Shown here: positions 1 to 64,000 of the stretch, piece after piece
Layout of the letters: each line of letters begins with the position of its first letter
How positions within the stretch are numbered: position 1 is the stretch's first letter
Assembly: GCA_965140785.1 (NCBI GenBank)
Contig: OZ223475.1
Location: 224,001 to 288,000, forward strand
Length of the DNA stretch: 64,000 nt
Origin: an uncultured Ruficoccus sp.
Lineage (GTDB): Bacteria; Verrucomicrobiota; Verrucomicrobiia; Opitutales; Cerasicoccaceae
Direction of reading: 5' to 3'
The notes under the pieces: model-generated
What the model was told of the DNA's origin: nothing
What the model saw: the letters and a program-made list of their open reading frames with translations, nothing else
Database searches by the model: none
Program-made: the position numbers and the translations under genes

Positions 1-720
1 GCTTACTATAGTCGAAACGATTGGGCCGGCTGTATCGTCGACCGCAGTGGTCGGATCGTTTACGACAGCCCCGCCAATAATGCGAATGCGCACTACCTGC
101 ACAACATGCTCTTTGTCGCGGGCCCTTCCAAAGAGCTTTCGGCCCACCCTACGATGATTGATGCGGAGTGCTATCGTGCCAATCCAATTGAAAATTTCGA
201 CACCGCGTGTTGTAGGATTCAAACACAGGAAGGGATCGAACTGATGTTTTTCACAACACATTGCGTGGATTCGTCAATCGGGCCGAAATTTTCCTTTGTT
301 TTTGAAAACGCGGTTATTGAAATGGCCAACGACAGCATCGTGGCACGATTTTCCGACAATTCACTAAGGAACTACGGCACCCCCGATATCGACCTAATGT
401 TCAAGTTGAGATATTCCGTGGAACGTTGTCGTAAGCCAGCGTCTTACTCTACCATTTGCGGCGCGGAGGCCGCCGTGTCCCATACAGCCTGTATCGAAGG
501 AATGCAGTCTGTTCAAATAAACACGTTTCCCGAAGAAATGATCGCTTACAGCAACGCTGACCCAAATAATCGGGTGACCTACGTTCCCACATTGGCCGAC
601 GCAATTAATGAGGGCTATCGGCAACGAAGCCTGTTTTCGGAATTGGGCCTACCCTGGGCGGCCCGGGCCCATCACGTGGAGATCCCAGTGGTGCCAACCG
701 GATATTCTCATCAGGCTTGA
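1..720 (+). CDS. Gfo/Idh/MocA family oxidoreductase, 5'-partial
   Basis: Frame open from base 1: AYYSRNDWAG...DSPANNANAHYLHNML...YRANPIENFDT, matching the paralogues at 26303-27514 and 58606-59853. Confidence 0.85.
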   Translation, partial: AYYSRNDWAGCIVDRSGRIVYDSPANNANAHYLHNMLFVAGPSKELSAHPTMIDAECYRANPIENFDTACCRIQTQEGIELMFFTTHCVDSSIGPKFSFVFENAVIEMANDSIVARFSDNSLRNYGTPDIDLMFKLRYSVERCRKPASYSTICGAEAAVSHTACIEGMQSVQINTFPEEMIAYSNADPNNRVTYVPTLADAINEGYRQRSLFSELGLPWAARAHHVEIPVVPTGYSHQA

Positions 721-809
721 TGCCTGTAGGCGCAGAATCGCATTCGCTTTAACGGGTTAAAATGCGGTTTGATTGAATCATCCGAATAGGCGAAGTTAAA
801 TCATGCTCC

Positions 810-959
810 ATGAATACCTCCCACGCCCTTATTGTTCGTTACGTCAAATCCAGAGGCTTCACCCTAGTTGAACTACTGGCGTGCGTTGCGATCAGTGGCA
901 TCTTGATTTTTGATGGACATGTGGAAGCATTTGGCCGCGAAGAAACGGGCCGTCAGTAA
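810..959 (+). CDS. 49-aa minimal prepilin-type protein (N-methylation motif fused directly to the DGHV tail); possibly an internal-deletion remnant
   Basis: Manual translation MNTSHALIVRYVKSRGFTLVELLACVAISGILIFDGHVEAFGREETGRQ*; below the ORF-track length cutoff. Confidence 0.7.
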   Translation: MNTSHALIVRYVKSRGFTLVELLACVAISGILIFDGHVEAFGREETGRQ

Positions 960-980
960 TCACTCAACCAAGCATTAGGA

Positions 981-2891
981 ATGCGCTTAATTACTTTTTG
1001 CCTGCTCGCACTGCTGGCTCACCCAATCGTCGCGGAAACGTGGTATGTTGACAATAGTACCGGTCAGGATGATTACACAGGTGTTGCACGGAACAAAGCC
1101 TTCGCCACGATTCAGCGAGCGGTGGATTCCGCACAACCCGGGGACACAATCCTGGTTGCGCCAGGGGTTTATCATGAGTTTGTTAAATGGAACCAATCCG
1201 GCTCTGCGGATGCCCCCATTACCCTGCGGGCCGAGTCGAGTGGTTGCTACGAAACCGTTTTGACCGGCGCAGACGAGTCGATACGTAATCAGCAAGTGAG
1301 TTGGGACTTGGTCGATAGCGACCTGGGTCTATACCGGGTGCCGTTCAAGTATCGTCCGGTTCGCGTCCTCGCTGACCGCGTTGACCTGCTTGCCTATCCG
1401 AACCTTGCGGATCTCAAGGCGCTACGATTCGTGGAAGATGACTATCCAGGGGTCGGTCATGGCTTTGCCTGGGACTCTGATACACAATCGCTGTACATCC
1501 GCCTTTACGCCGATGGCCGGTATGGCTCAAGTGATCCGAATGACCATGTTATCGCGGCAGCACCGCCTACGCCTGGTGGGCGATGGGGGCAGATACTGAA
1601 CCGCGATGACCACTTCCTCATCTCGATTTCGAATGACAAACCCGCCCATATCGTGATTGATGGCTTCACATTTGAAACGCCCGGATTCGCAGGAGTCGAC
1701 GCTTCAGCTGGTGAGGTTACCGTGCGCAACTCTTGGTTTTTCGGTTGCCGCTATGCAGTGGCAGGTGCCATGGATGGCTCGACCCCTAACGTCATCGTCG
1801 AGAATTGTTTCTACACCCAGTTTCCTGCCTTCACCGACTGCGCTGAAGTCATCTTCAAAGAAGCCAGCCAGCAGCGAGAAAAATCTGAATGGTGGCAGAA
1901 AATCATGCATTGGCAGCGAAAAGGGGGCTTCCCGCCAGGCACTCGCGGCATTGGATCGCCTTATGCTTACGAAACCGGATTGGTAAGCCGGATAGGAGAA
2001 AATTGGACTATTCAACGGAATTGGCTATGGGAAACTTTTGAAGGGTTTTCCGCTGGATCAGTCACGCAAAGCAAAGACTCACGCATCATTAATAACCGTA
2101 TTGAACGCGTTTGCGACAATGCCGTTGAATCGGAAAACCATGCGCAGAACCTTATTGTAGCCGGAAATCTGATTATCGATGCTTTCGAGCCGTTTTCTTG
2201 GCAGCCCTTGAACGGAAGCCCCCTGCCGGGACCCATCTATGTGTATGACAACATCGTGCTGCAAACGCCGGAAGCAACACGAATGTGGGAAACAACCGGC
2301 AATACGGGGGGGGCGGTCAAACTCGGCTGCAAGGACGATCGGAATTGGCAGAACGGTAAGATGGGAGACCTGCCTCGCGACGTCACCACTGCACCCGGAG
2401 GTTTCTGGTTTGCTCACAACACGATACTGGTTCCTCAGGGTAGATTGATTACCTCGCTCAATTCGCCAGGGCGGCGATACGAAGGCTTTTACCTGCTGAA
2501 CAATCTGGTCGCAACCAAGCAAGTTACGCAGGAATCCGCATTCGAGGAGATCGAGAGCATTTCCTTCCTCCATAATGCAGTTTGGTTTGCTGAAGAGACA
2601 ACAGACCGAGCGGAAGTCGCCGCCGGTGAAGGCGGCTGGGATTCGTCCACTCTGGCGCCACTCGCGATCGCCTGGTATGCGCTGGGCGCTAACGTTACCC
2701 AGTCCAATGAGCAGCCGCTGGACATCGGTCTGACCGATCGAAAGCTTTCAGCACCCGGTGCCGTTGCGACAACTGTTCCCGGAGAAATCCCACTTAGACG
2801 CACGGTTGGCGCACAGGCCTTTACGGGACCGGTTGGCCCCGAGGGTGCGCCCGAGCCCGAGTCGATTCTTTCAACAATCATCGTACCATGA
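981..2891 (+). CDS. Secreted right-handed parallel beta-helix protein (DUF1565-like N-terminus), putative glycan-active enzyme
   Basis: Signal peptide; WYVDNSTG..FATIQRAVDSAQPGDTILVAPGVY; Asn-ladder repeats (IERVCDNAVESE, GPIYVYDNI). Confidence 0.8.
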   Translation: MRLITFCLLALLAHPIVAETWYVDNSTGQDDYTGVARNKAFATIQRAVDSAQPGDTILVAPGVYHEFVKWNQSGSADAPITLRAESSGCYETVLTGADESIRNQQVSWDLVDSDLGLYRVPFKYRPVRVLADRVDLLAYPNLADLKALRFVEDDYPGVGHGFAWDSDTQSLYIRLYADGRYGSSDPNDHVIAAAPPTPGGRWGQILNRDDHFLISISNDKPAHIVIDGFTFETPGFAGVDASAGEVTVRNSWFFGCRYAVAGAMDGSTPNVIVENCFYTQFPAFTDCAEVIFKEASQQREKSEWWQKIMHWQRKGGFPPGTRGIGSPYAYETGLVSRIGENWTIQRNWLWETFEGFSAGSVTQSKDSRIINNRIERVCDNAVESENHAQNLIVAGNLIIDAFEPFSWQPLNGSPLPGPIYVYDNIVLQTPEATRMWETTGNTGGAVKLGCKDDRNWQNGKMGDLPRDVTTAPGGFWFAHNTILVPQGRLITSLNSPGRRYEGFYLLNNLVATKQVTQESAFEEIESISFLHNAVWFAEETTDRAEVAAGEGGWDSSTLAPLAIAWYALGANVTQSNEQPLDIGLTDRKLSAPGAVATTVPGEIPLRRTVGAQAFTGPVGPEGAPEPESILSTIIVP

Positions 2892-3655
2892 AGAAATCCC
2901 TCCTCATCACCTTCGTTGGATTCGCTTGCGCCTCTGCGGCGACCGCTGACCTTATTTGGTCGGCTGACTTCGAGTCCTATAATACCAAGCACGAGCCCGC
3001 ACCCTTGATCATCAATTCGTCCGGGAAAGACGACACGTTTACCGCGGTCTTACCTAATTCGCGAATGAAGGTAGGCGCATGTGAAGTTCGCTCTGATGGC
3101 TCGCCTTCATTCATGGATGGAAATGCGTTGTACCTTGAAGGCGATGTCATAGAGACGGGAAACGCTTCCCTCCGCATCCGGCAAAACAAGATGGATACGA
3201 TTAGCGGCGCCGGTGCGATTGTTATCAGCTTCGATGTTTATTGTCCCCATAAACCAGTATACAGCCTGATAGCTGAAGTGAACACCAACCAGGATGGCCG
3301 CACCGGGAGCATGCTCTATTCTCCCCAACCCAAGTCTGAGACGATAAGGGCCACCATCATAATCAATTGTACGTCAAATAGCCTGACCTTGCCGGGGGAT
3401 TTGGGGAGCCTGAACACGAATTCCTGCGCATTATATTTCTACGATGGAGTATCTTACAGCGGTCTGAAAATTTCAGATGGGGACGTTACCAGCTACGAGA
3501 TTTCGGGCTTTAGCGTCGGCCTGAGTCGCAGCAATTTTGAGAAGAACGACGTAGCCGAATTGTGGATTGATAATGTTGGCGTGTGGAATTCAATCGATGA
3601 CAGCATTTCGGGAACTTCCGTGCTAGAGCTTAAACCAGGCGTCGTCGTCAAGTAG
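2888..3655 (+). CDS. Secreted hypothetical protein, beta-sandwich-like
   Basis: 255-aa ORF with signal peptide, ATGA overlap with the upstream gene, C-terminal LWIDNVGVW. Confidence 0.65.
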   Translation: MKKSLLITFVGFACASAATADLIWSADFESYNTKHEPAPLIINSSGKDDTFTAVLPNSRMKVGACEVRSDGSPSFMDGNALYLEGDVIETGNASLRIRQNKMDTISGAGAIVISFDVYCPHKPVYSLIAEVNTNQDGRTGSMLYSPQPKSETIRATIIINCTSNSLTLPGDLGSLNTNSCALYFYDGVSYSGLKISDGDVTSYEISGFSVGLSRSNFEKNDVAELWIDNVGVWNSIDDSISGTSVLELKPGVVVK

Positions 3656-3735
3656 TAAGTTTATCTCGTTGAGGATTTAACGTGTCAACTTTTGCCTAGC
3701 TTGTTATTTTAGAGATCATACATCATCCTGATCGC

Positions 3736-4401
3736 ATGTTACCCCCAACGAAATCGCTTGTTAGGCCCTCGGCTTTCCGTGCCGCATTCAGCTTGATCGA
3801 ACTGTTGGCGGTTTTGGCCGTGATCGGTGTTCTCGCCGCGATCCTTCTGCCCGTATTTTCACGGATCAAGGGGGACAGTCTGGGTATGTTAGCCACGGCC
3901 CAGATGCGCCAAATCAGCCAGGCCGTTTTTCTTTACGCGACTGAACATGACAACAACCTGCCCGGCCCGATGTACTCCGGTCAGGGCTTCCGCTTCAAGG
4001 ACGGACGCCCCCAGTTTCTGTTTTCGTCCATCGGGGTTTATTTGGACCAGAAAAAACCGACCTGGCGGTGGGAAGTCGCCGACCCGAGCTTCATGACCGC
4101 CCCGCAGCGCGATTTCTTTGAACAAGAGGGTGAAGATGCCACCTTCTACAGCATTAAGTCAGGCGGTGACGTCGTTCCCTTTGGTTATACGGTTTCCGGC
4201 GCTATGCCGATGAAACTCAATGCGATCGAAGACCCGGGTAAGGTGTTCATGCTCAGAGAGGTGGACCAGCAGGCAGCCTGGGTCTATTCCAGCTGGTCTT
4301 CCCGGACGCCACCTGAACCCCTGCACGGCAACTTTCGTCACATTTCTTACTTCGACGGCAGTGTAGAGGCACTGCCCCGATCCGACACCGATCAGCCCTG
4401 A
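3736..4401 (+). CDS. Prepilin-type N-terminal cleavage/methylation protein with H-X9-DG motif
   Basis: AFSLIELLAVLAVIGVLAAIL at the N-terminus; HGNFRHISYFDGSV at the C-terminus. Confidence 0.9.
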   Translation: MLPPTKSLVRPSAFRAAFSLIELLAVLAVIGVLAAILLPVFSRIKGDSLGMLATAQMRQISQAVFLYATEHDNNLPGPMYSGQGFRFKDGRPQFLFSSIGVYLDQKKPTWRWEVADPSFMTAPQRDFFEQEGEDATFYSIKSGGDVVPFGYTVSGAMPMKLNAIEDPGKVFMLREVDQQAAWVYSSWSSRTPPEPLHGNFRHISYFDGSVEALPRSDTDQP

Positions 4402-4424
4402 AGGCGGTCTTGTCCTTTACCTCC

Positions 4425-4589
4425 ATGATGAAGCTATTCTTCTTGGCCTTCCTGTGCCTGCTTACCGACTGTGAGGCGACCGTGACGACTTGGTACGTAA
4501 ATGGCAAAGGGTCTGCTGAGGCCAGCAGTCAAAGGCCCGGAGAGGCCTTCGCGACTATTCAGCGCGCTGTTGACATGGCCCAACAGGGT
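4425..4589 (+). pseudogene. N-terminal remnant of a DUF1565/beta-helix secreted protein
   Basis: Signal peptide plus TWYVNGKG..AFATIQRAVDMAQQG, homologous to the start of 981-2891; similarity stops abruptly at about 4589. Confidence 0.7.
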
Positions 4590-4590
4590 T

Positions 4591-4812
4591 ACTCCGTTTT
4601 TCATCGCTCACGGTACCGCGGACAAGACCATTCCGGTCGAGCGCTCCCGCCTGCTGGTGGAGTCCTTGAAAGACTTGGGAATCAAGTATGTTTACATCGA
4701 GGTGGAGGATGGTCCGCATTCCTTCAACCTGACGCCCGCCGGCCAGGATCTGCGGCCAGCGCTGCTGGATTTCCTGAAGGAGAACCTTGGCGAGCCACAT
4801 CAAAAATCCTAG
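4591..4812 (+). pseudogene. C-terminal remnant of an alpha/beta-hydrolase (esterase)
   Basis: TPFFIAHGTADKTIPVERS...EVEDGPHSF carries the catalytic Asp/His region; the N-terminal nucleophile part is absent. Confidence 0.7.
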
Positions 4813-4857
4813 TCAAAAAAACGCTCATTCTCGTATCAATCCCTATACTGACGCCCC

Positions 4858-5781
4858 ATGAAAAGCCGATTCCTGCCTCCCTGTTTTATCGCTATCATTA
4901 GCTTGTCGTTTTGTTCTGTCTTTGCCACCCCTGGATGGGCGCAGGACATTTCAACGGGCTTTGAAGACGGTAGCCTGTCTCCGTTCGGACTGGAGAGCCT
5001 TCCGGGAAACGTTTCCGAAGTTGTCACGCCGACGGGTTTCTCCGCGCGCGCCGGTAATAAGGTCAACCGCATCGTCTGGTACGCGGACAATTACGAGGGC
5101 GCACGCACGGGGCGGAGCGTCGAGGGCCAATCCTACAAACTCGACCGCATCACGAGCGAAGGTTGGTACGGCTTCAGCTTTTACGCCCCAGAATCCTTTC
5201 CCGTTCCGGACAAACGGATGGTGCTGGCGCAGATTATTGCCTGGGATCCCAGCTTACCCAATACGAACATTACCATCACGGTCGGCGTGAATGCGCTCGG
5301 TGCCCTCATCCTTGAAGGGGCGTATGGCGTGGGCGACGGTGCCAAAGATGTCAGCGTGTACACCCCGATTGCGCCCGTGTTGACCAAAAACACTTGGCAC
5401 GACGTGATCCTGTACTGCAACTTTTCGCGTGACAACACCGGTATCCTGCAAGCCTGGTATGACGGCGCTCCCGAGTCGTCCCCGACCATTTCGGCCACGG
5501 GTATCAACCTTGGCAATGGCGCGTGGACGGACGACAACACACTGACGACCGGGGGCTACATCAAATGGGGCCCCTACTGCTATGACAGTGCCAACTATGT
5601 GCCGGGCGAAAGCCGCGAGATTTACTACGATGAAATTTCGTACCTCGTGGGTAATCCCGAAGGGGCGTTCGACCTGGTCAAGGCAGAGGGCTACGGCACG
5701 ATCCCGGAGGGAAGCTCGACGCCTTTGATTCTTGCGCTCGCGGCTTTGCTGGTGGCTGTTTTGCCTCGGAGGGGTAAATAG
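4858..5781 (+). CDS. Polysaccharide-lyase-like (jelly-roll) secreted protein with a PEP-CTERM-like tail
   Basis: Signal peptide; WYGFSFYAP, VLAQI, WHDVIL, YIKWGPY, IYYDEI motifs; tail IPEG-hydrophobic-RRGK. Confidence 0.75.
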   Translation: MKSRFLPPCFIAIISLSFCSVFATPGWAQDISTGFEDGSLSPFGLESLPGNVSEVVTPTGFSARAGNKVNRIVWYADNYEGARTGRSVEGQSYKLDRITSEGWYGFSFYAPESFPVPDKRMVLAQIIAWDPSLPNTNITITVGVNALGALILEGAYGVGDGAKDVSVYTPIAPVLTKNTWHDVILYCNFSRDNTGILQAWYDGAPESSPTISATGINLGNGAWTDDNTLTTGGYIKWGPYCYDSANYVPGESREIYYDEISYLVGNPEGAFDLVKAEGYGTIPEGSSTPLILALAALLVAVLPRRGK

Positions 5782-5790
5782 CTCTGTGTG

Positions 5791-5934
5791 GGGCGCAAGC
5801 TTTCGATGAAGATCGCGACGCTCGTGACTCTGGAGACGATCTACCGCTGGCATCGTCAATTCGTCACGATGGCGTATGCCCCGAAGGGCTGGGATCATTC
5901 CGTTGTCCATGCTCGGCGGGCCGAGCGCAATGCG
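5791..5934 (+). mobile_element. Transposase (integrase-core type) internal fragment, copy 1
   Basis: Nucleotide sequence closely matches 12910-13053 (MKIATLVT.ETIYRWHRQF...RRAERNA). Confidence 0.8.
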
Positions 5935-6061
5935 CGTCAATGCGACTGCACGTAACGCAAGGATTTAAGTACGCCTTAACTCGAAAATTGATGAAGTTTG
6001 TTTATTGAAAATCAGCGACTTCGGGGTGGCTGTTCGCGTTTCGATACCTCTAGGTGTGATC
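5930..6061 (+). repeat. Degenerate ~130-bp direct repeat, copy A (probable IS end)
   Basis: Starts ATGCGCGTCAATGCGACTGC, identical at 12413; shared blocks CTTAACTCG, TCAGCGACTT and ACCTC downstream. Confidence 0.75.
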
Positions 6062-6158
6062 AAACAAGACCCCGGTGCGTGCGTGTTTCAAAGCAGATTT
6101 TTTCTAAATAAACTTGCAATGTATATTAATTTTATAAACATTAAAAAAATCGTCACTC

Positions 6159-6731
6159 ATGAACTTAACCCGAAAAGGCGAATACGCACTGCGCTCCTTG
6201 ATCAAGCTGGGCATTGCCCACGAGATGGGGAAGCCTCACCTGTCTGTCTCCGAGCTGGCAGAGAGCGAGAAGCTGCCGCTCAAGTTTCTTGAGCAGGTGC
6301 TTTTTCAGTTGCGGGGTGCGGGCTATATCGAAACCAAGCGGGGGAAGTTCGGGGGTTACTTTTTGGCCCGTCCCATGGCCGAGGTTCGCATTGGCGACAT
6401 TGTGCGGCTGATCGACGGCAAGCTCGCCCCGATCGCGTGCGCCAGTATGACCGCCTATGAGAAGTGTTCTTGCCCGGACGAGACGCACTGTGGCCTGCGC
6501 ATGCTCATGGTCGACGTACGCAATGCTATCGCCAACATCCTCGATCGCTACACGCTGGCGGACGTGGTCGAGGTAACCATGCGCAAGCTTCGCCGCGACG
6601 GCGTGGCCTTACCCTTTGAAAAAGCCGACGGTAAGTCCGTGGCGGTCGAGCTGCCCGAGGGGTTCAACCCTGTCGATCCGCGTGACGGTCTCATCGCCGA
6701 ACTGGCCAGTAAAAAAGGAGGTAAGCCATGA
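6159..6731 (+). CDS. Rrf2 family transcriptional regulator
   Basis: KGEYALRSL, KFLEQVL, RGKFGGYFLAR wHTH; Cys cluster CASMTAYEKCSCPDETHC. Confidence 0.92.
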   Translation: MNLTRKGEYALRSLIKLGIAHEMGKPHLSVSELAESEKLPLKFLEQVLFQLRGAGYIETKRGKFGGYFLARPMAEVRIGDIVRLIDGKLAPIACASMTAYEKCSCPDETHCGLRMLMVDVRNAIANILDRYTLADVVEVTMRKLRRDGVALPFEKADGKSVAVELPEGFNPVDPRDGLIAELASKKGGKP

Positions 6732-6916
6732 ACCATACAGCCGCCACGCCCTCAGAGCCGCTCTTGCCCTGGCAGTGCCTGGTCCGGGAAAAAGTCTCCG
6801 AGCTGCGCTTCGGGGTTGTCCAGATCGTCGTGCACAACGGCCGGGTAACCCAGGTCGAGTGCACGGAAAAGACGCGCTTCGATGACTCCGTCGAGCGCGC
6901 TGCCTCCTCTCGCTAG
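6728..6916 (+). CDS. YezD/DUF2292 family small protein
   Basis: LRFGVVQIVVHNGRVTQVECTEKTRF signature; position in front of sulfur-uptake genes. Confidence 0.85.
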   Translation: MNHTAATPSEPLLPWQCLVREKVSELRFGVVQIVVHNGRVTQVECTEKTRFDDSVERAASSR

Positions 6917-6984
6917 ATTTTAATGGCTACCCGTACACACGGGAGCCTTCACCCACGATTCCATAACATGCACACGCATACGCG

Positions 6985-7023
6985 GCTGACCGGACAACCG
7001 GACGTTTCGTTCCTGAACGGAAA
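6985..7023 (+). promoter_or_regulatory. Putative leader RNA element: two small hairpins upstream of the porin start
   Basis: GCTGA-CCGG-ACAA-CCGG-A followed by TTTCGTTC-CT-GAACGGAAA, ending about 9 nt before the ATG. Confidence 0.35.
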
Positions 7024-7031
7024 GAAACATC

Positions 7032-8393
7032 ATGCCATCGCTGAGAGTACTCTCGCGGATCAGCGCGTTCTCCCTGCTGGCGCTTTTGTCGCCAACGCTG
7101 GGCGCCCAGCCATCCTCTGAATCTGAAATCGCGGAACTGCGTCGCCAATTGGCTGCGCTTTCCACTCGCTTAGCTGAGTTGGAGTCCCAGCAGGCCGTGA
7201 CGGCCAAGGCCGCCGAAAAGGCGGTCAACTCGACGGAGAACACGCCCAAAGTCACCCTTGGCTCGAAGGGGCTTCAAGTCGTCTCCCCGGGCGGCGATTA
7301 TTCGCTGCGGTTGGACGGACTCATCCAGATCGACAACCGCTCGTACTTCGGCGACCCGCAGGATACGAACACCTTTCTTGTGCGCCGCCTGCGCCCCTCG
7401 CTGCGGGGCACACTGTTCCATGACTTCGACTTTCGCGGACAGGTGGACTTTGCCGGTTCATCGGTCAGCCTGCTTGATGCCTGGCTGCGCTATACCTACT
7501 CGCCGGCGCTGCGGGTGCGTGTGGGAAAAATGAAGACCCCGATCGGGTTGGAGCGGCTACAGTCACCCGCGAATCTTTTTCTGCCCGAGCGCGGTTTGGC
7601 CAGTAACCTCACTCCGACGCGCGACATCGGCGCGGAGCTGTCGGGCAAGCTTTTCGACCGTGTGTTGGAGTATCAGGTCGGTGTCTTCAATGGCGCGGGT
7701 AATAACCAGAACCCGAACAACGACTTTAACTCTCCGAAAACCGTTTCGGCGAGAGCCTACGTTACGCCCTTTGCTGCCGATAACGATTCGTTCCTCTCCG
7801 GCCTGGGCTTCGGGCTGGCAGGCAGCTACGGTGACGAGAGTGATCAGGCGCCCCCCACCCAGAAAACGCCTGGGCAGGAAGTCTTTTTCCAGTATAATTC
7901 CGGTGTTTCCGCGACTGGCGAACACACCCGGATCAACCCGCAGGTCGGTCTCTTTTATGAGCGCTTCGGGCTCATCGCCGAGGCCATTTACGACCGGCAG
8001 GCCTTTGCTCGGGGAGGGGAGGAGCGGACTGTTTGCAGTTGGGGCTGGACCGTCTCGCCGTCCTATGTGCTGAGTGGCGGGACCAATACCTACAAGGGCG
8101 TCATCGTGGATAAGGGGGCGAGCCTTCACGAGGGTGGTATCGGTGCCTGGATGCTGGCGGCTCGTAGCTCCGGGATGCTGATTGGAGACGAGGTCTACGC
8201 CGGGAGCGCTGCCACGCAGTTGGCCAACCCCGCCACAACCGCTCGCACGGCCATTGATTGGGGGCTGAGTCTGAACTGGTACCCGAACCAGAACGTTAAA
8301 GTCATGCTCGACTACGACAATACCAACTTTTCTGACGGCGGCTATGGCCCTACCCAGCACGTCCTCATCACCCGGCTCCAATTCGCCTTTTAA
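7032..8393 (+). CDS. OprO/OprP-family anion-selective porin
   Basis: Signal peptide plus coiled coil; FLVRRLRPSLRG, LLDAW, GKMKTPIGLERLQ, GLSLNWY; C-terminal Phe (RLQFAF). Confidence 0.88.
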   Translation: MPSLRVLSRISAFSLLALLSPTLGAQPSSESEIAELRRQLAALSTRLAELESQQAVTAKAAEKAVNSTENTPKVTLGSKGLQVVSPGGDYSLRLDGLIQIDNRSYFGDPQDTNTFLVRRLRPSLRGTLFHDFDFRGQVDFAGSSVSLLDAWLRYTYSPALRVRVGKMKTPIGLERLQSPANLFLPERGLASNLTPTRDIGAELSGKLFDRVLEYQVGVFNGAGNNQNPNNDFNSPKTVSARAYVTPFAADNDSFLSGLGFGLAGSYGDESDQAPPTQKTPGQEVFFQYNSGVSATGEHTRINPQVGLFYERFGLIAEAIYDRQAFARGGEERTVCSWGWTVSPSYVLSGGTNTYKGVIVDKGASLHEGGIGAWMLAARSSGMLIGDEVYAGSAATQLANPATTARTAIDWGLSLNWYPNQNVKVMLDYDNTNFSDGGYGPTQHVLITRLQFAF

Positions 8394-8434
8394 AAAACTG
8401 CTCACGTATCCAAAAAAAATGACAGGCATCCACC

Positions 8435-9436
8435 ATGAAAAAAATTAAGCTTATTCTCCTGGCTACACTTGTGTCCACCGTGCCCGTTTCGGGTTTTGCC
8501 GCCAAGAAACTCCTGAACGTTTCCTACGACCCGACGCGGGAGTTTTACAGCGACTATAACAAATACTTCGAAGACTACTGGAAGCAAAAGACCGGGGAAA
8601 AGATTACCATCCGGCAGTCTCACGGCGGCGCGGGTAAGCAGGCGCGTTCAGTTATCGACGGGCTCAATGCCGACGTCGTAACGCTCGCGCTCGCCTACGA
8701 TATCGACGCCATCGCCGAGCGTACTGGCAAAATTCCCGCCGATTGGCAGAGTCGCCTGCCCAATGGCAGTTCACCCTACACCTCGACGATCGTTTTTCTC
8801 GTTCGTAAGGGAAACCCCAAACAGATCAAGGATTGGGATGACCTGACTAAAGACGGAGTCGAGGTGATCACCCCCAACCCGAAAACCTCCGGCGGTGCGC
8901 GCTGGAATTTTCTCGCCGCCTGGGCCTGGGCACTCGACAACTATGACGGCGACGAGACAAAGACGAAGAACTATGTCTCCCGACTCTACAATCATGTGCC
9001 CGTGCTCGATAGTGGGGCCCGTGGCGCTACCACGACTTTTGTCCAGCGCGGTATCGGTGACGTGCTCCTCGCTTGGGAGAACGAGGCTTTTCTTGCCCAG
9101 GAGGAGCTCGGGCGCGGTCAGTTCGATATCGTCGTGCCATCGGTCAGCATCCTGGCTCAGCCGCCCGTTACCGTCGTGGACGGCAACGCTGAAAAGAACG
9201 GAAACCTTGAGGTCGCGACTGCTTACCTGGAGCAGCTCTATTCGCCAACCGGCCAGAAGCTTGCCGCCAAGCACTACTACCGCCCGTGCAAGCCCGAGTA
9301 TGCGGACCCGGTTGATCTGGAGCGCTTGCCCGAGGTGAAGCTCGTCACGGTGGACGAGGCCTTCGGGGGCTGGCAGCAAGCGCAGAAGCGCTTCTTCGCC
9401 GATGGCGGAATCTTTGACCAGATTTACCTGCACTAG
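8435..9436 (+). CDS. sbp: Sulfate ABC transporter substrate-binding protein
   Basis: [57 protein letters not shown]. Confidence 0.97.
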
Positions 9437-9470
9437 TTGTCATGAATTATAACTACCACACACCGTTGCC

Positions 9471-10373
9471 ATGAGCCTCGTAATCAACACACGCTTCTTT
9501 TACCGCAGGCATCGGCGCCAGCTCAAATCGGACCAGCGCAAACGCCGCCGCCGCGCGCGCCGGGTGCTTCCCGGGTTTCCGCTGACAATGGGTATCACGC
9601 TGGCGACGCTCTCCATCGTCGTGCTGCTGCCTCTGGCCACCGCTTTTGCCAAGGCCGGTGGGATGAGTTGGAGCGAGTTTGCCGAAGCGGCGTTTTCCCC
9701 GCGGGTGCTGGCCTCGTATAAGTTGACCTTCGGTGTGGCCTTTGCCGCGGCGGCGGTCAATGCCGTCTTTGGCCTGCTGGTGGCCTGGGTGCTCTCGCGC
9801 TACCGCTTCCCGGGGCGCAAGCTGATCGACGCCCTGGTGGACCTGCCCTTTGCCCTGCCGACTGCCGTGGCCGGGATTTCGCTGACGGCGATCTACTCGC
9901 GTAACGGTTGGATGGGCTCGTGGCTCGAAGACCTTGGCGTCCAGGTGGCCTTCACGCCATTGGGGATTGCGATCGCGCTGATTTTTATCGGATTGCCTTT
10001 TGTCGTGCGGACCCTTCAGCCCGTGATCGAAGACCTCGACCGTGAGATGGAGGAAGCCTCGACCACGCTCGGAGCCGGGCGCTTCACGACCTTCCGGCGG
10101 GTAATCTTTCCGCTGTTGCTGCCGCCGCTGCTGACAGGCTTCTCCCTGGCATTCGCACGCGGCATCGGCGAGTACGGGTCGGTGGTCTTCATCTCCGGAA
10201 ACATGCCCATGCGCACGGAGATAGCCCCCCTGCTCATCGTGACCAAGCTTGAGCAGTACGATACCGCCGGGGCGACCGCTATCGCGGTGGTCATGCTGCT
10301 GGTGTCGTTCGGGCTGCTGCTGGGCATTAACCTTCTTCAACGCTGGAGCCACAAGCGGCTCGGAAACCAATAA
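9471..10373 (+). CDS. cysT: Sulfate ABC transporter permease CysT
   Basis: DALVDLPFALPTAVAG, FARGIGEYGSVVFISGNMP, KLEQYD. Confidence 0.96.
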   Translation: MSLVINTRFFYRRHRRQLKSDQRKRRRRARRVLPGFPLTMGITLATLSIVVLLPLATAFAKAGGMSWSEFAEAAFSPRVLASYKLTFGVAFAAAAVNAVFGLLVAWVLSRYRFPGRKLIDALVDLPFALPTAVAGISLTAIYSRNGWMGSWLEDLGVQVAFTPLGIAIALIFIGLPFVVRTLQPVIEDLDREMEEASTTLGAGRFTTFRRVIFPLLLPPLLTGFSLAFARGIGEYGSVVFISGNMPMRTEIAPLLIVTKLEQYDTAGATAIAVVMLLVSFGLLLGINLLQRWSHKRLGNQ

Positions 10374-10379
10374 CTTACC

Positions 10380-11306
10380 ATGGCAGGAATTACACAATCA
10401 CGACTTGGGCGTATCCAACACTCGGTACCGGGTGGGATGGAGCCTTCCTGGAAACTCAAGGCGTTGCTCATCGGGGGGGCATTGCTTTTTCTCGCGGTGA
10501 TGTTGCTGCTGCCGCTGGCAGCGGTGTTCTTCGAAGCCCTCAGGCGGGGGGCGGGAGTCTTTATGGACAGCTTTGCCGATGAGGACGCCCGGCACGCGAT
10601 CAAACTCACCCTGCTGGTGGCCGGGATCGCCATCCCTTTTAACACCGTCTTCGGGCTTTGCGCTTCGTGGGCCATCGCGAAGTACACCTTCCCCGGCAAG
10701 AGTGTTCTGCTCACGCTGATCGATTTACCCTTTGCGGTGTCGCCCGTTATCGCCGGCTTGATCTACGTGCTGCTTTTCGGGGCGCAGGGTTGGTTTGGGC
10801 CATGGCTGGCCGAGCACGATGTGCAGATCATTTTTGCCGTGCCGGGTATCGTGCTGGCTACAGTTTTCGTCACCTTTCCCTTTGTCGCGCGGGAGCTGAT
10901 CCCGGTCATGCAGGCACAGGGTAATGATGAGGAACTGGCCGCGCTCACGCTTGGGGCCTCCGGTTGGCAGGCTTTTAGGCAGGTCACGCTGCCGAACGTC
11001 CGCTGGGCGCTTTTTTATGGCGTAGTACTCTGTAATGCGCGGGCGATGGGCGAATTCGGCGCCGTCTCGGTCGTCTCCGGACACATCCGAGGCGAGACTA
11101 ACACCGTCCCGCTGTACGTCGAAATTCTTTACAACGAGTACAACTTCGTGGCGGCCTTTGCCATGGCCTCGATGCTGGCTTTGCTGGCGCTGGTCACCCT
11201 CGCCGCCAAGTCATTCATCGAGTGGCGCGTCCAGCGGACGGCTCGAATCCGTTCCGGCGAACGTCTGCCCGATAACACACCTGTCCACCAACTTCAAAAG
11301 TCATGA
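10380..11306 (+). CDS. cysW: Sulfate ABC transporter permease CysW
   Basis: [41 protein letters not shown]. Confidence 0.96.
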
Positions 11307-12409
11307 GTATCCTAGCCACCAACATCTCGAAGCATTTTGGCGTCACCTCGGCGCTGAAAAATATTACCTTAAAAGTCGCCAGTGGCCAACTGGTTGCTCT
11401 GGTCGGTCCCTCCGGCTCGGGTAAGACGACGCTGCTGCGCATTTTAGCCGGGCTGGAGAGCCCCGATCCGGGTAGCGGAGAGCTACGCTTTCACGACGAG
11501 GATGTGAGCCATCTGCCTGTGCAGAAGCGCCAGGTCGGAATGGTCTTCCAGCACTACGCGCTCTTCCGGCACCTGAGCGTGGAGCAGAATATCGCCTTCG
11601 GGCTCACGGTGAAGAAGCGGGGAAAGCGTCCGAGTCGTGCCGAGATCCGGGATAAAGTCGCCCGCCTGCTTCATCTCGTCCAGCTCGACGGACTGGGCAA
11701 ACGCCTGCCCGCGCAACTCTCCGGTGGCCAGCGCCAGCGTGTAGCGCTGGCTCGTGCGCTCGCCATCGAGCCGCGCATCCTGTTGCTTGACGAGCCCTTT
11801 GGCGCGCTCGACGCCAAGGTCCGCAAGGACCTGCGCCGCTGGCTGCGACACTTCCACGAAGAGATCAAGCTCACTACGGTGTTCGTCACCCACGACCAGG
11901 AGGAGGCGCTCGAACTCGCCGACGAGGTGGTGGTGATGAACCGCGCGCAGATCGCTCAGGTCGGCCCCCCGCAGGAGGTCTTTGATCATCCCGGTTCGCC
12001 CTTCGTGATCGAATTCATGGGCAACGTCAACCGGCTGGAGGCCGGGCTGCACCCCCGTGGTGAACGCGTACGCGATCAGCTATACGTGCGCCCTCATGAT
12101 GTGGAGATCCTCCCGGGCGGTTCGCCCGGCACGATTCCGGCCCGCGTGCTGCATATCTTTTCGGCAGGCAGCGCCGGGCGCGTCACACTGGAGCGTCTGA
12201 GTAACCGGGAGATGATTGAAGCGGAAATCTCCCGCGCCGACCTCGACGAGCTGAGGCCGAGTCCCGGGGAGGAAGTGGGAATTCGCTTCCGGCATATCCG
12301 GCTTTTTGCCAACACGCCTGAAGGGCAACAGCAATTGGTCGAAGACGACACCTTAGCCGATGCCCTCAACCCGCAAACGAAAGGACTTTTGACACGCGCA
12401 AGTGACTGA
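11303..12409 (+). CDS. cysA: Sulfate ABC transporter ATP-binding protein CysA
   Basis: [42 protein letters not shown]-terminal TOBE-like region. Confidence 0.97.
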
Positions 12410-12412
12410 GCG

Positions 12413-12548
12413 ATGCGCGTCAATGCGACTGCGCGCAACGCCATGACCTTGACAGAGTCTTAACTCGGAAATGTATGGAGTTGCTGTTTTTGATGGTCAG
12501 CGACTTATGGGTGTGAATCCGCGTCCGGGGACCTCCAGGGTTAAGATC
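12413..12548 (+). repeat. Degenerate ~130-bp direct repeat, copy B (probable IS end)
   Basis: See 5930-6061; lies just upstream of a transposase pseudogene. Confidence 0.75.
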
Positions 12549-12686
12549 CAGTCCTCCCAGGGTGGCAGCATGCCTGAAACTCAACCTGGAGTGTGCGATT
12601 TTTATGGTTTCTTGTTCCTTGACAGCAACTTATAGTTTTTTTAAAAAGTTGTCTTGAAGCCGTAAGCTTTACTTCTGTTGAGCAAG

Positions 12687-13310
12687 TTGGCGGGGTGGGG
12701 GAAGCTGTGAATCGCTGATCGATGAACCGCCAGCAGCAGCAAGTCATCGACTATTTGGTCGAGGTACCGAACTGAGGCGTAGCCTCGGTGACAAAGCGTA
12801 GCGCCCAAATCGTGTTCTTCGGGAACAACTGAAGCTCCACGCCAAGGGCAAACGGATACGCTTCAACGCGAACCAACGCAGGCGTTTGGCCGAGAAAGGC
12901 CATTGCCTGGGGCGCAGGATACTGATGAAGATCGCAACGCTCGTGACGCCGGAGACGATCTATCGTTGGCATCGCCAATTCGTCGCGCTGGCGTATGGTC
13001 CGAAGGGCCGGGATCATTCCGTAGTTCATGCTCGGCGGGCCGAGCGCAATGCGATCATCGTCAAGCTTGCGGTTGAGAATTCGGGGTGGGGATACACACG
13101 CATCCAAGGAGTGATGCAGAATCTCGGTTATCCCAAACTGAGCACGTCGACCATCGGGGAGGTGCTGCGCGAGGCAGGTATTCGCCCGTCGCCGGAACGC
13201 AGCAGTCGTCTGGACTGGAAGACGTTTATCCGTGTTCACGCCGATCAACTTGCAGCCACTGACTTCTTCATGGTGCCGGTGTGGACTTTGCGCGGCCTGG
13301 CTATGTATCG
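12687..13310 (+). pseudogene. Integrase-core-type transposase pseudogene, interrupted and 3'-truncated
   Basis: LAGW / MNRQQQQVIDYLVE / NRVLREQL...LAEKG..LGR..ATLVTPETIYRWHR...ENSGWGYTRIQG...ATDFF; in-frame stop, small insertions, rest of the catalytic core missing. Confidence 0.85.
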
Positions 13311-13645
13311 GTTATGATGGCCATCACGATCAAGGTGACTGTATTTCCAACCCGAATACGCCCGCTGGCCCAGGTGTCGTTCAGCATCCACGGCTGGTCA
13401 GGGTAGCGGGCGGCGCGCTCGCGCTGGGCGGCTGCGTGAGGGATAGAGTAAATGCCCCCGCCGATGATTCCCAGACCGATCAGTGTGAACACCGTCGCGA
13501 TAAGCGTCGGGATCGCACTGGCCATGCCGCCGCCGGTATCTTCAAACATGAAGAACATCATCACGCCAACTCCCGTAAAAACACAGCCGAAGAGCATGAG
13601 GAAGAGAGCAGTGAATACGGAAGCTGTTTTGCTGGGGACACTCAT
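13301..13645 (-). CDS. Small membrane protein, probably C-terminally truncated by the IS remnant
   Basis: Two clear TM segments (LFGCVFTGVG, VFTLIGLGII) and YPDQPW; ends inside the transposase fragment. Confidence 0.6.
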   Translation of the reverse strand: MSVPSKTASVFTALFLMLFGCVFTGVGVMMFFMFEDTGGGMASAIPTLIATVFTLIGLGIIGGGIYSIPHAAAQRERAARYPDQPWMLNDTWASGRIRVGNTVTLIVMAIITDT

Positions 13646-13676
13646 GAGCAGATAGGTTGATGCTGCTGTTACTAAC

Positions 13677-16600
13677 CTAGTACGTGAAATGGGACAGCGA
13701 ATAAATGCCGGGAGTAAGCTCGTCGAGCGATCCGATGTCGTCGATTACATGCGTGGGATCGGACTCGATATAGACGATGATCTTACCCTTGTCTGGGTAC
13801 AGCGTGACCTCTTCAGTCGGCTGGGCGACACCGCGGACGACATAGATAAAGTCATCCTTGTTCTTGATGAGCACATCCGGATTACCGACTCTGCTCGCGT
13901 TTTGATAGTTAAGGTAACTGCCTTCAGCCTTTAGGACGCAAGCTTCCGCCCCCTTTTGCACGTAGAGGAAGCGTTCGCCGTTATCGCAGGAAAACAGGCT
14001 GTATTCGTCTTTCGGTACGGGCTCGCCTTTCTGCCAGACGCGTGTTTCCGAGCCGCTATTCTCGACCAGAATAGGATCGATGATCATCTTCTCTTCCAGC
14101 AGAGACTCGCCATCGGGAACGCCCTTGGCCTGCTTGAAGAGGTGGTAGGTGGTGGTGTCGTAAAAGGCAAACGCGTTACCGGAGTCTCCAACCACGAATG
14201 TCTTGGGCTCTACGATCTGCTTTCCATTCTGGTAAAAGCGGTACTTCCCGGCCTCGCGTTTGAGCGTGACGGGGACGCCGTAGGCGTACGGCTGGATGAC
14301 TTCCTGAGGGTTCTTCGGCGGGGGAGGGGCCTGGCCTGGTCGACCGCGGTTGTCGTAGGGAACCATCCGGTGGATCTTGCCGGGGCGCTTGAGGTCGTTC
14401 GCCTCCAGGATGCCCCAGGGCTGGCCGTCCTTGAGGACGAGGGCGTCGCCGTTGGGGTAGGCGCCTCCTGGCGTCAGTTTACCGTCAGGGGTGCCGCCAT
14501 TGAAGAATAAGCTGAATTTCTTCTTGTCCGGCGATTGATACCAGACGGCAACATCGCGCCCCAAATCTTCAGCGTGGAAGAATTTATCCTCGCCCTGTTG
14601 GAAGCCCTGCACCTGAAAGGTATGCCCCCTTTTCCCGTCGAAAAGAATGAGTGTATTGCCACGCATGAACTGCTTAAGGCCGCCCAGTATCTGCCCGTGG
14701 TCGTAGAGGCGAAATTGGCCGCTCTTGGTCAGGTAAAGCATGGCCGGAGAGGAAACCTTTACCTGCATCTTCCCTCTGGCGTCGGGGTTTTTGACCGTCT
14801 CCGGGAGGAGGGCGTTTTCGGCGATCATGTAGTTTTGGCCCACGGGTTCATAAAAAACGCCATGCGCGAAGGGGGAGTCATTGCCGGAGTTCACGTCGAT
14901 CGGGCCCGCTTGTCGGTCATAGGCATAAACGTAGGGCCTGTAGGCGTCGTAGTGTTTCTCGTTGAGCCAGTGCCAGCGATCCATTCGCCACGTGTCGCTG
15001 TGGTAATAATGGCGTTTCTCGATTTCCTTGCCATCCTGATCAAGGCTAACGTACGGATTGCCGTAATCGTCATTCATGTACTGGTAGGTCTTTTCGGAGT
15101 GCGAGCTGCCCTGATCTTCGATCTCGCTGACCAGGCGGCCGTTCCCGAAGACGCTACGGCGGGTAATCTCGTCGCCCAGCCCCTGCACCTTAGTCAAGAC
15201 GTGGAGTTGGCCGTCAACTTTCTCGTAGCTGTGGCTGATGGTGATGTTTGTTTTGCCGCGCTGGCGCAGGAATTTGACGAGGCGACGGTCGTTATCGTAC
15301 TCAAACGTACATACCTCGATGAGCTGCCCGTTATTGATGAAGTACGAGTTCCGTACGGTCCCGTCGGGATTGTATTTGTAGATAGCATCGACGTCCCACA
15401 CCGTGCCGACGGTCGGTTTTTGCAGCAGGAGTTTGCGGCCGTTGTCAAAAAGCCGGTAGATGCCTTTTTCACGCTGAGCGGTTTCCTCGTCGGTGAAGTA
15501 ACGGTTCGTGGGATCGAAGCGTGTTCCGTCTTCGTCAAAATACATATCCTGATCGTCGTAGCGGAGGTAGGCGATGTCACCGTCCCAGTTGAGGTCGTAG
15601 AGACTGCCAACGTAGGGGCGAGGATTGAGAGGGGCGTCCGTCAGGTTGACATAGGGGCGCACATAGGAGGACTTCTCCTCGGGCGTGAATGTGTAGAGCG
15701 CGGCCACATCCTGCTGACTATAGCTAGGAACGGTTTCGCGGGTGCCGACGCTCGCGGCTGCGGGTGGCTGGAGGTCCAGTTGGAAATCGTCCGGCAGAGG
15801 CTCCACGTTTTCCTTCTCTTTATCGAGATAGCGGGCAGGATAGATACCGGGAACAGGTTTGGACAGCGCGTTGGGCAGCACATAGTCAAAAAAGTCATAA
15901 GGATCACCGCTGTTGTTATAGAGAACGAGGTCGGTGCCGTTTGTCTTGCCCTTTTTCATCCCAATCGGGTTCTCGATGCGCTCGCCGAAGCGAAAAAGCT
16001 CCAGTTCGCCCTTGTTCCCGACGACGTAGAACAGGTGCCTGCCGTGCAGTCGTCTCGAGGTCTCGAGTAGACGCCCTGGAAGCACCTTCTGGCCCGACTC
16101 CCTATCGAAATAGAGTGAGTCACTACTGAAGAAGGTCTGGTCCACGGAGTAGGTCAGGATGCCGCCATTAGTGGTCATGACTGCTTTGTTCTTTGAGCCT
16201 TTGAAGACCGATCGTCCTGCATAATAAGGCTCGATGTTTGAGCCGTTTAAGAAGGCAATGGTGTCGGTGCCTTTCATGATCAGTTCCGTTACCGGGAGTC
16301 TTTCGCTAGGCTTGAGGTCGGAGCCAGTCGGTACGCGGTAGTAGCTTTTATCGAAATCATCGTAGACAAGGATCTCGCTTTTATCCGAACGAACGCCAAA
16401 GACGACATCCTCGGCAATCTGGCCGTTACGGAATACGGAGACGGGGGTAACGCTGTCCTTGCGGACCGCGCCGTAGGCGAGTTCGTTGCGCTGCTGCAGG
16501 TCCGGGTAGTACTGGTAGCGGGCGGAGAATTCATCGCGAACGCCGTTGTTCTGGGCATGGACCCACTTGACGGGGTTACCATACTCGTCGAACTGGTACT

Positions 16601-17213
16601 CGACCTTTAGTTCGATAGAGTCACCTTCGGTACGTGAAGCTGTCAGGTGGCCATCTTTGTAGGTCAGGAAACGGCGCTTGGCGGGAGATGTGCCACGCTG
16701 GATGGTCTCGGTGACATTTACGCTGTCGCCGTCTACGGAGTAGGTATAGGTGGTGGTTTCCGTTTCGTCACCATCATGGCTGTTCACCCGAGTGAGGCGC
16801 CCGGCATCGTCATAAGCGTAGGTCTTCTCACTTTTTTTCTCTCGGTATTTTGAGATTTCTTTGACGAGTCGTCCATCACTGTAGGTGTAGTCTGTGTCGC
16901 GGCCAGCAGGGTAGGACACACGGGTGACGTTTCCCTCGACATCCGTTTGCCAGGTGACGGAGCCTTTGCCGGTGGGAAGGCCGTCCTCGTAATACACGTA
17001 GCTGTTCTCCTTGATGAGCAGGCCGTCCTCATCGAAGACCATCTTGTCCGCAGAGAAAACCGGGCCTTTCAGGTTAAAGTGCTCAGCCTTGTATTTGACT
17101 GGAATCGGGTTCATGGGAGCATTGCTCCAGTCAACCTTTTGGGCGAAAACTGCACCTCCCGGAATAATCCAGACGAGAGTTGCCACGAGGGAGAGCGCAT
17201 TTCTAATGGGCAT
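13677..17213 (-). CDS. Large secreted protein with YD/RHS-like repeats and an internal duplication
   Basis: 1178 aa; signal peptide; YTYSDGRL, YAYDDAGRL, YQFDEYGNP, FEYDNDRRL, YMNDDYGNP. Confidence 0.75.
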   Translation of the reverse strand: MPIRNALSLVATLVWIIPGGAVFAQKVDWSNAPMNPIPVKYKAEHFNLKGPVFSADKMVFDEDGLLIKENSYVYYEDGLPTGKGSVTWQTDVEGNVTRVSYPAGRDTDYTYSDGRLVKEISKYREKKSEKTYAYDDAGRLTRVNSHDGDETETTTYTYSVDGDSVNVTETIQRGTSPAKRRFLTYKDGHLTASRTEGDSIELKVEYQFDEYGNPVKWVHAQNNGVRDEFSARYQYYPDLQQRNELAYGAVRKDSVTPVSVFRNGQIAEDVVFGVRSDKSEILVYDDFDKSYYRVPTGSDLKPSERLPVTELIMKGTDTIAFLNGSNIEPYYAGRSVFKGSKNKAVMTTNGGILTYSVDQTFFSSDSLYFDRESGQKVLPGRLLETSRRLHGRHLFYVVGNKGELELFRFGERIENPIGMKKGKTNGTDLVLYNNSGDPYDFFDYVLPNALSKPVPGIYPARYLDKEKENVEPLPDDFQLDLQPPAAASVGTRETVPSYSQQDVAALYTFTPEEKSSYVRPYVNLTDAPLNPRPYVGSLYDLNWDGDIAYLRYDDQDMYFDEDGTRFDPTNRYFTDEETAQREKGIYRLFDNGRKLLLQKPTVGTVWDVDAIYKYNPDGTVRNSYFINNGQLIEVCTFEYDNDRRLVKFLRQRGKTNITISHSYEKVDGQLHVLTKVQGLGDEITRRSVFGNGRLVSEIEDQGSSHSEKTYQYMNDDYGNPYVSLDQDGKEIEKRHYYHSDTWRMDRWHWLNEKHYDAYRPYVYAYDRQAGPIDVNSGNDSPFAHGVFYEPVGQNYMIAENALLPETVKNPDARGKMQVKVSSPAMLYLTKSGQFRLYDHGQILGGLKQFMRGNTLILFDGKRGHTFQVQGFQQGEDKFFHAEDLGRDVAVWYQSPDKKKFSLFFNGGTPDGKLTPGGAYPNGDALVLKDGQPWGILEANDLKRPGKIHRMVPYDNRGRPGQAPPPPKNPQEVIQPYAYGVPVTLKREAGKYRFYQNGKQIVEPKTFVVGDSGNAFAFYDTTTYHLFKQAKGVPDGESLLEEKMIIDPILVENSGSETRVWQKGEPVPKDEYSLFSCDNGERFLYVQKGAEACVLKAEGSYLNYQNASRVGNPDVLIKNKDDFIYVVRGVAQPTEEVTLYPDKGKIIVYIESDPTHVIDDIGSLDELTPGIYSLSHFTY

Positions 17214-17440
17214 GATAAGTTTTTTTAAAACAATGCCCGGATTGCTAAGTCAATATCCTAATCTAGGTGTCGCTTGACTTTTGAAAATCGCTCCGCGCAA
17301 CAGTATCAATACTACTCCGGAAGAGCATAAAGAGAATCATCGCTGGGGAAAAGACCACCTCGAGAATGAACTCGAGCGTGACCACCGGTTCGATGATGTC
17401 GCCCACGTGGCAGACCTCCAGCGCCTTGTAAGGGCCGACG

Positions 17441-18000
17441 ACGGCTACCTTCGATGATGTTTACTGCGAGCACAATGTGAGCAAAGCGAGCTTCCATCGT
17501 TGGAGGTCCAAGTATGGGCAGGTGGCGCTGCGCGATGTGAAGCGCCTGAAGGAGCTTGAACGCGAGAACTCCGAGCTGAAGAAGCTGATGGCCGACCAGT
17601 TGCTGAACATCAAAGTGCTGGAGCAGGTAAACACAAATACCGAGCCTCAGGCGACACTCTCAAACGCAGCACAGCAGAACAAATCCTCACGTGGAGAGCT
17701 CCACAAACGCTTGCAGGACGTACCGAGCCTGTGCCGACAGGCACGGTGATACTCGAGCGCAGCGAAGACATGCCTCAAGCAGGAGTGGTTCCTCTCCTTG
17801 AGCGAAGCGCGCGTCGTCATCGAAAATTGGCGACGCAAATACAACAGCCAGCATCCGCACAGTCGTTTGGGCTTTATATTCCCCCCCCCCGACACCTTTG
17901 CCAAACTCTGGCAACAAACCAAGTACTCCCTCAACCCACAACACAACCACACGACAGAAAACCTCTCATAGCAACTGGGCCAAAAGATGGGACTCAGCCA
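17441..18000 (+). mobile_element. IS3-family element remnant (orfA fragment, integrase C-terminus and right end), internally deleted
   Basis: EHNVSKASFHRWRSKYG..KRLKELERENSELKKL; CLKQEWFLSLSEARVVIENWRRKYNSQHPHSRLG; end-like CTCTCATAGCAACTGGGCCAAAAGATGGGACTCA. Confidence 0.85.
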
Positions 18001-18002
18001 GC

Positions 18003-18087
18003 TTGGCCGAGACAGGTCGTTGCCTTGGCCGCAAGGTGTTGATGGTCTCACGACGTTGGTGACGCCGGAGACGATCCACCGCTGGCA
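18003..18087 (+). mobile_element. Integrase-core-type transposase fragment, copy 3
   Basis: LAETGRCLGRKVLM / TLVTPETIHRW (frameshifted), matching LAEKGHCLGRRILMKIATLVTPETIYRW at 12886. Confidence 0.7.
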
Positions 18088-18189
18088 GGGAGCAGTCCGG
18101 CTTGATCCTATCGCTGATGTAGTGGAGGTTTACCGATTCTGGCTCGAACGCAAAGCTGCCCATACATGGCAGTTCGTGGTGACTGAGCG

Positions 18190-18972
18190 TCAGGGAGAGG
18201 ATATCGGGATGAGCAGGCTGTTCCAGCGGGTCATGGCCTTGTTGGTGGGATAAAAGACGCACAGCGCCCGGCTCTGGTCCCGAATCGGCCAGTGGCGGCG
18301 GTACACGAGCTTGAATTTATCGTCCTCGTCAATGGCGGCCATGACCTGGAATTGCTTGGGTTTTTCACCCATGACATTAATCAGGTTGCCTTCCCGGGGC
18401 TTGAGGGTCAGGCGCTGGTTTTGGGTGGCTACCTGCAAGGGGCGGCTGCCTAGATTGAAACCGTAAACGCTGCCGCGGGGAAGATGGCTTAAATCGACAG
18501 GCAGCGGATAGAGGGCGGCGGGTTGATTGCCCAGCGAATCCTGCCCGAGCAGAAAGTACGTGCCCTGACCGGCGGGCAGGCGGCAGCCCAAGCGGGGTGC
18601 ATACGTGTCCTCCTCCTCGGCGGTTGCTGCGGGAATGCGCTCGTAGAGGATGAATCCGCGGGGACCCCGGTAGTGGATGGTGGGGCTGATCTTGTTGCTG
18701 ACGAGTTCGAGGGGGCGGTATCCCTCCGGCGTCCAGTAGTAATACTCCCGGGATCGACTGCGGTACTCGCGCGGCATTTCATCCCCGCTGGCCAGGTTGA
18801 TGGGCGGTGTGTAGCGGTGCAGTAAGATACTGACTTCCGCAGTGACCTCCGGCGTGGTTTGGGCATGCAGAGGCGTGAGCAAGGCGAGCAGGCAGGCCAT
18901 CGCACCGGCCAGCAGAAAGAGGCCTGGATGGGGGGCGAGGCGGGGAGGGCGCGGGTATGGGTTAAATCTCAT
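18190..18972 (-). CDS. Secreted hypothetical protein, partner of the upstream PilX-like gene
   Basis: 260 aa with signal peptide; overlaps the stop of 18962-22543. Confidence 0.7.
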   Translation of the reverse strand: MRFNPYPRPPRLAPHPGLFLLAGAMACLLALLTPLHAQTTPEVTAEVSILLHRYTPPINLASGDEMPREYRSRSREYYYWTPEGYRPLELVSNKISPTIHYRGPRGFILYERIPAATAEEEDTYAPRLGCRLPAGQGTYFLLGQDSLGNQPAALYPLPVDLSHLPRGSVYGFNLGSRPLQVATQNQRLTLKPREGNLINVMGEKPKQFQVMAAIDEDDKFKLVYRRHWPIRDQSRALCVFYPTNKAMTRWNSLLIPISSP

Positions 18973-21900
18973 GGTTGTCGAGCCAGCGGAAGGAGACGAC
19001 GACGAAGCGTCGATTGTTGGAGCCGGGAGTTAACTCGTCGGGCTGGCGCTGGACGACCAGTTCGCAGCGCGCGGTGGCTTCGGTGCTCCCGGTCAGCGGG
19101 TTGACGGACTCGCCGTAGGCACGGATGGTGAAGGTGTCTGAACGCGGGGAGAGCGCGGCCCCCAGGCGGGAAAGCAGGTTGCCCTGGGTAAGATAGCCGG
19201 GCTGGCCGTAGGAGAGCGAGCCCATGCCGGTATAGCGGTTGAACTGGTCGAACATGTTCAGCTCGTTGTAGCTGATGGAGTTGCTGTCGTCCTCGTAGCG
19301 GTCGTTGACGATGGAGGCCTCCAGTGCAGCCTGAAGCGCCCCGATAGCGCGCTCGCGATTGTCTGCACTGAGGACGAGGTTGGCGTTCTCACGGCTGGAG
19401 AGAAAGTCCGCGTCATCAATGACCCGGTTGACGAAGTGCGCCATCGAGGTGAAGGGGCCGCGCTTTTTGACCTGCTTAACGATTTCCTGCGCCAGGCTGT
19501 CGATCTCGGCCGCGTTGAGCGTGCGAAAGCCCGCGTAAGTCTGGGCGTCTTCCTCGTCGGCGGTGTCGGCATCACCGAGAAGGGGATCGAGGTTCTGGAG
19601 ATAGGGCGCGCGGGTGTCGTAGGCGGTGGTATTGACGGTGGCGCCGACCGTACCGGCTAACAGCGCCCGCCAGGCGTCCACGGAGGTGGAGTTGACGTTG
19701 AAGGCGCCGTTGACCATGAGCGCGGCGGCAGCGTCCTCGTAGGAGGTGATCTGTGCCGCGGTCGCTCCCGCTAGCGGTACCAGGCGCGGATTGAGCATCG
19801 CCCCGGTATTGGTGTCGTATTCGGCGAAAAAGTAGCGGTCCCACAGGTAGTCGTTGAGCAGGTAGGACCAGTCGTAGATGAGCGAACCAGGGTCACTGGA
19901 GAGGTACTTGGCGGTCTTGTAGGTATGGCGGCTACGCTCATCGAGCGGGACGCCGAGCGGGGCGAGGGAGTTGCCGATGGCGAAAGCCGGGTAGCTGCTG
20001 TTGAGGTTCCAGTCCGAGCCGCTCGAAGAGAAGGCAACCAGGTAATCCTCCACGGAGTTTGTCCGGGGCATGGGCGGGGCCAGCGAGGCGTGCATGAGCG
20101 AGCCGACGGACTGGAAGTACTCAGGGCCGCCGGGCAGGTCGAAGAGCGTGTCCTGCGTGATGAACGAGCTATTCGTATCGTCGGTGAAGCCGACCGTGGG
20201 TTGCGTATATGTCAGCGACGAGTAGAAGCGGCCCCAGTCTTCCGAGTCACTACCGCGCATGGTTGTCTGGGACGAGCCCATGCTGTCGGAACGGTTTCCA
20301 GACCAGCTCAGGTAAAGCGAGTTATAGCGCGTGTCGCCGTCCTGAGTTTGTTCGATGGGGGTGCGGTCGCTGCGCGCGGCTCGGGGATTATAGGAAGCGA
20401 GGGTGGAGACGATGGGGGTCGGGGAGGGGCTCCCCGGATAGGTGACCGGGGACAGATTCTGCACCCAGCGAAAATGCTGCGTGAAACCGAGAATGGGGAA
20501 ATAGTTGTCACCGCCGAGCGCAGCCAGCGGCAAAGCATCCCAGGGCGTGGTGGCGTCCGAGGCGAAGGAGGGGATCGCTGTGGGAGAAACGGCCCACTCA
20601 GGGGACAGCACGGAGCTGCCGGAGGTTTTGCCCAGATTGGACTGATTGAAGCCGGAGATGTCTTGGAGGGGGCCCTGGCTGATCATGTCCGCCAGGTTTC
20701 CATTGCCCACGTCGAGACCGAGCCCAACATGCAGATAGCTGATACCCGTGGTTCCACTGTCCGAGACGAGCCGCAGGACGAAGGGCAGGCCGGTTTTCGG
20801 GGGAACACCGGCGATGGCAACAGGGTCAAACCGGTCGCTCAGTTCCGAGTAAAAATAGCCGCCAGAGACGAAGCCGGGGGCCGAGGCATCGACCAGCGGG
20901 CTTCCGTTGCCGCTGGCCCAGTTCTGAGGCTGAACGGAGCCCGGGAGAAAGAGTTTGGCCTCGCCGGGCCCGAAGGCGCTGCTGATGTTGAAGCGGAATG
21001 CGCCGCGATTTTGGGAGTCGTCGGCGCCCTCGAAGATCGTTCCCGGCGCCCAGGTGTGGGTGGTGCCGTCGGCATCGGTCCACTCGACCTGTGGCGTCCA
21101 GTTGTATTTGATCTTGTTGCTGTTCGTGGTGAGGAAGAGGTTGTAGTCGGTGCTCGGAAGGGCGACGTTGTAGGGGTTCCACAGCACGACCGCGGGAAAG
21201 AACATCAGGCGCGCGATGTACTGCTGGTTGGCGCCGGGGGCTTTCAGCAGCAGCAGGTGCATGTGCATCTGGATGACGGTAACGATCGGGCCGACGCCCA
21301 TCTGCGTGTTGGTCTGTGGCTGTACAGAGACGGTGTCGCCCCGCAGTCGGTAAAAGCTGCGCAACTGCTCCCAGGGCGGACCGCCGGGGTCGCGGCGTTT
21401 GTTGGTTGAACCACTGGCCCCGCGTGCGGCGTCGGAGTCGCGCGGGTCGTAGGGCTCGGCCTGGTCGCGGTGCCCGAAGACCAGGTTGCCGTGTTCGCTT
21501 TTGAGCGTGGCGAAGTCGTCGGTGTTGCTAAAAGCGGCGCTGAGGTTGCGCTTGAGGCCACCCTCGCGCACATCGGCCAGCACCCCGAGCGAGAGCGAGG
21601 TCAGGTCATGGAAGTGATTGGCAATCAACTCCTGCCCCTCACCGCTGTCGAGGCCTGCCTGCTGCAAGAGCAGGAGCAACTGGTTCAATCCGCCCGCGCG
21701 CTCGAGCAGTTGGGTGTAGGAGGCATCGGTATGGATCGAGCCGAGGTCCTGCAGGGGGGACAGATCGTAGAGTGAATCGTTCTCCTCGATCAATTCGGGA
21801 GCGGTACGGGTGGCGGCGAGGGCGGCGATGGCCGCGTCCCGGGATTCGTTGCTGCGGGCCCAGGGGTTGTCCATGGCCAGGCTGGCCTTGACGCCGTCGT

Positions 21901-22543
21901 CGGCCACCCACCAGGCGTACTTGCCGCTGATGTCGCCGTCGGCGTCGCGTATCTGCTGCGGGGGCAAGTAGATATTACGCGGGTCAGCGGGGTCCGAGGC
22001 ATCGACCAGCAGGAGCGGGACGTCGGTCTCGCTGCGGGTGTTGTTCAAGGGATTGGCTCCCGGTGTACTGACCAGCCAGGCGAGCGCGCCGCCGGGATTG
22101 CCGAGACCGTTCTTGATCGGTGCGGGGTTCTGGTGCGCATCACCGCCGGTGCCATTGTCGGCATCGTCCGGATCGGTGATCCAGACGCCGGTCCAGTAGG
22201 GTTCATCCAGGCCGGTTATGGCCTCGGTCTCGGGAGTGTCGTCCAAGATCCCGGCCCGGGCCGTTACCCGTTGGTCGGGGCCAGCTGTTTGCTGAAGTTC
22301 GCCCAGCGCCAGCATGGCGCTGAAAAGCGCGAGCTGTCGGGCCTCGGTTTGCTGGGCCGCCACGGAGCCCTGGAGCGTTCCCATCTGCACCAGCGTGGAC
22401 AGGCTGAGCATCAACATGAGAATGAAGACCATCAGCGCCAGGGAGATGATCAGCGCAAAGCCGCTGGTGCGTCGGCTCAGGTGTCGGCGCCCGCGGGGAA
22501 GACTCTGCGTCAGGGAGGAAACGGGATAGGGCAGGAGCGTCAT
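18962..22543 (-). CDS. Giant PilX/Verru_Chthon cassette A-like pilin-associated protein
   Basis: RRTSGFALIISLALMVFILML; ALGELQQTAGPDQRVTARA; YAWWVADDGVKA; GAFNVNSTS; RGPFTSMAHFVNR; RSDTFTIRAYGES. Start placed at the Met nearest the cleavage motif. Confidence 0.85.
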   Translation of the reverse strand: MTLLPYPVSSLTQSLPRGRRHLSRRTSGFALIISLALMVFILMLMLSLSTLVQMGTLQGSVAAQQTEARQLALFSAMLALGELQQTAGPDQRVTARAGILDDTPETEAITGLDEPYWTGVWITDPDDADNGTGGDAHQNPAPIKNGLGNPGGALAWLVSTPGANPLNNTRSETDVPLLLVDASDPADPRNIYLPPQQIRDADGDISGKYAWWVADDGVKASLAMDNPWARSNESRDAAIAALAATRTAPELIEENDSLYDLSPLQDLGSIHTDASYTQLLERAGGLNQLLLLLQQAGLDSGEGQELIANHFHDLTSLSLGVLADVREGGLKRNLSAAFSNTDDFATLKSEHGNLVFGHRDQAEPYDPRDSDAARGASGSTNKRRDPGGPPWEQLRSFYRLRGDTVSVQPQTNTQMGVGPIVTVIQMHMHLLLLKAPGANQQYIARLMFFPAVVLWNPYNVALPSTDYNLFLTTNSNKIKYNWTPQVEWTDADGTTHTWAPGTIFEGADDSQNRGAFRFNISSAFGPGEAKLFLPGSVQPQNWASGNGSPLVDASAPGFVSGGYFYSELSDRFDPVAIAGVPPKTGLPFVLRLVSDSGTTGISYLHVGLGLDVGNGNLADMISQGPLQDISGFNQSNLGKTSGSSVLSPEWAVSPTAIPSFASDATTPWDALPLAALGGDNYFPILGFTQHFRWVQNLSPVTYPGSPSPTPIVSTLASYNPRAARSDRTPIEQTQDGDTRYNSLYLSWSGNRSDSMGSSQTTMRGSDSEDWGRFYSSLTYTQPTVGFTDDTNSSFITQDTLFDLPGGPEYFQSVGSLMHASLAPPMPRTNSVEDYLVAFSSSGSDWNLNSSYPAFAIGNSLAPLGVPLDERSRHTYKTAKYLSSDPGSLIYDWSYLLNDYLWDRYFFAEYDTNTGAMLNPRLVPLAGATAAQITSYEDAAAALMVNGAFNVNSTSVDAWRALLAGTVGATVNTTAYDTRAPYLQNLDPLLGDADTADEEDAQTYAGFRTLNAAEIDSLAQEIVKQVKKRGPFTSMAHFVNRVIDDADFLSSRENANLVLSADNRERAIGALQAALEASIVNDRYEDDSNSISYNELNMFDQFNRYTGMGSLSYGQPGYLTQGNLLSRLGAALSPRSDTFTIRAYGESVNPLTGSTEATARCELVVQRQPDELTPGSNNRRFVVVSFRWLDNHEI

Positions 22544-22635
22544 GGGACAGGCCGGGCCATTGAGGCGAACACCGCTGGGGCAGTCAGGCATTCGACAGTA
22601 TAGTATCGGAGCTTGAGGGATAGGATTAACCACAA

Positions 22636-22659
22636 GCGGGCAGACCGGAGTCTGCTCGC
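22636..22659 (-). terminator. Stem-loop downstream of the PEP-CTERM gene (weak terminator or stability hairpin)
   Basis: Minus strand GCGAGCAGAC-TCCG-GTCTGCCCGC with a cUNCGg loop; poor U-tract. Confidence 0.45.
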
Positions 22660-22702
22660 GCATGCCCCGAATGAGGTAAAAAGGGTAAGGATGAAAACGC
22701 TA

Positions 22703-23572
22703 TCAGGAGCGCCGACGCCAGCGGACGACGGTCGCGAGCAGAGCGATGACTCCCAGCGTCAAGCCCATTTCCTGAGGCTCGGGGATGCTGTCGTAGGTGA
22801 CTTCTACGTTATTCAGGTAGATGTCGCCGCTGCTCGCTTTGTAGAAAGCCAGCGTGTCGAAGGTAAAGGTGTCTGCGGGGGTGTTGATATCCGAGAGCAC
22901 GATGCTGTTCATGGAGAAAGACAGGTTCAGGGTCGTCGAGTCACTGCGGGTGAACGTAAAGGAAACCGTGTACGGGGTCTCGGCGGTCAGGTTGACGCCA
23001 GCGGCGGAATTGGTCAGGGAGGTCATGCCGTCGGCCAGCAGCTTCGGGCCGGTCCCATTACGTTCGGAGAAGTAGGTGTTACCCGCCGTGTCAGCGCCGA
23101 GGTTCGTGTTCAGGCGGTAGCCACCGTAGTTGTTGAAGAGCTCATTGGTGGAGCCGTAGTCGTCGGCGGTGACTTGATATTCCTCGCCGCCGGAGTTCAG
23201 GATGCCGACTCGGAAGCCATACTGATTGTTCGCTACGGACTCCATCGTGATGTCGAAGCTGACGGTCAGGGATTCGCCGACGTCGAGCGTGGTGGCATCG
23301 TAGTAAGTGAGGAAGCGCGCGGTGCTGTTGATCGCGTTTAGCTGTCCGGTCTGGTTGTTGACATACAGCCCGCCGCTACCGGCAGAGTTGTACCAGCCGG
23401 CACGGCTGCCGTTGCTGAAATCATCCTGGTAAACGATCTCGGTGGCAGCATGGGTGTAGGAGGCGCTCGCGAGGCAGGCGCCGGCGGCCAGCACGCTTAA
23501 AAGACGCACGCGACGTGCTTGGGTGAAGCGAAGAGATTTAGCCGGGGGAGAAGGGGGTGTGATAAGATTCAT
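22703..23572 (-). CDS. PEP-CTERM sorting-domain surface protein
   Basis: Signal peptide; C-terminal IPEPQEMGLTLGVIALLATVVRWRRRS. Confidence 0.9.
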   Translation of the reverse strand: MNLITPPSPPAKSLRFTQARRVRLLSVLAAGACLASASYTHAATEIVYQDDFSNGSRAGWYNSAGSGGLYVNNQTGQLNAINSTARFLTYYDATTLDVGESLTVSFDITMESVANNQYGFRVGILNSGGEEYQVTADDYGSTNELFNNYGGYRLNTNLGADTAGNTYFSERNGTGPKLLADGMTSLTNSAAGVNLTAETPYTVSFTFTRSDSTTLNLSFSMNSIVLSDINTPADTFTFDTLAFYKASSGDIYLNNVEVTYDSIPEPQEMGLTLGVIALLATVVRWRRRS

Positions 23573-23726
23573 GGCTTTAAATAGGGCCGAATTATGGAAA
23601 AGTGTCAATTTAAATACCGTGAAAAATCGCCAAACTATCGCTAAAAATTCGAATATATTTCGATATTACTGGTTTTCAGGGGCCTGTGTAAGCAAAAATT
23701 CATATATTACAAAGAAAGTTCTTGAA

Positions 23727-23746
23727 AATTAACGTTAAAAATAAAA
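23727..23746. promoter_or_regulatory. Putative LacI operator (core TTAACGTTAA)
   Basis: AATTAACGTTAAAAATAAAA in the divergent promoter; exact reverse-complement copy at 30191-30210. Confidence 0.65.
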
Positions 23747-23756
23747 GAGTTTGGCC

Positions 23757-24767
23757 ATGGGAATTAACCAACAACAAATTGCCGAGGCATTGAACTTGTC
23801 CGTGATGACGGTATCGCGTGCTCTGCGCCATCATCCGGACCTGGCAGAGAATACCCGGGAGTTGGTGATGAAGAAGGCCGAGGAGCTGGGCTACCGCAAG
23901 CATCTGAAAAAACGAGAAGCGAATGCAGAGCGCAAAGCGCCCGAAACCCTACGCCGGATGGGGATCATCCTGTTTGAGGATGAAGCCATGGGACACTTCA
24001 ATCTATTCAAGTCCGGCGTGATTCGCAGAATCTTTCTTTCCCTGCAAAAAGGCTGTCAGGAGTTGGGGTTTGAGACGGTGCTGGAGACTCCTTCGGCTGA
24101 CAAGCCGGGGGACGTGCCCCTGTTGGTTAAGAACCGTTCGGTGGATGGTATTTTTCTGCTGGGACGCTATTCGAGTAATATTGTCGAGCGTCTGGAGGGC
24201 ATCCCCGCTCTGGCTGTCAGTAACTTCCTCGAATGTGCCGGGCTGCCGCGGGTAGTGGCGGACAATTTCCACGGCATGCGCGAGGCCACCGAGCACCTGA
24301 TCGGGCTCGGGCACCGCCGTATTCTTTTTCTTGGGGACAACCAAGCCCACACGCAGATTTTCCAAGAGCGCTCTTTCGGCTACCTGGCGGCGATGCAGAC
24401 GAACGGCTACAAGCCGACGCTTGAGTTTATGGGTAGCCGTCGGGAGGAAGTGCCCGTGCAGAAGATCCTGAAGCATACCGCTGTGGTGTGCAGTAACGAT
24501 AATCTGGGCTATATCGTCAAAGCCCGGCTCAGGGCGGAGGGGCTTAAGCTGCCCGAGGACTGTAGTCTGGTGGCCTTTGACAACATTTCCGCCCTGCATG
24601 AATCCGACCCGATCACTTCGTATGAGCCGGATTGGGAAATGATGGGACAGATCGCGGCGGACCTGCTGGTCTCCTCTCCTCAGGCGATTATTAATCGAAA
24701 CGTCGCCGTTACCGTGCCCGGAAAAATGGTGATGCTGGACTCCACCTGCCCGCCGCCTGCCGAATAG
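23757..24767 (+). CDS. LacI family transcriptional regulator
   Basis: NQQQIAEALNLSVMTVSRAL HTH; HLIGLGHRRI; DCSLVAFDN. Confidence 0.93.
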   Translation: MGINQQQIAEALNLSVMTVSRALRHHPDLAENTRELVMKKAEELGYRKHLKKREANAERKAPETLRRMGIILFEDEAMGHFNLFKSGVIRRIFLSLQKGCQELGFETVLETPSADKPGDVPLLVKNRSVDGIFLLGRYSSNIVERLEGIPALAVSNFLECAGLPRVVADNFHGMREATEHLIGLGHRRILFLGDNQAHTQIFQERSFGYLAAMQTNGYKPTLEFMGSRREEVPVQKILKHTAVVCSNDNLGYIVKARLRAEGLKLPEDCSLVAFDNISALHESDPITSYEPDWEMMGQIAADLLVSSPQAIINRNVAVTVPGKMVMLDSTCPPPAE

Positions 24768-24847
24768 GCGCTGGACCTGCCCTCTGGGGCAGCTGTCCGT
24801 GGATGGACGCACGAAGGGTTCGTCTTCAGGGCTTGCCGGTTCGAACT

Positions 24848-26272
24848 CTACATTTTCCCTCGGCGGTCCTCCAGAAGCGTACGGATGTCGGTGAGGCGGT
24901 CGCGCGTCAGCGGATACAGCGTGATGAGCATGAGGGAGAACAGCCAGATGCCAGCTGGCATGAACAGGAAAATCCATTTCATGCGCGCGAGAACCTCCGG
25001 GGGTTGGTGCTGCAGCATGACGTCGAAGCCCGAAATTTCCAGCATGACTCCGCCCAGGCCCATCGCCAGGGTATTGGCGACTTTTAAGAACCAGGAGTAA
25101 AAGGCGTTGATGGAGCCTTCGCGGCGACGCTGGGTATCCACCTCGTCGTAGTCGGCCACGTCGGCCTTCATCGAGGGGATGAACAGCCAGAAGGCCGACA
25201 TGCTCCCGGATTGCAGGACGGCGGGAATCAACTGGAGGTAGGGCAGTTCGGGTACGAGGCAGACCGCGTACAGAAGGTGGCCAGCGATGGCCATGAGCAG
25301 GACGCCGACCACGAGGATTTTCTTGTCGAACCTTTCACTGAGCCAGGTCAATACCGGCAGAGAAAGGATGCCCGCTACCATCATGGTCGTGTAGCGCCAG
25401 CCGTCGATAATCGAGGCGTCGGCCAGATGTCCGTCATTGATGAAGTAGATATTAACGTATTGTCCCAGGCTCGCGACCGAGGCGTTCCCCAGGCTGAGGA
25501 AGAAGGAGGCACCGATCAGCAGCCACAGGGGCTTGCAGTGAAAGGTTTCTTTGATGCTCTTCCAGAAAGGATCTTTGGGCTGTGTGCGGGTCTCTTTCTC
25601 ATAGTAGCGCTCCTTGACGAACAATGCCGGCATGAGGCCGAAAATCAGGATCAGGGCGGCCAGGAACCAACTACAGGTACGCATGCCGCTGACGATGTCC
25701 GCCTCGCCCGTTTCGGGGTTGGCGAACCACGGGCCGGACAGGATGGCCATGATCCAGCCGCCGCCCAGCGCCACGATTTTGCCGAAGAAAGACATCCACG
25801 CCGTCAAGTGCGTGCGCTCGTCATAATTAGGGGTCAGCTCCAGTTGCAGGCCATAGTAGGGCATCGACCAGCAAGTAAAGGAGGTGAAGAACAGCCAGCC
25901 GACAAAGAGCAGGTAGAAGAACATCCCCAGCTCGCTCCAGCCCTCCGGCGGCCTCCATAGGAAGGGATAGATCGATGCGGTCAGGATCGCCCCGACAAAG
26001 ATGAACGGGCGGCGCCGACCCCAGCGGGTGCGGGCGTTGTCGGAGATGTTGCCCATTACCGGGTCCGAAATCGCATCCCAGCCGCGCAGGATCATCAGGC
26101 ACAGGCCAAGCAGCATTGGGCGTATGCCCAGCCCGATATTAAAGTACGGCATCCAGACCATGCTGATCGTGACGCCGGTGGCGAAGTAGTCCATCTTGCC
26201 GCCCAGGGCGAAGGCGATTTTCTGCCAGAAAGGTATGCGATCGGATTCGGGGATGGAGGATAGTCGGGCCAT
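24848..26272 (-). CDS. GPH-family (MelB-like) MFS sugar:cation symporter
   Basis: WDAISDPVMGNISDNARTRWGRRRPFI; ELTPNYDERT; ADVADYDE..RREG. Confidence 0.93.
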   Translation of the reverse strand: MARLSSIPESDRIPFWQKIAFALGGKMDYFATGVTISMVWMPYFNIGLGIRPMLLGLCLMILRGWDAISDPVMGNISDNARTRWGRRRPFIFVGAILTASIYPFLWRPPEGWSELGMFFYLLFVGWLFFTSFTCWSMPYYGLQLELTPNYDERTHLTAWMSFFGKIVALGGGWIMAILSGPWFANPETGEADIVSGMRTCSWFLAALILIFGLMPALFVKERYYEKETRTQPKDPFWKSIKETFHCKPLWLLIGASFFLSLGNASVASLGQYVNIYFINDGHLADASIIDGWRYTTMMVAGILSLPVLTWLSERFDKKILVVGVLLMAIAGHLLYAVCLVPELPYLQLIPAVLQSGSMSAFWLFIPSMKADVADYDEVDTQRRREGSINAFYSWFLKVANTLAMGLGGVMLEISGFDVMLQHQPPEVLARMKWIFLFMPAGIWLFSLMLITLYPLTRDRLTDIRTLLEDRRGKM

Positions 26273-26302
26273 GAGTGAAAGAGGAAGCTGAAGAGTTCGG
26301 GT

Positions 26303-27514
26303 TTAACGGCAGCTGGCCTGGGTCGGGGCGGAGACATGGGCGCCCCAGGGCAGGCCAACTTCGCTCAGCAGGCAGCCCCGGCGGTGGGCTTCGATCATGG
26401 ACTCGGCCAGGCCCTTGACCTGGATGAACTCCTCGGATTTTTCGAGTCGGGATTGTATCCACTCTTCCGGTACATCTTCAATCGCCAGTGTGCGGTGTAT
26501 CCGGTCGATGAATTGAGTATGTGCGCGTGCCATTTCCAGGGTGCACACGTTGCTGGGGTGCCCGTGCAGGCACTCACAAATGTGACGCAGCATGACGAGG
26601 CGCGTGTCTTCGTAGGAGGGGAGGGTGGCGTTTTTCTGAGGTTCGCGGGTGTAGGAGAGTGAACTGTCTTCGGTGTCGTTCCAGGTGTAGCATCCGGCGG
26701 TTGTTTCGATCACAATCTCCGCGTCCATGAAGGTCTCCGCCGAGTGGCTCATGTTGACGGTCAGTTCGGCGCCGTTTCGGAGTGTGGCGCGGGCGGATAT
26801 TGTATCGAAACTTTCGATACGCTGTGCACGATAGAGGGCGGATTCGAGCCCGTCGATCTCGGCGGCTGATTCGCGGCGCTCGCCCGCCCAGAAAAGAGCC
26901 ATCTGGATGAAGTGGGCCATGGCATTATTGGCCGGCGAGTCCAGGATCGTCATTCCCTCGCTGGTGAGCTTCCCGGCCCAGTCTGTGCGCCTGTAATACT
27001 CGGTAGAGCGCGGCCACAGGGCGCAGACGCGGATGCGCTTGAGGGTGCCGAACTGGCCGGAGAGCAGCAGGTCCTTGATGTCCCAGCACGCGTCGGTGTA
27101 GGTCTTTTGAAAGCCAACAAAGAGATGCTTCCCGCAATCGTCCCTGGCCTGGCGCATGGCCTCGACCTCTTCAAGAGTGGCCGCCGGGGGCTTCTCGACC
27201 AGTACGTGCATACCTGCCTTGAACGCGGCGACGGTCATGGTGCAGTGCCAGCCGATGCCGGTGGGAATACAGCACAGGTCGATCTGTCCGGCCTCGCATG
27301 TGAGCATCTCGGTGTAGTCGCTGTAGATGCGGCACCCGATGGCGCGCAGGCGTGCGCATTTCTCCGCCTCATCGGCGGCGTTGATGACGGTAGCGGCGCA
27401 GAGCTGGACGCACCCCTCTTCGGCCAGGGCGAGGAGGGAACGGTAGTAGCAGCCGCCATAGCCGGAAACTCCGATCAGGGCGACGCGAATCGGTTTGTCA
27501 CTGGGACGGGTCAC
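26303..27514 (-). CDS. Gfo/Idh/MocA family oxidoreductase
   Basis: VALIGVSGYG Rossmann motif, HVLVEKP, YYRRTDWAG, DSPANNAMAH; GTG start inferred. Confidence 0.88.
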   Translation of the reverse strand: MTRPSDKPIRVALIGVSGYGGCYYRSLLALAEEGCVQLCAATVINAADEAEKCARLRAIGCRIYSDYTEMLTCEAGQIDLCCIPTGIGWHCTMTVAAFKAGMHVLVEKPPAATLEEVEAMRQARDDCGKHLFVGFQKTYTDACWDIKDLLLSGQFGTLKRIRVCALWPRSTEYYRRTDWAGKLTSEGMTILDSPANNAMAHFIQMALFWAGERRESAAEIDGLESALYRAQRIESFDTISARATLRNGAELTVNMSHSAETFMDAEIVIETTAGCYTWNDTEDSSLSYTREPQKNATLPSYEDTRLVMLRHICECLHGHPSNVCTLEMARAHTQFIDRIHRTLAIEDVPEEWIQSRLEKSEEFIQVKGLAESMIEAHRRGCLLSEVGLPWGAHVSAPTQASCR

Positions 27515-27569
27515 GGTTGGTACGGGAAAGTGAAATGAAACAGGTGTCGTTGCACAGGGCCGGGTCGGC

Positions 27570-30055
27570 TTAAGGCTGAGCTGGCACGTCGGCGGGCGTG
27601 TCTGCCGGCGGCTGGAAGCGGTTCGCCAGCTCAGGAACCTCCGACTGCAGGAGGGTGAGTACCCAACGGGCAATGACGACACTGCCGGCAGTCGAGAAGT
27701 GTGTGCGGTCTTCGACCTTCTCGGTCGGGCTGAAGACGAGGCTCTCCTCGGCGGTCATTTCGGAGAATTTATCGTAACTGCACTGATGCAGGTCCAGGCA
27801 GGGGACCTGCATCTCCTCCGCGACGATGCGGACCGACTCGGCATAGGGCTCGAGGCTGTCCGAGAGGGTGCCGTCCGAGTGGTAGGTGCGGCGGCAGACC
27901 GGAGTGATCAGGATGGGCTGCGCGCCCTGCTCGCGGGCCTCCTGTACGTAGCGCCTCAGGTGGTCGCGGTAGTCGGTTTCTGCTGCGCTCTCACGCTCGG
28001 GGCCTTTGCCCTTCTGGTCGTTGTGTCCGAACTGGATGAGCACCCAGTCCGGATTCAGTTCCATGGCCTTGTCCCAACGGCCCTCGCTGCGAAAGCTGCG
28101 CGAGCTGCGGCCGCCCACGGCGGTGTTCTCAACCCGGATGCCGGGGCCGGTCCAATGCTCAAGCGCCCAGCCCCAACCGGCCTGGTCTTTCTTGTCGCTC
28201 TTACCGGTCACGGTCGAGTCTCCGACCAGGGCGACGAGCGTCTGGCCGGTCTCGCGAACGCCGGCTGTGTTCAGGTCGAAGCGGGGAATCTGTGGCATGG
28301 GCTGTCCGTATTGAAGGGCGCCCGCATCGGGCGTGATGTCGTTGAAGTAACCGGGCTCGCATCCGGGAAGCTCCTCGTCGCTGAGCAGCATGGGGTCCAC
28401 TCCGCGGTTGCGGGCGGGACTGTCCACGCGCAGGGCCAAGTCGTAGTGGTCAGGATCGACGAAGCCCGCGGGCCCGTAGCCGACCCAGGTGCTGTTGGTC
28501 TCGCGTCCGGCCTCGGCGGCCTGCGCCATGCTCTGCTGCCAGGCCTCGGCGATCGAGCGTTCGGAGTCGTTGTCCCGTTCATCGTCCCAGGGCCGGGGGA
28601 AGTCCGGAGTCGCGAGGATGAATACATTTCCGTCGGTCTTCCAGTCGGGGAGGGGGAGCGGGTCTGAGGAGTGCACCCAGCGGCGGCACCAGAACAGGTT
28701 GTTAAAGTAGTGGTAGTTGGGCGTGGTCAGCGTCATGGCGAGATGGTGGTAGTTCCTGTTCACGGCCGTGTCGGAGGTGCTGGTGTTGTGGTAGACCCAG
28801 ACCTCGACATCGGGGTAAAACTGTTCGCCCTGTCCCCAGTTGCGCAGGGTCCTCCTTACTGTCGAGGAAGATGTTGCGGTAGATATACAGGGGCCCCTGC
28901 TGGGGGGCCTTGATGCGGAAGGCGCAGCGGGCGCGGATGACAATATTGTCGTGCCACTGGCCATTCACGCTGGGGCCCATCGTCTCCATGCCGTCGTCGT
29001 TCAGGTGGCGAATGAGATTGTGGTGAACCTTCAGGTCGGGGTTGGCGTCGGGGTGGGTGCCCTCCCAAGGCGGGTTGCCCACGTCGTCGATGCCATCCCA
29101 GTGGTCGTGAATGTAATTGTCGTGAATGTCGTGGCCGCCCTGGGTGTTCTTGATGGCGATGCCGACGCGGTCGTAGAAGCCGCCTACTTTCATGGCCTGC
29201 CAGTTGTCCCACGAGCCGCGGTACCAGGTGTCGGAACCGGCGTAGGGGCTGAGGCTGATGCGGTTAAAGCGCAGCTCGGCGTTCCGGGCTCCATGGTCGA
29301 GGACGATCCCGTAATCGGCCGGATCGATCACGCACCGCTCAACCATACTGTTGGCCGAGCCCTGAACAAGCACGCCAATGGCAGAGTTGCGCAACGTGAG
29401 ATTTCGCACCACGGTGAAGTCCTGGCCGTTGGTGTCCACGACCGGTTCCCGCGGGGCCACGGTCATGGTCATGTTTCGCGGGTCCAACTGGTCCTTGAAG
29501 CGTACGAGCAGCTCCTTCTCGTGTTGACGGTACATGGCCAGCGCCTTGACGCCGTTCCAGCCGGTGGAGCCGACGCCGTTGACAAAAGCGTCCTTCCACA
29601 AGATCGCGGGCATGCCTTGCTTGGGGGCGGGAGTGTCTGCCGACCCGGTGCGTTTTTCGTCCAGTGTGGTCAGTGTTTGGCCGTTCGCGGTGACTGTGAA
29701 GGGGAAGAAGTCCAGCGGGGCGCGGTAAACGCCCGGCCCGATATCGGGCGCCGGTTCCCAGGCCAAGTCAACGGGTGTGCTGCCGTCAATGATGACGCTG
29801 GGTCCGGCACCCTCCAGGACCACGGGCTGCTCCTCTGTGCCGTTGTGCTGAAATTTAACCCGCTCGCGATACACGCCGGGCTGATCCGGACGGTGTCGCC
29901 CGGACCAGCTGCGTCCAGTGCCGCTTGGATCGACGGGTAGGCTGTGCCGTTGGGAGCTTCGCCGACCAGAGGTCGGCACCGTGTGTCGGGTGAAGGCTGA
30001 GTGCCAAGATTGCGCTAGTCAGGAGGGAAAGGGTATGTTCGCGAAATAAAATCAT
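27570..30055 (-). pseudogene. Beta-helix (DUF1565-like) plus SGNH/rhamnogalacturonan-acetylesterase-like fusion broken by three 1-nt indels (pseudogene or assembly error)
   Basis: Signal peptide, PSIQAALDAAGPGDTVRI.PGVYRE, beta-helix repeats, then GDSTV..GWG..GGRSSRSF..QFGHND..DRTHF; frame changes near 29968, 29883 and 28848. Confidence 0.8.
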
Positions 30056-30190
30056 TGAGATATTATATTAACGGTATAAAATATAGAGGCAACGATGAGG
30101 CGTGACTATGCTTTTTATGCTTAAATAAATGCCTTGAGCGGCATTCGGGGTAGAAGAAGTGTACTGCCGTCCTAAGAACTTTTGCTGTGT

Positions 30191-30210
30191 TTTTATTTTT
30201 AACGTTAATT
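30191..30210. promoter_or_regulatory. Putative LacI operator, second copy
   Basis: TTTTATTTTTAACGTTAATT is the exact reverse complement of 23727-23746; upstream of the 30055 operon. Confidence 0.65.
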
Positions 30211-30492
30211 AATTTGATATTATATCGTTATCTTTTGCAACCTAAAATTGCATGGGTTTCTATTTTTTTTGATAAAAGTTGGATAGGGAATGCTGAATGA
30301 ATTTACATGTATCGTCGTCCCGGGCGGGTCAGGAATGGGATTTTGGGTTGACTGAAAACGAGACCGCCTTCGGACTCATTCAAGTCGTTCGGTGGCCCAA
30401 AGCGTCCACTCTTCAAGCTTTTCTCGTCTCAGGACCGCAAAATGGAGTGAGGCGACCACGTTTTTTCGTACCAGCGCAAAGAGATACTGGTG

Positions 30493-30591
30493 GGAGAGGG
30501 TTTTGATGTGTTTGGACTTCAGGTAATCCTTGGTCTCCGCAGTGGTAAACTACGGCCCGTTATTGGAACGGATGTGATTGGTAACACCATG
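30493..30591 (-). mobile_element. Degraded IS3-family integrase-core fragment
   Basis: Manual translation HGVTNHIRSNNGP*FTTAETKDYLKSKHIKTL, a decayed HIRSDNGPEF motif. Confidence 0.65.
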
Positions 30592-30691
30592 GTAATCAAG
30601 CTTTCAGCTTAGAGCCATTCCGATCTCCGTCTTTGTCGTGCTGCTGCGCAGGCCACGGCGTCAAAGATTAGGGGCTTGACTTATTGGCATT

Positions 30692-30711
30692 TTGCGTAAA
30701 TGTTTACGCAA
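30692..30711. promoter_or_regulatory. LacI-type operator site 1
   Basis: TTGCGTAAATGTTTACGCAA palindrome just downstream of a TTGACT -35-like box (30676). Confidence 0.75.
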
Positions 30712-30757
30712 CCTATTTGGGAGGCGAACCTTAATCGCTAACTAATGCATTGATATT

Positions 30758-33700
30758 ATGAAATTATTTTTCATGGCCTGTGGATTTGGGTTTGTTGGTG
30801 GTTGCTCAATGGCGCGTTTTATGCCGCGGATGCGTGTTGGGTTGCTTGGCCTTGTCGGGCTGGTGCTCGGCGTTTCCTGCTCAATGGGCGCAGTGAGTGT
30901 CTCTGAGATGGAAGATGGGCGGTTGCAGATTGTCATCACGGCTCCCGGGGTTGATGCCGCGCACACGCGTGTGATGATGGATATAGATGAAAACCTCGGC
31001 ACGGGTTATGGAGACGAGGGGGCGGACCTCATGATCGAAGGGGCGACGCTTTATCAATATCCGGCCGGGGCATCGGGGTGGAGTTGGAATTCGCTGGGTC
31101 CTGTCTCCAATAGCACCGAGAACGACCAGCTCACCTATACGCTTAGCGTGTCTCCTGAAGCGCGGATTTTACGGGTCTATGTGGAGAATTTTGACGATAA
31201 CTGGGAGGTGACGGGACGTTATCCCGCCGAAGGAGCAATTTCCGTGGATATGACCACGGTCCCAAAGGCCCAGTCTGAAGGAGGCCAGGACGAAGGTACC
31301 CTGAGCGGAAAGCTTTACCGCACACCCTCCGGGGGGCTGGCGGTTGTTGTTTTGGGGCAGAATCTCGACCCCGGCCGCCTTCGCGTTTTCATCAATACGG
31401 ATGAGAGCGCCACGACAGGCATGGCGCCGTTTGGTGCCGACTATCTGATCGAAGGGTTAGTGCTGTATCAGTATTCGGGATCCGGCACGGACTGGAGCTG
31501 GACGCCTCTTCGCCAGCTTACGCCCGAGACTCGGGAGGGGGGGATTCTCTACCCGGTCGAAGGCTTGAATGACGGAAATACCATCGAGTATTTGATCGAG
31601 AAAACGAATACGGACTGGGAAGTTATCGACCGCTTCCCGCAGGAGGGGACGAGGAAAATAAAAAGGTCCGATCTGAACGAATATTCTTACCAAGGGCCCG
31701 ATCGACAAGTCGGGCCTAAAAATTATCACATGGAAGAGCTTCGGACGTTTTGTGCCGCCCTCGTTGAATGTCGGATTCGATGAGCGCATGGCAAAGATGG
31801 ACTGGCAGGAGGTTCCGCTGACTCAGGCGCAGTGGGAGGCGGACGGGTTTTCCGAGCCCTTGCCCCTGGTCTTCAATCTTCAGGACGCGGAGACGGAGGA
31901 GGTCTTTGTCCTCGAACCCGATCAACTCCTTACGTCGGGCGAATGGACCCAGTGGATGGGGGAGGCCGACGGCGTGCGGTGGCGGGTGATCGGTCACGAG
32001 GATGAGCGGGGGGATATGGATCTCTATGCGCAGTTGAAAAGCGATAAAGAGCGGCTGCTGCGCTTGGGAGTCGGCGTGGAGATGCCGCTGGAGGGATGGG
32101 TGTGGCATGACGATGTCGAGTATCGCAGGCCGATCGAGGACGAGGAGGTGTACGCATACACCGGGAGTAGTCCGTATGGCCTGGACGGGGCTGTCTCCAA
32201 GTATCCGCTCGGAGTCATCAGTGATGAAAATCGTAGCCTGATTCTTGAGACCGATTTGAGCGAGCCCGTCGTCTTCAACATCGCAGCCCTCCCGCAAGAG
32301 GAGACGTTCGCGATTTATTATGACGTGGCACTCACGCCGTTGACCCGGAAATTCCCGGGCGAGGCCGTGCTGCACCTGAGCTTGCGAGCACGCACAAGCC
32401 AGGAGCAGCAGGCCTTTCGCCTGGCATTGGATGAGCTCTACGGTCGCTATCCGTCGTTGTTCGAACGGCGTCCGGACGCGGTCGGATTGTGGATGCCTTT
32501 CACGGACATCTCAAACATCCCCGATCCGCAGGACTTTGGATTCGCCTATTATGAAAAAGGGGGAGCGCTTGGTTCGGATGTCGATTTCTGCCACGAGAAC
32601 GGGGTCTTGACGCTGGTGTATACGGAGCCGTGGCTGTATTGGCTTCCCATGCCGCAGGGGATGGAGCGGACCCCGGAGTCCGCGCTGGGGCTCATGCGCA
32701 GTCTTTCCGCCAGCGGCGCGGGCCGGCCGGGCGAATTTGCTTCGGCGGGGCTACTGGGGGCGGCGCGATCGGTTGACGGCGATATTGTCATGACTTTTCA
32801 GGACGTGCCCTGGAATTCCGGGGCGCGCATGGAGGTGAGCACGGACCCGGAGTTGCCGACTCGGGACGGCGCGACGGTGAATCGGGCGATGGCGGAGTTC
32901 GCGTTCATGCGTGAGCAGATGGAACACGAAAAGGTGGATGGCATCTATCTGGACTCGCTCAGCGCGATGTTCACGATGGACTATAATCCGGCGGCGCTGG
33001 CCGTGGCCGACTATCCGGCGACCTTTACCGCCGATGTGCTCAAACCCGGACTCGCGACTCCCGTCGCCGCCTATGAATTCATCGCGGCGCTGGCTGGCTA
33101 TGCCCGGCAGGAAGGAAAGTATCTGATGGGGAATTTCCCTTGCTGGAATTTTCCGTTCTTTATGCCGTTGATCGATATTCCGGGGGAGGAGACCCACTGG
33201 TTCGGAGAGGGACGGTACGAGCGCATGCCGGATCGGGAGATGAACTACCGGCGCGCGATGTCCGGCCAGAAAGCCTGGGGATTTCTCATGAATGGGAAGT
33301 ACGATCACTTCGATCCGGAATTCGCCCGCCGCTACTTCGAGGACTGTCTGTTCTGGGCCTTTCAGCCGAGTCTCTTCAGCCACGATGCGGCGAACGATCC
33401 GTACTGGGAAAACCCGGAGTGGTACGAGCGGGACCGTCCGTTTTTCCGCCGTTACATGCCGTGGATTCAGCGGCTGGCGGCGGTGGGCTGGCGTCCGCAG
33501 GGGAGCGCTGTCGTCTCCGATGAGGAGATTCAAGTCGAGCATTTTTATGGTGACCGCGACCCGGTTCAGTTCGTTACGGTTCGAAACTCAAGTCAGACAC
33601 CGATAAGCACGTATCTGGAAGTACCGCTCTCCGGTGAGGACGCGCAGTGGGTGTGGATGAATCCGCTGGACGGGGAGGCCGGATGGATTTTTACAGATGC

Positions 33701-34928
33701 TTCGGGCATGGGCACTGTTCCTGTCTCGCTGGAGCCGGATCAGGTGCGCTTGCTGGCCCTGATGCCGAGCGGCGAAATCGCGTCCGAAATCGTGTTTTTG
33801 AAAGACTGGGCGGATGGCAAGGGGGATGCCGGTCGTTTGATCGACAAGCTGGCATCGCTTCAAGACGAACAAGAGGCGGGCTTGCTCATGGGGGTGGAAA
33901 TTTCCCAGCCCGCGCTGCGTGGTGTCGAGAATGACATCTGGGTGGGGGTAAAGAATGTCACCCCATCGGTGCTGACGCTGGCCCATCTCCGACTCGTGCC
34001 AGCCGATGGGGAAGCCCTGGAGCTGCTGGATGAGCCGGTCGAGATTACTCCGTCGCAGATGCTGGGCATCCCTGTGGAGGTCTCCGCCGGCTTCGGGCAG
34101 GATGGGGGCTTCAGCCTCGACGCCGATTTCACCGTTGAAGACGGTGGTGGCGAGCACCGTTTGAGCCAGCCCGTGACGTGGACCCTGCGTGATCCCGTTG
34201 CCATCAGCTTGACGGATCCGCATGTGATATCGATTCAGGAGCGGGCGAGTATCTCGTTGCGGGTTCGCAACCTGATGAATGCGCCGGCGACGATTACTTT
34301 TACCTGGGACGGTGATTACGGGGAGGGTGAATCTGAAGTGACCCTCAAGGCCAAGGAGGAGCGTAGGGTTTACCTGCCGGTTGTTTCCGGCGGGAGGTCG
34401 GAAGGAGCCGTTACGGTGCGGGCCGAATCGAGGGGCGTGGATCTCTTTAAATCGGTGGCCACCGTGACGTTCCTGGGAGCGCATGCCAGTGTCGTGCGGG
34501 ATAGCTCGGTGGCGGTGAGTACCAGCGGGGACTTCCCGGGGTATACTCCGCAGACGTTGCGCGACGGCGTGACCCGGCCTGGAGCCGAGATGGCTTTTAA
34601 CGAGGCCGCGTGGGCATCCGAAGACGTGCCCGGAGACACTTGGGTGCGCTTTGATTTTCCTTCCCCGATCGAAGTCAGTGAGGTGAAGCTTTACTGGAAT
34701 GAGGAAGGGGGAGTCCGCTACACCTCTCAATCCGGGGTGGTGGAGGGTGTGCGGGAAGACGGTTCCACCTGGCCGCTGCAAAACTACACCTCCGAGCAGG
34801 GGGCTGCCGTCACCACGGTTTCGTTTGATCCGGCCCGTGTGGTGGGGCTTGTCATCCGCCAACCGGACAGTCAGGGCCCTGTTTCGCGTCCCGATATTCT
34901 GTGGTTGAACGAGATCGAGGTGCACTAG
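30758..34928 (+). CDS. Large secreted multidomain putative glycoside hydrolase (two N-terminal repeats, TIM-barrel-like core, C-terminal F5/8C-like domain), split by a 1-nt frameshift
   Basis: ORFs 30758-31783 and 31752-34928 join if one T is removed from TTTT at 31748-31751; repeats DIDENLGTG..GADLMIEG / NTDESATTG..GADYLIEG; core VDGIYLDS; tail AAWASED..WVRFDF. Confidence 0.75.
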
Positions 34929-34973
34929 ACGGGGAACCTCCGAGGGGGAATCGGGGTGGCGAGTTCTGATTCT

Positions 34974-34988
34974 GTGTAAACGTTTGTC
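34974..34988. promoter_or_regulatory. LacI-type operator site 2 (degenerate, autoregulatory position)
   Basis: GTGTAAACGTTTGTC upstream of the LacI gene. Confidence 0.5.
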
Positions 34989-35062
34989 CTTTACCTTCGC
35001 CTGCTCGGCGGGCACAGTTCGTTGTCATGGCGGGGGTGCTAGTGCTCCTGTTTCAGGCAACT

Positions 35063-36076
35063 ATGGACATTCGTGAATTTTCATCATTGGTAGGGGTATC
35101 GACAGCCACCGTCTCCCGTGCGTTTTCCGGACGCGGGCGCATCAGTAAAAAGACGCAGGAGCGGATCCTCAAGGAAGCCCACAAGCACGGTTTCAGCCCG
35201 AATATTAACGCGCGTCGCCTTTCGTCCAGGCTCAGTGGTGTGATCGGCCTGTACTACACCTTCAGCGACGAGATCATATTCGACTATTACAATATGGAAC
35301 TGGCGCAGGAAATCGCCAAAACATGCGCCGAGCGCAGTATTTCCCTGCATCTAGTGTTGCGCAGCCAGTCCCGCAAAGACCTGCAATTGAACCACTTGGT
35401 GGCCGGAAAGGGCTTGGATGGCGTGATTATAGTGACAGACAGCCTGCGCAGTCTGGATGGGCTTGAGGATGTGATTCACAACTGCGCCACGGTTGTGATT
35501 TCCAACCAGATTTGGACGGATAATCCTTCGCGCGGGTTCATCCACCTGGATTTCGACAGCGGCATTGCCCAGGCAGTTACTCGTCTCGTCAGCTTGGGGC
35601 ACCGGCGGATAGGGTTCATTCGTGGCTTGATGGATGAGAGTAAGTTCGAGGCCTACGGTCGTGCCTTGAGGCAGAACGGGATCAGCCTGGACAGCGAACT
35701 CGTCACCACGGCCTCGAAGACGATACTTGACGGGCAGCAGGCTATTTCCGGTCTCCTGAAAAAGAACATCACCGCCGTTATTTGCTGTACGGATCTGCTG
35801 GCCTTCGGAGCGCTTCAAGGGGCGATCAACGAGTCCGTATCCGTGCCGGATGAACTTTCCATCGTTGGCATGGACGACCTCGCGCTGACCTCGCAGACAG
35901 CTCCCCCGCTCTCAAGCATCGGTGTGCCCCGCAATCGTATCGCCGAGGGCGCGGTGAAGATGCTCGATCAAATGCTTGATGCCCCCAAGCACAGTGAAGG
36001 GCAAAACGGTCGCTTCATGCATACGGTGAGCACCTTTTTGGTTGATCGTGCTTCGATCGCGCCTGCCCGGCTTTAG
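35063..36076 (+). CDS. LacI family transcriptional regulator
   Basis: MDIREFSSLVGVSTATVSRAF; LGHRRIGFI; VPDELSIVGMDD. Confidence 0.93.
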   Translation: MDIREFSSLVGVSTATVSRAFSGRGRISKKTQERILKEAHKHGFSPNINARRLSSRLSGVIGLYYTFSDEIIFDYYNMELAQEIAKTCAERSISLHLVLRSQSRKDLQLNHLVAGKGLDGVIIVTDSLRSLDGLEDVIHNCATVVISNQIWTDNPSRGFIHLDFDSGIAQAVTRLVSLGHRRIGFIRGLMDESKFEAYGRALRQNGISLDSELVTTASKTILDGQQAISGLLKKNITAVICCTDLLAFGALQGAINESVSVPDELSIVGMDDLALTSQTAPPLSSIGVPRNRIAEGAVKMLDQMLDAPKHSEGQNGRFMHTVSTFLVDRASIAPARL

Positions 36077-36116
36077 GCCACCTGAAGGATGGGGGAACGG
36101 GAACTTTTGCGATTTG

Positions 36117-36132
36117 GCGTAAACGGTTACGC
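36117..36132. promoter_or_regulatory. LacI-type operator site 3
   Basis: GCGTAAACGGTTACGC upstream of the oxidoreductase gene. Confidence 0.7.
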
Positions 36133-36176
36133 TTTTTGTCTTGACGCTCCTCGCACAAGCTGATTTTCATAGAGGC

Positions 36177-37295
36177 ATGAAGATTGGAGTGATTGGCATG
36201 GGCAAGCGTCTCAGCCACATGGTCAACAACTGCATGCGTGAGGCGGAGCCTGATTTGAAGGTTATCGCCGCACTCGATCCCGATGAAGATGCTGTGAGGA
36301 AAGCTCTGCCTGAGGGCGAGGCCGCCTCTGTCAAATTCGTGAAAACGATCGAGGAGCTGGTTATGTCCGGCGTGGACGCGATCGCGATCGGGACGCGGTG
36401 TAATCTGCATGCGCGGTATGCGATCGAGGTGTCCCGGACGGGGTTGCCTCTGTTTTTGGAAAAGCCGGTAGCGACGACGATGGAGGATGCCCTGGCGCTG
36501 GAAAAAGCGTTCCAGGATTCCCGCTCCGAGGTCGTGGTGAGTTTCCCGCTGCGCGCCTCTCCGCTTTGTGTGCGGGTGAAGCAGTTGCTGGAGGAGGGCG
36601 TCATCGGGATCCCGCAGCACGTAATGGCCGTGAACTATGTTCCTTACGGCGATGTTTACTTTAACTCGTGGTACCGGGACTATGGTGTGACCGGCGGCCT
36701 TTTCCTGCAAAAGGCCACCCATGATTTCGATTACCTGTCCTATTGTCTGCGCAGCCCGATTGTGCGGGTGGCCGCGATGAAGTCGTGCGGACGGGTCTAT
36801 CGGGACGCCAGTGTTGCGGATTGCGATCCCGATCCCGATTGCTATTATTATGAGCAGATCGGAACAGAGAAGACGGGGATGAACGAAGATTCCTCCAGTG
36901 CGCTGATCGAATTCGCTAACGGCACGCAGGCTGTTTACACGCAGGTCTTTTACTCCAAGCGTGGGGCGGCTGCGCGGGGGGCGACTTTTTCCGGTCACCG
37001 GGGCACGCTCAAGTTCGACTGGTACGAGAATATGGCGAAAATCGTCCATCACCAGCGTCCGTTCGAAGACACCATCAAAGTGGACTGCGAACTGAACCAT
37101 CATGGTGGAGATGGTGTGCTGGCCGAAAATTTCGTAAAAGTCGTGCGCGGAGAGGCCAGCTCGATCTCGAGCATTTGGGCAGGCCTGCAGAGCGTTTATG
37201 CGTGCTTGGCCGCCAAGGAGAGCTCAGAGCGCAATTCTTTTTGCGAGGTAAGAAAAATTGAGCAAATAAAGCATGCCGGACTTGGGATGGCATAG
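36177..37295 (+). CDS. Gfo/Idh/MocA family oxidoreductase
   Basis: MKIGVIGMG, LFLEKP, GGLFLQKATHDFD, HHGGD. Confidence 0.9.
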   Translation: MKIGVIGMGKRLSHMVNNCMREAEPDLKVIAALDPDEDAVRKALPEGEAASVKFVKTIEELVMSGVDAIAIGTRCNLHARYAIEVSRTGLPLFLEKPVATTMEDALALEKAFQDSRSEVVVSFPLRASPLCVRVKQLLEEGVIGIPQHVMAVNYVPYGDVYFNSWYRDYGVTGGLFLQKATHDFDYLSYCLRSPIVRVAAMKSCGRVYRDASVADCDPDPDCYYYEQIGTEKTGMNEDSSSALIEFANGTQAVYTQVFYSKRGAAARGATFSGHRGTLKFDWYENMAKIVHHQRPFEDTIKVDCELNHHGGDGVLAENFVKVVRGEASSISSIWAGLQSVYACLAAKESSERNSFCEVRKIEQIKHAGLGMA

Positions 37296-37311
37296 CTTTT
37301 GCTTTATGGTT

Positions 37312-37329
37312 TGCGTAAACATTTACGCA
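37312..37329. promoter_or_regulatory. LacI-type operator site 4
   Basis: TGCGTAAACATTTACGCA upstream of the PEP-CTERM/pilin/GH/SSS operon. Confidence 0.75.
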
Positions 37330-37430
37330 TCCCGATTCTGAGATGCATAAAACTGAATAAAGCGTCTATTTAACCGATAATCTAAAACATCTGTCTAACT
37401 CAAAAAATAACCAAACTGTTATCTACCATC

Positions 37431-38117
37431 ATGAAATTACACAAAGGTATCAAACTGTTAGCTGGTTTATTGGGAGCCTTCGCGCTCTGCACCTCTGCTT
37501 ATGCCGGAACGTATCGGACGATCACGATCGACGGGAATTTTGACGACTGGGATGGCATAGACCCCCTGACCTCCGAAACGACCGCAGTGGGAGATCCGGT
37601 TGACTTCGTCTCTATGTACGTCGCCAATGACGGGGATAATCTATACCTCCGTGTAGTCTACGCGTCTGATGTTGCCGTAAATGACGGAGGAACAACGATC
37701 TATATCGCGATCGATACGGATAACGACGTGAAGACCGGGTTCGATGTTTACAGTCTAGGCATCGTGGGCTCCGAGGTCGGATGGTCGAACGACTCAGGCT
37801 TCCAGCAGTCCAAAGAGTTTTTTAATACCGGTGTGACCCTCAACGACGGGCAGGCGGGTATCGCGCCCTATGCGACCACCACTACCCAGCAGGAGATGTC
37901 GATCAGCCTTTCGGCGACGTACGCGAATGACTCCAGCCCGGTCTTCCCGAACGGGACGATTGCCATCGCTTTTTACACCAGTGGAGCGACGACGGATAGT
38001 GTTCTGGGCAAGGGCGTTTATACGTTTGCCATCCCCGAGCCCGGTCATTATGCCATAGCGGTGTCGGCGTTGCTGGGAGTCGGACTATTGTTCCGCCGCC
38101 GCCGTCGCCGTTCGTAG
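37431..38117 (+). CDS. PEP-CTERM surface protein with DOMON/CBM9-like domain
   Basis: ITIDGNFDDW, VANDGDNLYLRV, IAIDTDNDVKTG; tail IPEPGHYAIAVSALLGVGLLFRRRRRRS. Confidence 0.9.
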   Translation: MKLHKGIKLLAGLLGAFALCTSAYAGTYRTITIDGNFDDWDGIDPLTSETTAVGDPVDFVSMYVANDGDNLYLRVVYASDVAVNDGGTTIYIAIDTDNDVKTGFDVYSLGIVGSEVGWSNDSGFQQSKEFFNTGVTLNDGQAGIAPYATTTTQQEMSISLSATYANDSSPVFPNGTIAIAFYTSGATTDSVLGKGVYTFAIPEPGHYAIAVSALLGVGLLFRRRRRRS

Positions 38118-38151
38118 TCAACGTTTAGATCGCAGCAAGGGCCACCCGGTT

Positions 38152-38793
38152 ATGTTAAAGCTAAAACGAAACGGGCTCAGTCTCATCGAGTTGCTGGTTG
38201 TCATCGCCGTGGTCGGAATTCTGTCCAGTATTCTGGTCACGGGCGTCAGCCATGTGAAAAACAAAAGCAACCAGATGAAAAGCCTCAGCAACGTTCGCAG
38301 TATCGGCAAAGGGGTGCATCTTTATACCCTTGAGCACGGGGAAAATCTCCCCGTGTGGCATAACTATAACATCGGCCAGTACTGGTGGCAATTGTTGCGG
38401 CCCTATGTTGGCGACGACGACCAGGTTTTCGGCAGCCCGGCTCATCCTGAGTTCGACGCGACGAATGACACGACGATAGCTCAGACGATTTCATACGGGT
38501 GGAACTTCGCGGTGATCGGGCGACATATCGGAGACCCCTCCTATGACGGCGACTATATGTTGCCCATGTATCTCTTTGATAATCCGCCGGAAACCCTGGT
38601 GTTGACGGACGGGCCCCGGTACGACTGCTGGGGCTACGTCACGACGGTACATGCGGCGGATCCGGAGCGCTACGGGGACGGCAAGGCCGTGGCCTTGTTC
38701 CTCGACGGGCATGCCGATGTGCGGGAGCAGTCTGCCTTTACCCTGGAGGATCCCTATTTCCTCCCGGAGGTTGCCATGCCCGCGATGAAATAA
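38152..38793 (+). CDS. Prepilin-type N-terminal cleavage/methylation protein (variant Y-X10-DG tail)
   Basis: GLSLIELLVVIAVVGIL; SYGWN; RYGDGKAVALFLDGHA. Confidence 0.9.
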   Translation: MLKLKRNGLSLIELLVVIAVVGILSSILVTGVSHVKNKSNQMKSLSNVRSIGKGVHLYTLEHGENLPVWHNYNIGQYWWQLLRPYVGDDDQVFGSPAHPEFDATNDTTIAQTISYGWNFAVIGRHIGDPSYDGDYMLPMYLFDNPPETLVLTDGPRYDCWGYVTTVHAADPERYGDGKAVALFLDGHADVREQSAFTLEDPYFLPEVAMPAMK

Positions 38794-38805
38794 CCTACGT
38801 TTACC

Positions 38806-40209
38806 TTGAAAATTCTACTTTACACTTGCCTCGCAGGCTTTGTGCTTGCGGCCACGGTTTCCCATGCCTCCCGTGCCTCCGATGCACGGGAGGCCTTCGG
38901 GAAAATCAAATCGTATGCCTGTTACTACGGTGAAGGAAAGCTGAAGGAGCTGGCCGGTCGCGATGCGGTTATTATCGAGACGAATAACCAGAGCCCGGAG
39001 GACATCCGCTTGCTGCAGCAAGGAGGCACGCTCGTCGTCGGTTATATCAGCATCGGCGAGGACGATGTATTGCGGGTAGGGGACGCCAAGGGACCGGGCG
39101 GGAAAGATTCCGCTTACTTTGACCGGGATAAAGACGGGCAGCCCGATAAGAACGGGGTCTGGGATTCGTACTACGCGGACTCCAGGCAACCGGCCTGGCG
39201 TAAGTACTTCATGGAAAATATCGCCAGGATGAACGATGTTTACCATGTGGATGGATTCTTTCTGGACACCGTTGATACGAGCGAACTCTATCCGGAGTCT
39301 GAGCAGGCAATGATCTCTCTGATCCGGGAGTTACGCCAGGCTTACCCGGATAGCCTCATTGTGCTCAATCGCGGTTTTCACACCGTCGCGCAACTGGCTC
39401 CGGTCATTGACGGCGTGATGTTCGAGAGCTTTACGTCCAGCTATGACTGGGCGAGCAAGGACTACATCCTGCTGACGCCGTCTTCCTGGGATTACGGGCT
39501 GGAAGTCTGGCAGGAGGTGCTCAAGCCGGCCATGGACAAATACGGCGTGGTCGTCCTCGCCCTGGATTATGCGCCCTCCGCCACTTCACCCCTGGTGCAG
39601 ACAGCGATGGACCGGGCTGTCACGTTCGGGTTCGTGCCGGAGGTCTCCTCTATTTATTTGGATACCATTTATGAGATCGGGTATGAGCCTCGGAAAAACC
39701 CGGACTATCTCACGATGTTCTGTACACCGGAGCGTTTGAGCTATGAACTGGCGGAGGCGGCCAATGGTTTTCCGAGCGGGACACGCGTCATGCCCAGCTC
39801 CTCCTACCCGGATTACGAGGTGAAGGCCGTGGTCGATGGCATCGAGGACAAGAGTACCCTCGGGTGGCGTCAGCGAGCCTGGGCTTCGCGGGAAGAGGAC
39901 GAGGAGCACTGGCTGGAGTTCACGCTGCCGCGCCCGGTGAGGGTGGACGGCCTTACGATCAGTTGGGCCAGGGACAATGGTACGCTCTATGCGACGCGGG
40001 ACTTTCGGGTCGAGGTGAAGCCGCCGGACGGCGGTGATGAGTGGGTGTGCGTCAGTACGGTCTCGGATAACCGCGAGCCCAGCAATAGTGTTCAGTTTGC
40101 TCCGATGGATGTCTCCGCCTTGCGCGTGGTCCAGGACGGGGGAGAGGGCTCACCGCTACGGCCCGACCTGATGTGGGTGGAAAAAGTCGTCCTCTCCTCG
40201 GTCGATTAA
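38806..40209 (+). CDS. Endo-alpha-1,4-polygalactosaminidase-like hydrolase (GH114/PelA-like) with C-terminal F5/8C-like domain
   Basis: YACYYG, GYISIGED, DGFFLDTVD, IVLNRGF, DGVMFESF, VLALDY; signal peptide. Confidence 0.8.
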   Translation: MKILLYTCLAGFVLAATVSHASRASDAREAFGKIKSYACYYGEGKLKELAGRDAVIIETNNQSPEDIRLLQQGGTLVVGYISIGEDDVLRVGDAKGPGGKDSAYFDRDKDGQPDKNGVWDSYYADSRQPAWRKYFMENIARMNDVYHVDGFFLDTVDTSELYPESEQAMISLIRELRQAYPDSLIVLNRGFHTVAQLAPVIDGVMFESFTSSYDWASKDYILLTPSSWDYGLEVWQEVLKPAMDKYGVVVLALDYAPSATSPLVQTAMDRAVTFGFVPEVSSIYLDTIYEIGYEPRKNPDYLTMFCTPERLSYELAEAANGFPSGTRVMPSSSYPDYEVKAVVDGIEDKSTLGWRQRAWASREEDEEHWLEFTLPRPVRVDGLTISWARDNGTLYATRDFRVEVKPPDGGDEWVCVSTVSDNREPSNSVQFAPMDVSALRVVQDGGEGSPLRPDLMWVEKVVLSSVD

Positions 40210-40233
40210 CCGGAAGGTGAACAGGATGAAGAG

Positions 40234-42225
40234 ATGAGCATCATCGATTGGGGAATCGTCACGTTACTGTTGATGGCGATGATCGGCATCGTGCTGTATT
40301 CGCGCCGGTACATGCGCGGCGTGGCGGACTATCTCGTGGCTAACCGTTGCGCCGGGCGTTATCTGCTCACCCTGTCCGAGGGGATCGCCGGGCTGGGAGC
40401 CATCACGATCGTGGGAAGCTTCGAGATCACCTATCAGGCGGGCTTTGTGCCGATCTGGTGGGGGTTCTTTCTGTCGCCGCTGGGGTTGATCATCGCGTTG
40501 TCGGGATTCGTTATTTATCGCTTTCGTCAGACGCGCTCGATGACGATGCCGCAGTTTATCGAAATGCGTTATGGGCGGTCTTTTCGTGTTTTTTGCGGCA
40601 TGCTCGCCTTCCTTTCGGGCCTGATCAACTTTGGGGTTTTTCCGGCGATCACGGCCCGTTTCTTCATCCATTTCTGCCAGTTGCCGGAAGCGTTCACGCT
40701 TCTTGGAACGCCGATAGCGACCTTTCCGGTGGTCATGGCGATTGAGCTGAGTCTGGCGTTGTTGTTCGTCTTTATGGGCGGACAGATCACGGTTCTGCTA
40801 ACGGATTTCGCGCAATCGACATTCTGCCTGCTCGCCTTCCTGGTCATCATGCTGTTCCTGCTCTGGATGTTCGATTGGCAGGACATTATCGGTGCTCTGA
40901 AAACCCGCCCGGACGGTGAGTCCATGATTCATCCTTTCAGAGCGGGGAACATGCGGGACTTCAATCTCAGCTATTACCTGATCGGCGTTTTCATGGTGGC
41001 CTATACGACGCGGGCCTGGCAGGGGAGCTCCGCCTATAACTCCTCGGCCCGCACCGCGCACGAGGCCCGCATGGCGGGGATTCTCGCCAACTGGCGCGCC
41101 ATTGCTCAGGCGATGGCCCTCTTGCTCATGCCGCTGTGCGTGTACGCCGTCCTGCACAACCCGGTTTTCAGCGGGCAGGCGACGGAGATTCTCCGTGATC
41201 TCAGTCAGTTCGCCGACCCGGTGGTGCGGCAGCAGATGACGGTGCCGGTTGGTCTCCAGCATATTCTGCCCGTGGGGATGACGGGCCTGCTGGCGGCGGT
41301 GATTCTGGCCGCAGCCGTCAGTACGGACAACACGTACATGCACTCCTGGAGCAGTATCTTTATTCAGGATGTGATCATGCCGTTTCGGAAAAAGCCGCTG
41401 GGCCAAAAACAGCACATCCGGCTTTTACGTTTCGGGCTGGTGGGCGTCGCGTTCTTCGCCTGGTGCTTCAGTGTGATTTTTCCGCTGCGGGATTACATCT
41501 ACATGTTTTTTGACATCACCGGAGCCATCTTTCTGGGCGGGGCCGGCTCTGTCATCATCGGCGGGTTGTACTGGAAGCGGGGGACGACGGCGGGCGCCTG
41601 GGCCGCCATGCTCGTGGGGGCCGTGCTCTCGGTGGGCGGGCTCTGCGTCCAGTCTTATTGGACATCCATTTCGCCCACGCTGATTCACTGGTTCCCGCAG
41701 TGGACATATCTGCAAAGCGTGGCCGATGACTTTCCCTATAACGGGCGTCACATGATGTTCTTTGCCATGTTGTGCGCGATTTTTTCCTACGTCGGCGTTT
41801 CGCTGCTCCAAAATTACGTGCATAATATGGACAAGCTGCTTCATCGCGGCGCATACCGCCGGGCGGATGATCCATCCGTCGATAAGCCGCTCAAATCCTG
41901 GCGTAGCCTGGGGATGGGGGCGGAATTCACCTTTTGGGACAAGGTGATTTACATCAGTACGATTGTCTGGGTGCTGGGATGGTGGTGCGTGTTTCTGATC
42001 GGCAGTGCGGTCAATCTGGTGGCCGACATTGGCGAGGACGCGTGGATAGCCTTCTGGAAGATCAATCTGTGGATTTCCGTGCTGCTCGCCGTTTTTACCT
42101 CCCTGTGGTTTATCGCGGGCGGCATTCGGGATGTGCGACAGATGTTTCACGACCTGCGGCATGCGAGGGTGGACGAGGACGATGATGGCCGGGTCATCGA
42201 TGGTGAAAACGCCGATGACCGGTGA
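40234..42225 (+). CDS. Sodium:solute symporter (SSS) family transporter
   Basis: DYLVANR, FIEMRYG, LPVGMTGLLAAVILAAAVST, GGLYWKRGT; many TM helices. Confidence 0.92.
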   Translation: MSIIDWGIVTLLLMAMIGIVLYSRRYMRGVADYLVANRCAGRYLLTLSEGIAGLGAITIVGSFEITYQAGFVPIWWGFFLSPLGLIIALSGFVIYRFRQTRSMTMPQFIEMRYGRSFRVFCGMLAFLSGLINFGVFPAITARFFIHFCQLPEAFTLLGTPIATFPVVMAIELSLALLFVFMGGQITVLLTDFAQSTFCLLAFLVIMLFLLWMFDWQDIIGALKTRPDGESMIHPFRAGNMRDFNLSYYLIGVFMVAYTTRAWQGSSAYNSSARTAHEARMAGILANWRAIAQAMALLLMPLCVYAVLHNPVFSGQATEILRDLSQFADPVVRQQMTVPVGLQHILPVGMTGLLAAVILAAAVSTDNTYMHSWSSIFIQDVIMPFRKKPLGQKQHIRLLRFGLVGVAFFAWCFSVIFPLRDYIYMFFDITGAIFLGGAGSVIIGGLYWKRGTTAGAWAAMLVGAVLSVGGLCVQSYWTSISPTLIHWFPQWTYLQSVADDFPYNGRHMMFFAMLCAIFSYVGVSLLQNYVHNMDKLLHRGAYRRADDPSVDKPLKSWRSLGMGAEFTFWDKVIYISTIVWVLGWWCVFLIGSAVNLVADIGEDAWIAFWKINLWISVLLAVFTSLWFIAGGIRDVRQMFHDLRHARVDEDDDGRVIDGENADDR

Positions 42226-42408
42226 AGCTTTTTTTTCGCCCTTTTATGGGGACGTGCGAGGGCTCAACCATGAAGCATGGAACGCTATTGTGCCTTTGCG
42301 GGGTTATTGACTTTTGACGGTGATTGCAAATCCACCGACCCGGTGGGCATCAGCTCTTGCCATTTTCTCCAAGTTTTTGAGGAAGGGAGCACGCACTCTT
42401 CCCGCACA

Positions 42409-42444
42409 CAAAAAAAGCCCCCGTCTGACCGAGACGGGGGCTTT
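42409..42444 (-). terminator. Intrinsic terminator, possibly bidirectional
   Basis: AAAGCCCCCGTCT / AGACGGGGGCTTT stem with an A-tract on the left, between convergent genes. Confidence 0.85.
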
Positions 42445-42478
42445 CTGATATGGCTGCTAAAGGAGTCTGCCTGCCTGC

Positions 42479-43330
42479 TTAAGCAAGCGCAAAGATCGCG
42501 TCCATCGCCCGCGAGGTGTTATAGATGATCACATCGGGGGCGTGCTTGTACATCGGCACGGGCGGGATCATTTCTCCGGCCACCCAGCCGGTGTAGCCGA
42601 CTTCTTTCAGGGCGGCTACCACGCCGGGCCAGTTGACGTCACCCGCGAGCAGGTCGCAAAAGCCGTCCACGGTGCCGACCGGGCGTTTGAAGTCTTTGAA
42701 GTGAACGCGTCCGATGCGCTCGCCGAGGATTTGGATCCAGTCCTCGGGGTAGCCGGTGGCCAGCGTATTGCCCACGTCGAGGTAGCTGCGGACAAAGGGG
42801 CTGTCGAATTGATCGATGAACTGCCGCATCTCCAGCGGGGAGAGCAGGAACTTGTTCCAGACGTTTTCGATACAGATCTGTACGCCCGCTTCCGAGGCAG
42901 CGGGCAGGGCGTCCGCGATGAATGCCGTGGCGCGCTCCCAGGCCAGGTCGTAGGGGACGATTTCACAGTCGGGGATGAAGTCTACGCCCACCGATCCTGG
43001 AACCACAAGGATGCCGTCGAGCTCCAGCGTGTGTGCCACCTCGATCTGCTTTTGGAGAATGGCGGCGGCCTTGTCGCGATTAGCAGTGTCGGCCGAGGCC
43101 GCGTTCGCGCCCCAGTACAGGCCGCAGGCCAAGCCGCTGATGGCCAGACCATGTGCTTCGGCCAGTTCGCGGACCTCCCGAAGGTCGGACGCAGTGGAGG
43201 CGAGGGATACCGGACCGGTCTCAGCCAGTTCAAGTTCGATCGCGGGAAAGCCGGCGTCGTGCGCCAGCGAGAATTTTTCCGGCAGGGATAAAGCCGGGTT
43301 GAAGGACCAGATATTAATGCTCTTTTTCAT
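42479..43330 (-). CDS. Sugar-phosphate isomerase/epimerase (xylose-isomerase-like TIM barrel)
   Basis: ICIENVWNKFLLSPLE, YLDVGN, VHFKDF, GDVNWP. Confidence 0.9.
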   Translation of the reverse strand: MKKSINIWSFNPALSLPEKFSLAHDAGFPAIELELAETGPVSLASTASDLREVRELAEAHGLAISGLACGLYWGANAASADTANRDKAAAILQKQIEVAHTLELDGILVVPGSVGVDFIPDCEIVPYDLAWERATAFIADALPAASEAGVQICIENVWNKFLLSPLEMRQFIDQFDSPFVRSYLDVGNTLATGYPEDWIQILGERIGRVHFKDFKRPVGTVDGFCDLLAGDVNWPGVVAALKEVGYTGWVAGEMIPPVPMYKHAPDVIIYNTSRAMDAIFALA

Positions 43331-43356
43331 TCGGTGAAGGGGAGTTGGTGGTGATG

Positions 43357-44382
43357 TTACAGGCTCACGGTTTGCCCGCTCCGGGCCGACTCGATCTCGG
43401 CCAGCGCGACGCGGACCGATTGGGTAGCCTGCCCGGCGGTAGCGTCCTCGATCGGAGAACCACTTTCCAGGCATTGGATAAAGGCGGCGATCTCGTTGTA
43501 GTAGCCGCCCAGGTTGGAGATGTTACCGCCCTTGAAGCTGGATTCCTGCTGGCCGGCTGTGGCGAAGGGCAGAGCCTGCTTCGGAGAGCCGGGCTCGGTG
43601 ATGACGAGCGTGGGCTCGGCGCCGCTGTCGTATTCGAGGGTGGCGTTTTCGTACATGGCCTGGAAAGCCATCTGGAAGCCCCACGTGTCGGGGTAGTTCC
43701 AACCTCCCTCTGCGTATACGACGGGGCCGTCGAAAGCATAATGGGTAAAAATATGGCTCGGCCCGGTGGGGTCGAAATGCGCGTGGCTGGTGACGGCCTT
43801 GGGCTGGCCGAGCAGGGCGAGGACGAAGTCCGTGTCGTGGATGTGCAGGTCGAAGGCAGCGCCGTTACTGCGGGCTTCGTCGTTGAGCCAGTTGCCTTCG
43901 GCATAGGCGGGACGGGAGGAGCGACGCTGCATGGTCAGGCTGAGTAGTTGGCCACCTTTGCCGCTGGCGTGAAACTCCCGCAGGGCCTGATACTCGGGCC
44001 AGAAGCGGATGCACTGACCCACCTGGAGAGGCACCCCGGCCTGCGCCGCGGCGGCGCTGATCCGCTCGGCCTCTTCGGTGCTGAGCGCGAGCGGCTTTTC
44101 ACAGAAGACCGCCTTGCCCGCCGCGATGCCCTTGAGCGCGAACTCCAGGTGCAGGTCCGTGGGCAGGCACACGTCGAGCACATCGAACGCTGTCGCCGCC
44201 AGGGCCTCTTCCACCGTTGCGTACACCGGCACGTCGGCCATGCCGAGGTCGTCGAGCTTTTGACGTGCGGCCTCGCCCTTGAAATCGACGACGCCTACGA
44301 GCGTGGCGTTATCCAATTGCGCGTAAATCTGGGCGTGCATCGCCCCCATAAACCCCATTCCCACAATAACCGTTTTTTTCAT
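43357..44382 (-). CDS. Gfo/Idh/MocA family oxidoreductase
   Basis: VGMGFMG, VFCEKP, IRFWPEY, DLHIHDTD. Confidence 0.92.
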   Translation of the reverse strand: MKKTVIVGMGFMGAMHAQIYAQLDNATLVGVVDFKGEAARQKLDDLGMADVPVYATVEEALAATAFDVLDVCLPTDLHLEFALKGIAAGKAVFCEKPLALSTEEAERISAAAAQAGVPLQVGQCIRFWPEYQALREFHASGKGGQLLSLTMQRRSSRPAYAEGNWLNDEARSNGAAFDLHIHDTDFVLALLGQPKAVTSHAHFDPTGPSHIFTHYAFDGPVVYAEGGWNYPDTWGFQMAFQAMYENATLEYDSGAEPTLVITEPGSPKQALPFATAGQQESSFKGGNISNLGGYYNEIAAFIQCLESGSPIEDATAGQATQSVRVALAEIESARSGQTVSL

Positions 44383-44571
44383 AATAAGTATGTTTTATTG
44401 TTAGATAAATATTTTAAACGAGGAGCCTGTGCCATTCTCATCGGGCAGTCGCTCAGGTCGCGCGATGTGCGTTCGAGGAGGGACGATTGGCTCATAGTGC
44501 CTAGGATACCATATTTCATAATGGGCTATTATTGTTGATTTCAGAACTTTTTTTGATTAAATCGGAAATGA

Positions 44572-45435
44572 ATGAAGGGCCTTCACTTTCCGTCAACATT
44601 GCCGTCGCCGGACAACTATTATCAGGGGATTGGTCAGGCCGTGCGCCCCATCACCCAGAATGTCCTGATGTTCATGCGCCTGGAGCGCACCGCGCTCCAG
44701 CAAAAGCACTTTGCCAATCGCTCTCACCATCGCCATGTCTTGACGCTGGTGCTGGAGACTCCGGGCAGTGTGATCGTCAATGGGGCGGAGATTCCCTTAC
44801 GCGAGGGAGATGCGCTGCTGGTGCAGCCTTTTCAGTTTCACCACTTCATCAATCTGGAGCGTGACCGCCTGCAATGGCTTTTTATCACGTTCGAACTGTC
44901 CGAGGCGAGCGCCCCGCTTGAGGAGCTGGCGCAGCGAGTCCTGCCGCAGGACCCAAGCTGTCTGGCGCTCTGGTCCGAGCTTGCCGGCCTTTGGCAGCGA
45001 GCGGCTCGGGAGGAAAGGGATGAAATCCTGCCTTTGCTGGATCGCCTGCTGATGAAAATGTCCTGGCAGACGCAGCACGGGCCGGGCAGGCGTATTCGCC
45101 CCGGCATCACATCGTGGATAGCGAAAGCGCAGAGCAAGCTGCTGGAGGCGGTCGAACAAGGCTGGACGCTCGAAACGGTGGCGGGCAGTGTCGGCCTTTC
45201 CGAACGCCAGTTCCGCAACCGGTTTGAGGCTGAGACTGGCGTAACCATTCGGCAGTACCGGGCGAACTACCAGCTTCACCGAGCGCTGGCGCTGATGCGC
45301 GATTCTCGCCTGTCTCTGACTCAGGTAGCCGAGTTGGTGGGCTTTCAGTCTTCAGCCGCCTTTACACGTTTTATTCGCCGTGAGACCGGGAGTGCGCCCC
45401 TTGCGCTACGCCGGCGCCTCCGCGAGGAGAGGTGA
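44572..45435 (+). CDS. AraC family transcriptional regulator
   Basis: Cupin-like N-terminus (PFQFHHF); SLTQVAELVGFQSSAAFTRFIRRETG. Confidence 0.9.
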   Translation: MKGLHFPSTLPSPDNYYQGIGQAVRPITQNVLMFMRLERTALQQKHFANRSHHRHVLTLVLETPGSVIVNGAEIPLREGDALLVQPFQFHHFINLERDRLQWLFITFELSEASAPLEELAQRVLPQDPSCLALWSELAGLWQRAAREERDEILPLLDRLLMKMSWQTQHGPGRRIRPGITSWIAKAQSKLLEAVEQGWTLETVAGSVGLSERQFRNRFEAETGVTIRQYRANYQLHRALALMRDSRLSLTQVAELVGFQSSAAFTRFIRRETGSAPLALRRRLREER

Positions 45436-45569
45436 GCGTGAGAGCCATTTAGAGGGCTGGCTCCTGCTCTTTCATCGCTGTCCGTGACCGAAGCTCTAGG
45501 CGTAATCAGACCGGACGGCTTTGGGGGACACACAACGGTGGCACATGCGCGAAAATCAGCTAAGACTAC

Positions 45570-46595
45570 TCAACGCCTGACAGAGCTTCCGTTGCGCCAT
45601 ATGCCGGGTAGCAGGTGGACTCGTCGTTCGACGGGAATTCCGCGTTCATTGTTGCGTATGCGGGCCACCAGCGTATCGACCGCCAGGTGTGCGAGTCTGT
45701 CCACCGGCTCCACGACGCCCGCATAGCGGCTCGCCAAGCCCTCCTGCTCCGGCACAACCAGGAGTGCAACTCCGATGTCGCGAGGCAGGGATAGCTTTCG
45801 TTTGCGTAGCGCACCCAGGCAACCGATGGGGTCGTCCATTGTGATCACGGCGTCCGGAGACCACTGGTCCAACCATTGGTCGAAGCACCCATCGTCGAGG
45901 CTGGGCTCTTGAAAAAGTATCGGCCCCGTGGTTGAGAGGGAATGCTGCTGATTCAGGTAGGAGCCTCTCCAGATGCCTGCGACACGTTCATTGTAGGCGC
46001 GGGTTAGGGCGAAGCCGATACGTCGGTAGCCCAGTTCGTGCAAGTGACGGAAGCAGATTTCCATCGTCTGAAAATGATCAGCAGAGATCAAATCGACCGG
46101 CGGCCATTGGATGGACCGCCCCATGGCCACGGCTGCAAACGACTCGATATTCAACTCGATCCGCGAATGTGGTTCGGGGCGGGGGCCAAAGATAACGCCG
46201 GCAACTCCGCGGGAGGTCAGGATCGTTTCAAAGCGTGCCAGCGATGTCCCCGGCGTGTGCTCCCAGAAATAGTCCAGGCTGTATCCGAGCAACTCCGCCC
46301 GTTGACGCGCCGCTCGAAAGAGGGCTGTTTCGTAAGGGGCTTCATCCGAAGGCGTCGCACCGAACCAGGCCAGGGATTGGCCTCGTGAGATGGGGCGCCG
46401 GGTGCGGCGGTAGGCATTGAGGCTGGAGAGGACGGGATCGGGACGATAGCCCAGTGCCTCAGCAGCCTGCCGGATGCGCTCAACCGTTTCGGTGGAATGG
46501 CGTGCGTGCCGTCCCAAGGCCCGCGAAACAGTCGCCTGACTGACGCCGAGCTTTGCAGCGAGTTCACGTTGAGTGAGCCGTGTTCCTGTGGGCAT
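45570..46595 (-). CDS. LacI family transcriptional regulator
   Basis: TQRELAAKLGVSQATVSRAL; LGYRPDP; LGYRRIGF. Confidence 0.9.
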   Translation of the reverse strand: MPTGTRLTQRELAAKLGVSQATVSRALGRHARHSTETVERIRQAAEALGYRPDPVLSSLNAYRRTRRPISRGQSLAWFGATPSDEAPYETALFRAARQRAELLGYSLDYFWEHTPGTSLARFETILTSRGVAGVIFGPRPEPHSRIELNIESFAAVAMGRSIQWPPVDLISADHFQTMEICFRHLHELGYRRIGFALTRAYNERVAGIWRGSYLNQQHSLSTTGPILFQEPSLDDGCFDQWLDQWSPDAVITMDDPIGCLGALRKRKLSLPRDIGVALLVVPEQEGLASRYAGVVEPVDRLAHLAVDTLVARIRNNERGIPVERRVHLLPGIWRNGSSVRR

Positions 46596-46609
46596 GCCAG
46601 GTGTGGAAT

Positions 46610-46643
46610 GAATACGAGTGTATCAGTATACACAACGGTATTC
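46610..46643. promoter_or_regulatory. Nested inverted repeat, candidate operator
   Basis: GAATAC..GTGTAT-CAGT-ATACAC....GTATTC in the short divergent LacI/GH42 spacer. Confidence 0.5.
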
Positions 46644-46677
46644 TTGCAGACGCTCGGGTAGGAGAAAAAACTGTTGT

Positions 46678-48720
46678 ATGACATTGCCCAAGCATTCCCC
46701 TTACTTATTCGGTGCAGTCTACCTCCTGGAACCCGAATATCCCTGGTCGGAGATCGAGCGAGATATGCGACTCATGAAAGAGCATGGGTTTAACTACGTC
46801 ACGCTCTGGCCGGCGGCCAATTCATGGCTGGCGCAGTCACCGGACGAGTTTGTCTTCACCGACACGATTCGCTTCCTGGACCTTGCCCACGCGCACGACA
46901 TGAAGGCGCTCGTCCAGCTAATCGGGCAAAACCAGAGCCAGGAATATGCGCCTGACTGCCGGATGCGCCCCGACATGAAACTGAATGATCCTGCGCCTGG
47001 CTGGCGGAACTGTTTCTGGGCCAATCTCAATCACCCGGAGGTGGATTCCCTCGTACAACGCTACTTGACCGCCTGCATTCAGGCTTTGCGCAACCATCCT
47101 GCGGTGTACGGATGGGACCTGTTCAACGAGGCGCACTTTCGCAGCGATGATCCTTTTACGACCGAGGCCTACCACGAATGGCTGAGGGAGCGCTATGGTT
47201 CCATTGACGTACTGAACCGCAAGTGGCTGCGGCGTTACCGTGACTTTTCCGAGATAGATCCCTCCGACCGCGAAGCCCCCTACAGCATTTGGAGCAGTGT
47301 GCTCCCCACCGTGGAATACGAGGCGTTTCGCGCGGCCAACCTGACGGCGATTTGCCAGCGTTGGGCCAATTATGCGCGGGCACTCGACTCCGAGCATCCG
47401 GTAATCATCGACGGGACATCGGGGCAGCTTCTGGAGGCTTCGATCATCGAAAGAAATAATGACGAGTTCACTACGGCGCAGACGGCGGATATTTTTGGGG
47501 GGACGTTTTACCCCAAAAGCTGGGGGCGGGACCTGAGTGCGCGTCCCTGGGAACTGATGCATTACTACGGGATGAGCCGCGCGGCGGCGGTTAAGGCAGG
47601 GAAGCCTTATCATATCAACGAACTGCAGACGCATACGCAATCCGTGCTCACGCCGGGTTCCGAGATGCTGCCGGACGAGTTGTCCGTCTATATCTGGGCG
47701 GCCATTGCCGCCGGCGCGGAAGCGATCCAACTCTGGCGTTGGCGGCCATTCCTTCGCGGCTATCAAAGCACGGGACGCGGTCTCACACGCCTCGACGGAA
47801 CGCCGGGCCCACGTGCGGATGCGGTGGCCGAGGTGGTGCGGTGTCTGCGCACGCATGAATCGGCACTGGCGAGCAGCCACCCGGTGAGAGCCGATGTGAA
47901 AATCGCGGTCGGCTATCGTTCGCGCCTGTTGCATGATGCGTTCTTGAAATGGGGCCCCAGCCGCCAGCCTGAGTCATTACGCGGATGGAATCGTTTGTTT
48001 CTCGCCGCGGGGCTGGCTGTGGAAGCTACCAGCGTGGAGCATTTCGATGAAGATGATTTGGAAACACCCGTAATCGTTTTGCCGGCGATGATAGCGCTCA
48101 GTGAATCCCAAGTCGCGTGGTTGGAAAATTACGTCCGTGAAGGGGGGTGTCTGGTGGCCGAATCACGGCTGAACGTGGTGGACACAGACGGTGTCGTGCG
48201 CGAGGAGGGGCCGCCCGGATCCGCGCTTTCGCAGGTTTTCGGAGTGGTTGAGCGCGATGTCGGGCCGTCGGCTGTTTTCAACTGGGGCGAATTGCAGCTC
48301 GTGGCTCCGTTTATGACTCAGGAGCTCGAGGTCGCCACCGATGCCGAGGTGCTGGCCTACGACGAAGATGGCCGTCCGATGATTGTCTCCCACCAGTACG
48401 GCCGCGGGCGGACGCTCTATTTCGCCGGCATACAGGGGCAGCTGTGGCACCGGGAACTTACTCCCGAGGCCTTGGCATGTGTACTGACCGAGGTGTTACC
48501 GGGCTCTCCTCGGCAAGTCGAGAAACCCGAGGATGTGATCGTGCGCTGGCATGACAATGAAACCCACACCCTTGCCTTCGTGATGAACTTTGGCACGAGC
48601 CTGGCGCACATTAAGTTCTCCGATAAGCTCGGCACCGGGACAGAACTGCTGACGGGAACCGATACCTCCCCCCTGCTGGTGCCGGGGCGGACAACACGGC
48701 TGGTTCAGTGGAGCAAGTAG
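46678..48720 (+). CDS. GH42-like beta-galactosidase
   Basis: HPAVYGWDLFNE, WLRERYGSIDVLN..W, INELQ, WRWR, trimerisation-like domain; no signal peptide. Confidence 0.85.
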   Translation: MTLPKHSPYLFGAVYLLEPEYPWSEIERDMRLMKEHGFNYVTLWPAANSWLAQSPDEFVFTDTIRFLDLAHAHDMKALVQLIGQNQSQEYAPDCRMRPDMKLNDPAPGWRNCFWANLNHPEVDSLVQRYLTACIQALRNHPAVYGWDLFNEAHFRSDDPFTTEAYHEWLRERYGSIDVLNRKWLRRYRDFSEIDPSDREAPYSIWSSVLPTVEYEAFRAANLTAICQRWANYARALDSEHPVIIDGTSGQLLEASIIERNNDEFTTAQTADIFGGTFYPKSWGRDLSARPWELMHYYGMSRAAAVKAGKPYHINELQTHTQSVLTPGSEMLPDELSVYIWAAIAAGAEAIQLWRWRPFLRGYQSTGRGLTRLDGTPGPRADAVAEVVRCLRTHESALASSHPVRADVKIAVGYRSRLLHDAFLKWGPSRQPESLRGWNRLFLAAGLAVEATSVEHFDEDDLETPVIVLPAMIALSESQVAWLENYVREGGCLVAESRLNVVDTDGVVREEGPPGSALSQVFGVVERDVGPSAVFNWGELQLVAPFMTQELEVATDAEVLAYDEDGRPMIVSHQYGRGRTLYFAGIQGQLWHRELTPEALACVLTEVLPGSPRQVEKPEDVIVRWHDNETHTLAFVMNFGTSLAHIKFSDKLGTGTELLTGTDTSPLLVPGRTTRLVQWSK

Positions 48721-48742
48721 CTTCCTGAGGCAGGACCAACGC

Positions 48743-48767
48743 ATGCCCCCATCTGTAGGGGGGGCAT
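48743..48767. terminator. Hairpin between convergent genes
   Basis: ATGCCCCC / GGGGGCAT stem. Confidence 0.45.
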
Positions 48768-48795
48768 ACAGGTCACATTTCTTTTTGAAAGTGCT

Positions 48796-50220
48796 CTAGA
48801 TCTTGCCGCGGCGGTCTTCCAGTTGCCCCCGGATGTCTTCCAGGTGGTGACGTGTCAGCGGGTACAGCAGGATGAGCCCCAGGGCGATCATCCAGATGAC
48901 GACCGGGGTTAAAATGAACATCCACTTCATGCGCAAGAGCACGTCCATGGGCTGTTGGGCCAGCAGCACATCGAAGCCCGACACTTCCAGCATCAGTCCA
49001 CCCGCGCCCAGGGCGAGGGTATGCGAGACTTTGAGAAACCAGGAGTAAAACGCGTTGAGGGAACCTTCGCGTCGGCGTCGGGTGTCCAGCTCGTCGTAGT
49101 CGGCGACGTCGGCCTTCATTGAGGGCATGAACAGCCAGAAGGCCGATATGCACCCGGCCTGGAGCGCGGCCGGGATCAGTTGCAGGTAGGGTAGCTGAGG
49201 ATTCAGGCAGAAATAGTACAGCAAATGCCCCACCATCCCGCTGATCAACACGGCAGCGACGAGAATCTTCTTGTCGAACTTCTGGCTCAGCCAGGTCAGT
49301 ACCGGCAGCGAGAGGAGGCCGACGATCACGATAGTGGTATGGCGCCACCCATCGACAATGGAAGCGTCGGCTATCTTCCCGCCGTTGACCAGGTAGATGT
49401 TCACGTACTGGCCCAGGCTGGTGACTGAGGAGTTCCCCAGGGTGAGGAAAAAAGTCGTACCGATCAGGAACCATAGTGGCTTGCAGCGGAACGACTCCTT
49501 GACACTCTGCCAGAGCGGATCGCGGGCCTGATGACTGGCCTCTTTTTTGTAATAGCGCTCCTTGACGAATAAGGCTGGGATAATCCCAAAGATCATGATC
49601 AGGACGAGGAGGAACCAACTGCAGGTGCGAACGCCATGCACGATGTCCGCCTCGCCCGTTTCCGGATTGGTGAACCATGGGCCGGTGACGATGGCCATCG
49701 TCCAGCCGCCGATCAGTGTCATCACCTTGCCGAAAAAGGCCATCCACGCCGCCAGACGGGTACGCTCGTCGTAGTTGGGCGTGAGCTCCATCTGAAGCGC
49801 GTTGTAGGGCATGGACCAGCAGGTGAAACTGGTGTAGAAGAGCCAGCCGACGAACAGCAGGTAAAAGAATATGCCCATCTCGTCCCAGCCGGCAGGCGGC
49901 CGCCACAGAAAGGGGTAGACCGCAGCAGTCAGGATCGCCCCGACAAAAATGAAGGGGCGGCGTCGGCCCCAGCGCGTGCGGGCATTGTCGGAGATGTTGC
50001 CCATTACCGGGTCGGAGATCGCGTCCCAGGCCCGCAGGATCATCAGGCACAGGGCCAGCAGCCCGGGATTGACCTTTAGGCCGATGTTGAAATACGGCAT
50101 CCACAGCATGTTCAGCGTGATGTAGGTGGCGAAGTAGTCCATCTTTCCCCCGATGGCGAAAGCGATCTTCTGCCAGAACGGGATGCGGTCGGCTTCGGGA
50201 ATGTGACGTTGGCGGGTCAT
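48796..50220 (-). CDS. GPH-family MFS sugar:cation symporter, paralogue of 24848-26272
   Basis: Same length (474 aa) and long identical blocks, e.g. WDAISDPVMGNISDNARTRWGRRRPFIFVGAILTA. Confidence 0.93.
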   Translation of the reverse strand: MTRQRHIPEADRIPFWQKIAFAIGGKMDYFATYITLNMLWMPYFNIGLKVNPGLLALCLMILRAWDAISDPVMGNISDNARTRWGRRRPFIFVGAILTAAVYPFLWRPPAGWDEMGIFFYLLFVGWLFYTSFTCWSMPYNALQMELTPNYDERTRLAAWMAFFGKVMTLIGGWTMAIVTGPWFTNPETGEADIVHGVRTCSWFLLVLIMIFGIIPALFVKERYYKKEASHQARDPLWQSVKESFRCKPLWFLIGTTFFLTLGNSSVTSLGQYVNIYLVNGGKIADASIVDGWRHTTIVIVGLLSLPVLTWLSQKFDKKILVAAVLISGMVGHLLYYFCLNPQLPYLQLIPAALQAGCISAFWLFMPSMKADVADYDELDTRRRREGSLNAFYSWFLKVSHTLALGAGGLMLEVSGFDVLLAQQPMDVLLRMKWMFILTPVVIWMIALGLILLYPLTRHHLEDIRGQLEDRRGKI

Positions 50221-50615
50221 GAAATAAGCGGCGGAAAAGGGTTACTGGTGCAGGAGTTGGAAGAAACGCGTATGGATGATAGATCTGCCGCCCCACAAAC
50301 TTCATGGGCGTGATTGGCCCGGGAATGCTGCTCGAATCATGGCAGGGGCATCACCGGAGAGAGTGATTTGAGTCGATGTCTTTTCGGAAGCTAGAGAAAG
50401 AAAGTGCCGAAAACCGGACGCTGGTAAGCAGACCCGGAAACTTTTGCTCGAGCCACAAAATCATAGCGAATACACTGCGCCATGCCAATATCGACGGCCT
50501 TGAAAAATGATGAATTTGTGCGCTTTTTCAGTGTCCGAATTTGTCGAATGCCGCACCGGGCTGTTCTGTCCGTCTTACCGATGGCAGTGATCGTTATGTC
50601 GGGCACCCACAGTGC

Positions 50616-50823
50616 CTAGTGTCCCGAGTTTGACGTTCGCGGCCTATTGATTGCGGGCTTACGCAGCCCGTGCCCGCGGCAGGCATAGCCTGCACTTCCG
50701 ATGCTTACAGCATCGTCTCTGCGATTGCGAGGGTAGCGTATCGCTGCCCTCGCCAATCGCAGAACCAAAGCATCAAAACTGGACCACCCAATTATGCCGA
50801 AAACTTACCACTCGCGACACTAG
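50616..50823. mobile_element. 208-bp MITE-like element with terminal inverted repeats and four internal hairpins
   Basis: CTAGTGTCCCGAGT ... ACTCGCGACACTAG (13/14 inverted match); no coding capacity. Confidence 0.7.
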
Positions 50824-50837
50824 CGCGGTTTTTCCGG

Positions 50838-52523
50838 TTAATCGAAGTTCTCCTTCGTATCACGCAGCCGGTACTGCAAGGGAGTCAGATGGTAGGCCTT
50901 GCGGAAAGCCTGAATAAAAGTGCTGGTATGCGCATAGAGAGCCCGCTTCCCAATTTCCTCGACGGAGAGCCGGGTGTTGCGAAGTTCATGGGCGGCGTGG
51001 GCTAGTCTGGATTGGCGCAAGAAGGTGCCAGGCAGGGGAGTTTCCGCCCATTGAGCTTTCAGCTTTCGGCTGAGATAAGAGCGGGAATAACCGACTTCAC
51101 GCGCATAAGCCGTGACAGACTTTATACGGCGAAAAAACGAACGCCCGAGAAACTGCCCCAGGTCCGGAGAGGGGAGCGGATGGATTTGTCCATCCTCCAG
51201 AAGCTTACGCCAGCTCAAAAACCATTCGAAGGCGGCCTCCGAACCCTCCAGGGAGAAGCGGCTGCGGCGGGGGTGCCAAAACCGGACCCATTTACGGGCT
51301 AGTGCCACCGGCCTGGAATGTGTCGGAATCGAAACCATCCAGCCGTGTTCTGAGACGAAAGCCGCGAGGGTATCCATAGCCCAACTGCCGCGGAGTTTTA
51401 ACCAGACCCTTCGCCATTGGCCTTGCTTGGGGGTCACCCATTGGGCATTGATCGGTTGGGGATAAATCAGGACAGTGCCCGGTGTCAGTTTCAGTTGCTG
51501 GTTGCCCACTTCGAATATAGCGCTACCCTTCAGGGTGTAGACCCACTGCAGCGCGTCGGAGACCGTGTTGATCATCAGCTTGAAAGGTGTCTCGAAGAGG
51601 CTGGCAGTTTCACCTCCGTCGAAGTGGTAATACGGTGCGTTCGGGATAATCGCCGTTCGTTCTCCAATACCGACCTCATCGGAAGAGACCGGCAAACGTG
51701 GCTTGGCCGTCGCCGGGCGGTTGGCGTCCAGGGCAGAAAGGGTGGGGGAAGCAGGCAAACTCTGCAGCCGGCTGGGAGACTCTCCAAAGCGCTTTTTAAA
51801 GGCGGCGCTGAATGCCGAGGCTGAAGCATAACCGCACTGGGGGGCTATGTCGCGCAGCAGCAGCCGGTTGGTCCGCATCAGCCTGAGCGCATTCACCCAG
51901 CGGGCCTCCTGGAGCAACGCGGCGGCTGGCATACCCCAAGTATGGCGAAGGCCTCCGGCCAGGTGAGACGGGCTGCAATTAAAATGGACGGCCAAAGCTG
52001 TCAGGGAAAACCCGTGTTCGGAAGCCACGGCAATCAACGTGTCGGCCGGGGCTGTCAGAAAGTCGGCCAGTTTACTCCGGTGTGCTTCACCACTGCGATG
52101 GCTGGTCGTAAACCAACGGAACACGGCTCGCTCCACCTGTTCGGGAGCGGCATTCGATGCGTGGGTGAACGTCCTGAGCAGGGCAGTCATGCGCCGCGGA
52201 CGGGTGCTTGGAATGTATGGGCCGAACCGCTCGATCAAGAAGCTTACGTATTCATGCGCGCGTTTTCCGGTAAAACGCAACTCCAGTAATTCCCAGTCGC
52301 TGGCGGCGTCCAGCCCGGACGCCTCGACTGTCTCTGTGCCATTGAGGTAAAAGACCGTGCCGGGCTTGAGCAAGAACCGGCGACTGAAAAGAGTGATTCG
52401 AAGGGTGCCTTGAGTGCTGACCAGACTACGGGGGGCCTTGTCCTGGAGATTCAGGGAAAAGGGCTTCTGACGGCGTTTTACGTCGGCCAACCCGAACAGC
52501 GCCATTGCGTTATGTGAACTCAT
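50838..52523 (-). CDS. Tandem double-AraC transcriptional regulator
   Basis: Two AraC signatures: IAPQCGYASASAFSAAFKKRFGESP and IGKRALYAHTSTFIQAFRKAYHLTPLQYR, each preceded by a cupin-like region. Confidence 0.8.
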   Translation of the reverse strand: MSSHNAMALFGLADVKRRQKPFSLNLQDKAPRSLVSTQGTLRITLFSRRFLLKPGTVFYLNGTETVEASGLDAASDWELLELRFTGKRAHEYVSFLIERFGPYIPSTRPRRMTALLRTFTHASNAAPEQVERAVFRWFTTSHRSGEAHRSKLADFLTAPADTLIAVASEHGFSLTALAVHFNCSPSHLAGGLRHTWGMPAAALLQEARWVNALRLMRTNRLLLRDIAPQCGYASASAFSAAFKKRFGESPSRLQSLPASPTLSALDANRPATAKPRLPVSSDEVGIGERTAIIPNAPYYHFDGGETASLFETPFKLMINTVSDALQWVYTLKGSAIFEVGNQQLKLTPGTVLIYPQPINAQWVTPKQGQWRRVWLKLRGSWAMDTLAAFVSEHGWMVSIPTHSRPVALARKWVRFWHPRRSRFSLEGSEAAFEWFLSWRKLLEDGQIHPLPSPDLGQFLGRSFFRRIKSVTAYAREVGYSRSYLSRKLKAQWAETPLPGTFLRQSRLAHAAHELRNTRLSVEEIGKRALYAHTSTFIQAFRKAYHLTPLQYRLRDTKENFD

Positions 52524-52659
52524 GTCCTCGGTCGAAATTATTGCGACCCTTTTGAAATAACCCTTCAACTTGCAAATGCGAATCCAAAAGTAACACTTTC
52601 CTAACTTTTGAAGGAGTTCGATGTTGAGTGTAGTATGCCGACAAGCTATAATCAAGCCC

Positions 52660-54609
52660 ATGAAAGTACCCTATTACCTCCTGATTGCACTTCTGTTATC
52701 CTTGTTCCTCCCGATGGGTTCCCCGCTCCATGCACAGTCTGTATTCGACATATCCGGTAGCGGCGGAAAATTTGATGTGTCTGGCAGTTGGATTGTTATT
52801 TCCGGCACGGACACGGTTCCGGACGCGACAAGTGACGTCACGATCATGGGGACCGATGGCGTGACAGCTGACGCCTCCATTACGGTCAATGACTACACGA
52901 GTGATTCGCTCGCCAATCTCGTTTACGGAACGGCTTCTGCTGGCACCGATATTGACCGCACGATTATTTTTCGTGGAACCGCCAGCGCAGATCGTTTGCT
53001 GGCCATCGGCGGAGACGTGACAAAGTATGACAGCGGCCTGCTGGTCTTCCGCAACAACGTCAGTACTAATACCTCTTTGCTCAACGTCACTGTCGCCGGT
53101 AACGTTACCGTGCATGATGGCGAGCTTGCCTTCGGGAGTAACAATCACGGTTTAAATTCAATTGCGGTCAGTGGTACGACCACGCTTCATGGCGGCGAGT
53201 TGAGCCTGTGTCTGAATACCGACGCGAATCTGGGTGCGCTGGTGGTGAACGGCGGCGCTTTGAATCTGAACTACGCGGAGTTGTCTGGCGGTAACAAGAA
53301 CCGGACCATCAACGTGAGAAACCTCAACGGTACCGGTGGTACCATCACGGAGGATAGCACCGGGACAGCTGCGGTTTACACCCTGGCGATCACCGGTGAC
53401 GATGCGGCGGATTACTCGGGTACGATCACCAACGGAACCGGCACCGGGACGGTCGCTTTGCTCAAGTCCGGCAGCGGGCAGCAGGTGCTCTCTGGTGAAA
53501 ACACTTATGCCGGAGGCACCACTGTGACGTCGGGCTCCTTGCTGGTGAGTAACACCAGTGGCAGCGGTGTCGGCACTGGCGCGGTGCTGGTGCAAGATGG
53601 CGGCACCTTCGGCGGGAGTGGCAGGGTCCGCCTTGGTGAGGCCAACAGCATAACGGTCGAGGCCGGGGGATGGATCGCAGCCGGTGGAGAGGGCTCGCCG
53701 CTGGTGCTGGATGGAGGCGATTCGACCGAAAGCATTCTGATCATGGAGGAAAATGCCGGGTTTACTTTTGACCTCAGCGGTGAAGCTCCCCTGGTCGAGT
53801 TTTGGAACTATGAGGACAACACGGATTTTGTGCTGAATGACAATGTCATCGACTTTATCAACGCCGAGGAGGGTGTGTATACGCTTTTCGCCTTCTACTC
53901 TGATGACGGTTCGACCCTTGCCGAGAGCAACGTTGCCTCGGGCCTCGTTCTGGGGTCAGGACTGGAAGGCTATGATGTCGATCTTGTATACGGCGAGAAT
54001 ACCATAACGTTGACATTGGCCGCTGTCCCTGAGCCTGGGGCGTTCGCGATGCTTCTCGGGGCCGGAACCATGGGCGCAACCTTGGTCTGGAGGCGCAGAA
54101 GGAAGCAAACGGCGGTAACAAAGACGGCGTTCTTGCGGAAAGTCTTACCAGTTATGGTGCTGATCCTGGGAATCCCCCTGACCGGCAAGGCGGACCCCAC
54201 AATCGGGAATGCGAGTTTTGAAAACGGCTTGGAGGGGTGGAATCCCAAGGGCCAGACCGTGGAGGTTCATTCCGGCGACGCCGCCGACGGTGAAAAAACG
54301 GCCTACCTTAATTTCACGGGCAAGAACAGCCTCGTGAAGATGCTAACAAAAATCGACGGACTGGAAGAGGGCAAAACCTACAAACTGAGCTTCCAGTCGC
54401 GGGGGGCAACAGCCGAAGACCTTCGGGTGGTTCTGCGCAATCTCGAGACCAACAAATACATTACCTCCCGCAAGGCCGTCACGGGTCCGGCGTGGGAGGA
54501 AACGACGATGGAGTTCAAGGCACCCGCGGCTCAAGTGGGGCTGGAGATCAGAATAGCATCACCCGGGGTGTGCGAATTCGACCACTTCCAAATCAGCCCG
54601 GCCAATTAA
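52660..54609 (+). CDS. Autotransporter-associated beta-strand repeat protein with an internal PEP-CTERM and C-terminal CBM4/9-like domain
   Basis: LLKSGSGQQVLSGENTYAGGTTVTSGSL; VPEPGAFAMLLGAGTMGATLVWRRRRK at 54025-54105; then NASFENGLEGW...GKTYKLSF...FDHFQI. Confidence 0.85.
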   Translation: MKVPYYLLIALLLSLFLPMGSPLHAQSVFDISGSGGKFDVSGSWIVISGTDTVPDATSDVTIMGTDGVTADASITVNDYTSDSLANLVYGTASAGTDIDRTIIFRGTASADRLLAIGGDVTKYDSGLLVFRNNVSTNTSLLNVTVAGNVTVHDGELAFGSNNHGLNSIAVSGTTTLHGGELSLCLNTDANLGALVVNGGALNLNYAELSGGNKNRTINVRNLNGTGGTITEDSTGTAAVYTLAITGDDAADYSGTITNGTGTGTVALLKSGSGQQVLSGENTYAGGTTVTSGSLLVSNTSGSGVGTGAVLVQDGGTFGGSGRVRLGEANSITVEAGGWIAAGGEGSPLVLDGGDSTESILIMEENAGFTFDLSGEAPLVEFWNYEDNTDFVLNDNVIDFINAEEGVYTLFAFYSDDGSTLAESNVASGLVLGSGLEGYDVDLVYGENTITLTLAAVPEPGAFAMLLGAGTMGATLVWRRRRKQTAVTKTAFLRKVLPVMVLILGIPLTGKADPTIGNASFENGLEGWNPKGQTVEVHSGDAADGEKTAYLNFTGKNSLVKMLTKIDGLEEGKTYKLSFQSRGATAEDLRVVLRNLETNKYITSRKAVTGPAWEETTMEFKAPAAQVGLEIRIASPGVCEFDHFQISPAN

Positions 54610-54627
54610 CGTCGATCTTTAACAGCG

Positions 54628-55269
54628 ATGACTTACCCCCCTACGTGCCGCCGGCGAATCGCCTGGATGGGTTTTTCGTTAGTGGAATTGCTCGTTGTCC
54701 TCGCTGTGCTCGGCGTTGTGGCGTCCCTGTTTTTTCCCGCCCTCAGAAAAGTCCATGCCCGGGCCAATCAGTCTGCCTGTGCGGCGAATCTGCGCCAGAT
54801 CGGGACGGCTGTGCTCCTCTATGCCGGGGATAACCATGGCCAACTGCCCGGGCCCCTTTACAACGGTCAGGGCAAGAGCGGAGGCGGACAACTGGTAACC
54901 TTTCTGGAGCCTTATCTGAATGTCGCACCGGGTGACGAAGCAGGGGACTTGTTCGAGTGCCCAGCCTGGGTCGAGGCCGCCGAAGGTCGTGAGGAACTCC
55001 GGCGTCCTTACTACATGCTGCCCATCATATGGACGGATGGCTCCCTTATCCGACCTTTTGGTTATCCCTCACAAAATGACCCGCTTCGTCTCCAGCAAAT
55101 CCCCGACCTTTCCGCGGTGCAGGCGATCATTGATTTTGACCGGGGCGTCAGTAGCTCGAGTTCGGCGATTGAGGAACCGGTCCACGATTCAAGCCGCAAC
55201 GTTCTCTTTTTCGATGGCCACGTCGATACCATTCCCGTGTCGGAATGGACGTTTCCCAGACCCAGATAA
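54628..55269 (+). CDS. Prepilin-type N-terminal cleavage/methylation protein with H-X9-DG motif
   Basis: GFSLVELLVVLAVLGVV; CAANLRQIG; HDSSRNVLFFDGHV. Confidence 0.92.
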   Translation: MTYPPTCRRRIAWMGFSLVELLVVLAVLGVVASLFFPALRKVHARANQSACAANLRQIGTAVLLYAGDNHGQLPGPLYNGQGKSGGGQLVTFLEPYLNVAPGDEAGDLFECPAWVEAAEGREELRRPYYMLPIIWTDGSLIRPFGYPSQNDPLRLQQIPDLSAVQAIIDFDRGVSSSSSAIEEPVHDSSRNVLFFDGHVDTIPVSEWTFPRPR

Positions 55270-55467
55270 ATAGCGAGCGCATGTCACCGACTCCGTACCT
55301 TCTGCTGCCACTTGGGCATGTTTTCAACCGACCTGCGTTCAAGCTCCGGCGCCTCTCCATCTCTCCTTTGGGGAAGGGGATACTACCTCGTTTAATGGAT
55401 GTCTAGCTAACATCCGTTTCTTATCTTTTCAGGGATCCTTTCCTTTCACATTACCGATATATTTTTG

Positions 55468-57216
55468 ATGACTAAGCATTGTTTTGTTTTTTGCGTCCTG
55501 CTGTTCAGCTTGCAAGTTCCCGAGCTTGCGGCGACGGTATACTCGGTGGCTCCCGGACCGGCGGAGGCGATTTCCGAGGCCTTCGCCAAGGCTAAGCCCG
55601 GTGACACCATCCAGCTTTTGCCGGGCGTCTATACCGGCACGGTAGAGGTGAGCGTATCCGGTGCGCCTGATCAGCCCATTATACTCTCGGGGCTGGACTG
55701 GGGGGAGGAGGAGAAAGCGGTCATTGACGCCGGGGGCGGCCCCGCCCGGAAGGCGGACTACCCGGCCATCCGTTTTCGAGATGCCCACTGGATTACCGTT
55801 CAGGATATCGAAGTCGTCAATGCCTGGTCCGACGTTTTCCAGATTAAGGATTCCAGCTATATATCGATCCGTGGCTGCGATGTCGCGGGCGGAACGACGG
55901 TGGTCGCCGCGCACGGCACCGGTTCCCACCATATTCTGGCCGAAGATTGTACATGGGAGCAGGAGAAAGGCGCGTATCTGGATTTGGATTGGGCCGAGAT
56001 GCACCATGGCGATCTCGTCTACCTGAATGGTGGCTTTTACGGGGGCACGGACAGTGCAGGCGGTGCTGTCATCCGCTACAATGACATCGGATACGCCTTC
56101 AACGGCCTGCGCTGGTGGCTGAACGACGCGGCGACCCAGGCCCGGCAGGCGCAGAGCAATATTGAAATTTATGATAATTATTTTCATCACGTGCGCGACA
56201 ACATGATCGAACCCGAGCGGTTCACCTGGAACCTGCATGTTTACCACAACCGACTTAACTCATGTGCCAAGGGCGCGGTTTCCATCGACGGGGTTACCGG
56301 AGGCGAGATATTCTTCTACGGCAACACAGGGCTTTGGGCGCGGGATGGGGCTGATGATTATCGTCCCTGGACGGTCTATAAATTCAACGATTATGAGCGG
56401 AAACCCCATTTGGACTACCCGTTCTACATCTTCAATAATAGCTGGTCCTATGCGACGGCGTTTGTCCGGGGCTCCAAGATGCGCAAGGCCAACGATCATC
56501 TCCGGCACTTTAACAATGCCTATGTCTTTGTGGAGGAAGGCTATCACTTCGGCCTGGTGGATTGGGCCGGGCAGGACTGCCAGTTCGATTACGACATGGC
56601 CGCCGCGCCCTGGGATCAAGATGTAGTGGACGCCGGATACGAAGAGCACGGGTTTCCCGATACCAACCCGGGTTTTCAGTCGGTGGAGGCGGACGACTTC
56701 CGCCTGGCAGCCGAGAGCCCGGCCCGCGATAAGGGTACGGTGATCGACGACTTCCACCTGTGGTATCTGGGAGACGGCCCGGACATCGGCGCCTATGAGG
56801 GGGAGCAGCGGGTCTACGGATTACCCTTCGTCTATCGTGAACCGCCCGGAGGCGGGCTCTATCAGGAAATGCCACGCATCGTTCGTGTATTCGAGTATGG
56901 TAATAAACTGGTCGCCTTTTTTTCCTCCCCCCTCGACCCAGAAACGTTGACACCGGAGCGTATCCTGCTCAAGGCCGGTGATGAGGCGCTCACGATCCTT
57001 TCGGCAGAAATTCCCGCCGAAGATTATCCACAGGCAGTGGTGCTGACATTGGACGAGATACCGGCAGCGCGCGAAGTCGAGTTTCAATTCGATCCGGCGC
57101 TGCTTGGCGCCAACGGCCAGCCGGTCACGACATGGGCGGGCGATACCCGCCTGGTGCAGATTCCTCCGGAGGCCACGCTTGTCGGTCCTATGAAGGCGAT
57201 ACTGGAGCAAAACTGA
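55468..57216 (+). CDS. Secreted right-handed beta-helix protein, putative polysaccharide lyase/hydrolase
   Basis: AKPGDTIQLLPGVY; IYDNYFHHVRDNMIEPE; DFRLAAESPARDKG..PDIGAYE. Confidence 0.8.
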   Translation: MTKHCFVFCVLLFSLQVPELAATVYSVAPGPAEAISEAFAKAKPGDTIQLLPGVYTGTVEVSVSGAPDQPIILSGLDWGEEEKAVIDAGGGPARKADYPAIRFRDAHWITVQDIEVVNAWSDVFQIKDSSYISIRGCDVAGGTTVVAAHGTGSHHILAEDCTWEQEKGAYLDLDWAEMHHGDLVYLNGGFYGGTDSAGGAVIRYNDIGYAFNGLRWWLNDAATQARQAQSNIEIYDNYFHHVRDNMIEPERFTWNLHVYHNRLNSCAKGAVSIDGVTGGEIFFYGNTGLWARDGADDYRPWTVYKFNDYERKPHLDYPFYIFNNSWSYATAFVRGSKMRKANDHLRHFNNAYVFVEEGYHFGLVDWAGQDCQFDYDMAAAPWDQDVVDAGYEEHGFPDTNPGFQSVEADDFRLAAESPARDKGTVIDDFHLWYLGDGPDIGAYEGEQRVYGLPFVYREPPGGGLYQEMPRIVRVFEYGNKLVAFFSSPLDPETLTPERILLKAGDEALTILSAEIPAEDYPQAVVLTLDEIPAAREVEFQFDPALLGANGQPVTTWAGDTRLVQIPPEATLVGPMKAILEQN

Positions 57217-57223
57217 CTCTACG

Positions 57224-58561
57224 ATGATTATGGAAACACCAACGAACAGGCAGAAATCGCATACGATGACATCTCCCTCTGTGGACGAACCCGAGCGCCG
57301 GACCCCGGTGGTCGGAGAGTATGATGTGATCGTGGCCGGAGGAGGTCCGGCTGGCTTGGCAGCGGCTGTGGCAGCTGCGCGGCTTGGGGCAAAAACGAAG
57401 TTGATTGAACAGGCTGGATGCCTGGGGGGAGTCTGGACCTCTGGCCTGTTGAGCTGGGTGCTGGACTCCGAGAACAAGACCGGCCTGATGGCGCAGATCC
57501 GTCGCACACTCAGCGATCATGGGCAGGCGCGATTCAAGAACCGCGGATTTACCTATGATCCGGAGCACATGAAAGCTTTCGTAGAGGCGCTTTGCCTGAG
57601 CACCGGCGTTGATATCCGATTGCATACGCAGATCTGCGACGTGATCAGCAACGACCAAGGCGCTCTGGATGCCGTGATTACGGAATCGAAGTCCGGTCGC
57701 GAAGCCTGGCGGGCGCAGGTTTTCATCGACGCCACGGGCGACGGTGATCTCGGCGCACGGGCAGGCTGCTCTTTTGAGGTGGGGCGGCCGGGAACCGGCG
57801 AAGTCCAGCCGATGACCTTGGTGGCGCTTGTTTGCGGTGTGCCGCCCGAAGCGATCCGTCCTTTTATCGGAGGGGGGAGCAAGCCCGCCAAAGCGGCGCT
57901 GTTCGAGGAATTTCGTCGGGCGGGGATCACGCCCAGCTATGCTTCGCCTACCTTGTTTTATATCCGGGACGATCTGTATGCGCTTTCCGCCAACCACGAG
58001 TATGGCGTCCAAGCCATGGATGCGGACGGGATTACCCGAGCCACCCTGCACGCCCGTGAAGAGCTTAACCAACTGGTGGCAGCCTTGCAGAAATTGGGTG
58101 GTCCGTGGACCGGCCTGCGCCTGCTGGCCACCGCCCCGCAAATCGGCGTGCGGGAAGGCAGACGTCTCAAGGGCCTCTATACGATTACCGGCGATGACAT
58201 CGTGGCGGGGCAACGTCATGATGACGCGATCTGCGAGTGTGGTTTTGGCATCGATGTGCACTCCACCAATCCATCAACCTCGGCTGATTACAGCACCGAG
58301 AACAAAACGCCGGCGAAGCCCTATGACATTCCCTTGCGCGCTCTGATTGCCGCCGATGTGGATCGGTTGTTGCTGGCGGGGAGGTGCATCAGCGGGGATT
58401 TTCTCGCCCATGCCAGCTACCGGGTAACAGGCAATGCCATTGCCATGGGAGAGGCGGCCGGTGTTCTCGCCGCTGTTGCTACCCGCCGGGGAACCTCCCC
58501 GCGAGAGGTACCATGGAAGGAGTTCATGGGGGCTCGCGACGAGCTTTTAACCACGGCCTGA
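57224..58561 (+). CDS. FAD-dependent oxidoreductase
   Basis: DVIVAGGGPAG, FIDATGDGD, GVREGRR, YDIPLRAL, LLAGRCIS. Confidence 0.9.
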   Translation: MIMETPTNRQKSHTMTSPSVDEPERRTPVVGEYDVIVAGGGPAGLAAAVAAARLGAKTKLIEQAGCLGGVWTSGLLSWVLDSENKTGLMAQIRRTLSDHGQARFKNRGFTYDPEHMKAFVEALCLSTGVDIRLHTQICDVISNDQGALDAVITESKSGREAWRAQVFIDATGDGDLGARAGCSFEVGRPGTGEVQPMTLVALVCGVPPEAIRPFIGGGSKPAKAALFEEFRRAGITPSYASPTLFYIRDDLYALSANHEYGVQAMDADGITRATLHAREELNQLVAALQKLGGPWTGLRLLATAPQIGVREGRRLKGLYTITGDDIVAGQRHDDAICECGFGIDVHSTNPSTSADYSTENKTPAKPYDIPLRALIAADVDRLLLAGRCISGDFLAHASYRVTGNAIAMGEAAGVLAAVATRRGTSPREVPWKEFMGARDELLTTA

Positions 58562-58605
58562 GTATCAACGGCAGGCTTGTCATTTTTACCCGTATCAAAT
58601 AATCG

Positions 58606-59853
58606 ATGAAATCTCCACAGAGGGTTGCCGTCGCCGGAATCGGCGGATTCAGCACCAGTCACCATCACGCACTGCGCGAATTGGAGGCCGAGGGTGTCGT
58701 TCAGGTCGTAGCGGCCTGCGACCCCCGCCATCACCAGCTCGAGGATCGCAAGGCACTTCTGGATTTTTCCGGACGAAACGTAGCCGTTTTTGAAGATTTT
58801 CACGAAATGCTGGACAGCGGCGCTTACGATTGGATCTCATTGGCAACGCCCATCTCCCTGCACGCTTCCATGCATGCTTCCTGTGTCGAACGCCAGCTGC
58901 CATGCTACCTGGAGAAACCGCCTACGCTCGACCCCTGTGAATTGGAAAAGATGATAGCCACGGACGCGGGGGCCAGCCGGCAAACTCAGGTCGGGTTCAA
59001 CTATGTGTATGAGCCCGAGCGCTTACAGCTTAAGAAGCGCTTGCTCGCCGGCGAATTCGGAGCGCTGCGCGAGATCAGTTTCCGGGGCGCGTGGCGGCGT
59101 GCTCAGGCCTACTACCGGCGCAACGACTGGGCGGGCCGTCTGCAACACCGTGACACGCTGCTGCTGGATTCCTGCATGGGCAACGCCATGTCGCACTACG
59201 TCCATAACATTCTGTTCATGGCGGGTGTATCGCGCATGGACTCCTGGGGCCACTGTCGTCGGGTTGAGGCGCAGCTTTTTCGTGCCAATCCGATCGAAAG
59301 TGCGGACACGGTCTTTGTGAGAGGCGAATTGGACGATTCCATCAAAATCCGCCTCGCCCTGACACACGCGTGTGAAGCCGAAAAGGTGATGGTGGAAAGT
59401 CTCGTCTGTGATGATGCGCTCATCCAGTTAATTCCACAGAAGCGGATCGACATAAAATTCTCAAATGGGATTCATGAAACGATTCAGGTTGCACCTCGCA
59501 ATTACCTGAAGGAGAACTTTCGTTTGTTCGGTCAATACGTGGCAGGAAGCACGGAGGGCTTGCTCGGCACACTGGCGCATTGTCGCCCCTTCGTACAGCT
59601 CAATGCCCTGGCTTTCCTTTCAACCGGGAGCATACACGAGGTGATGCAGCCGGTTAGCGAATTCATCGCGCCGGGTAGCTACTGGCGAATCCCGGGGATC
59701 GAAGCTCTTCTGGAAGAGTTTGTGAAGACCGGAGACTTTTCGATACTACATTCTTTGGGGAACCCCTGCGTATCATCCCGCCCAGTGTCTCCGACGGAGC
59801 TGGTTCAGCTTCGAGAGGCAATCTCTGGGATTTCGCAATTGGTGGCCGACTGA
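58606..59853 (+). CDS. Gfo/Idh/MocA family oxidoreductase
   Basis: VAGIGGF, YLEKPP, YYRRNDWAG, NAMSHY, FRANPIESADT. Confidence 0.88.
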   Translation: MKSPQRVAVAGIGGFSTSHHHALRELEAEGVVQVVAACDPRHHQLEDRKALLDFSGRNVAVFEDFHEMLDSGAYDWISLATPISLHASMHASCVERQLPCYLEKPPTLDPCELEKMIATDAGASRQTQVGFNYVYEPERLQLKKRLLAGEFGALREISFRGAWRRAQAYYRRNDWAGRLQHRDTLLLDSCMGNAMSHYVHNILFMAGVSRMDSWGHCRRVEAQLFRANPIESADTVFVRGELDDSIKIRLALTHACEAEKVMVESLVCDDALIQLIPQKRIDIKFSNGIHETIQVAPRNYLKENFRLFGQYVAGSTEGLLGTLAHCRPFVQLNALAFLSTGSIHEVMQPVSEFIAPGSYWRIPGIEALLEEFVKTGDFSILHSLGNPCVSSRPVSPTELVQLREAISGISQLVAD

Positions 59854-59924
59854 CAACGATTCTAGTCCTGGTCTCCTTCCCATAACGGTGAGGGATTCTC
59901 CGATTACATGAACCACAGAGCACA

Positions 59925-61373
59925 ATGGACAGACCTCATATTATATTAATCAATGTCGATCAATGGCGTGGCGACTGCCTGGGGATCGATGGCCATCCGA
60001 CGGTCGGCACCCCTTATCTTGATCAGCTGGCACAGGGTGGGGCTCGGTTCAGCCGGGCGTACTCCGCGACTCCGAGCTGCATCCCGGCCCGGGCGGCATT
60101 GCATACCGGTTTGACGGCACGTTCGCACGGTCGGGTCGGCTACAAGGACGGTGTAGCCTGGAACTATCCGGTGACGATGGCGGGCGAATTCAGCCGTCAT
60201 GGCTATCAGACCCAGGCCGTCGGCAAGATGCACGCCTACCCGGAACGGGAGCGGCTCGGCTTCGACCATGTTGAGCTGCACGATGGGTATATGCATTTCG
60301 GCAGAAATCGGGAACGGCCATTGGAATTCGTGGACGACTACCTGCCCTGGCTCCGTGAGCGCTTTGGCGCGGACGCCGACTATTTCGAACACGGACTGAA
60401 CTGCAACTCGCTGGTCGTGCGACCCTGGGACAAGCCGGAGCACCTCCATCCGACGAATTGGGTCGTTACCCGGTCGATCGATTTCCTGCGCCGGCGGGAC
60501 CCGCGCAAGCCGTTCTTTTTGTTTATGTCTTTTCATCGGCCGCATCCACCGCTCGATCCGCCTGCCTGGGCCTATGAACAATTTTTGGATGTGGAGATGC
60601 CCGATCCTCCGTTGGGTGATTGGGTCGACCTCTTTAAGGGGCTTGAGGAGCCTTACCGGGCCGATCGCTATGTGGGTATGCTCAAGCCTGACGCGCTACG
60701 CCGGGCGCGTGCTGGCTACTATGGTCACTTGCTTCACATCGACCATCAAATCAACCGCTTTCTGGAATCACTTCAGGAGTTTAATTTGCATCAGGACTGT
60801 TACATCTGTTTTGTTTCCGATCACGGCGAAATGCTGGGCGACCATCATCTGTACCGCAAATTTCTCCCCTATGAAGGCTCGGCGCGCGTTCCCCTGCTTC
60901 TGAAAGGGCCTCGCGGCTGCGGCATTCGGAGTGGTTCTCAGCATGAGGCGCCTGTTGAAATGCGTGATGTGATGCCGACTCTGCTCTCCTGTGCGGGGCT
61001 ACCTGTCCCCGATTCCATCGAGGGGCGCAGTTTCCTTCCCTTGGCCAGGGGAGAGGATGTGGACTGGCGTGCTTATCTTCACGGAGAGCATATCAGTCAC
61101 GGGGATTCCTCCACGCAGTGGCTCACCGACGGACATGAAAAGTATATATGGTTCAGTCAATGGGATCGCGAACAACTCTTTAATCTGGATGACGACCCGC
61201 AGGAGCTTCGGGATCTCAGCCATGAGCGTCCGGATCGGGTGGCGCATTGGCGTCAATGCCTCATCGCCGAGCTGCGAAATCGAGAAGAGGGATTTGTGGA
61301 AGGTGAAAAGCTTGTCGCAGGTCGGCCTCAGCATGCTTGCCTGTCCCATATTTTGCCGCCTGCTACCTCATGA
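59925..61373 (+). CDS. Formylglycine-dependent (S1) sulfatase, cytoplasmic
   Basis: PHIILINVDQWRGD, CIPARAALHTG (CxPxR), GKMH, SDHGEMLGDH; no signal peptide. Confidence 0.93.
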   Translation: MDRPHIILINVDQWRGDCLGIDGHPTVGTPYLDQLAQGGARFSRAYSATPSCIPARAALHTGLTARSHGRVGYKDGVAWNYPVTMAGEFSRHGYQTQAVGKMHAYPERERLGFDHVELHDGYMHFGRNRERPLEFVDDYLPWLRERFGADADYFEHGLNCNSLVVRPWDKPEHLHPTNWVVTRSIDFLRRRDPRKPFFLFMSFHRPHPPLDPPAWAYEQFLDVEMPDPPLGDWVDLFKGLEEPYRADRYVGMLKPDALRRARAGYYGHLLHIDHQINRFLESLQEFNLHQDCYICFVSDHGEMLGDHHLYRKFLPYEGSARVPLLLKGPRGCGIRSGSQHEAPVEMRDVMPTLLSCAGLPVPDSIEGRSFLPLARGEDVDWRAYLHGEHISHGDSSTQWLTDGHEKYIWFSQWDREQLFNLDDDPQELRDLSHERPDRVAHWRQCLIAELRNREEGFVEGEKLVAGRPQHACLSHILPPATS

Positions 61374-61587
61374 ACCCCATGACCGGCCTTTGAGGTAAGT
61401 CTCGATCAGCACATCTCCCAAGCCGTTTGCCATCGAGCAGGACGGCTGTGTGGTCGGAGTACTCATGCCGTACGAGGTCGGTTGCGATCGGTGCCCCTTG
61501 GCTGTCAGTTTCTGGTAAATCGTCGCCTCCATGTGCCGGTTCCTTTCAACTCAGTGATCGCAATAGATGCGCCCCGTGCCCGCAGGC

Positions 61588-62223
61588 TCAAGTGGTGCCA
61601 ACGAGTTCACGGGCTATGTCAACGGCGGCTGCGGCATCGCGGGCGTAGCCGTCGGCACCGATCTCACGGGCGAAGGCTTCGGTGATCGGAGCGCCGCCCA
61701 CGATGATGCAAGTGTCGGCCAGACCGGATTCTCGGATTTGCCGTACGGCCTCCTTCATGCTGGCCATGGTGGTGGTCAGCAGGGACGACAGGCCGATCAA
61801 CTGAGCGTCGTTGACTCGCGCCGCCTCGACGAACTGCTCGGGCGACACGTTGGTTCCCAAGTCGATAACTTTGAAATTCGCGCCCTTCCACATCATGGTT
61901 ACGAGGTTTTTGCCGATGTCGTGGAGGTCGCCCTCGACGGTGCCAATGACGGCGGTGAACTGTTGCTTGATCCCGGCTGCGGCCAGGTGCGGCTCCAGTA
62001 ACTCCATGCTTTTTTTCATGGCGCGGGCGGAGACCAGGACCTCCGGCACGAAGATCTCGTCGGCTTTGAAGCGGCGGCCCACATCGTCCATCCCCTCCAT
62101 GAGCGCGCTGAGGACCGTTTCGGGCGGGTCACCCGCGTCAATGCAGGTCTGGGTGGCGGCCATCGCCTCCTTACCCCTGCCGGTTTTAATCGCTTCGGTG
62201 ATTGTGCTGAGTGTTTCGTTCAT
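61588..62223 (-). CDS. Stand-alone corrinoid (B12-binding) protein, MtaC/MttC-like
   Basis: Cap domain IFVPEVLVSARAM; GTVEGDLHDIGKNLV (DxHxxG); GLSSLLTTT; IVGGAP; GADGY. Confidence 0.93.
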   Translation of the reverse strand: MNETLSTITEAIKTGRGKEAMAATQTCIDAGDPPETVLSALMEGMDDVGRRFKADEIFVPEVLVSARAMKKSMELLEPHLAAAGIKQQFTAVIGTVEGDLHDIGKNLVTMMWKGANFKVIDLGTNVSPEQFVEAARVNDAQLIGLSSLLTTTMASMKEAVRQIRESGLADTCIIVGGAPITEAFAREIGADGYARDAAAAVDIARELVGTT

Positions 62224-62259
62224 CAGTTTTTCAAGGCTGTGTGTTGGGGGTGAGCAGGT

Positions 62260-63426
62260 TCAGTCCAGGCCCGCCCAGATTTTGCGGGCACATTCGATAT
62301 AAAAGACGTAATTGCTGAGGGGAACGTCCGGTGGCACGCGATGATCACAGAAGGGAATGTAGCCGCCCTCTTCGACCAGCGGGGCCAGACGGCGGACCTC
62401 TGCCTCAATGGCGGCGGGGGAGCTGGCCAGAATGCGTTTATTAAAACCGCCCATCATTCGCAGGTCCTTGCCCCAGCGGCGGCGTAGCGCGACCGGGTCC
62501 TGCTGCCAAGTACCGACTTCGAGGGGAAACATGATGTTGACCCCGGCCTCCAGCCACAGCGGGATGAGGTCGTCGATTTTACCGTCGGAGTCAACCCAGG
62601 CGAACTCGGTCCCGTGCCGGTGAGCGACCGCCATAATCCGCTTGTAGAAGGGGATGAGGTAGCGCTTGAAATGCTCGGGGGAGAGCAGGGGGCCGGCGTT
62701 GTAGCACATGTCTTCCCAGAACGCGATGGCCTCGAACTGGAGGCCGTCCGCGTAGGCTTTTTCCAGGCTGGCGCAGCTACAGTCGGCAAGCCTTTCGATG
62801 ATTTCCTCAAATAGCACCGGATCGTCGTAGACGAGGTAGGAAACCTCCTCGACGCCCATCCAGTCACGCACCTTGCCATAGCTGGAGCCGCCGGGGGCGG
62901 ACAGGACGGTGCTGCGCTCCGGTGCGGTCCAGCGCGGCAGATTGGCCGTGTACTCGGGGGGGAAGCGGTTGGGGGTGTCCGGGTCCAGACGCCACCGGAA
63001 ATGCTCCTCCCAGGAAGCCCGGTCCACCAGCGTGTGGTTCAGGTACATGGGGATCGATCCCATGGTTTTCTGCCGCAAGAGCTGCACACCATCCCTGTTT
63101 TGGCACACCTCGGTATCGCCGCGATCCTCCAGTACTTTTTCTTCAAAGGCGGGGCACAGGCCGACTTCGAAGTTCGCTCCCTCCCGCTCATCCATGCCGA
63201 AGAAGCGCGTGAAATCCTGGTGCCACTCGCCCGTTGAGGTGACCTGCCATCCTTCGCTTTTCCACTTGTCGAAGGTCTCGATCCACAGACCGAAATCCCA
63301 CAGAGGCATCCGGTCCCGGCTTTCATAGCGCATCGTGGCCAGAAAGCGCTCGCGGTCCCGCATCGTGCCGGGAGCTTTGGTATAGGGGGCGATCTGATCA
63401 GGGGCAAAAACAGCATTCGTTTCCAT
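62260..63426 (-). CDS. Uroporphyrinogen decarboxylase/MtaA-like TIM-barrel protein
   Basis: RERFLATM, WEDMCYNAGPLLSPEHF, VDSDG, GGYIPFCDHRVPPDVP. Confidence 0.85.
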   Translation of the reverse strand: METNAVFAPDQIAPYTKAPGTMRDRERFLATMRYESRDRMPLWDFGLWIETFDKWKSEGWQVTSTGEWHQDFTRFFGMDEREGANFEVGLCPAFEEKVLEDRGDTEVCQNRDGVQLLRQKTMGSIPMYLNHTLVDRASWEEHFRWRLDPDTPNRFPPEYTANLPRWTAPERSTVLSAPGGSSYGKVRDWMGVEEVSYLVYDDPVLFEEIIERLADCSCASLEKAYADGLQFEAIAFWEDMCYNAGPLLSPEHFKRYLIPFYKRIMAVAHRHGTEFAWVDSDGKIDDLIPLWLEAGVNIMFPLEVGTWQQDPVALRRRWGKDLRMMGGFNKRILASSPAAIEAEVRRLAPLVEEGGYIPFCDHRVPPDVPLSNYVFYIECARKIWAGLD

Positions 63427-63555
63427 GCCTCTATCCTACCATAAGCAGCGTCGATAAAGGGATAGAACCGCCGGCTAAAAAACTGGATTATCCTGCTAGG
63501 CTGTTTTTGATAGTAGAACCAGTGCTCAGCCTTTTTGCCGCTAGGGATGTCTGCT

Positions 63556-64000
63556 TCAGGTGCGTTCGGATCGGGGGGCGTGTCCGAAAACCTTTTTGTA
63601 GCGCCGGGAAAAATAAAAGGCATCCACGAAGCCCACCTCCTCCGCGATCTGGTTGACGGGCAGCCTCGTTTGCTGGAGGAGCCGTCGGGCATCATCCAGC
63701 TTTAGTGTTTCGGCAAACCATCCCGGGCTGACACCCAGCTCATCTGTAAACAGATGAGACAAGCGTGAAGGAGAGAGTCCGCAGCGATAGGCCAGATCTG
63801 GGAGCGAAAAGGGCTCGCTGGTATGAGTGGCAAGATAGTGCATGGCCTTTCGGACGCGTCCATCCACCTGCGCCCCCGGGTCTCCGGACGCCAGGGCATA
63901 CCCCCGGATCAGGACTTCCTCCAGGGCATTCATGGCGAGGTCGTCTTTACTGGGGCCACCCAACCGGAAGGAGACCAGCATGCGCTCAAGCGCCTCCCAT
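63556..64000 (-). CDS. AraC family transcriptional regulator, 5'-partial
   Basis: LSPSRLSHLF; IAEEVGFVDAFYFSRRYKKVFG; frame open to the window edge. Confidence 0.9.
   Translation of the reverse strand, partial: WEALERMLVSFRLGGPSKDDLAMNALEEVLIRGYALASGDPGAQVDGRVRKAMHYLATHTSEPFSLPDLAYRCGLSPSRLSHLFTDELGVSPGWFAETLKLDDARRLLQQTRLPVNQIAEEVGFVDAFYFSRRYKKVFGHAPRSERT

Follow-up and report, generated by a model that had tools for sequence, protein, structure and literature searches.

Pilin-like, PEP-CTERM, and glycan-active genes recur together in putative polysaccharide utilization loci of a verrucomicrobial genome

Gene content of the four modules

The window analyzed here, a stretch of 64,000 nucleotides from a 4.36 Mb genome (Verrucomicrobiota, Puniceicoccales-type, 59% GC), contained four modules (1, 0.8–5.8 kb; 2, 18.2–30.1 kb; 3, 30.8–42.2 kb; 4, 48.8–61.4 kb) in which pilin-like genes, PEP-CTERM sequences, and secreted glycan-active enzymes occurred together (Table 1), and this pattern is real and genome-wide in extent. 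There is good support for an envelope module specific to each locus. The modules are tentatively read (probability of about 0.45) as regulator-controlled, PUL-like catabolic operons, each with its own prepilin-type subunit and PEP-CTERM partner that would form a substrate-specific, SusD-like capture module.

Table 1. Features of the four modules and their flanks; positions are those of the window.
Module	Position	Strand	Feature	Evidence and remarks
1	1..720	+	Gfo/Idh/MocA-like oxidoreductase, 3' part	407 aa, start 503 bp ahead of window; blastp vs same-genome Gfo genes, E 2e-55 to 1e-151
1	981..2891	+	Secreted right-handed beta-helix protein	Signal peptide; weak Pfam matches: Chondroitinase_B N-terminus 2.6e-5, Beta_helix 8.1e-5, DUF1565
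1	2888..3655	+	Secreted protein, 255 aa	No known family (Pfam, NCBIfam); directly 5' of pilin 1; no PEP-CTERM tail
1	3736..4401	+	Pilin-like protein 1	Class III signal AFSLIELL; strict H-X9-DG; N_methyl 4e-4
1	4410..4901	+	Fragment like the beta-helix gene N-terminus, then out-of-frame sequence	Translation; no family in Pfam/NCBIfam
1	4858..5781	+	Polysaccharide lyase (PF14099) with PEP-CTERM-like C-terminal anchor	Polysacc_lyase 2.6e-18
2	18190..18972	-	Secreted partner of giant, 260 aa	Gene downstream of giant
2	18962..22663	-	Giant pseudopilin-like protein, 1233 aa	N-terminus GFALIISL, without Glu5
2	22703..23608	-	PEP-CTERM protein, 301 aa	Directly upstream of giant; tail IPEPQE-hydrophobic-RWRRRS (translation, regex)
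2	23751..24767	+	LacI-family regulator	Pfam
2	24848..26272	-	MFS_2/GPH sugar transporter	MFS_2 2.8e-67
2	26303..27682	-	Gfo/Idh/MocA oxidoreductase	Pfam
2	27570..28964	-	GDSL esterase domain protein	Lipase_GDSL_2 2.8e-20; overlaps next ORF in another frame
2	28702..29979	-	Beta-helix protein, ends implausible	Beta_helix 4.4e-9; translation
3	30758..34928	+	Two secreted proteins (341 aa; 1058 aa with C-terminal F5/8 type C domain)	Start of module 3
3	35027..36076	+	LacI-family regulator	Pfam
3	36141..37295	+	Gfo/Idh/MocA oxidoreductase	First gene of conserved cassette; syntenic orthologues 77% (L089) and 67% (L065) identical
3	37431..38117	+	PEP-CTERM protein, 228 aa	Predicted CBM9/DOMON-like beta-sandwich ectodomain; tail IPEPGH-hydrophobic-RRRRRRS
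3	38152..38793	+	Pilin-like protein 2	GLSLIELL; FLDGH motif; N_methyl 26.4 bits (cut-off 21.2)
3	38806..40209	+	Secreted GH114-like hydrolase with F5/8 type C domain	Glyco_hydro_114 2.5e-8; F5_F8_type_C 9.4e-10
3	40234..42225	+	Sodium:solute symporter	SSF 3.7e-17; last gene of cassette; syntenic orthologues 80% and 73% identical
	43357		Gfo/Idh/MocA gene	Pfam
4	48796..50220	-	GPH-family sugar:cation symporter	TIGR00792 9.4e-54
4	50838..52661	-	AraC-family regulator, two HTH_18 units	Divergent from cassette
4	52621..54609	+	662-aa ORF: signal peptide, PATR repeat, PEP-CTERM (aa 468–493), in-frame second hydrophobic anchor, CBM_4_9	Pfam, NCBIfam, translation
4	54628..55269	+	Pilin-like protein 3	GFSLVELL; strict H-X9-DG; N_methyl 21.2 bits; SBP_bac_10 weak; A1 profile E 1.9e-54
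4	55465..57216	+	Secreted beta-helix protein	Beta_helix 1.5e-5, slightly below cut-off
4	57224..61373	+	FAD_oxidored protein, Gfo/Idh/MocA oxidoreductase (58606), sulfatase	End of module 4; Pfam

Of the ORFs in the window, 52 were scanned against Pfam and 20 against NCBIfam, and translations were inspected. The contents that an initial annotation had assigned to the modules held in every one of them, apart from small corrections. ORF 48773–50305(-) was in the wrong frame and was replaced by the GPH symporter gene. All three genes described as H-X9-DG pilins encoded proteins of 213–221 aa with a class III signal (G/A-F/L-S-L-I/V-E-L-L), but the strict motif was present only in the first and third; in pilin 2, G replaces H (GDGKAVALFLDGH). 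Pilin 1 scored 24.9 bits against TIGR02532 (cut-off 16.3) and E 2.4e-51 against the A1 family profile. The PEP-CTERM protein claimed for each module was a separate gene in modules 2 and 3, whereas in module 1 the tail (IPEGSS-hydrophobic-RRGK, seen by regex and translation only, with no HMM match) was on the lyase itself, and in module 4 the motif was internal to an ORF with 22.8 bits for PEP-CTERM in Pfam (cut-off 20.7), 17.6 for TIGR02595 (cut-off 16), and E 3.9e-13 for CBM_4_9.

As annotated, Gfo/Idh/MocA genes were located in or beside the modules (26303, 36141, 43357, 58606, and a Gfo-like gene overlapping the window start, of which the part within the window had no Pfam match on its own), and three modules combined a transporter with a regulator: MFS_2 with LacI in module 2, SSF with LacI in module 3, and GPH with AraC in module 4. 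Likewise, none of the 52 ORFs encoded a TonB receptor, secretin, or pilus ATPase. The order PEP-CTERM, pilin, enzyme was indeed the same in modules 3 and 4, with gaps of 34 and 12 bp and of 18 and 195 bp, respectively. The glycan-active set of the window comprised a PF14099 lyase, a GH114-like protein with an F5/8-type C domain, a GDSL esterase, a sulfatase, and four beta-helix proteins, three of which scored below the Pfam cut-off of 25.9 (e.g., 22.7 for 981–2891 and 25.2 for 55465–57216). The fragment at 4410–4901 is probably a pseudogene remnant, and a frameshift is possible between the beta-helix ORF at 28702–29979 and the GDSL ORF.

The PilX-like giant of module 2 had a pseudopilin-like N-terminus and no match in Pfam or NCBIfam. 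It belonged to a family with at least 13 full-length paralogues in the genome (1035–1277 aa), and glycan-active genes were located within three genes of 12 of 13 paralogues. A gene for a protein of 218–270 aa followed 12 of 14 giants; one paralogue of the partner in the window adjoined the giant at C39:78809.

Co-location in the genome and in other genera

An own gene caller yielded 3322 genes, including 52 that were pilin-like by motif, and the 32 solitary ones (DUF1559/H-X9-DG kind) were used in the tests; gene calls, motif definitions, and the choice of Pfam families counted as glycan-active were hand-made. A PEP-CTERM gene was found within one gene of 10/32 solitary pilins (random mean 1.5, maximum 6 in 5000 draws) and within three genes of 18/32 (random mean 4.3, maximum 11 in 5000 draws), and it was directly upstream on the same strand in 6/32 cases (random mean 0.44). 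Among the 82 PEP-CTERM genes of the genome, 16 were partners located no more than two genes away from a solitary pilin. Genes for GHs, PLs, CEs, sulfatases, or CBMs occurred within two genes at 19/32 pilin loci and at 5/32 random loci (Fisher p = 3e-4); under a strict definition of glycan-active, 16/32 pilin loci remained (p = 3.5e-3), and at the gene level the counts were 29/127 in pilin neighbourhoods and 5/128 in random ones. Pilin-like genes are co-located with PEP-CTERM and glycan-active genes well above random loci. No recognized glycan gene was found within two genes at 13 of the 32 pilin loci, and one locus (L026) lay among housekeeping genes. Across 16 pairs, the similarity of pilin heads did not track that of partner ectodomains (Spearman's rho 0.03, a value reached in 1934 of 5000 permutations); only one co-duplicated pair stood out.

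The module 3 gene order Gfo, PEP-CTERM, pilin, GH114, SSF was conserved in two other genera (L089 and L065), where the syntenic orthologues of pilin 2 were 57 and 54% identical; cassette synteny across genera held at 44–57% identity. In five further cases, matches to the pilin and to its PEP-CTERM partner were on contigs of equal length. In five genomes from three other genera, a PEP-CTERM ORF was present in 23 of 40 pilin-centred windows of 10.6 kb, compared with 10 of 39 control windows placed 50 kb away (p = 3.9e-3), and it was directly upstream on the same strand in eight of the 40. Of 27 longer relatives, 16 were single-ORF fusions of an anchored ectodomain with a pilin, arranged as signal peptide, ectodomain, anchor helix, basic loop, class III signal, and pilin; the canonical VPEP was present in four of them.

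Protein families, predicted folds, and shared machinery

The window pilins share the class III signal, helix, and C-terminal signatures (SNLRQIG..A...Y and RH.G..N.LF.DGHV) of the DUF1559 (PF07596)/H-X9-DG (TIGR04294) proteins of Planctomycetota, Verrucomicrobiota, and Lentisphaerota, but they are short and fall under the curated cut-offs of both models. TIGR04294 matched seven paralogues in the genome and none of the three window pilins at E ≤ 1e-3. The nearest Atlas clusters carried N_methyl and SBP_bac_10. A model of pilin 2 (pLDDT 80) has a predicted 50-residue N-terminal helix; its structural matches were modest, in that the 16 best rows of a VIA search were all pilins or pseudopilins but with a best Z of 6.0, and Foldseek returned nothing at E ≤ 1e-3. 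The PEP-CTERM partner at 37431–38117 models as a CBM9/CBM74/DOMON-like beta-sandwich (pLDDT 76; Foldseek CBM9, E 6.4e-5; VIA Z 10–11.8), a fold that is also that of haem-binding subunits, one of which was the top VIA row. The proposed surface lectin is matched by a predicted carbohydrate-binding-module-like fold in one partner; other partners contained Laminin_G_3, CBM_4_9, or CBM96 domains.

The shared machine that had been placed elsewhere in the genome was found there: one prepilin peptidase, a GspG-H-K-D-E operon, three PilT-family ATPases, exosortases, and secretin matches, including a weak one to the Amuc_1098 family (38 bits, cut-off 750). TonB receptors are nearly absent from the genome. 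There were two matches to TonB barrels and a single one to SusD, which lay together with one of the barrels on a contig of 39% GC that looks like contamination.

Comparison with known systems

A close published case is that of Verruconatronum alginivorum (PMC13274419), a verrucomicrobium of the Opitutales, in which pgaptmp_000050, a pulG-like PILIN-signal protein of about 250 aa with 67 paralogues, is encoded in an operon with a lyase and an SSF symporter. On alginate, this pseudopilin made up 0.513% of the proteome, compared with 0 on both mannose and sucrose, and the adjacent protein 000049, with its signal peptide and single transmembrane helix, was induced on alginate only as well (0.168, 0, and 0 on alginate, mannose, and sucrose; Table S3 therein). 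Core T2SS proteins were alike on alginate and sucrose, and among 30 of the 89 PILIN rows of Table S3, 21 proteins were detected on none of the three substrates; the proteomics comprised one replicate per condition. The substrate specificity proposed for the window pilins has a counterpart in a related bacterium, where induction on one substrate accompanied a level core secretion system. The order differs, with the pilin first and the anchored protein second, whereas here PEP-CTERM comes first. The authors (2026) read the pseudopilin as part of enzyme export and proposed that alginases are exported by the T2SS; the term PEP-CTERM is absent from the main text, and the available parts of the paper include neither a genome-wide test of co-location nor any fusion or giant family.

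Like the SusC/SusD PULs of Bacteroidota, the modules appear substrate-specific and regulator-linked, occur many times per genome, and combine secreted enzymes with a non-enzymatic surface protein of glycan-binding type and an uptake component, but the window lacks a TonB-dependent transporter and SusD, and its marker pair consists of prepilin-type and PEP-CTERM proteins. The PEP-CTERM/exosortase system (Haft et al., 2006; PMC1569441) has the same PEP motif, transmembrane helix, basic tail, many copies, and exosortases; it was tied to exopolysaccharide production, whereas here a subset lies in catabolic loci beside pilins, in some cases with enzymes (PF14099 lyase). Dextran-binding, pili-like fibres of crateriform structures, for which binding and intake of whole polysaccharides were proposed, occur in planctomycetes, a sister phylum also without SusCD (Boedeker et al., 2017; PMC5394234), and were termed a “fishing rod” in a review (PMC12078418). 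No genes are assigned to these fibres in the available text of PMC5394234, where the word “pilin” occurs zero times, whereas candidate genes are given here. Glycan uptake with pilus-type proteins (PilM and a pilin-like protein) is also described for MUL1/MUL2 of the verrucomicrobial Akkermansia (PMC13174399); MUL2 is a single conserved locus rather than a set of repeated substrate-specific cassettes, and the only family-level link is the weak Amuc_1098 match. Modular, glycan-binding minor type IV pilins of Streptococcus sanguinis (PMC9934059) are a precedent for lectin-type modules carried on a fibre, but this organism is monoderm with one pilus locus and a lectin within the pilin, whereas here the binding-type domain mostly belongs to the product of a neighbouring gene.

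Interpretation and alternative explanations

Each module has two envelope genes of its own, in addition to those for secreted glycan-active enzymes, for a Gfo-type oxidoreductase, and for a sugar symporter of the inner membrane. One encodes a prepilin-type subunit, which is either small and DUF1559/H-X9-DG-like or giant and, like GspK, devoid of Glu5; the other usually encodes a PEP-CTERM-anchored protein with an ectodomain of carbohydrate-binding type. Upon induction by the substrate, the pilin-like subunit would be cleaved by the single prepilin peptidase and incorporated by the constitutive T2SS or type IV pilus machines into a short fibre or pseudopilus, while an exosortase may free the PEP-CTERM partner from its membrane anchor. 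Together, pilin and partner could hold the polymer beside the co-secreted enzymes, and the products would be passed to the symporter of the locus. The present data show the gene content, co-location, synteny, fusions, folds, and machines, and substrate-specific induction has been shown by others in a relative; fibre assembly, glycan binding, contact between pilin and partner, and any role in outer-membrane passage are what we infer here. The initial annotation had arrived at a similar overall reading, with pilin and lectin in the role of SusC and SusD. That reading is partly supported, namely by co-location, recurrence in other genera, and the machines encoded elsewhere, but not by pairwise co-evolution of pilin heads with PEP-CTERM ectodomains.

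Most of the same data are consistent with secretion of the neighbouring enzymes. The locus pilins would then be alternative T2SS pseudopilins that, once induced with their operon, join the pseudopilus and adapt it for pushing co-encoded folded enzymes and exosortase-released PEP-CTERM proteins through the secretin, with no part in capture or import, a reading that is considered rather unlikely. In NCBI and JGI records, the orthologues are called “type II secretion system protein” or “general secretion pathway protein G,” the best NCBIfam match is GspG (N-terminal 55 residues only), the best fold matches of pilin 2 include EpsG and PulG, most neighbours are signal-peptide enzymes that need to cross the outer membrane, the GspG-H-K-D-E operon is complete, and T2SS export has been proposed for alginases (PMC13274419). 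However, a GspG that passes the cut-off (116.8 vs. 88.85 bits) is already part of this operon, whereas the solitary pilins score 23–31 bits on the same model, and the induced pilin of V. alginivorum reached about 8 times the level of GspG and 5 to 25 times that of the lyases to be exported (PMC13274419). Loci L002 and L023 contained transporters and regulators but no recognized secreted enzyme within two genes, the three PilT-family ATPases are retraction ATPases that secretion does not need, and a piston role predicts neither the fusions nor the tight pairing with non-enzymatic binding-type proteins.

It is more doubtful still that no fibre is formed and that the DUF1559/H-X9-DG-like proteins remain attached to the inner membrane through their N-terminal helix and act in the periplasm, for example as oligosaccharide-binding proteins for the symporter, sensors, or chaperones of the partner. 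The Pfam family name SBP_bac_10, the presence in every cassette of an inner-membrane symporter without a binding protein of its own, the fused forms, which place both proteins in one membrane with both domains periplasmic, and the high abundance of the V. alginivorum pilin (PMC13274419) would all fit such a role. Yet the SBP_bac_10 match is confined to the first 30 to 70 positions of the profile, which is the helix region, and the folds matched are those of pilins rather than of periplasmic binding proteins. Moreover, Glu5, which like Phe1 serves processing and fibre assembly and is dispensable for an anchor, is invariant, and Phe1 nearly so, among 32 solitary paralogues of about 25% identity. 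Chance proximity of 52 pilin-like and 82 PEP-CTERM genes to abundant CAZymes, or hitch-hiking in variable regions, is disfavoured as very improbable. The abundance of both families and of CAZymes, the PEP-CTERM ORFs in 10 of 39 shifted windows of relatives, and the flat co-evolution signal are in line with it, but the observed co-location exceeded that in all 5000 random draws, random loci were glycan-poor by comparison, synteny extended across genera, the fusions kept the same order, and co-induction has been published (PMC13274419). The reading as PUL-like operons with a capture module is retained, and the pairs of pilin and surface sugar-binding-type protein are concrete candidates for polysaccharide handling without the outer-membrane import pair of Bacteroidetes.

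Gene Content of the Modules

The genomic evidence is firm for a regulator-linked architecture, repeated and conserved, in which catabolic loci supply a prepilin-type subunit of their own and, in many cases, an anchored protein of a binding type. A total of 52 ORFs picked from the window, which spans positions 224001-288000 of contig C4, were scanned against Pfam, 20 of these were also scanned against NCBIfam, and the translations were inspected. The contents that the initial annotation had claimed for the four modules were present, with small corrections. ORF 48773-50305, which had been listed as a gene, is a wrong frame of the symporter gene. The three small pilins had been described as H-X9-DG proteins, and the motif was readable in two of these, whereas the third lacked the H. 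A PEP-CTERM surface protein had been proposed for every module. The C-terminal P-E-P motif, transmembrane helix, and basic cluster were readable in the proteins of modules 2 and 3, but in module 1 the PEP-CTERM-like tail belonged to the lyase itself, as a variant (PEG) found by regular expression only, and in module 4 the signal was internal to a 662-aa ORF, which passed the PEP-CTERM HMM (PF07589/TIGR02595). In module 3, the genes encoding the PEP-CTERM protein, the pilin, the GH114-like protein, and the SSF symporter were separated by 34, 12, and 24 bp.

Modules and other features of the window, with the related loci of the giant family (window positions in bp unless kb is given)
Feature	Position	Strand	Content
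Module 1	0.8-5.8 kb		Secreted beta-helix protein, 255-aa secreted protein of no family, pilin-like protein, gene fragment, PF14099 lyase
Pilin-like protein, module 1	3736-4401		
Gene fragment, module 1	4410-4901		Short ORF beginning like the N-terminus of the module 1 beta-helix protein (TWYV...FATIQRAVD..AQ.G), then degenerating
Lyase, module 1	4858-5781		
Transport genes	6159-12409		Rrf2 regulator, O/P-type porin, SBP_bac_11 binding protein, two permeases, ABC ATPase with TOBE domain
Genes between modules 1 and 2	12886-17213		Transposase-like HTH_32 ORF, 1178-aa RHS/YD-repeat protein
Module 2	18.2-30 kb	minus	PEP-CTERM protein, 1233-aa giant, 260-aa secreted protein; beside these, LacI, MFS_2 transporter, Gfo, GDSL esterase, beta-helix protein
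Giant, module 2	18962-22663	minus	
PEP-CTERM protein, module 2	22703-23608		
Overlapping ORFs, module 2	27570-29979	minus	Beta-helix and GDSL esterase ORFs in different frames with a 263-bp overlap; implausible translation at the ends of the beta-helix ORF
Module 3	30.8-42.2 kb		Two large secreted proteins, LacI, Gfo, PEP-CTERM protein, pilin, GH114-like protein with F5/8 type C domain, SSF symporter
PEP-CTERM protein, module 3	37431-38117		
Pilin, module 3	38152-38793		
Module 4	48.8-61.4 kb		GPH symporter, divergent AraC, PATR/PEP-CTERM/CBM_4_9 ORF, pilin, beta-helix protein, FAD oxidoreductase, Gfo, sulfatase
662-aa ORF, module 4	52621-54609		Contains an entire PEP-CTERM signal (aa 468-493, followed by RRRRK) and reads on, in frame, to a second hydrophobic anchor and CBM_4_9
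Pilin, module 4	54628-55269		
Genes directly after the module 4 sulfatase	61588-63999	minus	B12-binding corrinoid protein, URO-D-like methyltransferase-type protein, AraC regulator
Giant loci outside the window	L144-L156		13 loci

Other features of the window were also recorded. The transport genes form an operon for anion uptake (sulfate- or molybdate-type) located between glycan modules, and the genome (4.36 Mb in 50 contigs) contained 31 sulfatase matches. The fragment between the pilin and lyase genes of module 1 is probably what remains of an enzyme gene that had been duplicated, and the overlapping ORFs of module 2 may stem from a sequencing error or from a fusion gene that has been frameshifted. 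The 662-aa ORF of module 4 may be a natural two-in-one precursor or the product of a lost stop codon; at the paralogous locus L025, separate but overlapping ORFs encode the PEP-CTERM and CBM_4_9 proteins. The corrinoid and methyltransferase-type genes that follow the sulfatase could provide a corrinoid-dependent demethylation step for methylated sugars.

Pilin-Like Proteins and Their Anchored Partners

The three small window proteins carried the N-terminal motif of type IV pilins and pseudopilins (G-1, F+1, E+5, and a hydrophobic helix), and all passed TIGR02532 (23.1-26.8 bits vs. a cut-off of 16.3). On the GspG model (TIGR01710), these scored only 23.4-31.4 bits against a cut-off of 88.85, over the N-terminal 55 residues alone, and the true GspG of the genome scored 116.8 bits. 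An alignment of 32 solitary pilin paralogues from the genome showed an invariant Glu5 at a mutual identity of approximately 25%, and the paralogues had in common Phe1, Glu5, a helix signature (SNLRQIG..A...Y), a CP motif, and a C-terminal RH.G..N.LF.DGHV, which at the level of sequence motifs is the DUF1559/H-X9-DG pattern. Membership of the window pilins in the H-X9-DG family depended on the model used: the profile of the 32 paralogues matched all three at E ≤ 1e-47, whereas TIGR04294 (the H-X9-DG model), which matched seven paralogues in the genome at E ≤ 1e-3, reached none of the three at this threshold. On PF07596 (DUF1559), the pilin of module 4 was the only one to score, with 16.7 bits vs. 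a cut-off of 23.3. The Atlas clusters nearest to the pilins carried N_methyl and SBP_bac_10 and were mostly verrucomicrobial.

The predicted model of the module 3 pilin (pLDDT 80) consisted of a 50-residue N-terminal helix (residues 11-61) followed by an alpha-beta head. In VIA, which is independent of Foldseek, the first 16 rows were all pilins or pseudopilins (Z 3.5-6.0), with PilA4 (Z 6.0) and EpsG (Z 5.5) as the best. Support for a predicted pilin fold, with a long alpha-1 helix packed on a beta-sheet head, was modest because Foldseek against the PDB gave zero matches at E ≤ 1e-3. Many aromatic residues of the head were kept among orthologues, and these appear compatible with a putative sugar-binding surface.

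The ectodomain of the adjoining PEP-CTERM protein (model pLDDT 76) resembled CBM9, CBM74/Sas6, a putative Bacteroides carbohydrate-binding protein, and DOMON-like haem subunits. Foldseek matched it to 1i82_A (E 6.4e-5) and 7nwo (E 2.4e-4), and VIA placed five rows at Z 10-11.8 (1i82_A at Z 10.1), above an Ig-like background of approximately 7. The model thus points to a CBM9 fold, within a fold class that also takes in haem-binding DOMON subunits (2ivf_C, Z 11.8); the Pfam family CBM9_1 did not match this protein. Other partners contained Laminin_G_3, CBM_4_9, or CBM96, and the majority had no Pfam family. Exosortase (PF09721) was represented in the genome by four matches, corresponding to three genes.

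The giant of module 2 belonged to a set of at least 13 further full-length paralogues (1035-1277 aa; at least 14 with the window copy). The pseudopilin-like N-termini of 14 giants all read GFAL(I/V)..L.LMAF, with Glu5 missing (GFALIISL in the window copy), and a gene of 218-270 aa came next after 12 of the 14. Neither the giant nor its follower of approximately 240 aa belonged to a Pfam or NCBIfam family, and the window giant had no match in either at E ≤ 0.01. The genome's own GspK is a separate gene of 374 aa. A glycan-active gene was located within three genes of 12 of the 13 giants outside the window, with neighbors that included GH39, GH26, GH4, GH71, GH88, GH130, GH2, sulfatases, lyases, and CBM96; within the same distance, the window giant had only the PEP-CTERM gene, LacI, and the transporter. 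Judged by their sequences, the giants are a second predicted family of subunits, distinct from the small pilins.

Co-Location in the Genome

Genes were called in the genome using a simple codon-usage model (3322 genes, 80% coding), which reproduced the window genes except one beta-helix ORF. The class III motif served to identify pilin-like genes, and a tail pattern was used for PEP-CTERM genes; the gene calls, motif definitions, and glycan-active categories were hand-made. These yielded 52 pilin-like and 82 PEP-CTERM genes. Of the former, 16 were in five clusters, one of which was a canonical type II secretion operon, and 36 were solitary, of which 32 ended in xDG[HS]. These 32 solitary pilins are a subset, because a later profile search matched 60 in the genome, including clustered genes and some genes with stops.

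The proposed co-location of pilin and PEP-CTERM genes exceeded chance. Ten of the 32 solitary pilins had a PEP-CTERM gene no more than one gene away (random mean 1.5, maximum 6 in 5000 draws of 32 genes), and 18 had one within three genes (mean 4.3, maximum 11). Such a gene was directly upstream on the same strand in six cases (mean 0.44), and the 662-aa ORF of module 4, which the tail pattern missed, is a seventh.

The expected proximity to CAZyme-type genes was likewise observed when two genes on each side were scanned against Pfam at the 32 pilin loci (127 genes) and at 32 random centers (128 genes; two further random centers were left out for size reasons only). A GH, PL, CE, sulfatase, or CBM neighbor at E ≤ 1e-5 was found at 19 pilin loci vs. 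five random loci (one-sided Fisher p 3e-4), two of the latter themselves adjoining solitary pilins. Under a strict count that omitted three loci resting on GDSL, BNR, or PIG-L alone, the number was 16 of 32 (p 3.5e-3). At the gene level, 29 of the 127 genes were glycan-active, compared with five of the 128. No glycan gene was recognized within two genes at the other 13 pilin loci, and one of these (L026) lay among housekeeping genes. In a mirror-tree-type test of 16 pairs, pilin heads and partner ectodomains were uncorrelated (rho 0.03), with one co-duplicated pair standing out.

Conservation and Fused Precursors

The profile of the 32 paralogues gave 20-69 matches per larger genome within the same taxonomic family. 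Forty pilin-centered windows of 10.6 kb from five genomes of three other genera were compared with 39 windows offset by 50 kb (one contig did not extend far enough for the offset). Of the 47 listed matches, seven were left out: four for overlapping windows, two on contig C32 of genome G011, and one on contig C19 of genome G009, both contigs being presumed short. PEP-CTERM-tailed ORFs were present in 23 of the 40 pilin-centered windows vs. 10 of the 39 offset ones (p 3.9e-3), and in eight of the 40 such an ORF immediately preceded the pilin on the same strand. The cassette of module 3 was syntenic in two other genera, with Gfo (77 and 67% identity), PEP-CTERM protein (57 and 44%), pilin (57 and 54%), GH114-like protein (63 and 60%), and SSF symporter (80 and 73%) in the same order. 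In five further cases, database matches to the partner and the pilin lay on contigs of identical length, two of these contigs being shorter than 6 kb, and the organism names of the matches indicate that the genome is a Puniceicoccales-type member of the Verrucomicrobiota. Used as a query for related loci, the GH114 protein retrieved one distant locus only (L143).

The profile also matched 27 longer relatives, of which 21 sequences were inspected and 12 were scanned against Pfam. Sixteen of the 27 were single-ORF fusions of an anchored ectodomain and a pilin, arranged as signal peptide, ectodomain, PEP or PxPL motif, hydrophobic helix, basic stretch, class III signal, and DUF1559-type pilin, and four of these contained the canonical VPEP. 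The domain order in the fusions was the gene order in the window cassettes. Since the anchored partner ends in the cytoplasm, where the pilin leader starts, a single-ORF fusion is topologically possible. The 662-aa window ORF was built on the same plan, except that a CBM_4_9 protein took the place of the pilin. In a few other relatives, the pilin had a signal at the N-terminus and modules of the F5/8 type C or galactose-binding-like kind at the C-terminus; the profile matched these relatives over approximately one-fifth of its length only.

Many fused precursors (P0038-P0059) had an N-terminal ectodomain beginning EDPWADAV.xY and a PxPL anchor instead of PEP. Possibly, this anchor is a hitherto undescribed version of a C-terminal sorting signal, one invariably succeeded by a pilin.

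Shared Machinery and SusC/SusD-Like Genes

A shared assembly machine had been supposed to be encoded elsewhere, and the genome did contain its parts: one prepilin peptidase (Peptidase_A24) match, five secretin matches, and seven T2SSE-family ATPase matches, three of which passed the PilT/PilU model above its cut-off. An operon outside the window encoded a GspG above cut-off, together with GspH-like and GspK-like proteins, a GspD-like secretin, and a GspE-like ATPase. The reported absence of TonB-dependent receptors from the modules was corroborated by Pfam (0 of 52 window ORFs), and no adjacent SusC-like/SusD-like pair of the Bacteroidota PUL type was found among these ORFs.

Two TonB barrel (PF00593) matches and one SusD (PF07980) match were detected genome-wide. 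The SusD match was next to a TonB-dependent receptor match on a 44-kb contig with 39% GC (vs. 59% for the genome), on which our own gene caller, trained on the 59% GC genome, called almost zero genes. This contig is probably a contaminant, and the pair was rejected as a counter-example to a SusCD-free architecture. A cobalamin riboswitch upstream of a pilin/PEP-CTERM pair was absent; the sole RF00174 match scored 29.1 bits, below the gathering threshold of 31.5, with no such genes downstream.

Discussion

According to the available part of the text of Orellana et al. (PMC8857213), Verrucomicrobiota MAGs carry PUL-like units without SusCD, and the mode of polymer binding and the outer-membrane route are an acknowledged gap; that text mentions neither pilin nor PEP-CTERM. 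Gold-labeled dextran was located on pili-like fibers of planctomycetes in the portion available of Boedeker et al. (PMC5394234), which names no genes there, and the fibers are worded as pilin-like “fishing rods” in the corresponding part of a review (PMC12078418). Among the papers retrieved by literature searches on the combination of pilin, PEP-CTERM protein, and CAZyme locus, only the study of Verruconatronum alginivorum (PMC13274419) touched the subject, and the retrieved DUF1559 papers, judged by title or abstract, did not deal with CAZyme loci. As far as its accessible content goes, that closest paper reports an alginate-induced operon with a pulG-like pseudopilin that has 67 paralogues. 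On alginate, the pseudopilin accounted for 0.513% of the proteome, compared with 0 on mannose and on sucrose, and the adjacent protein, which combines a signal peptide with a single transmembrane helix, reached 0.168, 0, and 0, respectively. The core secretion system was alike on alginate and sucrose (GspG 0.064 vs. 0.035), and 21 of 30 PILIN rows (from 89) were undetected on all three substrates; each condition had one replicate.

The most likely mechanism, to which we assign a probability of approximately 0.45, is a substrate-specific envelope capture module that is assembled by shared machines. The main rival, somewhat unlikely in our estimate, is that the pilin serves as a secretion adaptor for the enzymes of its locus, in line with the enzyme export that the authors of PMC13274419 proposed in the accessible text. 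However, the tight pairing of pilins with non-enzymatic binding-type proteins favors capture, as do the fusions of pilins with anchored ectodomains, the retraction ATPases in the genome, and the level that the induced pilin reaches, compared with GspG and the enzymes, in the available proteome data of that study. Capture is nevertheless short of certain because the pilin fold matches were modest, the co-evolution test was null, and the gene calls and categories were hand-made.

A non-fiber role of the pilin-like proteins in the periplasm appears distinctly improbable, and chance co-location is very improbable given the excess over random draws and random loci. Regarding the analogy with SusC and SusD drawn in the initial annotation, a SusD-like part is plausible for the envelope capture module, whereas the SusC-like part was without support.

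An extended reading, which we consider unlikely, is that PVC bacteria use modular pilus-based nutrient capture and import instead of SusCD, with a locus-specific fiber being extended and retracted. Each catabolic locus would then provide its own major pilin-like subunit or giant tip subunit together with a sortase-released binding protein, the two being produced by neighboring genes or even fused into a single precursor. A constitutive machine of secretin, assembly ATPase, and PilT would extend and retract the fiber, which would pull the polymer that it has bound up to the outer membrane or across it (“selfish” uptake).

Among the major degraders of recalcitrant glycans from algae and hosts, sulfated ones included, are the Verrucomicrobiota and Planctomycetota. 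The present results turn the vague idea of pilin-like fishing rods into named, testable genes, with approximately 30 or more locus-specific pilin-like genes per genome and the giant subunits as a second family in the candidate set. Anchored proteins adjoin many of these pilins and, where the ectodomain is recognizable, are of a predicted binding type; the existence of fused ORFs provides a topological argument for the pilin-partner pair. If the pair acts in capture or import, this would be the first functional context for DUF1559/H-X9-DG and PEP-CTERM proteins, two of the largest uncharacterized families in PVC bacteria, and would supply a marker pair for annotating PUL-like loci in Verrucomicrobiota and Planctomycetota.

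Follow-up and report, generated by a model that had tools for sequence, protein, structure and literature searches.

A LacI-controlled locus of an uncultured Ruficoccus sp. with a PelA-like hydrolase and a probable role in amino-sugar polymer catabolism

A locus with secreted enzymes, an importer and its own repressor

Which polymer is served by a cluster that joins secreted glycosidases to a sugar importer and a repressor of its own? The question is raised by positions 30676..42225 of a 64,000-nt stretch of DNA (the window) on contig OZ223475.1 of an uncultured Ruficoccus sp., a marine-type Verrucomicrobium (assembly GCA_965140785.1). Four transcription units, with one LacI repressor gene among them, lie there on the same strand, and on the 5' side of each stands the same palindrome, in one case as a variant that is conserved; they encode two enzymes with signal peptides, a surface protein, a pseudopilin, an SSS importer and a cytoplasmic oxidoreductase. 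The gene list of the initial annotation (LacI, Gfo/Idh/MocA oxidoreductase, PEP-CTERM-tailed protein, prepilin-type protein, GH114/PelA-like hydrolase with F5/8-C domain, and SSS) is present in full (Table 1). The presence of a transporter, a repressor and secreted enzymes in one locus points to a catabolic context. In our reading the cluster is under local regulation and serves to break down an extracellular polymer, for which alpha-linked GalNAc/GalN of the Pel/galactosaminogalactan type is the likeliest candidate; we give this reading a probability of roughly 0.55. At the level of substrate class, an N-acetylhexosamine- or hexosamine-rich polymer is most likely, as judged from indirect evidence.

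Table 1. Features of the locus, in positions of the window
Feature	Position	Strand	Details
O1 operator, GCGTAAATGTTTACGC	30694..30709		~50-110 nt upstream of giant gene; 1 mismatch
Giant glycosidase, 5' piece	30758..31783	+	signal peptide and two ~120-aa repeat domains; 59% identity to P0003 residues 1-310
TTTT run with one extra T	31748..31751	+	shifts giant-gene frame; three relatives one base shorter here
Giant gene, 3' piece	31752..34928	+	69% identity to P0003 residues 311-1367
O2 variant operator	34972..34993		core 34974-34989, GTGTAAACGTTTGTCC, then TTTAC; upstream of lacI; 4 mismatches
LacI-family repressor	35027..36076	+	PF00356, PF13377, PF00532
O3 operator, GCGTAAACGGTTACGC	36117..36132		upstream of oxidoreductase gene; 1 mismatch
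Cytoplasmic Gfo/Idh/MocA NAD(P)-dependent sugar oxidoreductase	36141..37295	+	PF01408, PF22725, PF02894
O4 operator, GCGTAAACATTTACGC	37313..37328		upstream of PEP-CTERM/pilin/PelA-like/SSS operon; 1 mismatch
Secreted CBM9/DOMON-like beta-sandwich protein, PEP-CTERM-type tail	37431..38117	+	tail PEPGHY, hydrophobic stretch, RRRRRRS
Prepilin-type (pseudopilin-like) protein	38152..38793	+	N-terminal methylation motif; PF07963, TIGR02532
Secreted PelA-like (GH166-type) hydrolase	38806..40209	+	domain residues ~31-289, then CBM32; PF03537 33.9 bits, cut-off 27
Sodium:solute symporter (SSS) family importer, 663 aa	40234..42225	+	PF00474, TIGR00813

Operators and the LacI repressor

The strong operators are 16-bp near-perfect palindromes with half-sites GCGTAAAC and GTTTACGC, each one mismatch away from the perfect even palindrome GCGTAAACGTTTACGC. 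A search of the window with the pattern GCGTAAACNTTTACGC, allowing up to two mismatches, returned six matches, that is, three sites on both strands, where 0.11 matches are expected by chance and none of 100 shuffles reached six; for three sites at one mismatch the expectation is 0.11-0.15. At the same threshold only O1, O3 and O4 are found in the whole 4.36-Mb genome (4,361,983 bases), and the reversed control pattern has no match in it. O2 differs at four positions, a threshold at which the window contains eight sites, so that this site is not significant when taken alone. It lies inside an island of ~22 nt that is nearly invariant, within an intergenic region that is poorly conserved around it (5/5 aligned genomes). 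The initial annotation had four operator copies, one before every unit: three strong sites and a conserved site before lacI are indeed there, but the fourth is a variant and no copy, and while the position 36117 was right, 30692 and 37312 were off by one or two bases (actual 30694 and 37313).

An identical or near-identical palindrome to O1 precedes the orthologous gene in six relatives' loci (L016, L017, L018, L019, L021 and L022). O3 is likewise kept upstream of the oxidoreductase orthologue (L016, L017 with 4 mismatches, L018, L019, L020 and L022), and for O4 a 3-mismatch site is found at the equivalent place in L016. These two features, operators confined to this locus and their recurrence in front of the orthologous genes, support the view that the locus is a self-contained LacI regulon. 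The architecture resembles that of LacI/GalR-type sugar regulons, in that the repressor joins an HTH LacI domain to a sensor domain of the periplasmic-binding-protein-like kind, and 16-bp even palindromes with a central CG stand before every unit, the repressor gene included; unlike in those, the site before lacI is here a conserved asymmetric variant. Some relatives' loci differ from this one in having a second LacI paralogue (~46% identity) upstream of the PEP-CTERM operon. Translation of lacI likely starts at the ATGGACAT at 35063, a start codon that relatives have kept. In the absence of inducer LacI would sit on the operators, from which a breakdown product of the polymer would release it.

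The oxidoreductase, which likely starts at the ATG at 36177, reached no NCBIfam equivalog, and its best PDB match is a scyllo-inositol/L-glucose dehydrogenase (E 2e-12). It would take the first cytoplasmic step in this genome, probably an oxidation.

A giant glycosidase in two reading frames

By comparison with its relatives, in which it is uninterrupted (1367-1391 aa), the giant gene is a single gene of ~1,370 aa split into two ORFs by a one-base insertion at 31748-31751; the relatives' genes start at the position matching the ATG at 30821. The "giant hydrolase" first described stands as a GH-fold protein with an operator upstream, but in the assembly it is two ORFs of a frameshifted gene. 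If the frameshift is real, the system could be decaying in the source strain, the catalytic part of the giant protein being not made or, with the signal peptide on the separated 5' piece, possibly not exported. We consider this possible but doubtful; it concerns function only and does not clash with any reading of the substrate. Besides the extra base itself, placed in a TTTT run in comparison with three relatives, it would be in keeping with the public gene call, which is the 3' piece alone (P0001, 1046 aa), with the patchiness of the locus in the genus (present in one of four other same-genus genomes), and with an exosortase gene that is also apparently split between two frames in the assembly. 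An assembly error fits too, since homopolymer indels are common and would explain the second split gene equally well, and both giant-gene pieces are otherwise intact, with 1,399 codons and no further stops. The sole read-level data, one contig of run X1 (30 letters different over 707 bases, depth 3.54), have one base fewer at 31748 and an intact frame but, as a single low-depth contig from a differing strain, are silent on the frame of the source strain. With a real frameshift, the PelA-like enzyme may be the only one on which the strain can rely.

The 5' piece matched no Pfam or NCBIfam family. The 3' piece, modelled by AlphaFold2 (pLDDT 88.6), comprises, in residues counted from 31788, a beta-sandwich (1-200), a (beta/alpha)8 barrel (~225-570), a second beta-sandwich (580-660), Ig-like domains (700-895) and a CBM32 (898-1046), the last reaching 26 bits as an F5/8-C domain, under the 28.2 cut-off. 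Since the barrel has no match to any Pfam, NCBIfam or PDB sequence family and the model shows a GH fold, the earlier proposal of a candidate new GH family is upheld as such. In the model D389, which follows strand 4, and E467/E468, which follow strand 6, are candidate catalytic residues. Among structural alignments of the giant protein, the one with the Flavonifractor GH36 alpha-galactosaminidase is longest (Z 18.3, 539 residues, rmsd 5.2), the Foldseek list is headed by GH101 endo-alpha-GalNAc-ases and GH36 enzymes, and Melibiase_C follows the barrel in 2/25 distant family members. The giant protein shares with the GH36 enzyme of Flavonifractor plautii (9ayu, 9awt, 8x1b) and with GH101, GH129 and GH27 alpha-GalNAc-ases or alpha-galactosidases a (beta/alpha)8 barrel placed between an N-terminal and a C-terminal beta-sandwich, and these architectures align to the model over 536-540 residues (Z 16.4-18.3), but sequence identity is only 8-9%, other TIM-barrel GH families come within ~1-2 Z units, and the N-terminal repeats, Ig-like domains and CBM32 are extra. 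With this GH27/36/101-like three-domain architecture, the giant protein would trim polymer fragments to small sugars.

The barrel is matched nearly as well by GH29, GH66, GH13, GH27 and GH42 (Z 15-17.5), so the fold fixes neither linkage nor sugar. This near-equality leaves some room for the LacI-controlled catabolism of another amino-sugar glycan, such as an exopolysaccharide of bacteria or algae that contains GlcNAc/GlcN, or a mixed heteropolymer whose side chains are alpha-GalNAc, the PelA-like enzyme having diverged in specificity. On balance we hold that alternative to be the less likely one.

The PelA-like hydrolase

The best solved relative of this enzyme is PelA (5tcb, E 2.9e-19 with the single sequence). 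With the family profile PelA is best by far (1.7e-40), followed by GH191 chains (8e-12 to 1e-10), whereas GH114-labelled chains reach 0.003-0.004; the weak match to a GH168 endo-1,3-fucanase (E 5e-4) would favour another glycan. All 28 sequences of the alignment keep D154 and E207, which correspond to D160 and E218 of PelA, the residues changed in a published hydrolase-dead mutant (available part of PMC12022489). The enzyme, initially called GH114/PelA-like, is thus PelA-like with its Asp/Glu pair kept, and closest to the PelA domain of GH166 rather than to GH114. PelA is the only characterised member of GH166 (PMC12054363, as far as its available text goes), so that specificity is unreadable from membership in that family. 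The same text gives GH114, GH135, GH166 and GH191 as the four characterised families of the superfamily, all endo-alpha-1,4-galactosaminidases, which argues against another glycan.

The likeness to PelA of Pseudomonas aeruginosa (5tcb, 9cgy) extends across the whole barrel and both catalytic residues. Unlike PelA, the predicted enzyme is free-standing and secreted, has a C-terminal CBM32 and no deacetylase domain, and shares its transcription unit with a transporter gene controlled by a sugar repressor, in a genome where PelG was not found. It shares the retaining TIM-barrel superfamily with the GH114 endo-alpha-1,4-polygalactosaminidase of Pseudomonas sp. 881 and with GH191 (TM1410, Env-GH191), although the sequence link to these is much weaker than to PelA. 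The catabolic enzyme of strain 881 shows that action on foreign polygalactosamine is possible, and for it and the GH191 enzymes the available part of PMC12054363 mentions no regulon, transporter or partner glycosidase. By means of D154 and E207, the enzyme encoded here would cut the polymer internally.

Carbohydrate-binding modules, surface proteins and transport

The only part that the giant and PelA-like enzymes have in common is the CBM32 at their C-termini (hhalign probability 99.6%). Among solved structures this module is closest to those that bind chitosan (E 1.6e-4 for the PelA-like profile, E 0.013 for that of the giant protein, Z 17.9-18.5), and since chitosan is a GlcN polymer this would also suit a glycan of another kind. 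The model of the PEP-CTERM protein (pLDDT 70.3) matches Sas6 (Z 10.9) and CBM9 (Z 10.3) in fold; NCBIfam PEP-CTERM matches are weak and under their cut-offs, and exosortase genes are present in the genome. A fusion protein in one relative's locus (L033) combines the CBM9-like domain of the PEP-CTERM protein (hhalign probability 99.5%, E 8e-23) with a PelA-like catalytic domain (99.5%, E 2e-23). The CBM9-like domain would keep the polymer at the cell surface, perhaps aided by the pseudopilin. Import of the small sugars released by the enzymes would fall to the SSS transporter, which among solved structures is closest to sodium/glucose or galactose cotransporters (E 1e-6 to 4e-5).

PEP-CTERM proteins are commonly tied to exopolysaccharide production, which would agree with the PelA-like enzyme and its neighbours processing the cell's own exopolysaccharide, in biosynthesis or remodelling like PelA, Sph3 and Ega3, with no feeding on a foreign polymer. 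Such a role is very improbable here even though the well-studied members of these galactosaminidase families all act in biosynthetic systems (PMC12054363, available part), given that a PelG (PF16933) profile search of the genome (90.85% complete) had no match, the locus and its flanks yielded no glycosyltransferase or export gene, the PelA-like gene shares an operon with the SSS importer under a LacI-type sugar repressor, and sugar-salvage genes are joined to the regulon in relatives. The lack of a PelG match agrees with the earlier claim that no Pel synthesis genes are present and, with the operon shared with the transporter, argues for a catabolic rather than a biosynthetic role.

Loci of relatives and the fate of the sugar

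What relatives conserve as a core is the giant protein together with the SSS transporter and the PEP-CTERM protein. Among 23 loci with relatives of the giant protein, 8 of them under 13 kb long, only 4 have the PelA-like gene, and of 300 genomes sampled 3 have it; one family genome (G010) lacks this gene but retains the remainder of the locus. By this distribution the PelA-like enzyme is accessory and the giant protein plus SSS transporter form the core. The proposal of a catabolic Pel/galactosaminogalactan-type pathway keeps its regulon, transporter, secreted enzymes and lack of a PelG match, but its PelA-like gene is accessory, and a core that mostly lacks that gene speaks for another glycan.

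In 6 of the 23 loci, genes for a NahK-like kinase, an NTP-transferase and a GalE-type epimerase (TIGR01179, E 1.5e-60) are found, the kinase matching PDB 4ocj at E 1.8e-82. In L017, L018 and L022 they are divergent from the oxidoreductase gene, with the operator in the spacer between, and in L032 PIG-L deacetylase and NagB-type genes adjoin them. Together with the shared CBM32, the domain fusion in L033 and the lack of a PelG match, these genes lend indirect support to a GalNAc/GalN-type substrate. NahK-type kinases act on GlcNAc as well as GalNAc, and 4ocj is itself named N-acetylhexosamine 1-kinase, so that by itself the kinase does not point to GalNAc in particular and is compatible with another glycan; the 4-epimerase that accompanies it would not be needed for GlcNAc. 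In the relatives, kinase, nucleotidyltransferase and 4-epimerase would turn GalNAc into UDP-GlcNAc. The source genome contains no NahK-like kinase detectable with the query used, no AgaS-family match, and a NagA-like match of 161 bits, under the 225.65-bit cut-off, so that no GalNAc/GalN route to central metabolism is visible in it. In Bifidobacterium, kinase, uridylyltransferase and epimerase genes serve the GNB/LNB pathway (NahK, uridylyltransferase, GalE-type epimerase). The relatives' loci resemble it in having a close NahK homologue, a nucleotidyltransferase and an epimerase, here at the operator, and differ in having no phosphorylase and no ABC transporter, the kinase set being a feature of relatives that the query used did not find in the source genome.

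Gene content of the locus

The genes listed at this locus by the initial annotation (LacI repressor, oxidoreductase, PEP-CTERM protein, pilin, GH114/PelA-like hydrolase and SSS importer) are borne out by Pfam and NCBIfam, with the PEP-CTERM protein being a putative one, suggested by the C-terminal tail seen in its translation. For the latter protein the NCBIfam PEP-CTERM models matched below their cut-offs only and Pfam PF07589 gave no match; an exosortase (PF09721) is found above the cut-off in the genome. We take the genes of the PEP-CTERM protein, pilin, hydrolase and importer to form one operon, because the gaps between them are only 12-34 nt. The oxidoreductase, which is the sole cytoplasmic enzyme of the regulon in this genome, has generic inositol/sugar dehydrogenases as its best PDB matches and reaches no NCBIfam equivalog; a GH109-type NAD-dependent alpha-GalNAc-ase identity was discarded, as no GH109 chain is found among its 38 PDB matches (E<=0.001).

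Predicted genes of the locus, in window coordinates, with the matches that identify them
Feature	Position	Strand	Evidence
LacI-family repressor	35027-36076	+	PF00356 E 1.5e-10, PF13377 E 2e-23
Gfo/Idh/MocA oxidoreductase	36141-37295	+	Pfam/NCBIfam
PEP-CTERM-type protein	37431-38117	+	C-terminal PEPGHY, hydrophobic stretch, RRRRRRS in translation
Prepilin-type protein	38152-38793	+	Pfam/NCBIfam
GH114-model hydrolase with F5/8-C domain	38806-40209	+	PF03537 33.9 bits vs 27-bit cut-off, E 2.5e-8
SSS transporter	40234-42225	+	PF00474 62.8 bits vs 22.8-bit cut-off

The secreted hydrolase resembles PelA

The best solved relative of the PelA-like enzyme found by phmmer is the hydrolase domain of PelA (5tcb, E 2.9e-19). 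A profile built from 28 homologues and searched against the PDB matched PelA at 1.7e-40, GH191 chains (9ep5, TM1410) at 8e-12 to 1e-10, a GH168 fucanase at 5e-4 and the GH114-labelled chains 9jos/9jom at 0.003-0.004. Between GH114 and GH166, the two assignments that the initial annotation had wished to see separated, this comparison favours PelA/GH166 and argues against GH114 proper (Ega3-like). The PF03537 match of the enzyme is the only one in the genome, and comes from a model that spans several CAZy families and cannot separate GH114 from GH166/GH191. Further, D154 and E207 align with D160 and E218 of PelA, the two positions at which the published hydrolase-dead enzyme is mutated (PMC12022489), and both are invariant in the alignment of the 28-homologue family (A2). 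With a homology to PelA stronger than that to the sister families and the Asp/Glu pair kept, the enzyme is predicted to be a GH166 member. According to PMC12054363, the four families of this superfamily that have been characterised all consist of retaining endo-alpha-1,4-galactosaminidases; in GH166, PelA is the single characterised member. The earlier statement that Pel synthesis genes are lacking also holds for PelG (PF16933), a marker of the PelD-G synthase/export genes: a search of the genome (90.85% complete) did not find it, and neither the locus nor its flanks showed a glycosyltransferase.

The giant protein has a glycosidase fold

The AlphaFold2 model of the giant protein (pLDDT 88.6) comprises a beta-sandwich, a (beta/alpha)8 barrel, another beta-sandwich, Ig-like domains and a CBM32. 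Foldseek matches are led by GH101 endo-alpha-GalNAc-ases, GH36 alpha-galactosidases, a Flavonifractor GH36 alpha-galactosaminidase and GH31 enzymes, and the longest VIA-align match is the Flavonifractor alpha-galactosaminidase 9ayu_A (Z 18.3 over 539 residues, rmsd 5.2), with 9awt_A at Z 16.4 and 5opq_A at Z 16.1. The barrels of GH13, GH66, GH27, GH29 and GH42 reach Z 15-17.5 and, because those of GH13, GH66 and GH29 score similarly, the fold assigns no family: the model would describe a TIM-barrel glycosidase with a GH27/36/101-like layout, and nothing more specific. The barrel falls into no Pfam or NCBIfam family, a profile of 33 homologues retrieved no PDB chain for it, and none of 25 distant members of the family carries a GH catalytic family (Melibiase_C is found in two of them). 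The proposal that this protein is a candidate new GH family survives the tests against Pfam, NCBIfam and the PDB. Look-alikes of the barrel in the ESM Atlas, which serve as leads only, are hypothetical clusters, GH123_N (32% of members), DUF6259, GH66 and Melibiase_C.

The domain family has 930 representatives at E<=0.001, 615 at <=1e-10 and 268 at <=1e-30; of 300 further genomes sampled from the phylum, 35 contain the domain, and the PelA-like protein is found in three of 300. Counting residues in the 3' piece of the gene from 31788, D389 is invariant and lies after strand 4 (VDGIYLDS), while E467 and E468, at least 90% conserved, lie after strand 6 (DIPGEE). We infer that D389 and E467/E468 could be the catalytic pair, a placement of Asp and Glu that would parallel that of PelA. 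A common ancestry of the two catalytic domains was rejected, since hhalign of both family alignments matched the C-terminal CBM32 only.

Homologues of the giant protein measure 1,200-1,390 aa and span the whole 3' ORF. Residues 1-310 of an intact relative of 1367 aa (P0003) align with the 341-aa ORF at 30758-31783, and the 1058-aa ORF continues from residue 311. DNA comparison shows that the TTTT run at 31748-31751 has one base more than in three relatives, and the gene is a single frame across both parts in four genomes of the family. The "giant hydrolase" of the initial annotation is therefore one large gene in the relatives but is split by the extra base into two ORFs in the window's assembly. 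Read evidence consisted of Logan contigs from two metagenome runs of one study, with one bridging contig; this contig (depth 3.54), whose strain is a different one with 30 differences over 707 bases, is without one base at 31748. It shows an intact near relative and says nothing on the correctness of the window's assembly. Should the frameshift be real, the catalytic part would stay unexported, because the signal peptide is on the 5' piece. A second apparently frameshifted gene is the exosortase PF09721 match (G000:C26:28887-29671 in the window's own genome, regions L051 and L052), which is split at about 29222-29228, with no obvious homopolymer at the junction.

Binding modules

The only module common to both enzymes is the CBM32 (hhalign probability 99.6%, 25% identity). 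That of the PelA-like enzyme scores 39.1 bits with PF00754 against a cut-off of 28.2; that of the giant protein stays below it with 26 bits, and its fold matches CBM32 modules at Z 17.9-18.5. Among solved structures this CBM32 comes nearest, both in sequence (E 1.6e-4 and 0.013) and in fold (Z 17.9-18.5), to the chitosan-binding modules found in a Paenibacillus chitosanase.

A search of PDB sequences with the PEP-CTERM protein returned nothing meaningful. Its domain models as a beta-sandwich with moderate confidence (pLDDT 70.3), and over a background near Z 7 the fold resembles an ethylbenzene dehydrogenase subunit (Z 11.2), the starch-adherence protein Sas6 (10.9), a CBM9 (10.3) and a putative carbohydrate-binding protein (9.8). 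In one relative (L033), a protein of 1108 aa joins a PelA-like catalytic domain (hhalign 99.5%, E 2e-23) to the domain of the PEP-CTERM protein (99.5%, E 8e-23), and because of this fusion we tie the latter domain to the substrate of the PelA-like enzyme. The domain seems to be a carbohydrate-binding module that has not been classified.

The fusion protein (L033:17152-20478, in a record titled Rariglobus sp. MAG) also has fn3 and at least one copy of the PEP-CTERM-protein domain, three by eye. A 666-aa protein of another relative (L027:5042-7042), with no Pfam match, shows by eye three tandem copies of this domain. A kinship between the domain and the N-terminal repeats of the giant protein was discarded (best BLASTP E 0.12, not significant).

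Putative operators of the LacI repressor

A search of the window for GCGTAAACNTTTACGC with up to 2 mismatches found three sites, at 30694, 36117 and 37313, each on both strands; the expected count is 0.11, and none of 100 shuffles reached the observed one. These sites are each 1 mismatch away from an even 16-bp palindrome, GCGTAAAC followed by GTTTACGC. At up to 2 mismatches these three are the only sites of the 4.36-Mb genome; a reversed control pattern had none. The site at 34974, GTGTAAACGTTTGTCC, has 4 mismatches and on its own means little, because the window holds 8 sites at that threshold. In the alignment of the spacers between the giant gene and lacI from five genomes it falls within a nearly invariant island of about 22 nt (TGyGTAArCGTTTGTCCTTTAC), surrounded by poorly conserved spacer, and we take it as a probably genuine variant operator preceding the repressor's own gene. 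Three of the four palindrome copies claimed initially are thus close to exact, and the fourth is a conserved variant. The same alignment would put the true start of lacI at the conserved ATGGACAT at 35063.

The combination of an HTH, a periplasmic-binding-protein-like effector domain and palindromic putative operators identifies the predicted regulator as a LacI/GalR family member. Among loci of relatives, the palindrome precedes the giant gene in L016, L017, L018, L019 and L022 at 1-2 mismatches and in L021 at 3, the oxidoreductase gene in L016, L018, L019, L020 and L022 at 2 mismatches and in L017 at 4, and the PEP-CTERM gene in L016 at 3.

A second LacI paralogue, about 46% identical, lies between the oxidoreductase gene and the PEP-CTERM operon in L017 (12494-13510), and at the same position in L018, L019, L020, L022, L036 and L037. 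Because the relatives with a second LacI have no copy of the palindrome before the PEP-CTERM operon, a regulon split between two repressors is suggested in them.

The site at 36117 and the T run behind it (36116-36133) were scored as an intrinsic-terminator-like hairpin, 40 nt past the lacI stop, and this operator might double as a terminator. A scan of the locus for sigma-70 promoters and terminators was uninformative (6 promoter-like sites vs 5.0 expected).

Gene neighbourhoods in relatives

Orthologues of the PelA-like enzyme were found in 5 of 15 other genomes of the family sample, a sixth match (in G010) being to the CBM32 of the giant protein only. The gene order of the window (giant gene, LacI, oxidoreductase, PEP-CTERM, pilin, hydrolase, SSS) is kept in four of these five; in G011 the giant gene is located elsewhere, and G010 keeps the whole locus without the hydrolase. 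We also collected 23 loci of giant-protein relatives in named public genomes; 8 of these loci span less than 13 kb. Homologues of the PEP-CTERM protein are found in 14 of the 23, the SSS importer in 10 (in 6 it directly follows the giant gene, and most of these 6 are titled Kiritimatiellia/Kiritimatiellae), the PelA-like gene in 4, and a trio of kinase, nucleotidyltransferase and epimerase in 6.

The kinase of the trio is close to N-acetylhexosamine 1-kinase 4ocj (E 1.8e-82) and the epimerase is GalE-like (E 1.5e-60). In L017, L018 and L022 the trio diverges from the oxidoreductase gene across an operator-bearing spacer, and next to it in L032 are genes for a PIG-L deacetylase and a NagB-type isomerase. 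With this kinase as the query the window's genome gave no match; an AgaS-family gene was not found in it either, and a NagA-like match stayed below the cut-off.

Some relatives carry additional large proteins. In records titled Cerasicoccus (L017:259-2694, L024, L035), a protein of about 740-811 aa is encoded upstream of the giant gene, with the palindrome in front of it at L017:368 (1 mismatch). The 811-aa protein of L017 has no PDB relative and a weak fn3 match only; its one match in the window's genome is to 42 codons within the 5' piece of the giant gene, and a short stretch of it resembles the N-terminal repeat of the giant protein. In loci titled Kiritimatiellia/Kiritimatiellae (L031:1914-3764, L043:1433-3931), DUF4832 proteins accompany the pair of giant gene and SSS, together with further large CBM32-bearing proteins of 1356 and 801 aa that belong to no known family.

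Substrate and significance

The initial annotation read the locus as one that degrades alpha-1,4-GalN/GalNAc polymers. Its catabolic nature is well supported, and several independent lines give indirect support for an amino-sugar substrate. The trio of the relatives and their PIG-L and NagB genes point to a putative N-acetylhexosamine product, and from the epimerase we infer the galacto series. The assignment to an alpha-1,4-GalN/GalNAc polymer comes mainly from homology to PelA and from the epimerase, and we give it a probability of about 0.55.

In the biofilm matrix of bacteria and fungi, Pel and galactosaminogalactan are major cationic polymers. The known hydrolases of these polymers belong almost all to the producers' own synthesis machinery (PMC12054363). 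In a wider reading, which we offer tentatively and think rather unlikely to hold in full, the giant protein would found a new GH family (~930 sequence clusters) releasing GalN/GalNAc from alpha-linked polygalactosamine, and would constitute, with the GH166-CBM32 enzyme, the CBM9-like PEP-CTERM surface lectin, the pseudopilin and the SSS importer, the first described dedicated system of the PVC group (Planctomycetota-Verrucomicrobiota-Chlamydiota) that feeds on a Pel/galactosaminogalactan-type matrix. Its architecture would then be unrelated to that of the Sus-type loci of Bacteroidota. No description of such a catabolic locus was found in the openly accessible papers searched. If true, a free-living bacterium would sense, bind, cut, import and burn the matrix polymer, being a sink for matrix carbon and nitrogen and a source of secreted, stand-alone matrix-degrading enzymes that carry their own binding modules. 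The catalytic domain of the giant protein, which defines a family without a sequence-family assignment, is directly testable, as is the domain of the PEP-CTERM protein.

Other features of the window

A neighbouring sugar locus (23751-29979) has its own LacI at 23751-24767 and also encodes an MFS_2 transporter, a 459-aa Gfo/Idh/MocA protein, a GDSL esterase and a beta-helix protein on the minus strand; the palindrome is absent from it even when up to 3 mismatches are allowed. A 1233-aa ORF on the minus strand (18962-22663) matches no Pfam family at E<=0.001. A second pair of PEP-CTERM-motif protein (with CBM_4_9) and prepilin-type protein is found at 52621-55269. Counted roughly by motif, the whole genome has 77 PEP-CTERM-like and 43 pilin-like ORFs, with 8 adjacent same-strand pairs, the PEP-CTERM-like member coming first in 7 of them, and the pair looks like a recurring module of the sugar loci of this organism.
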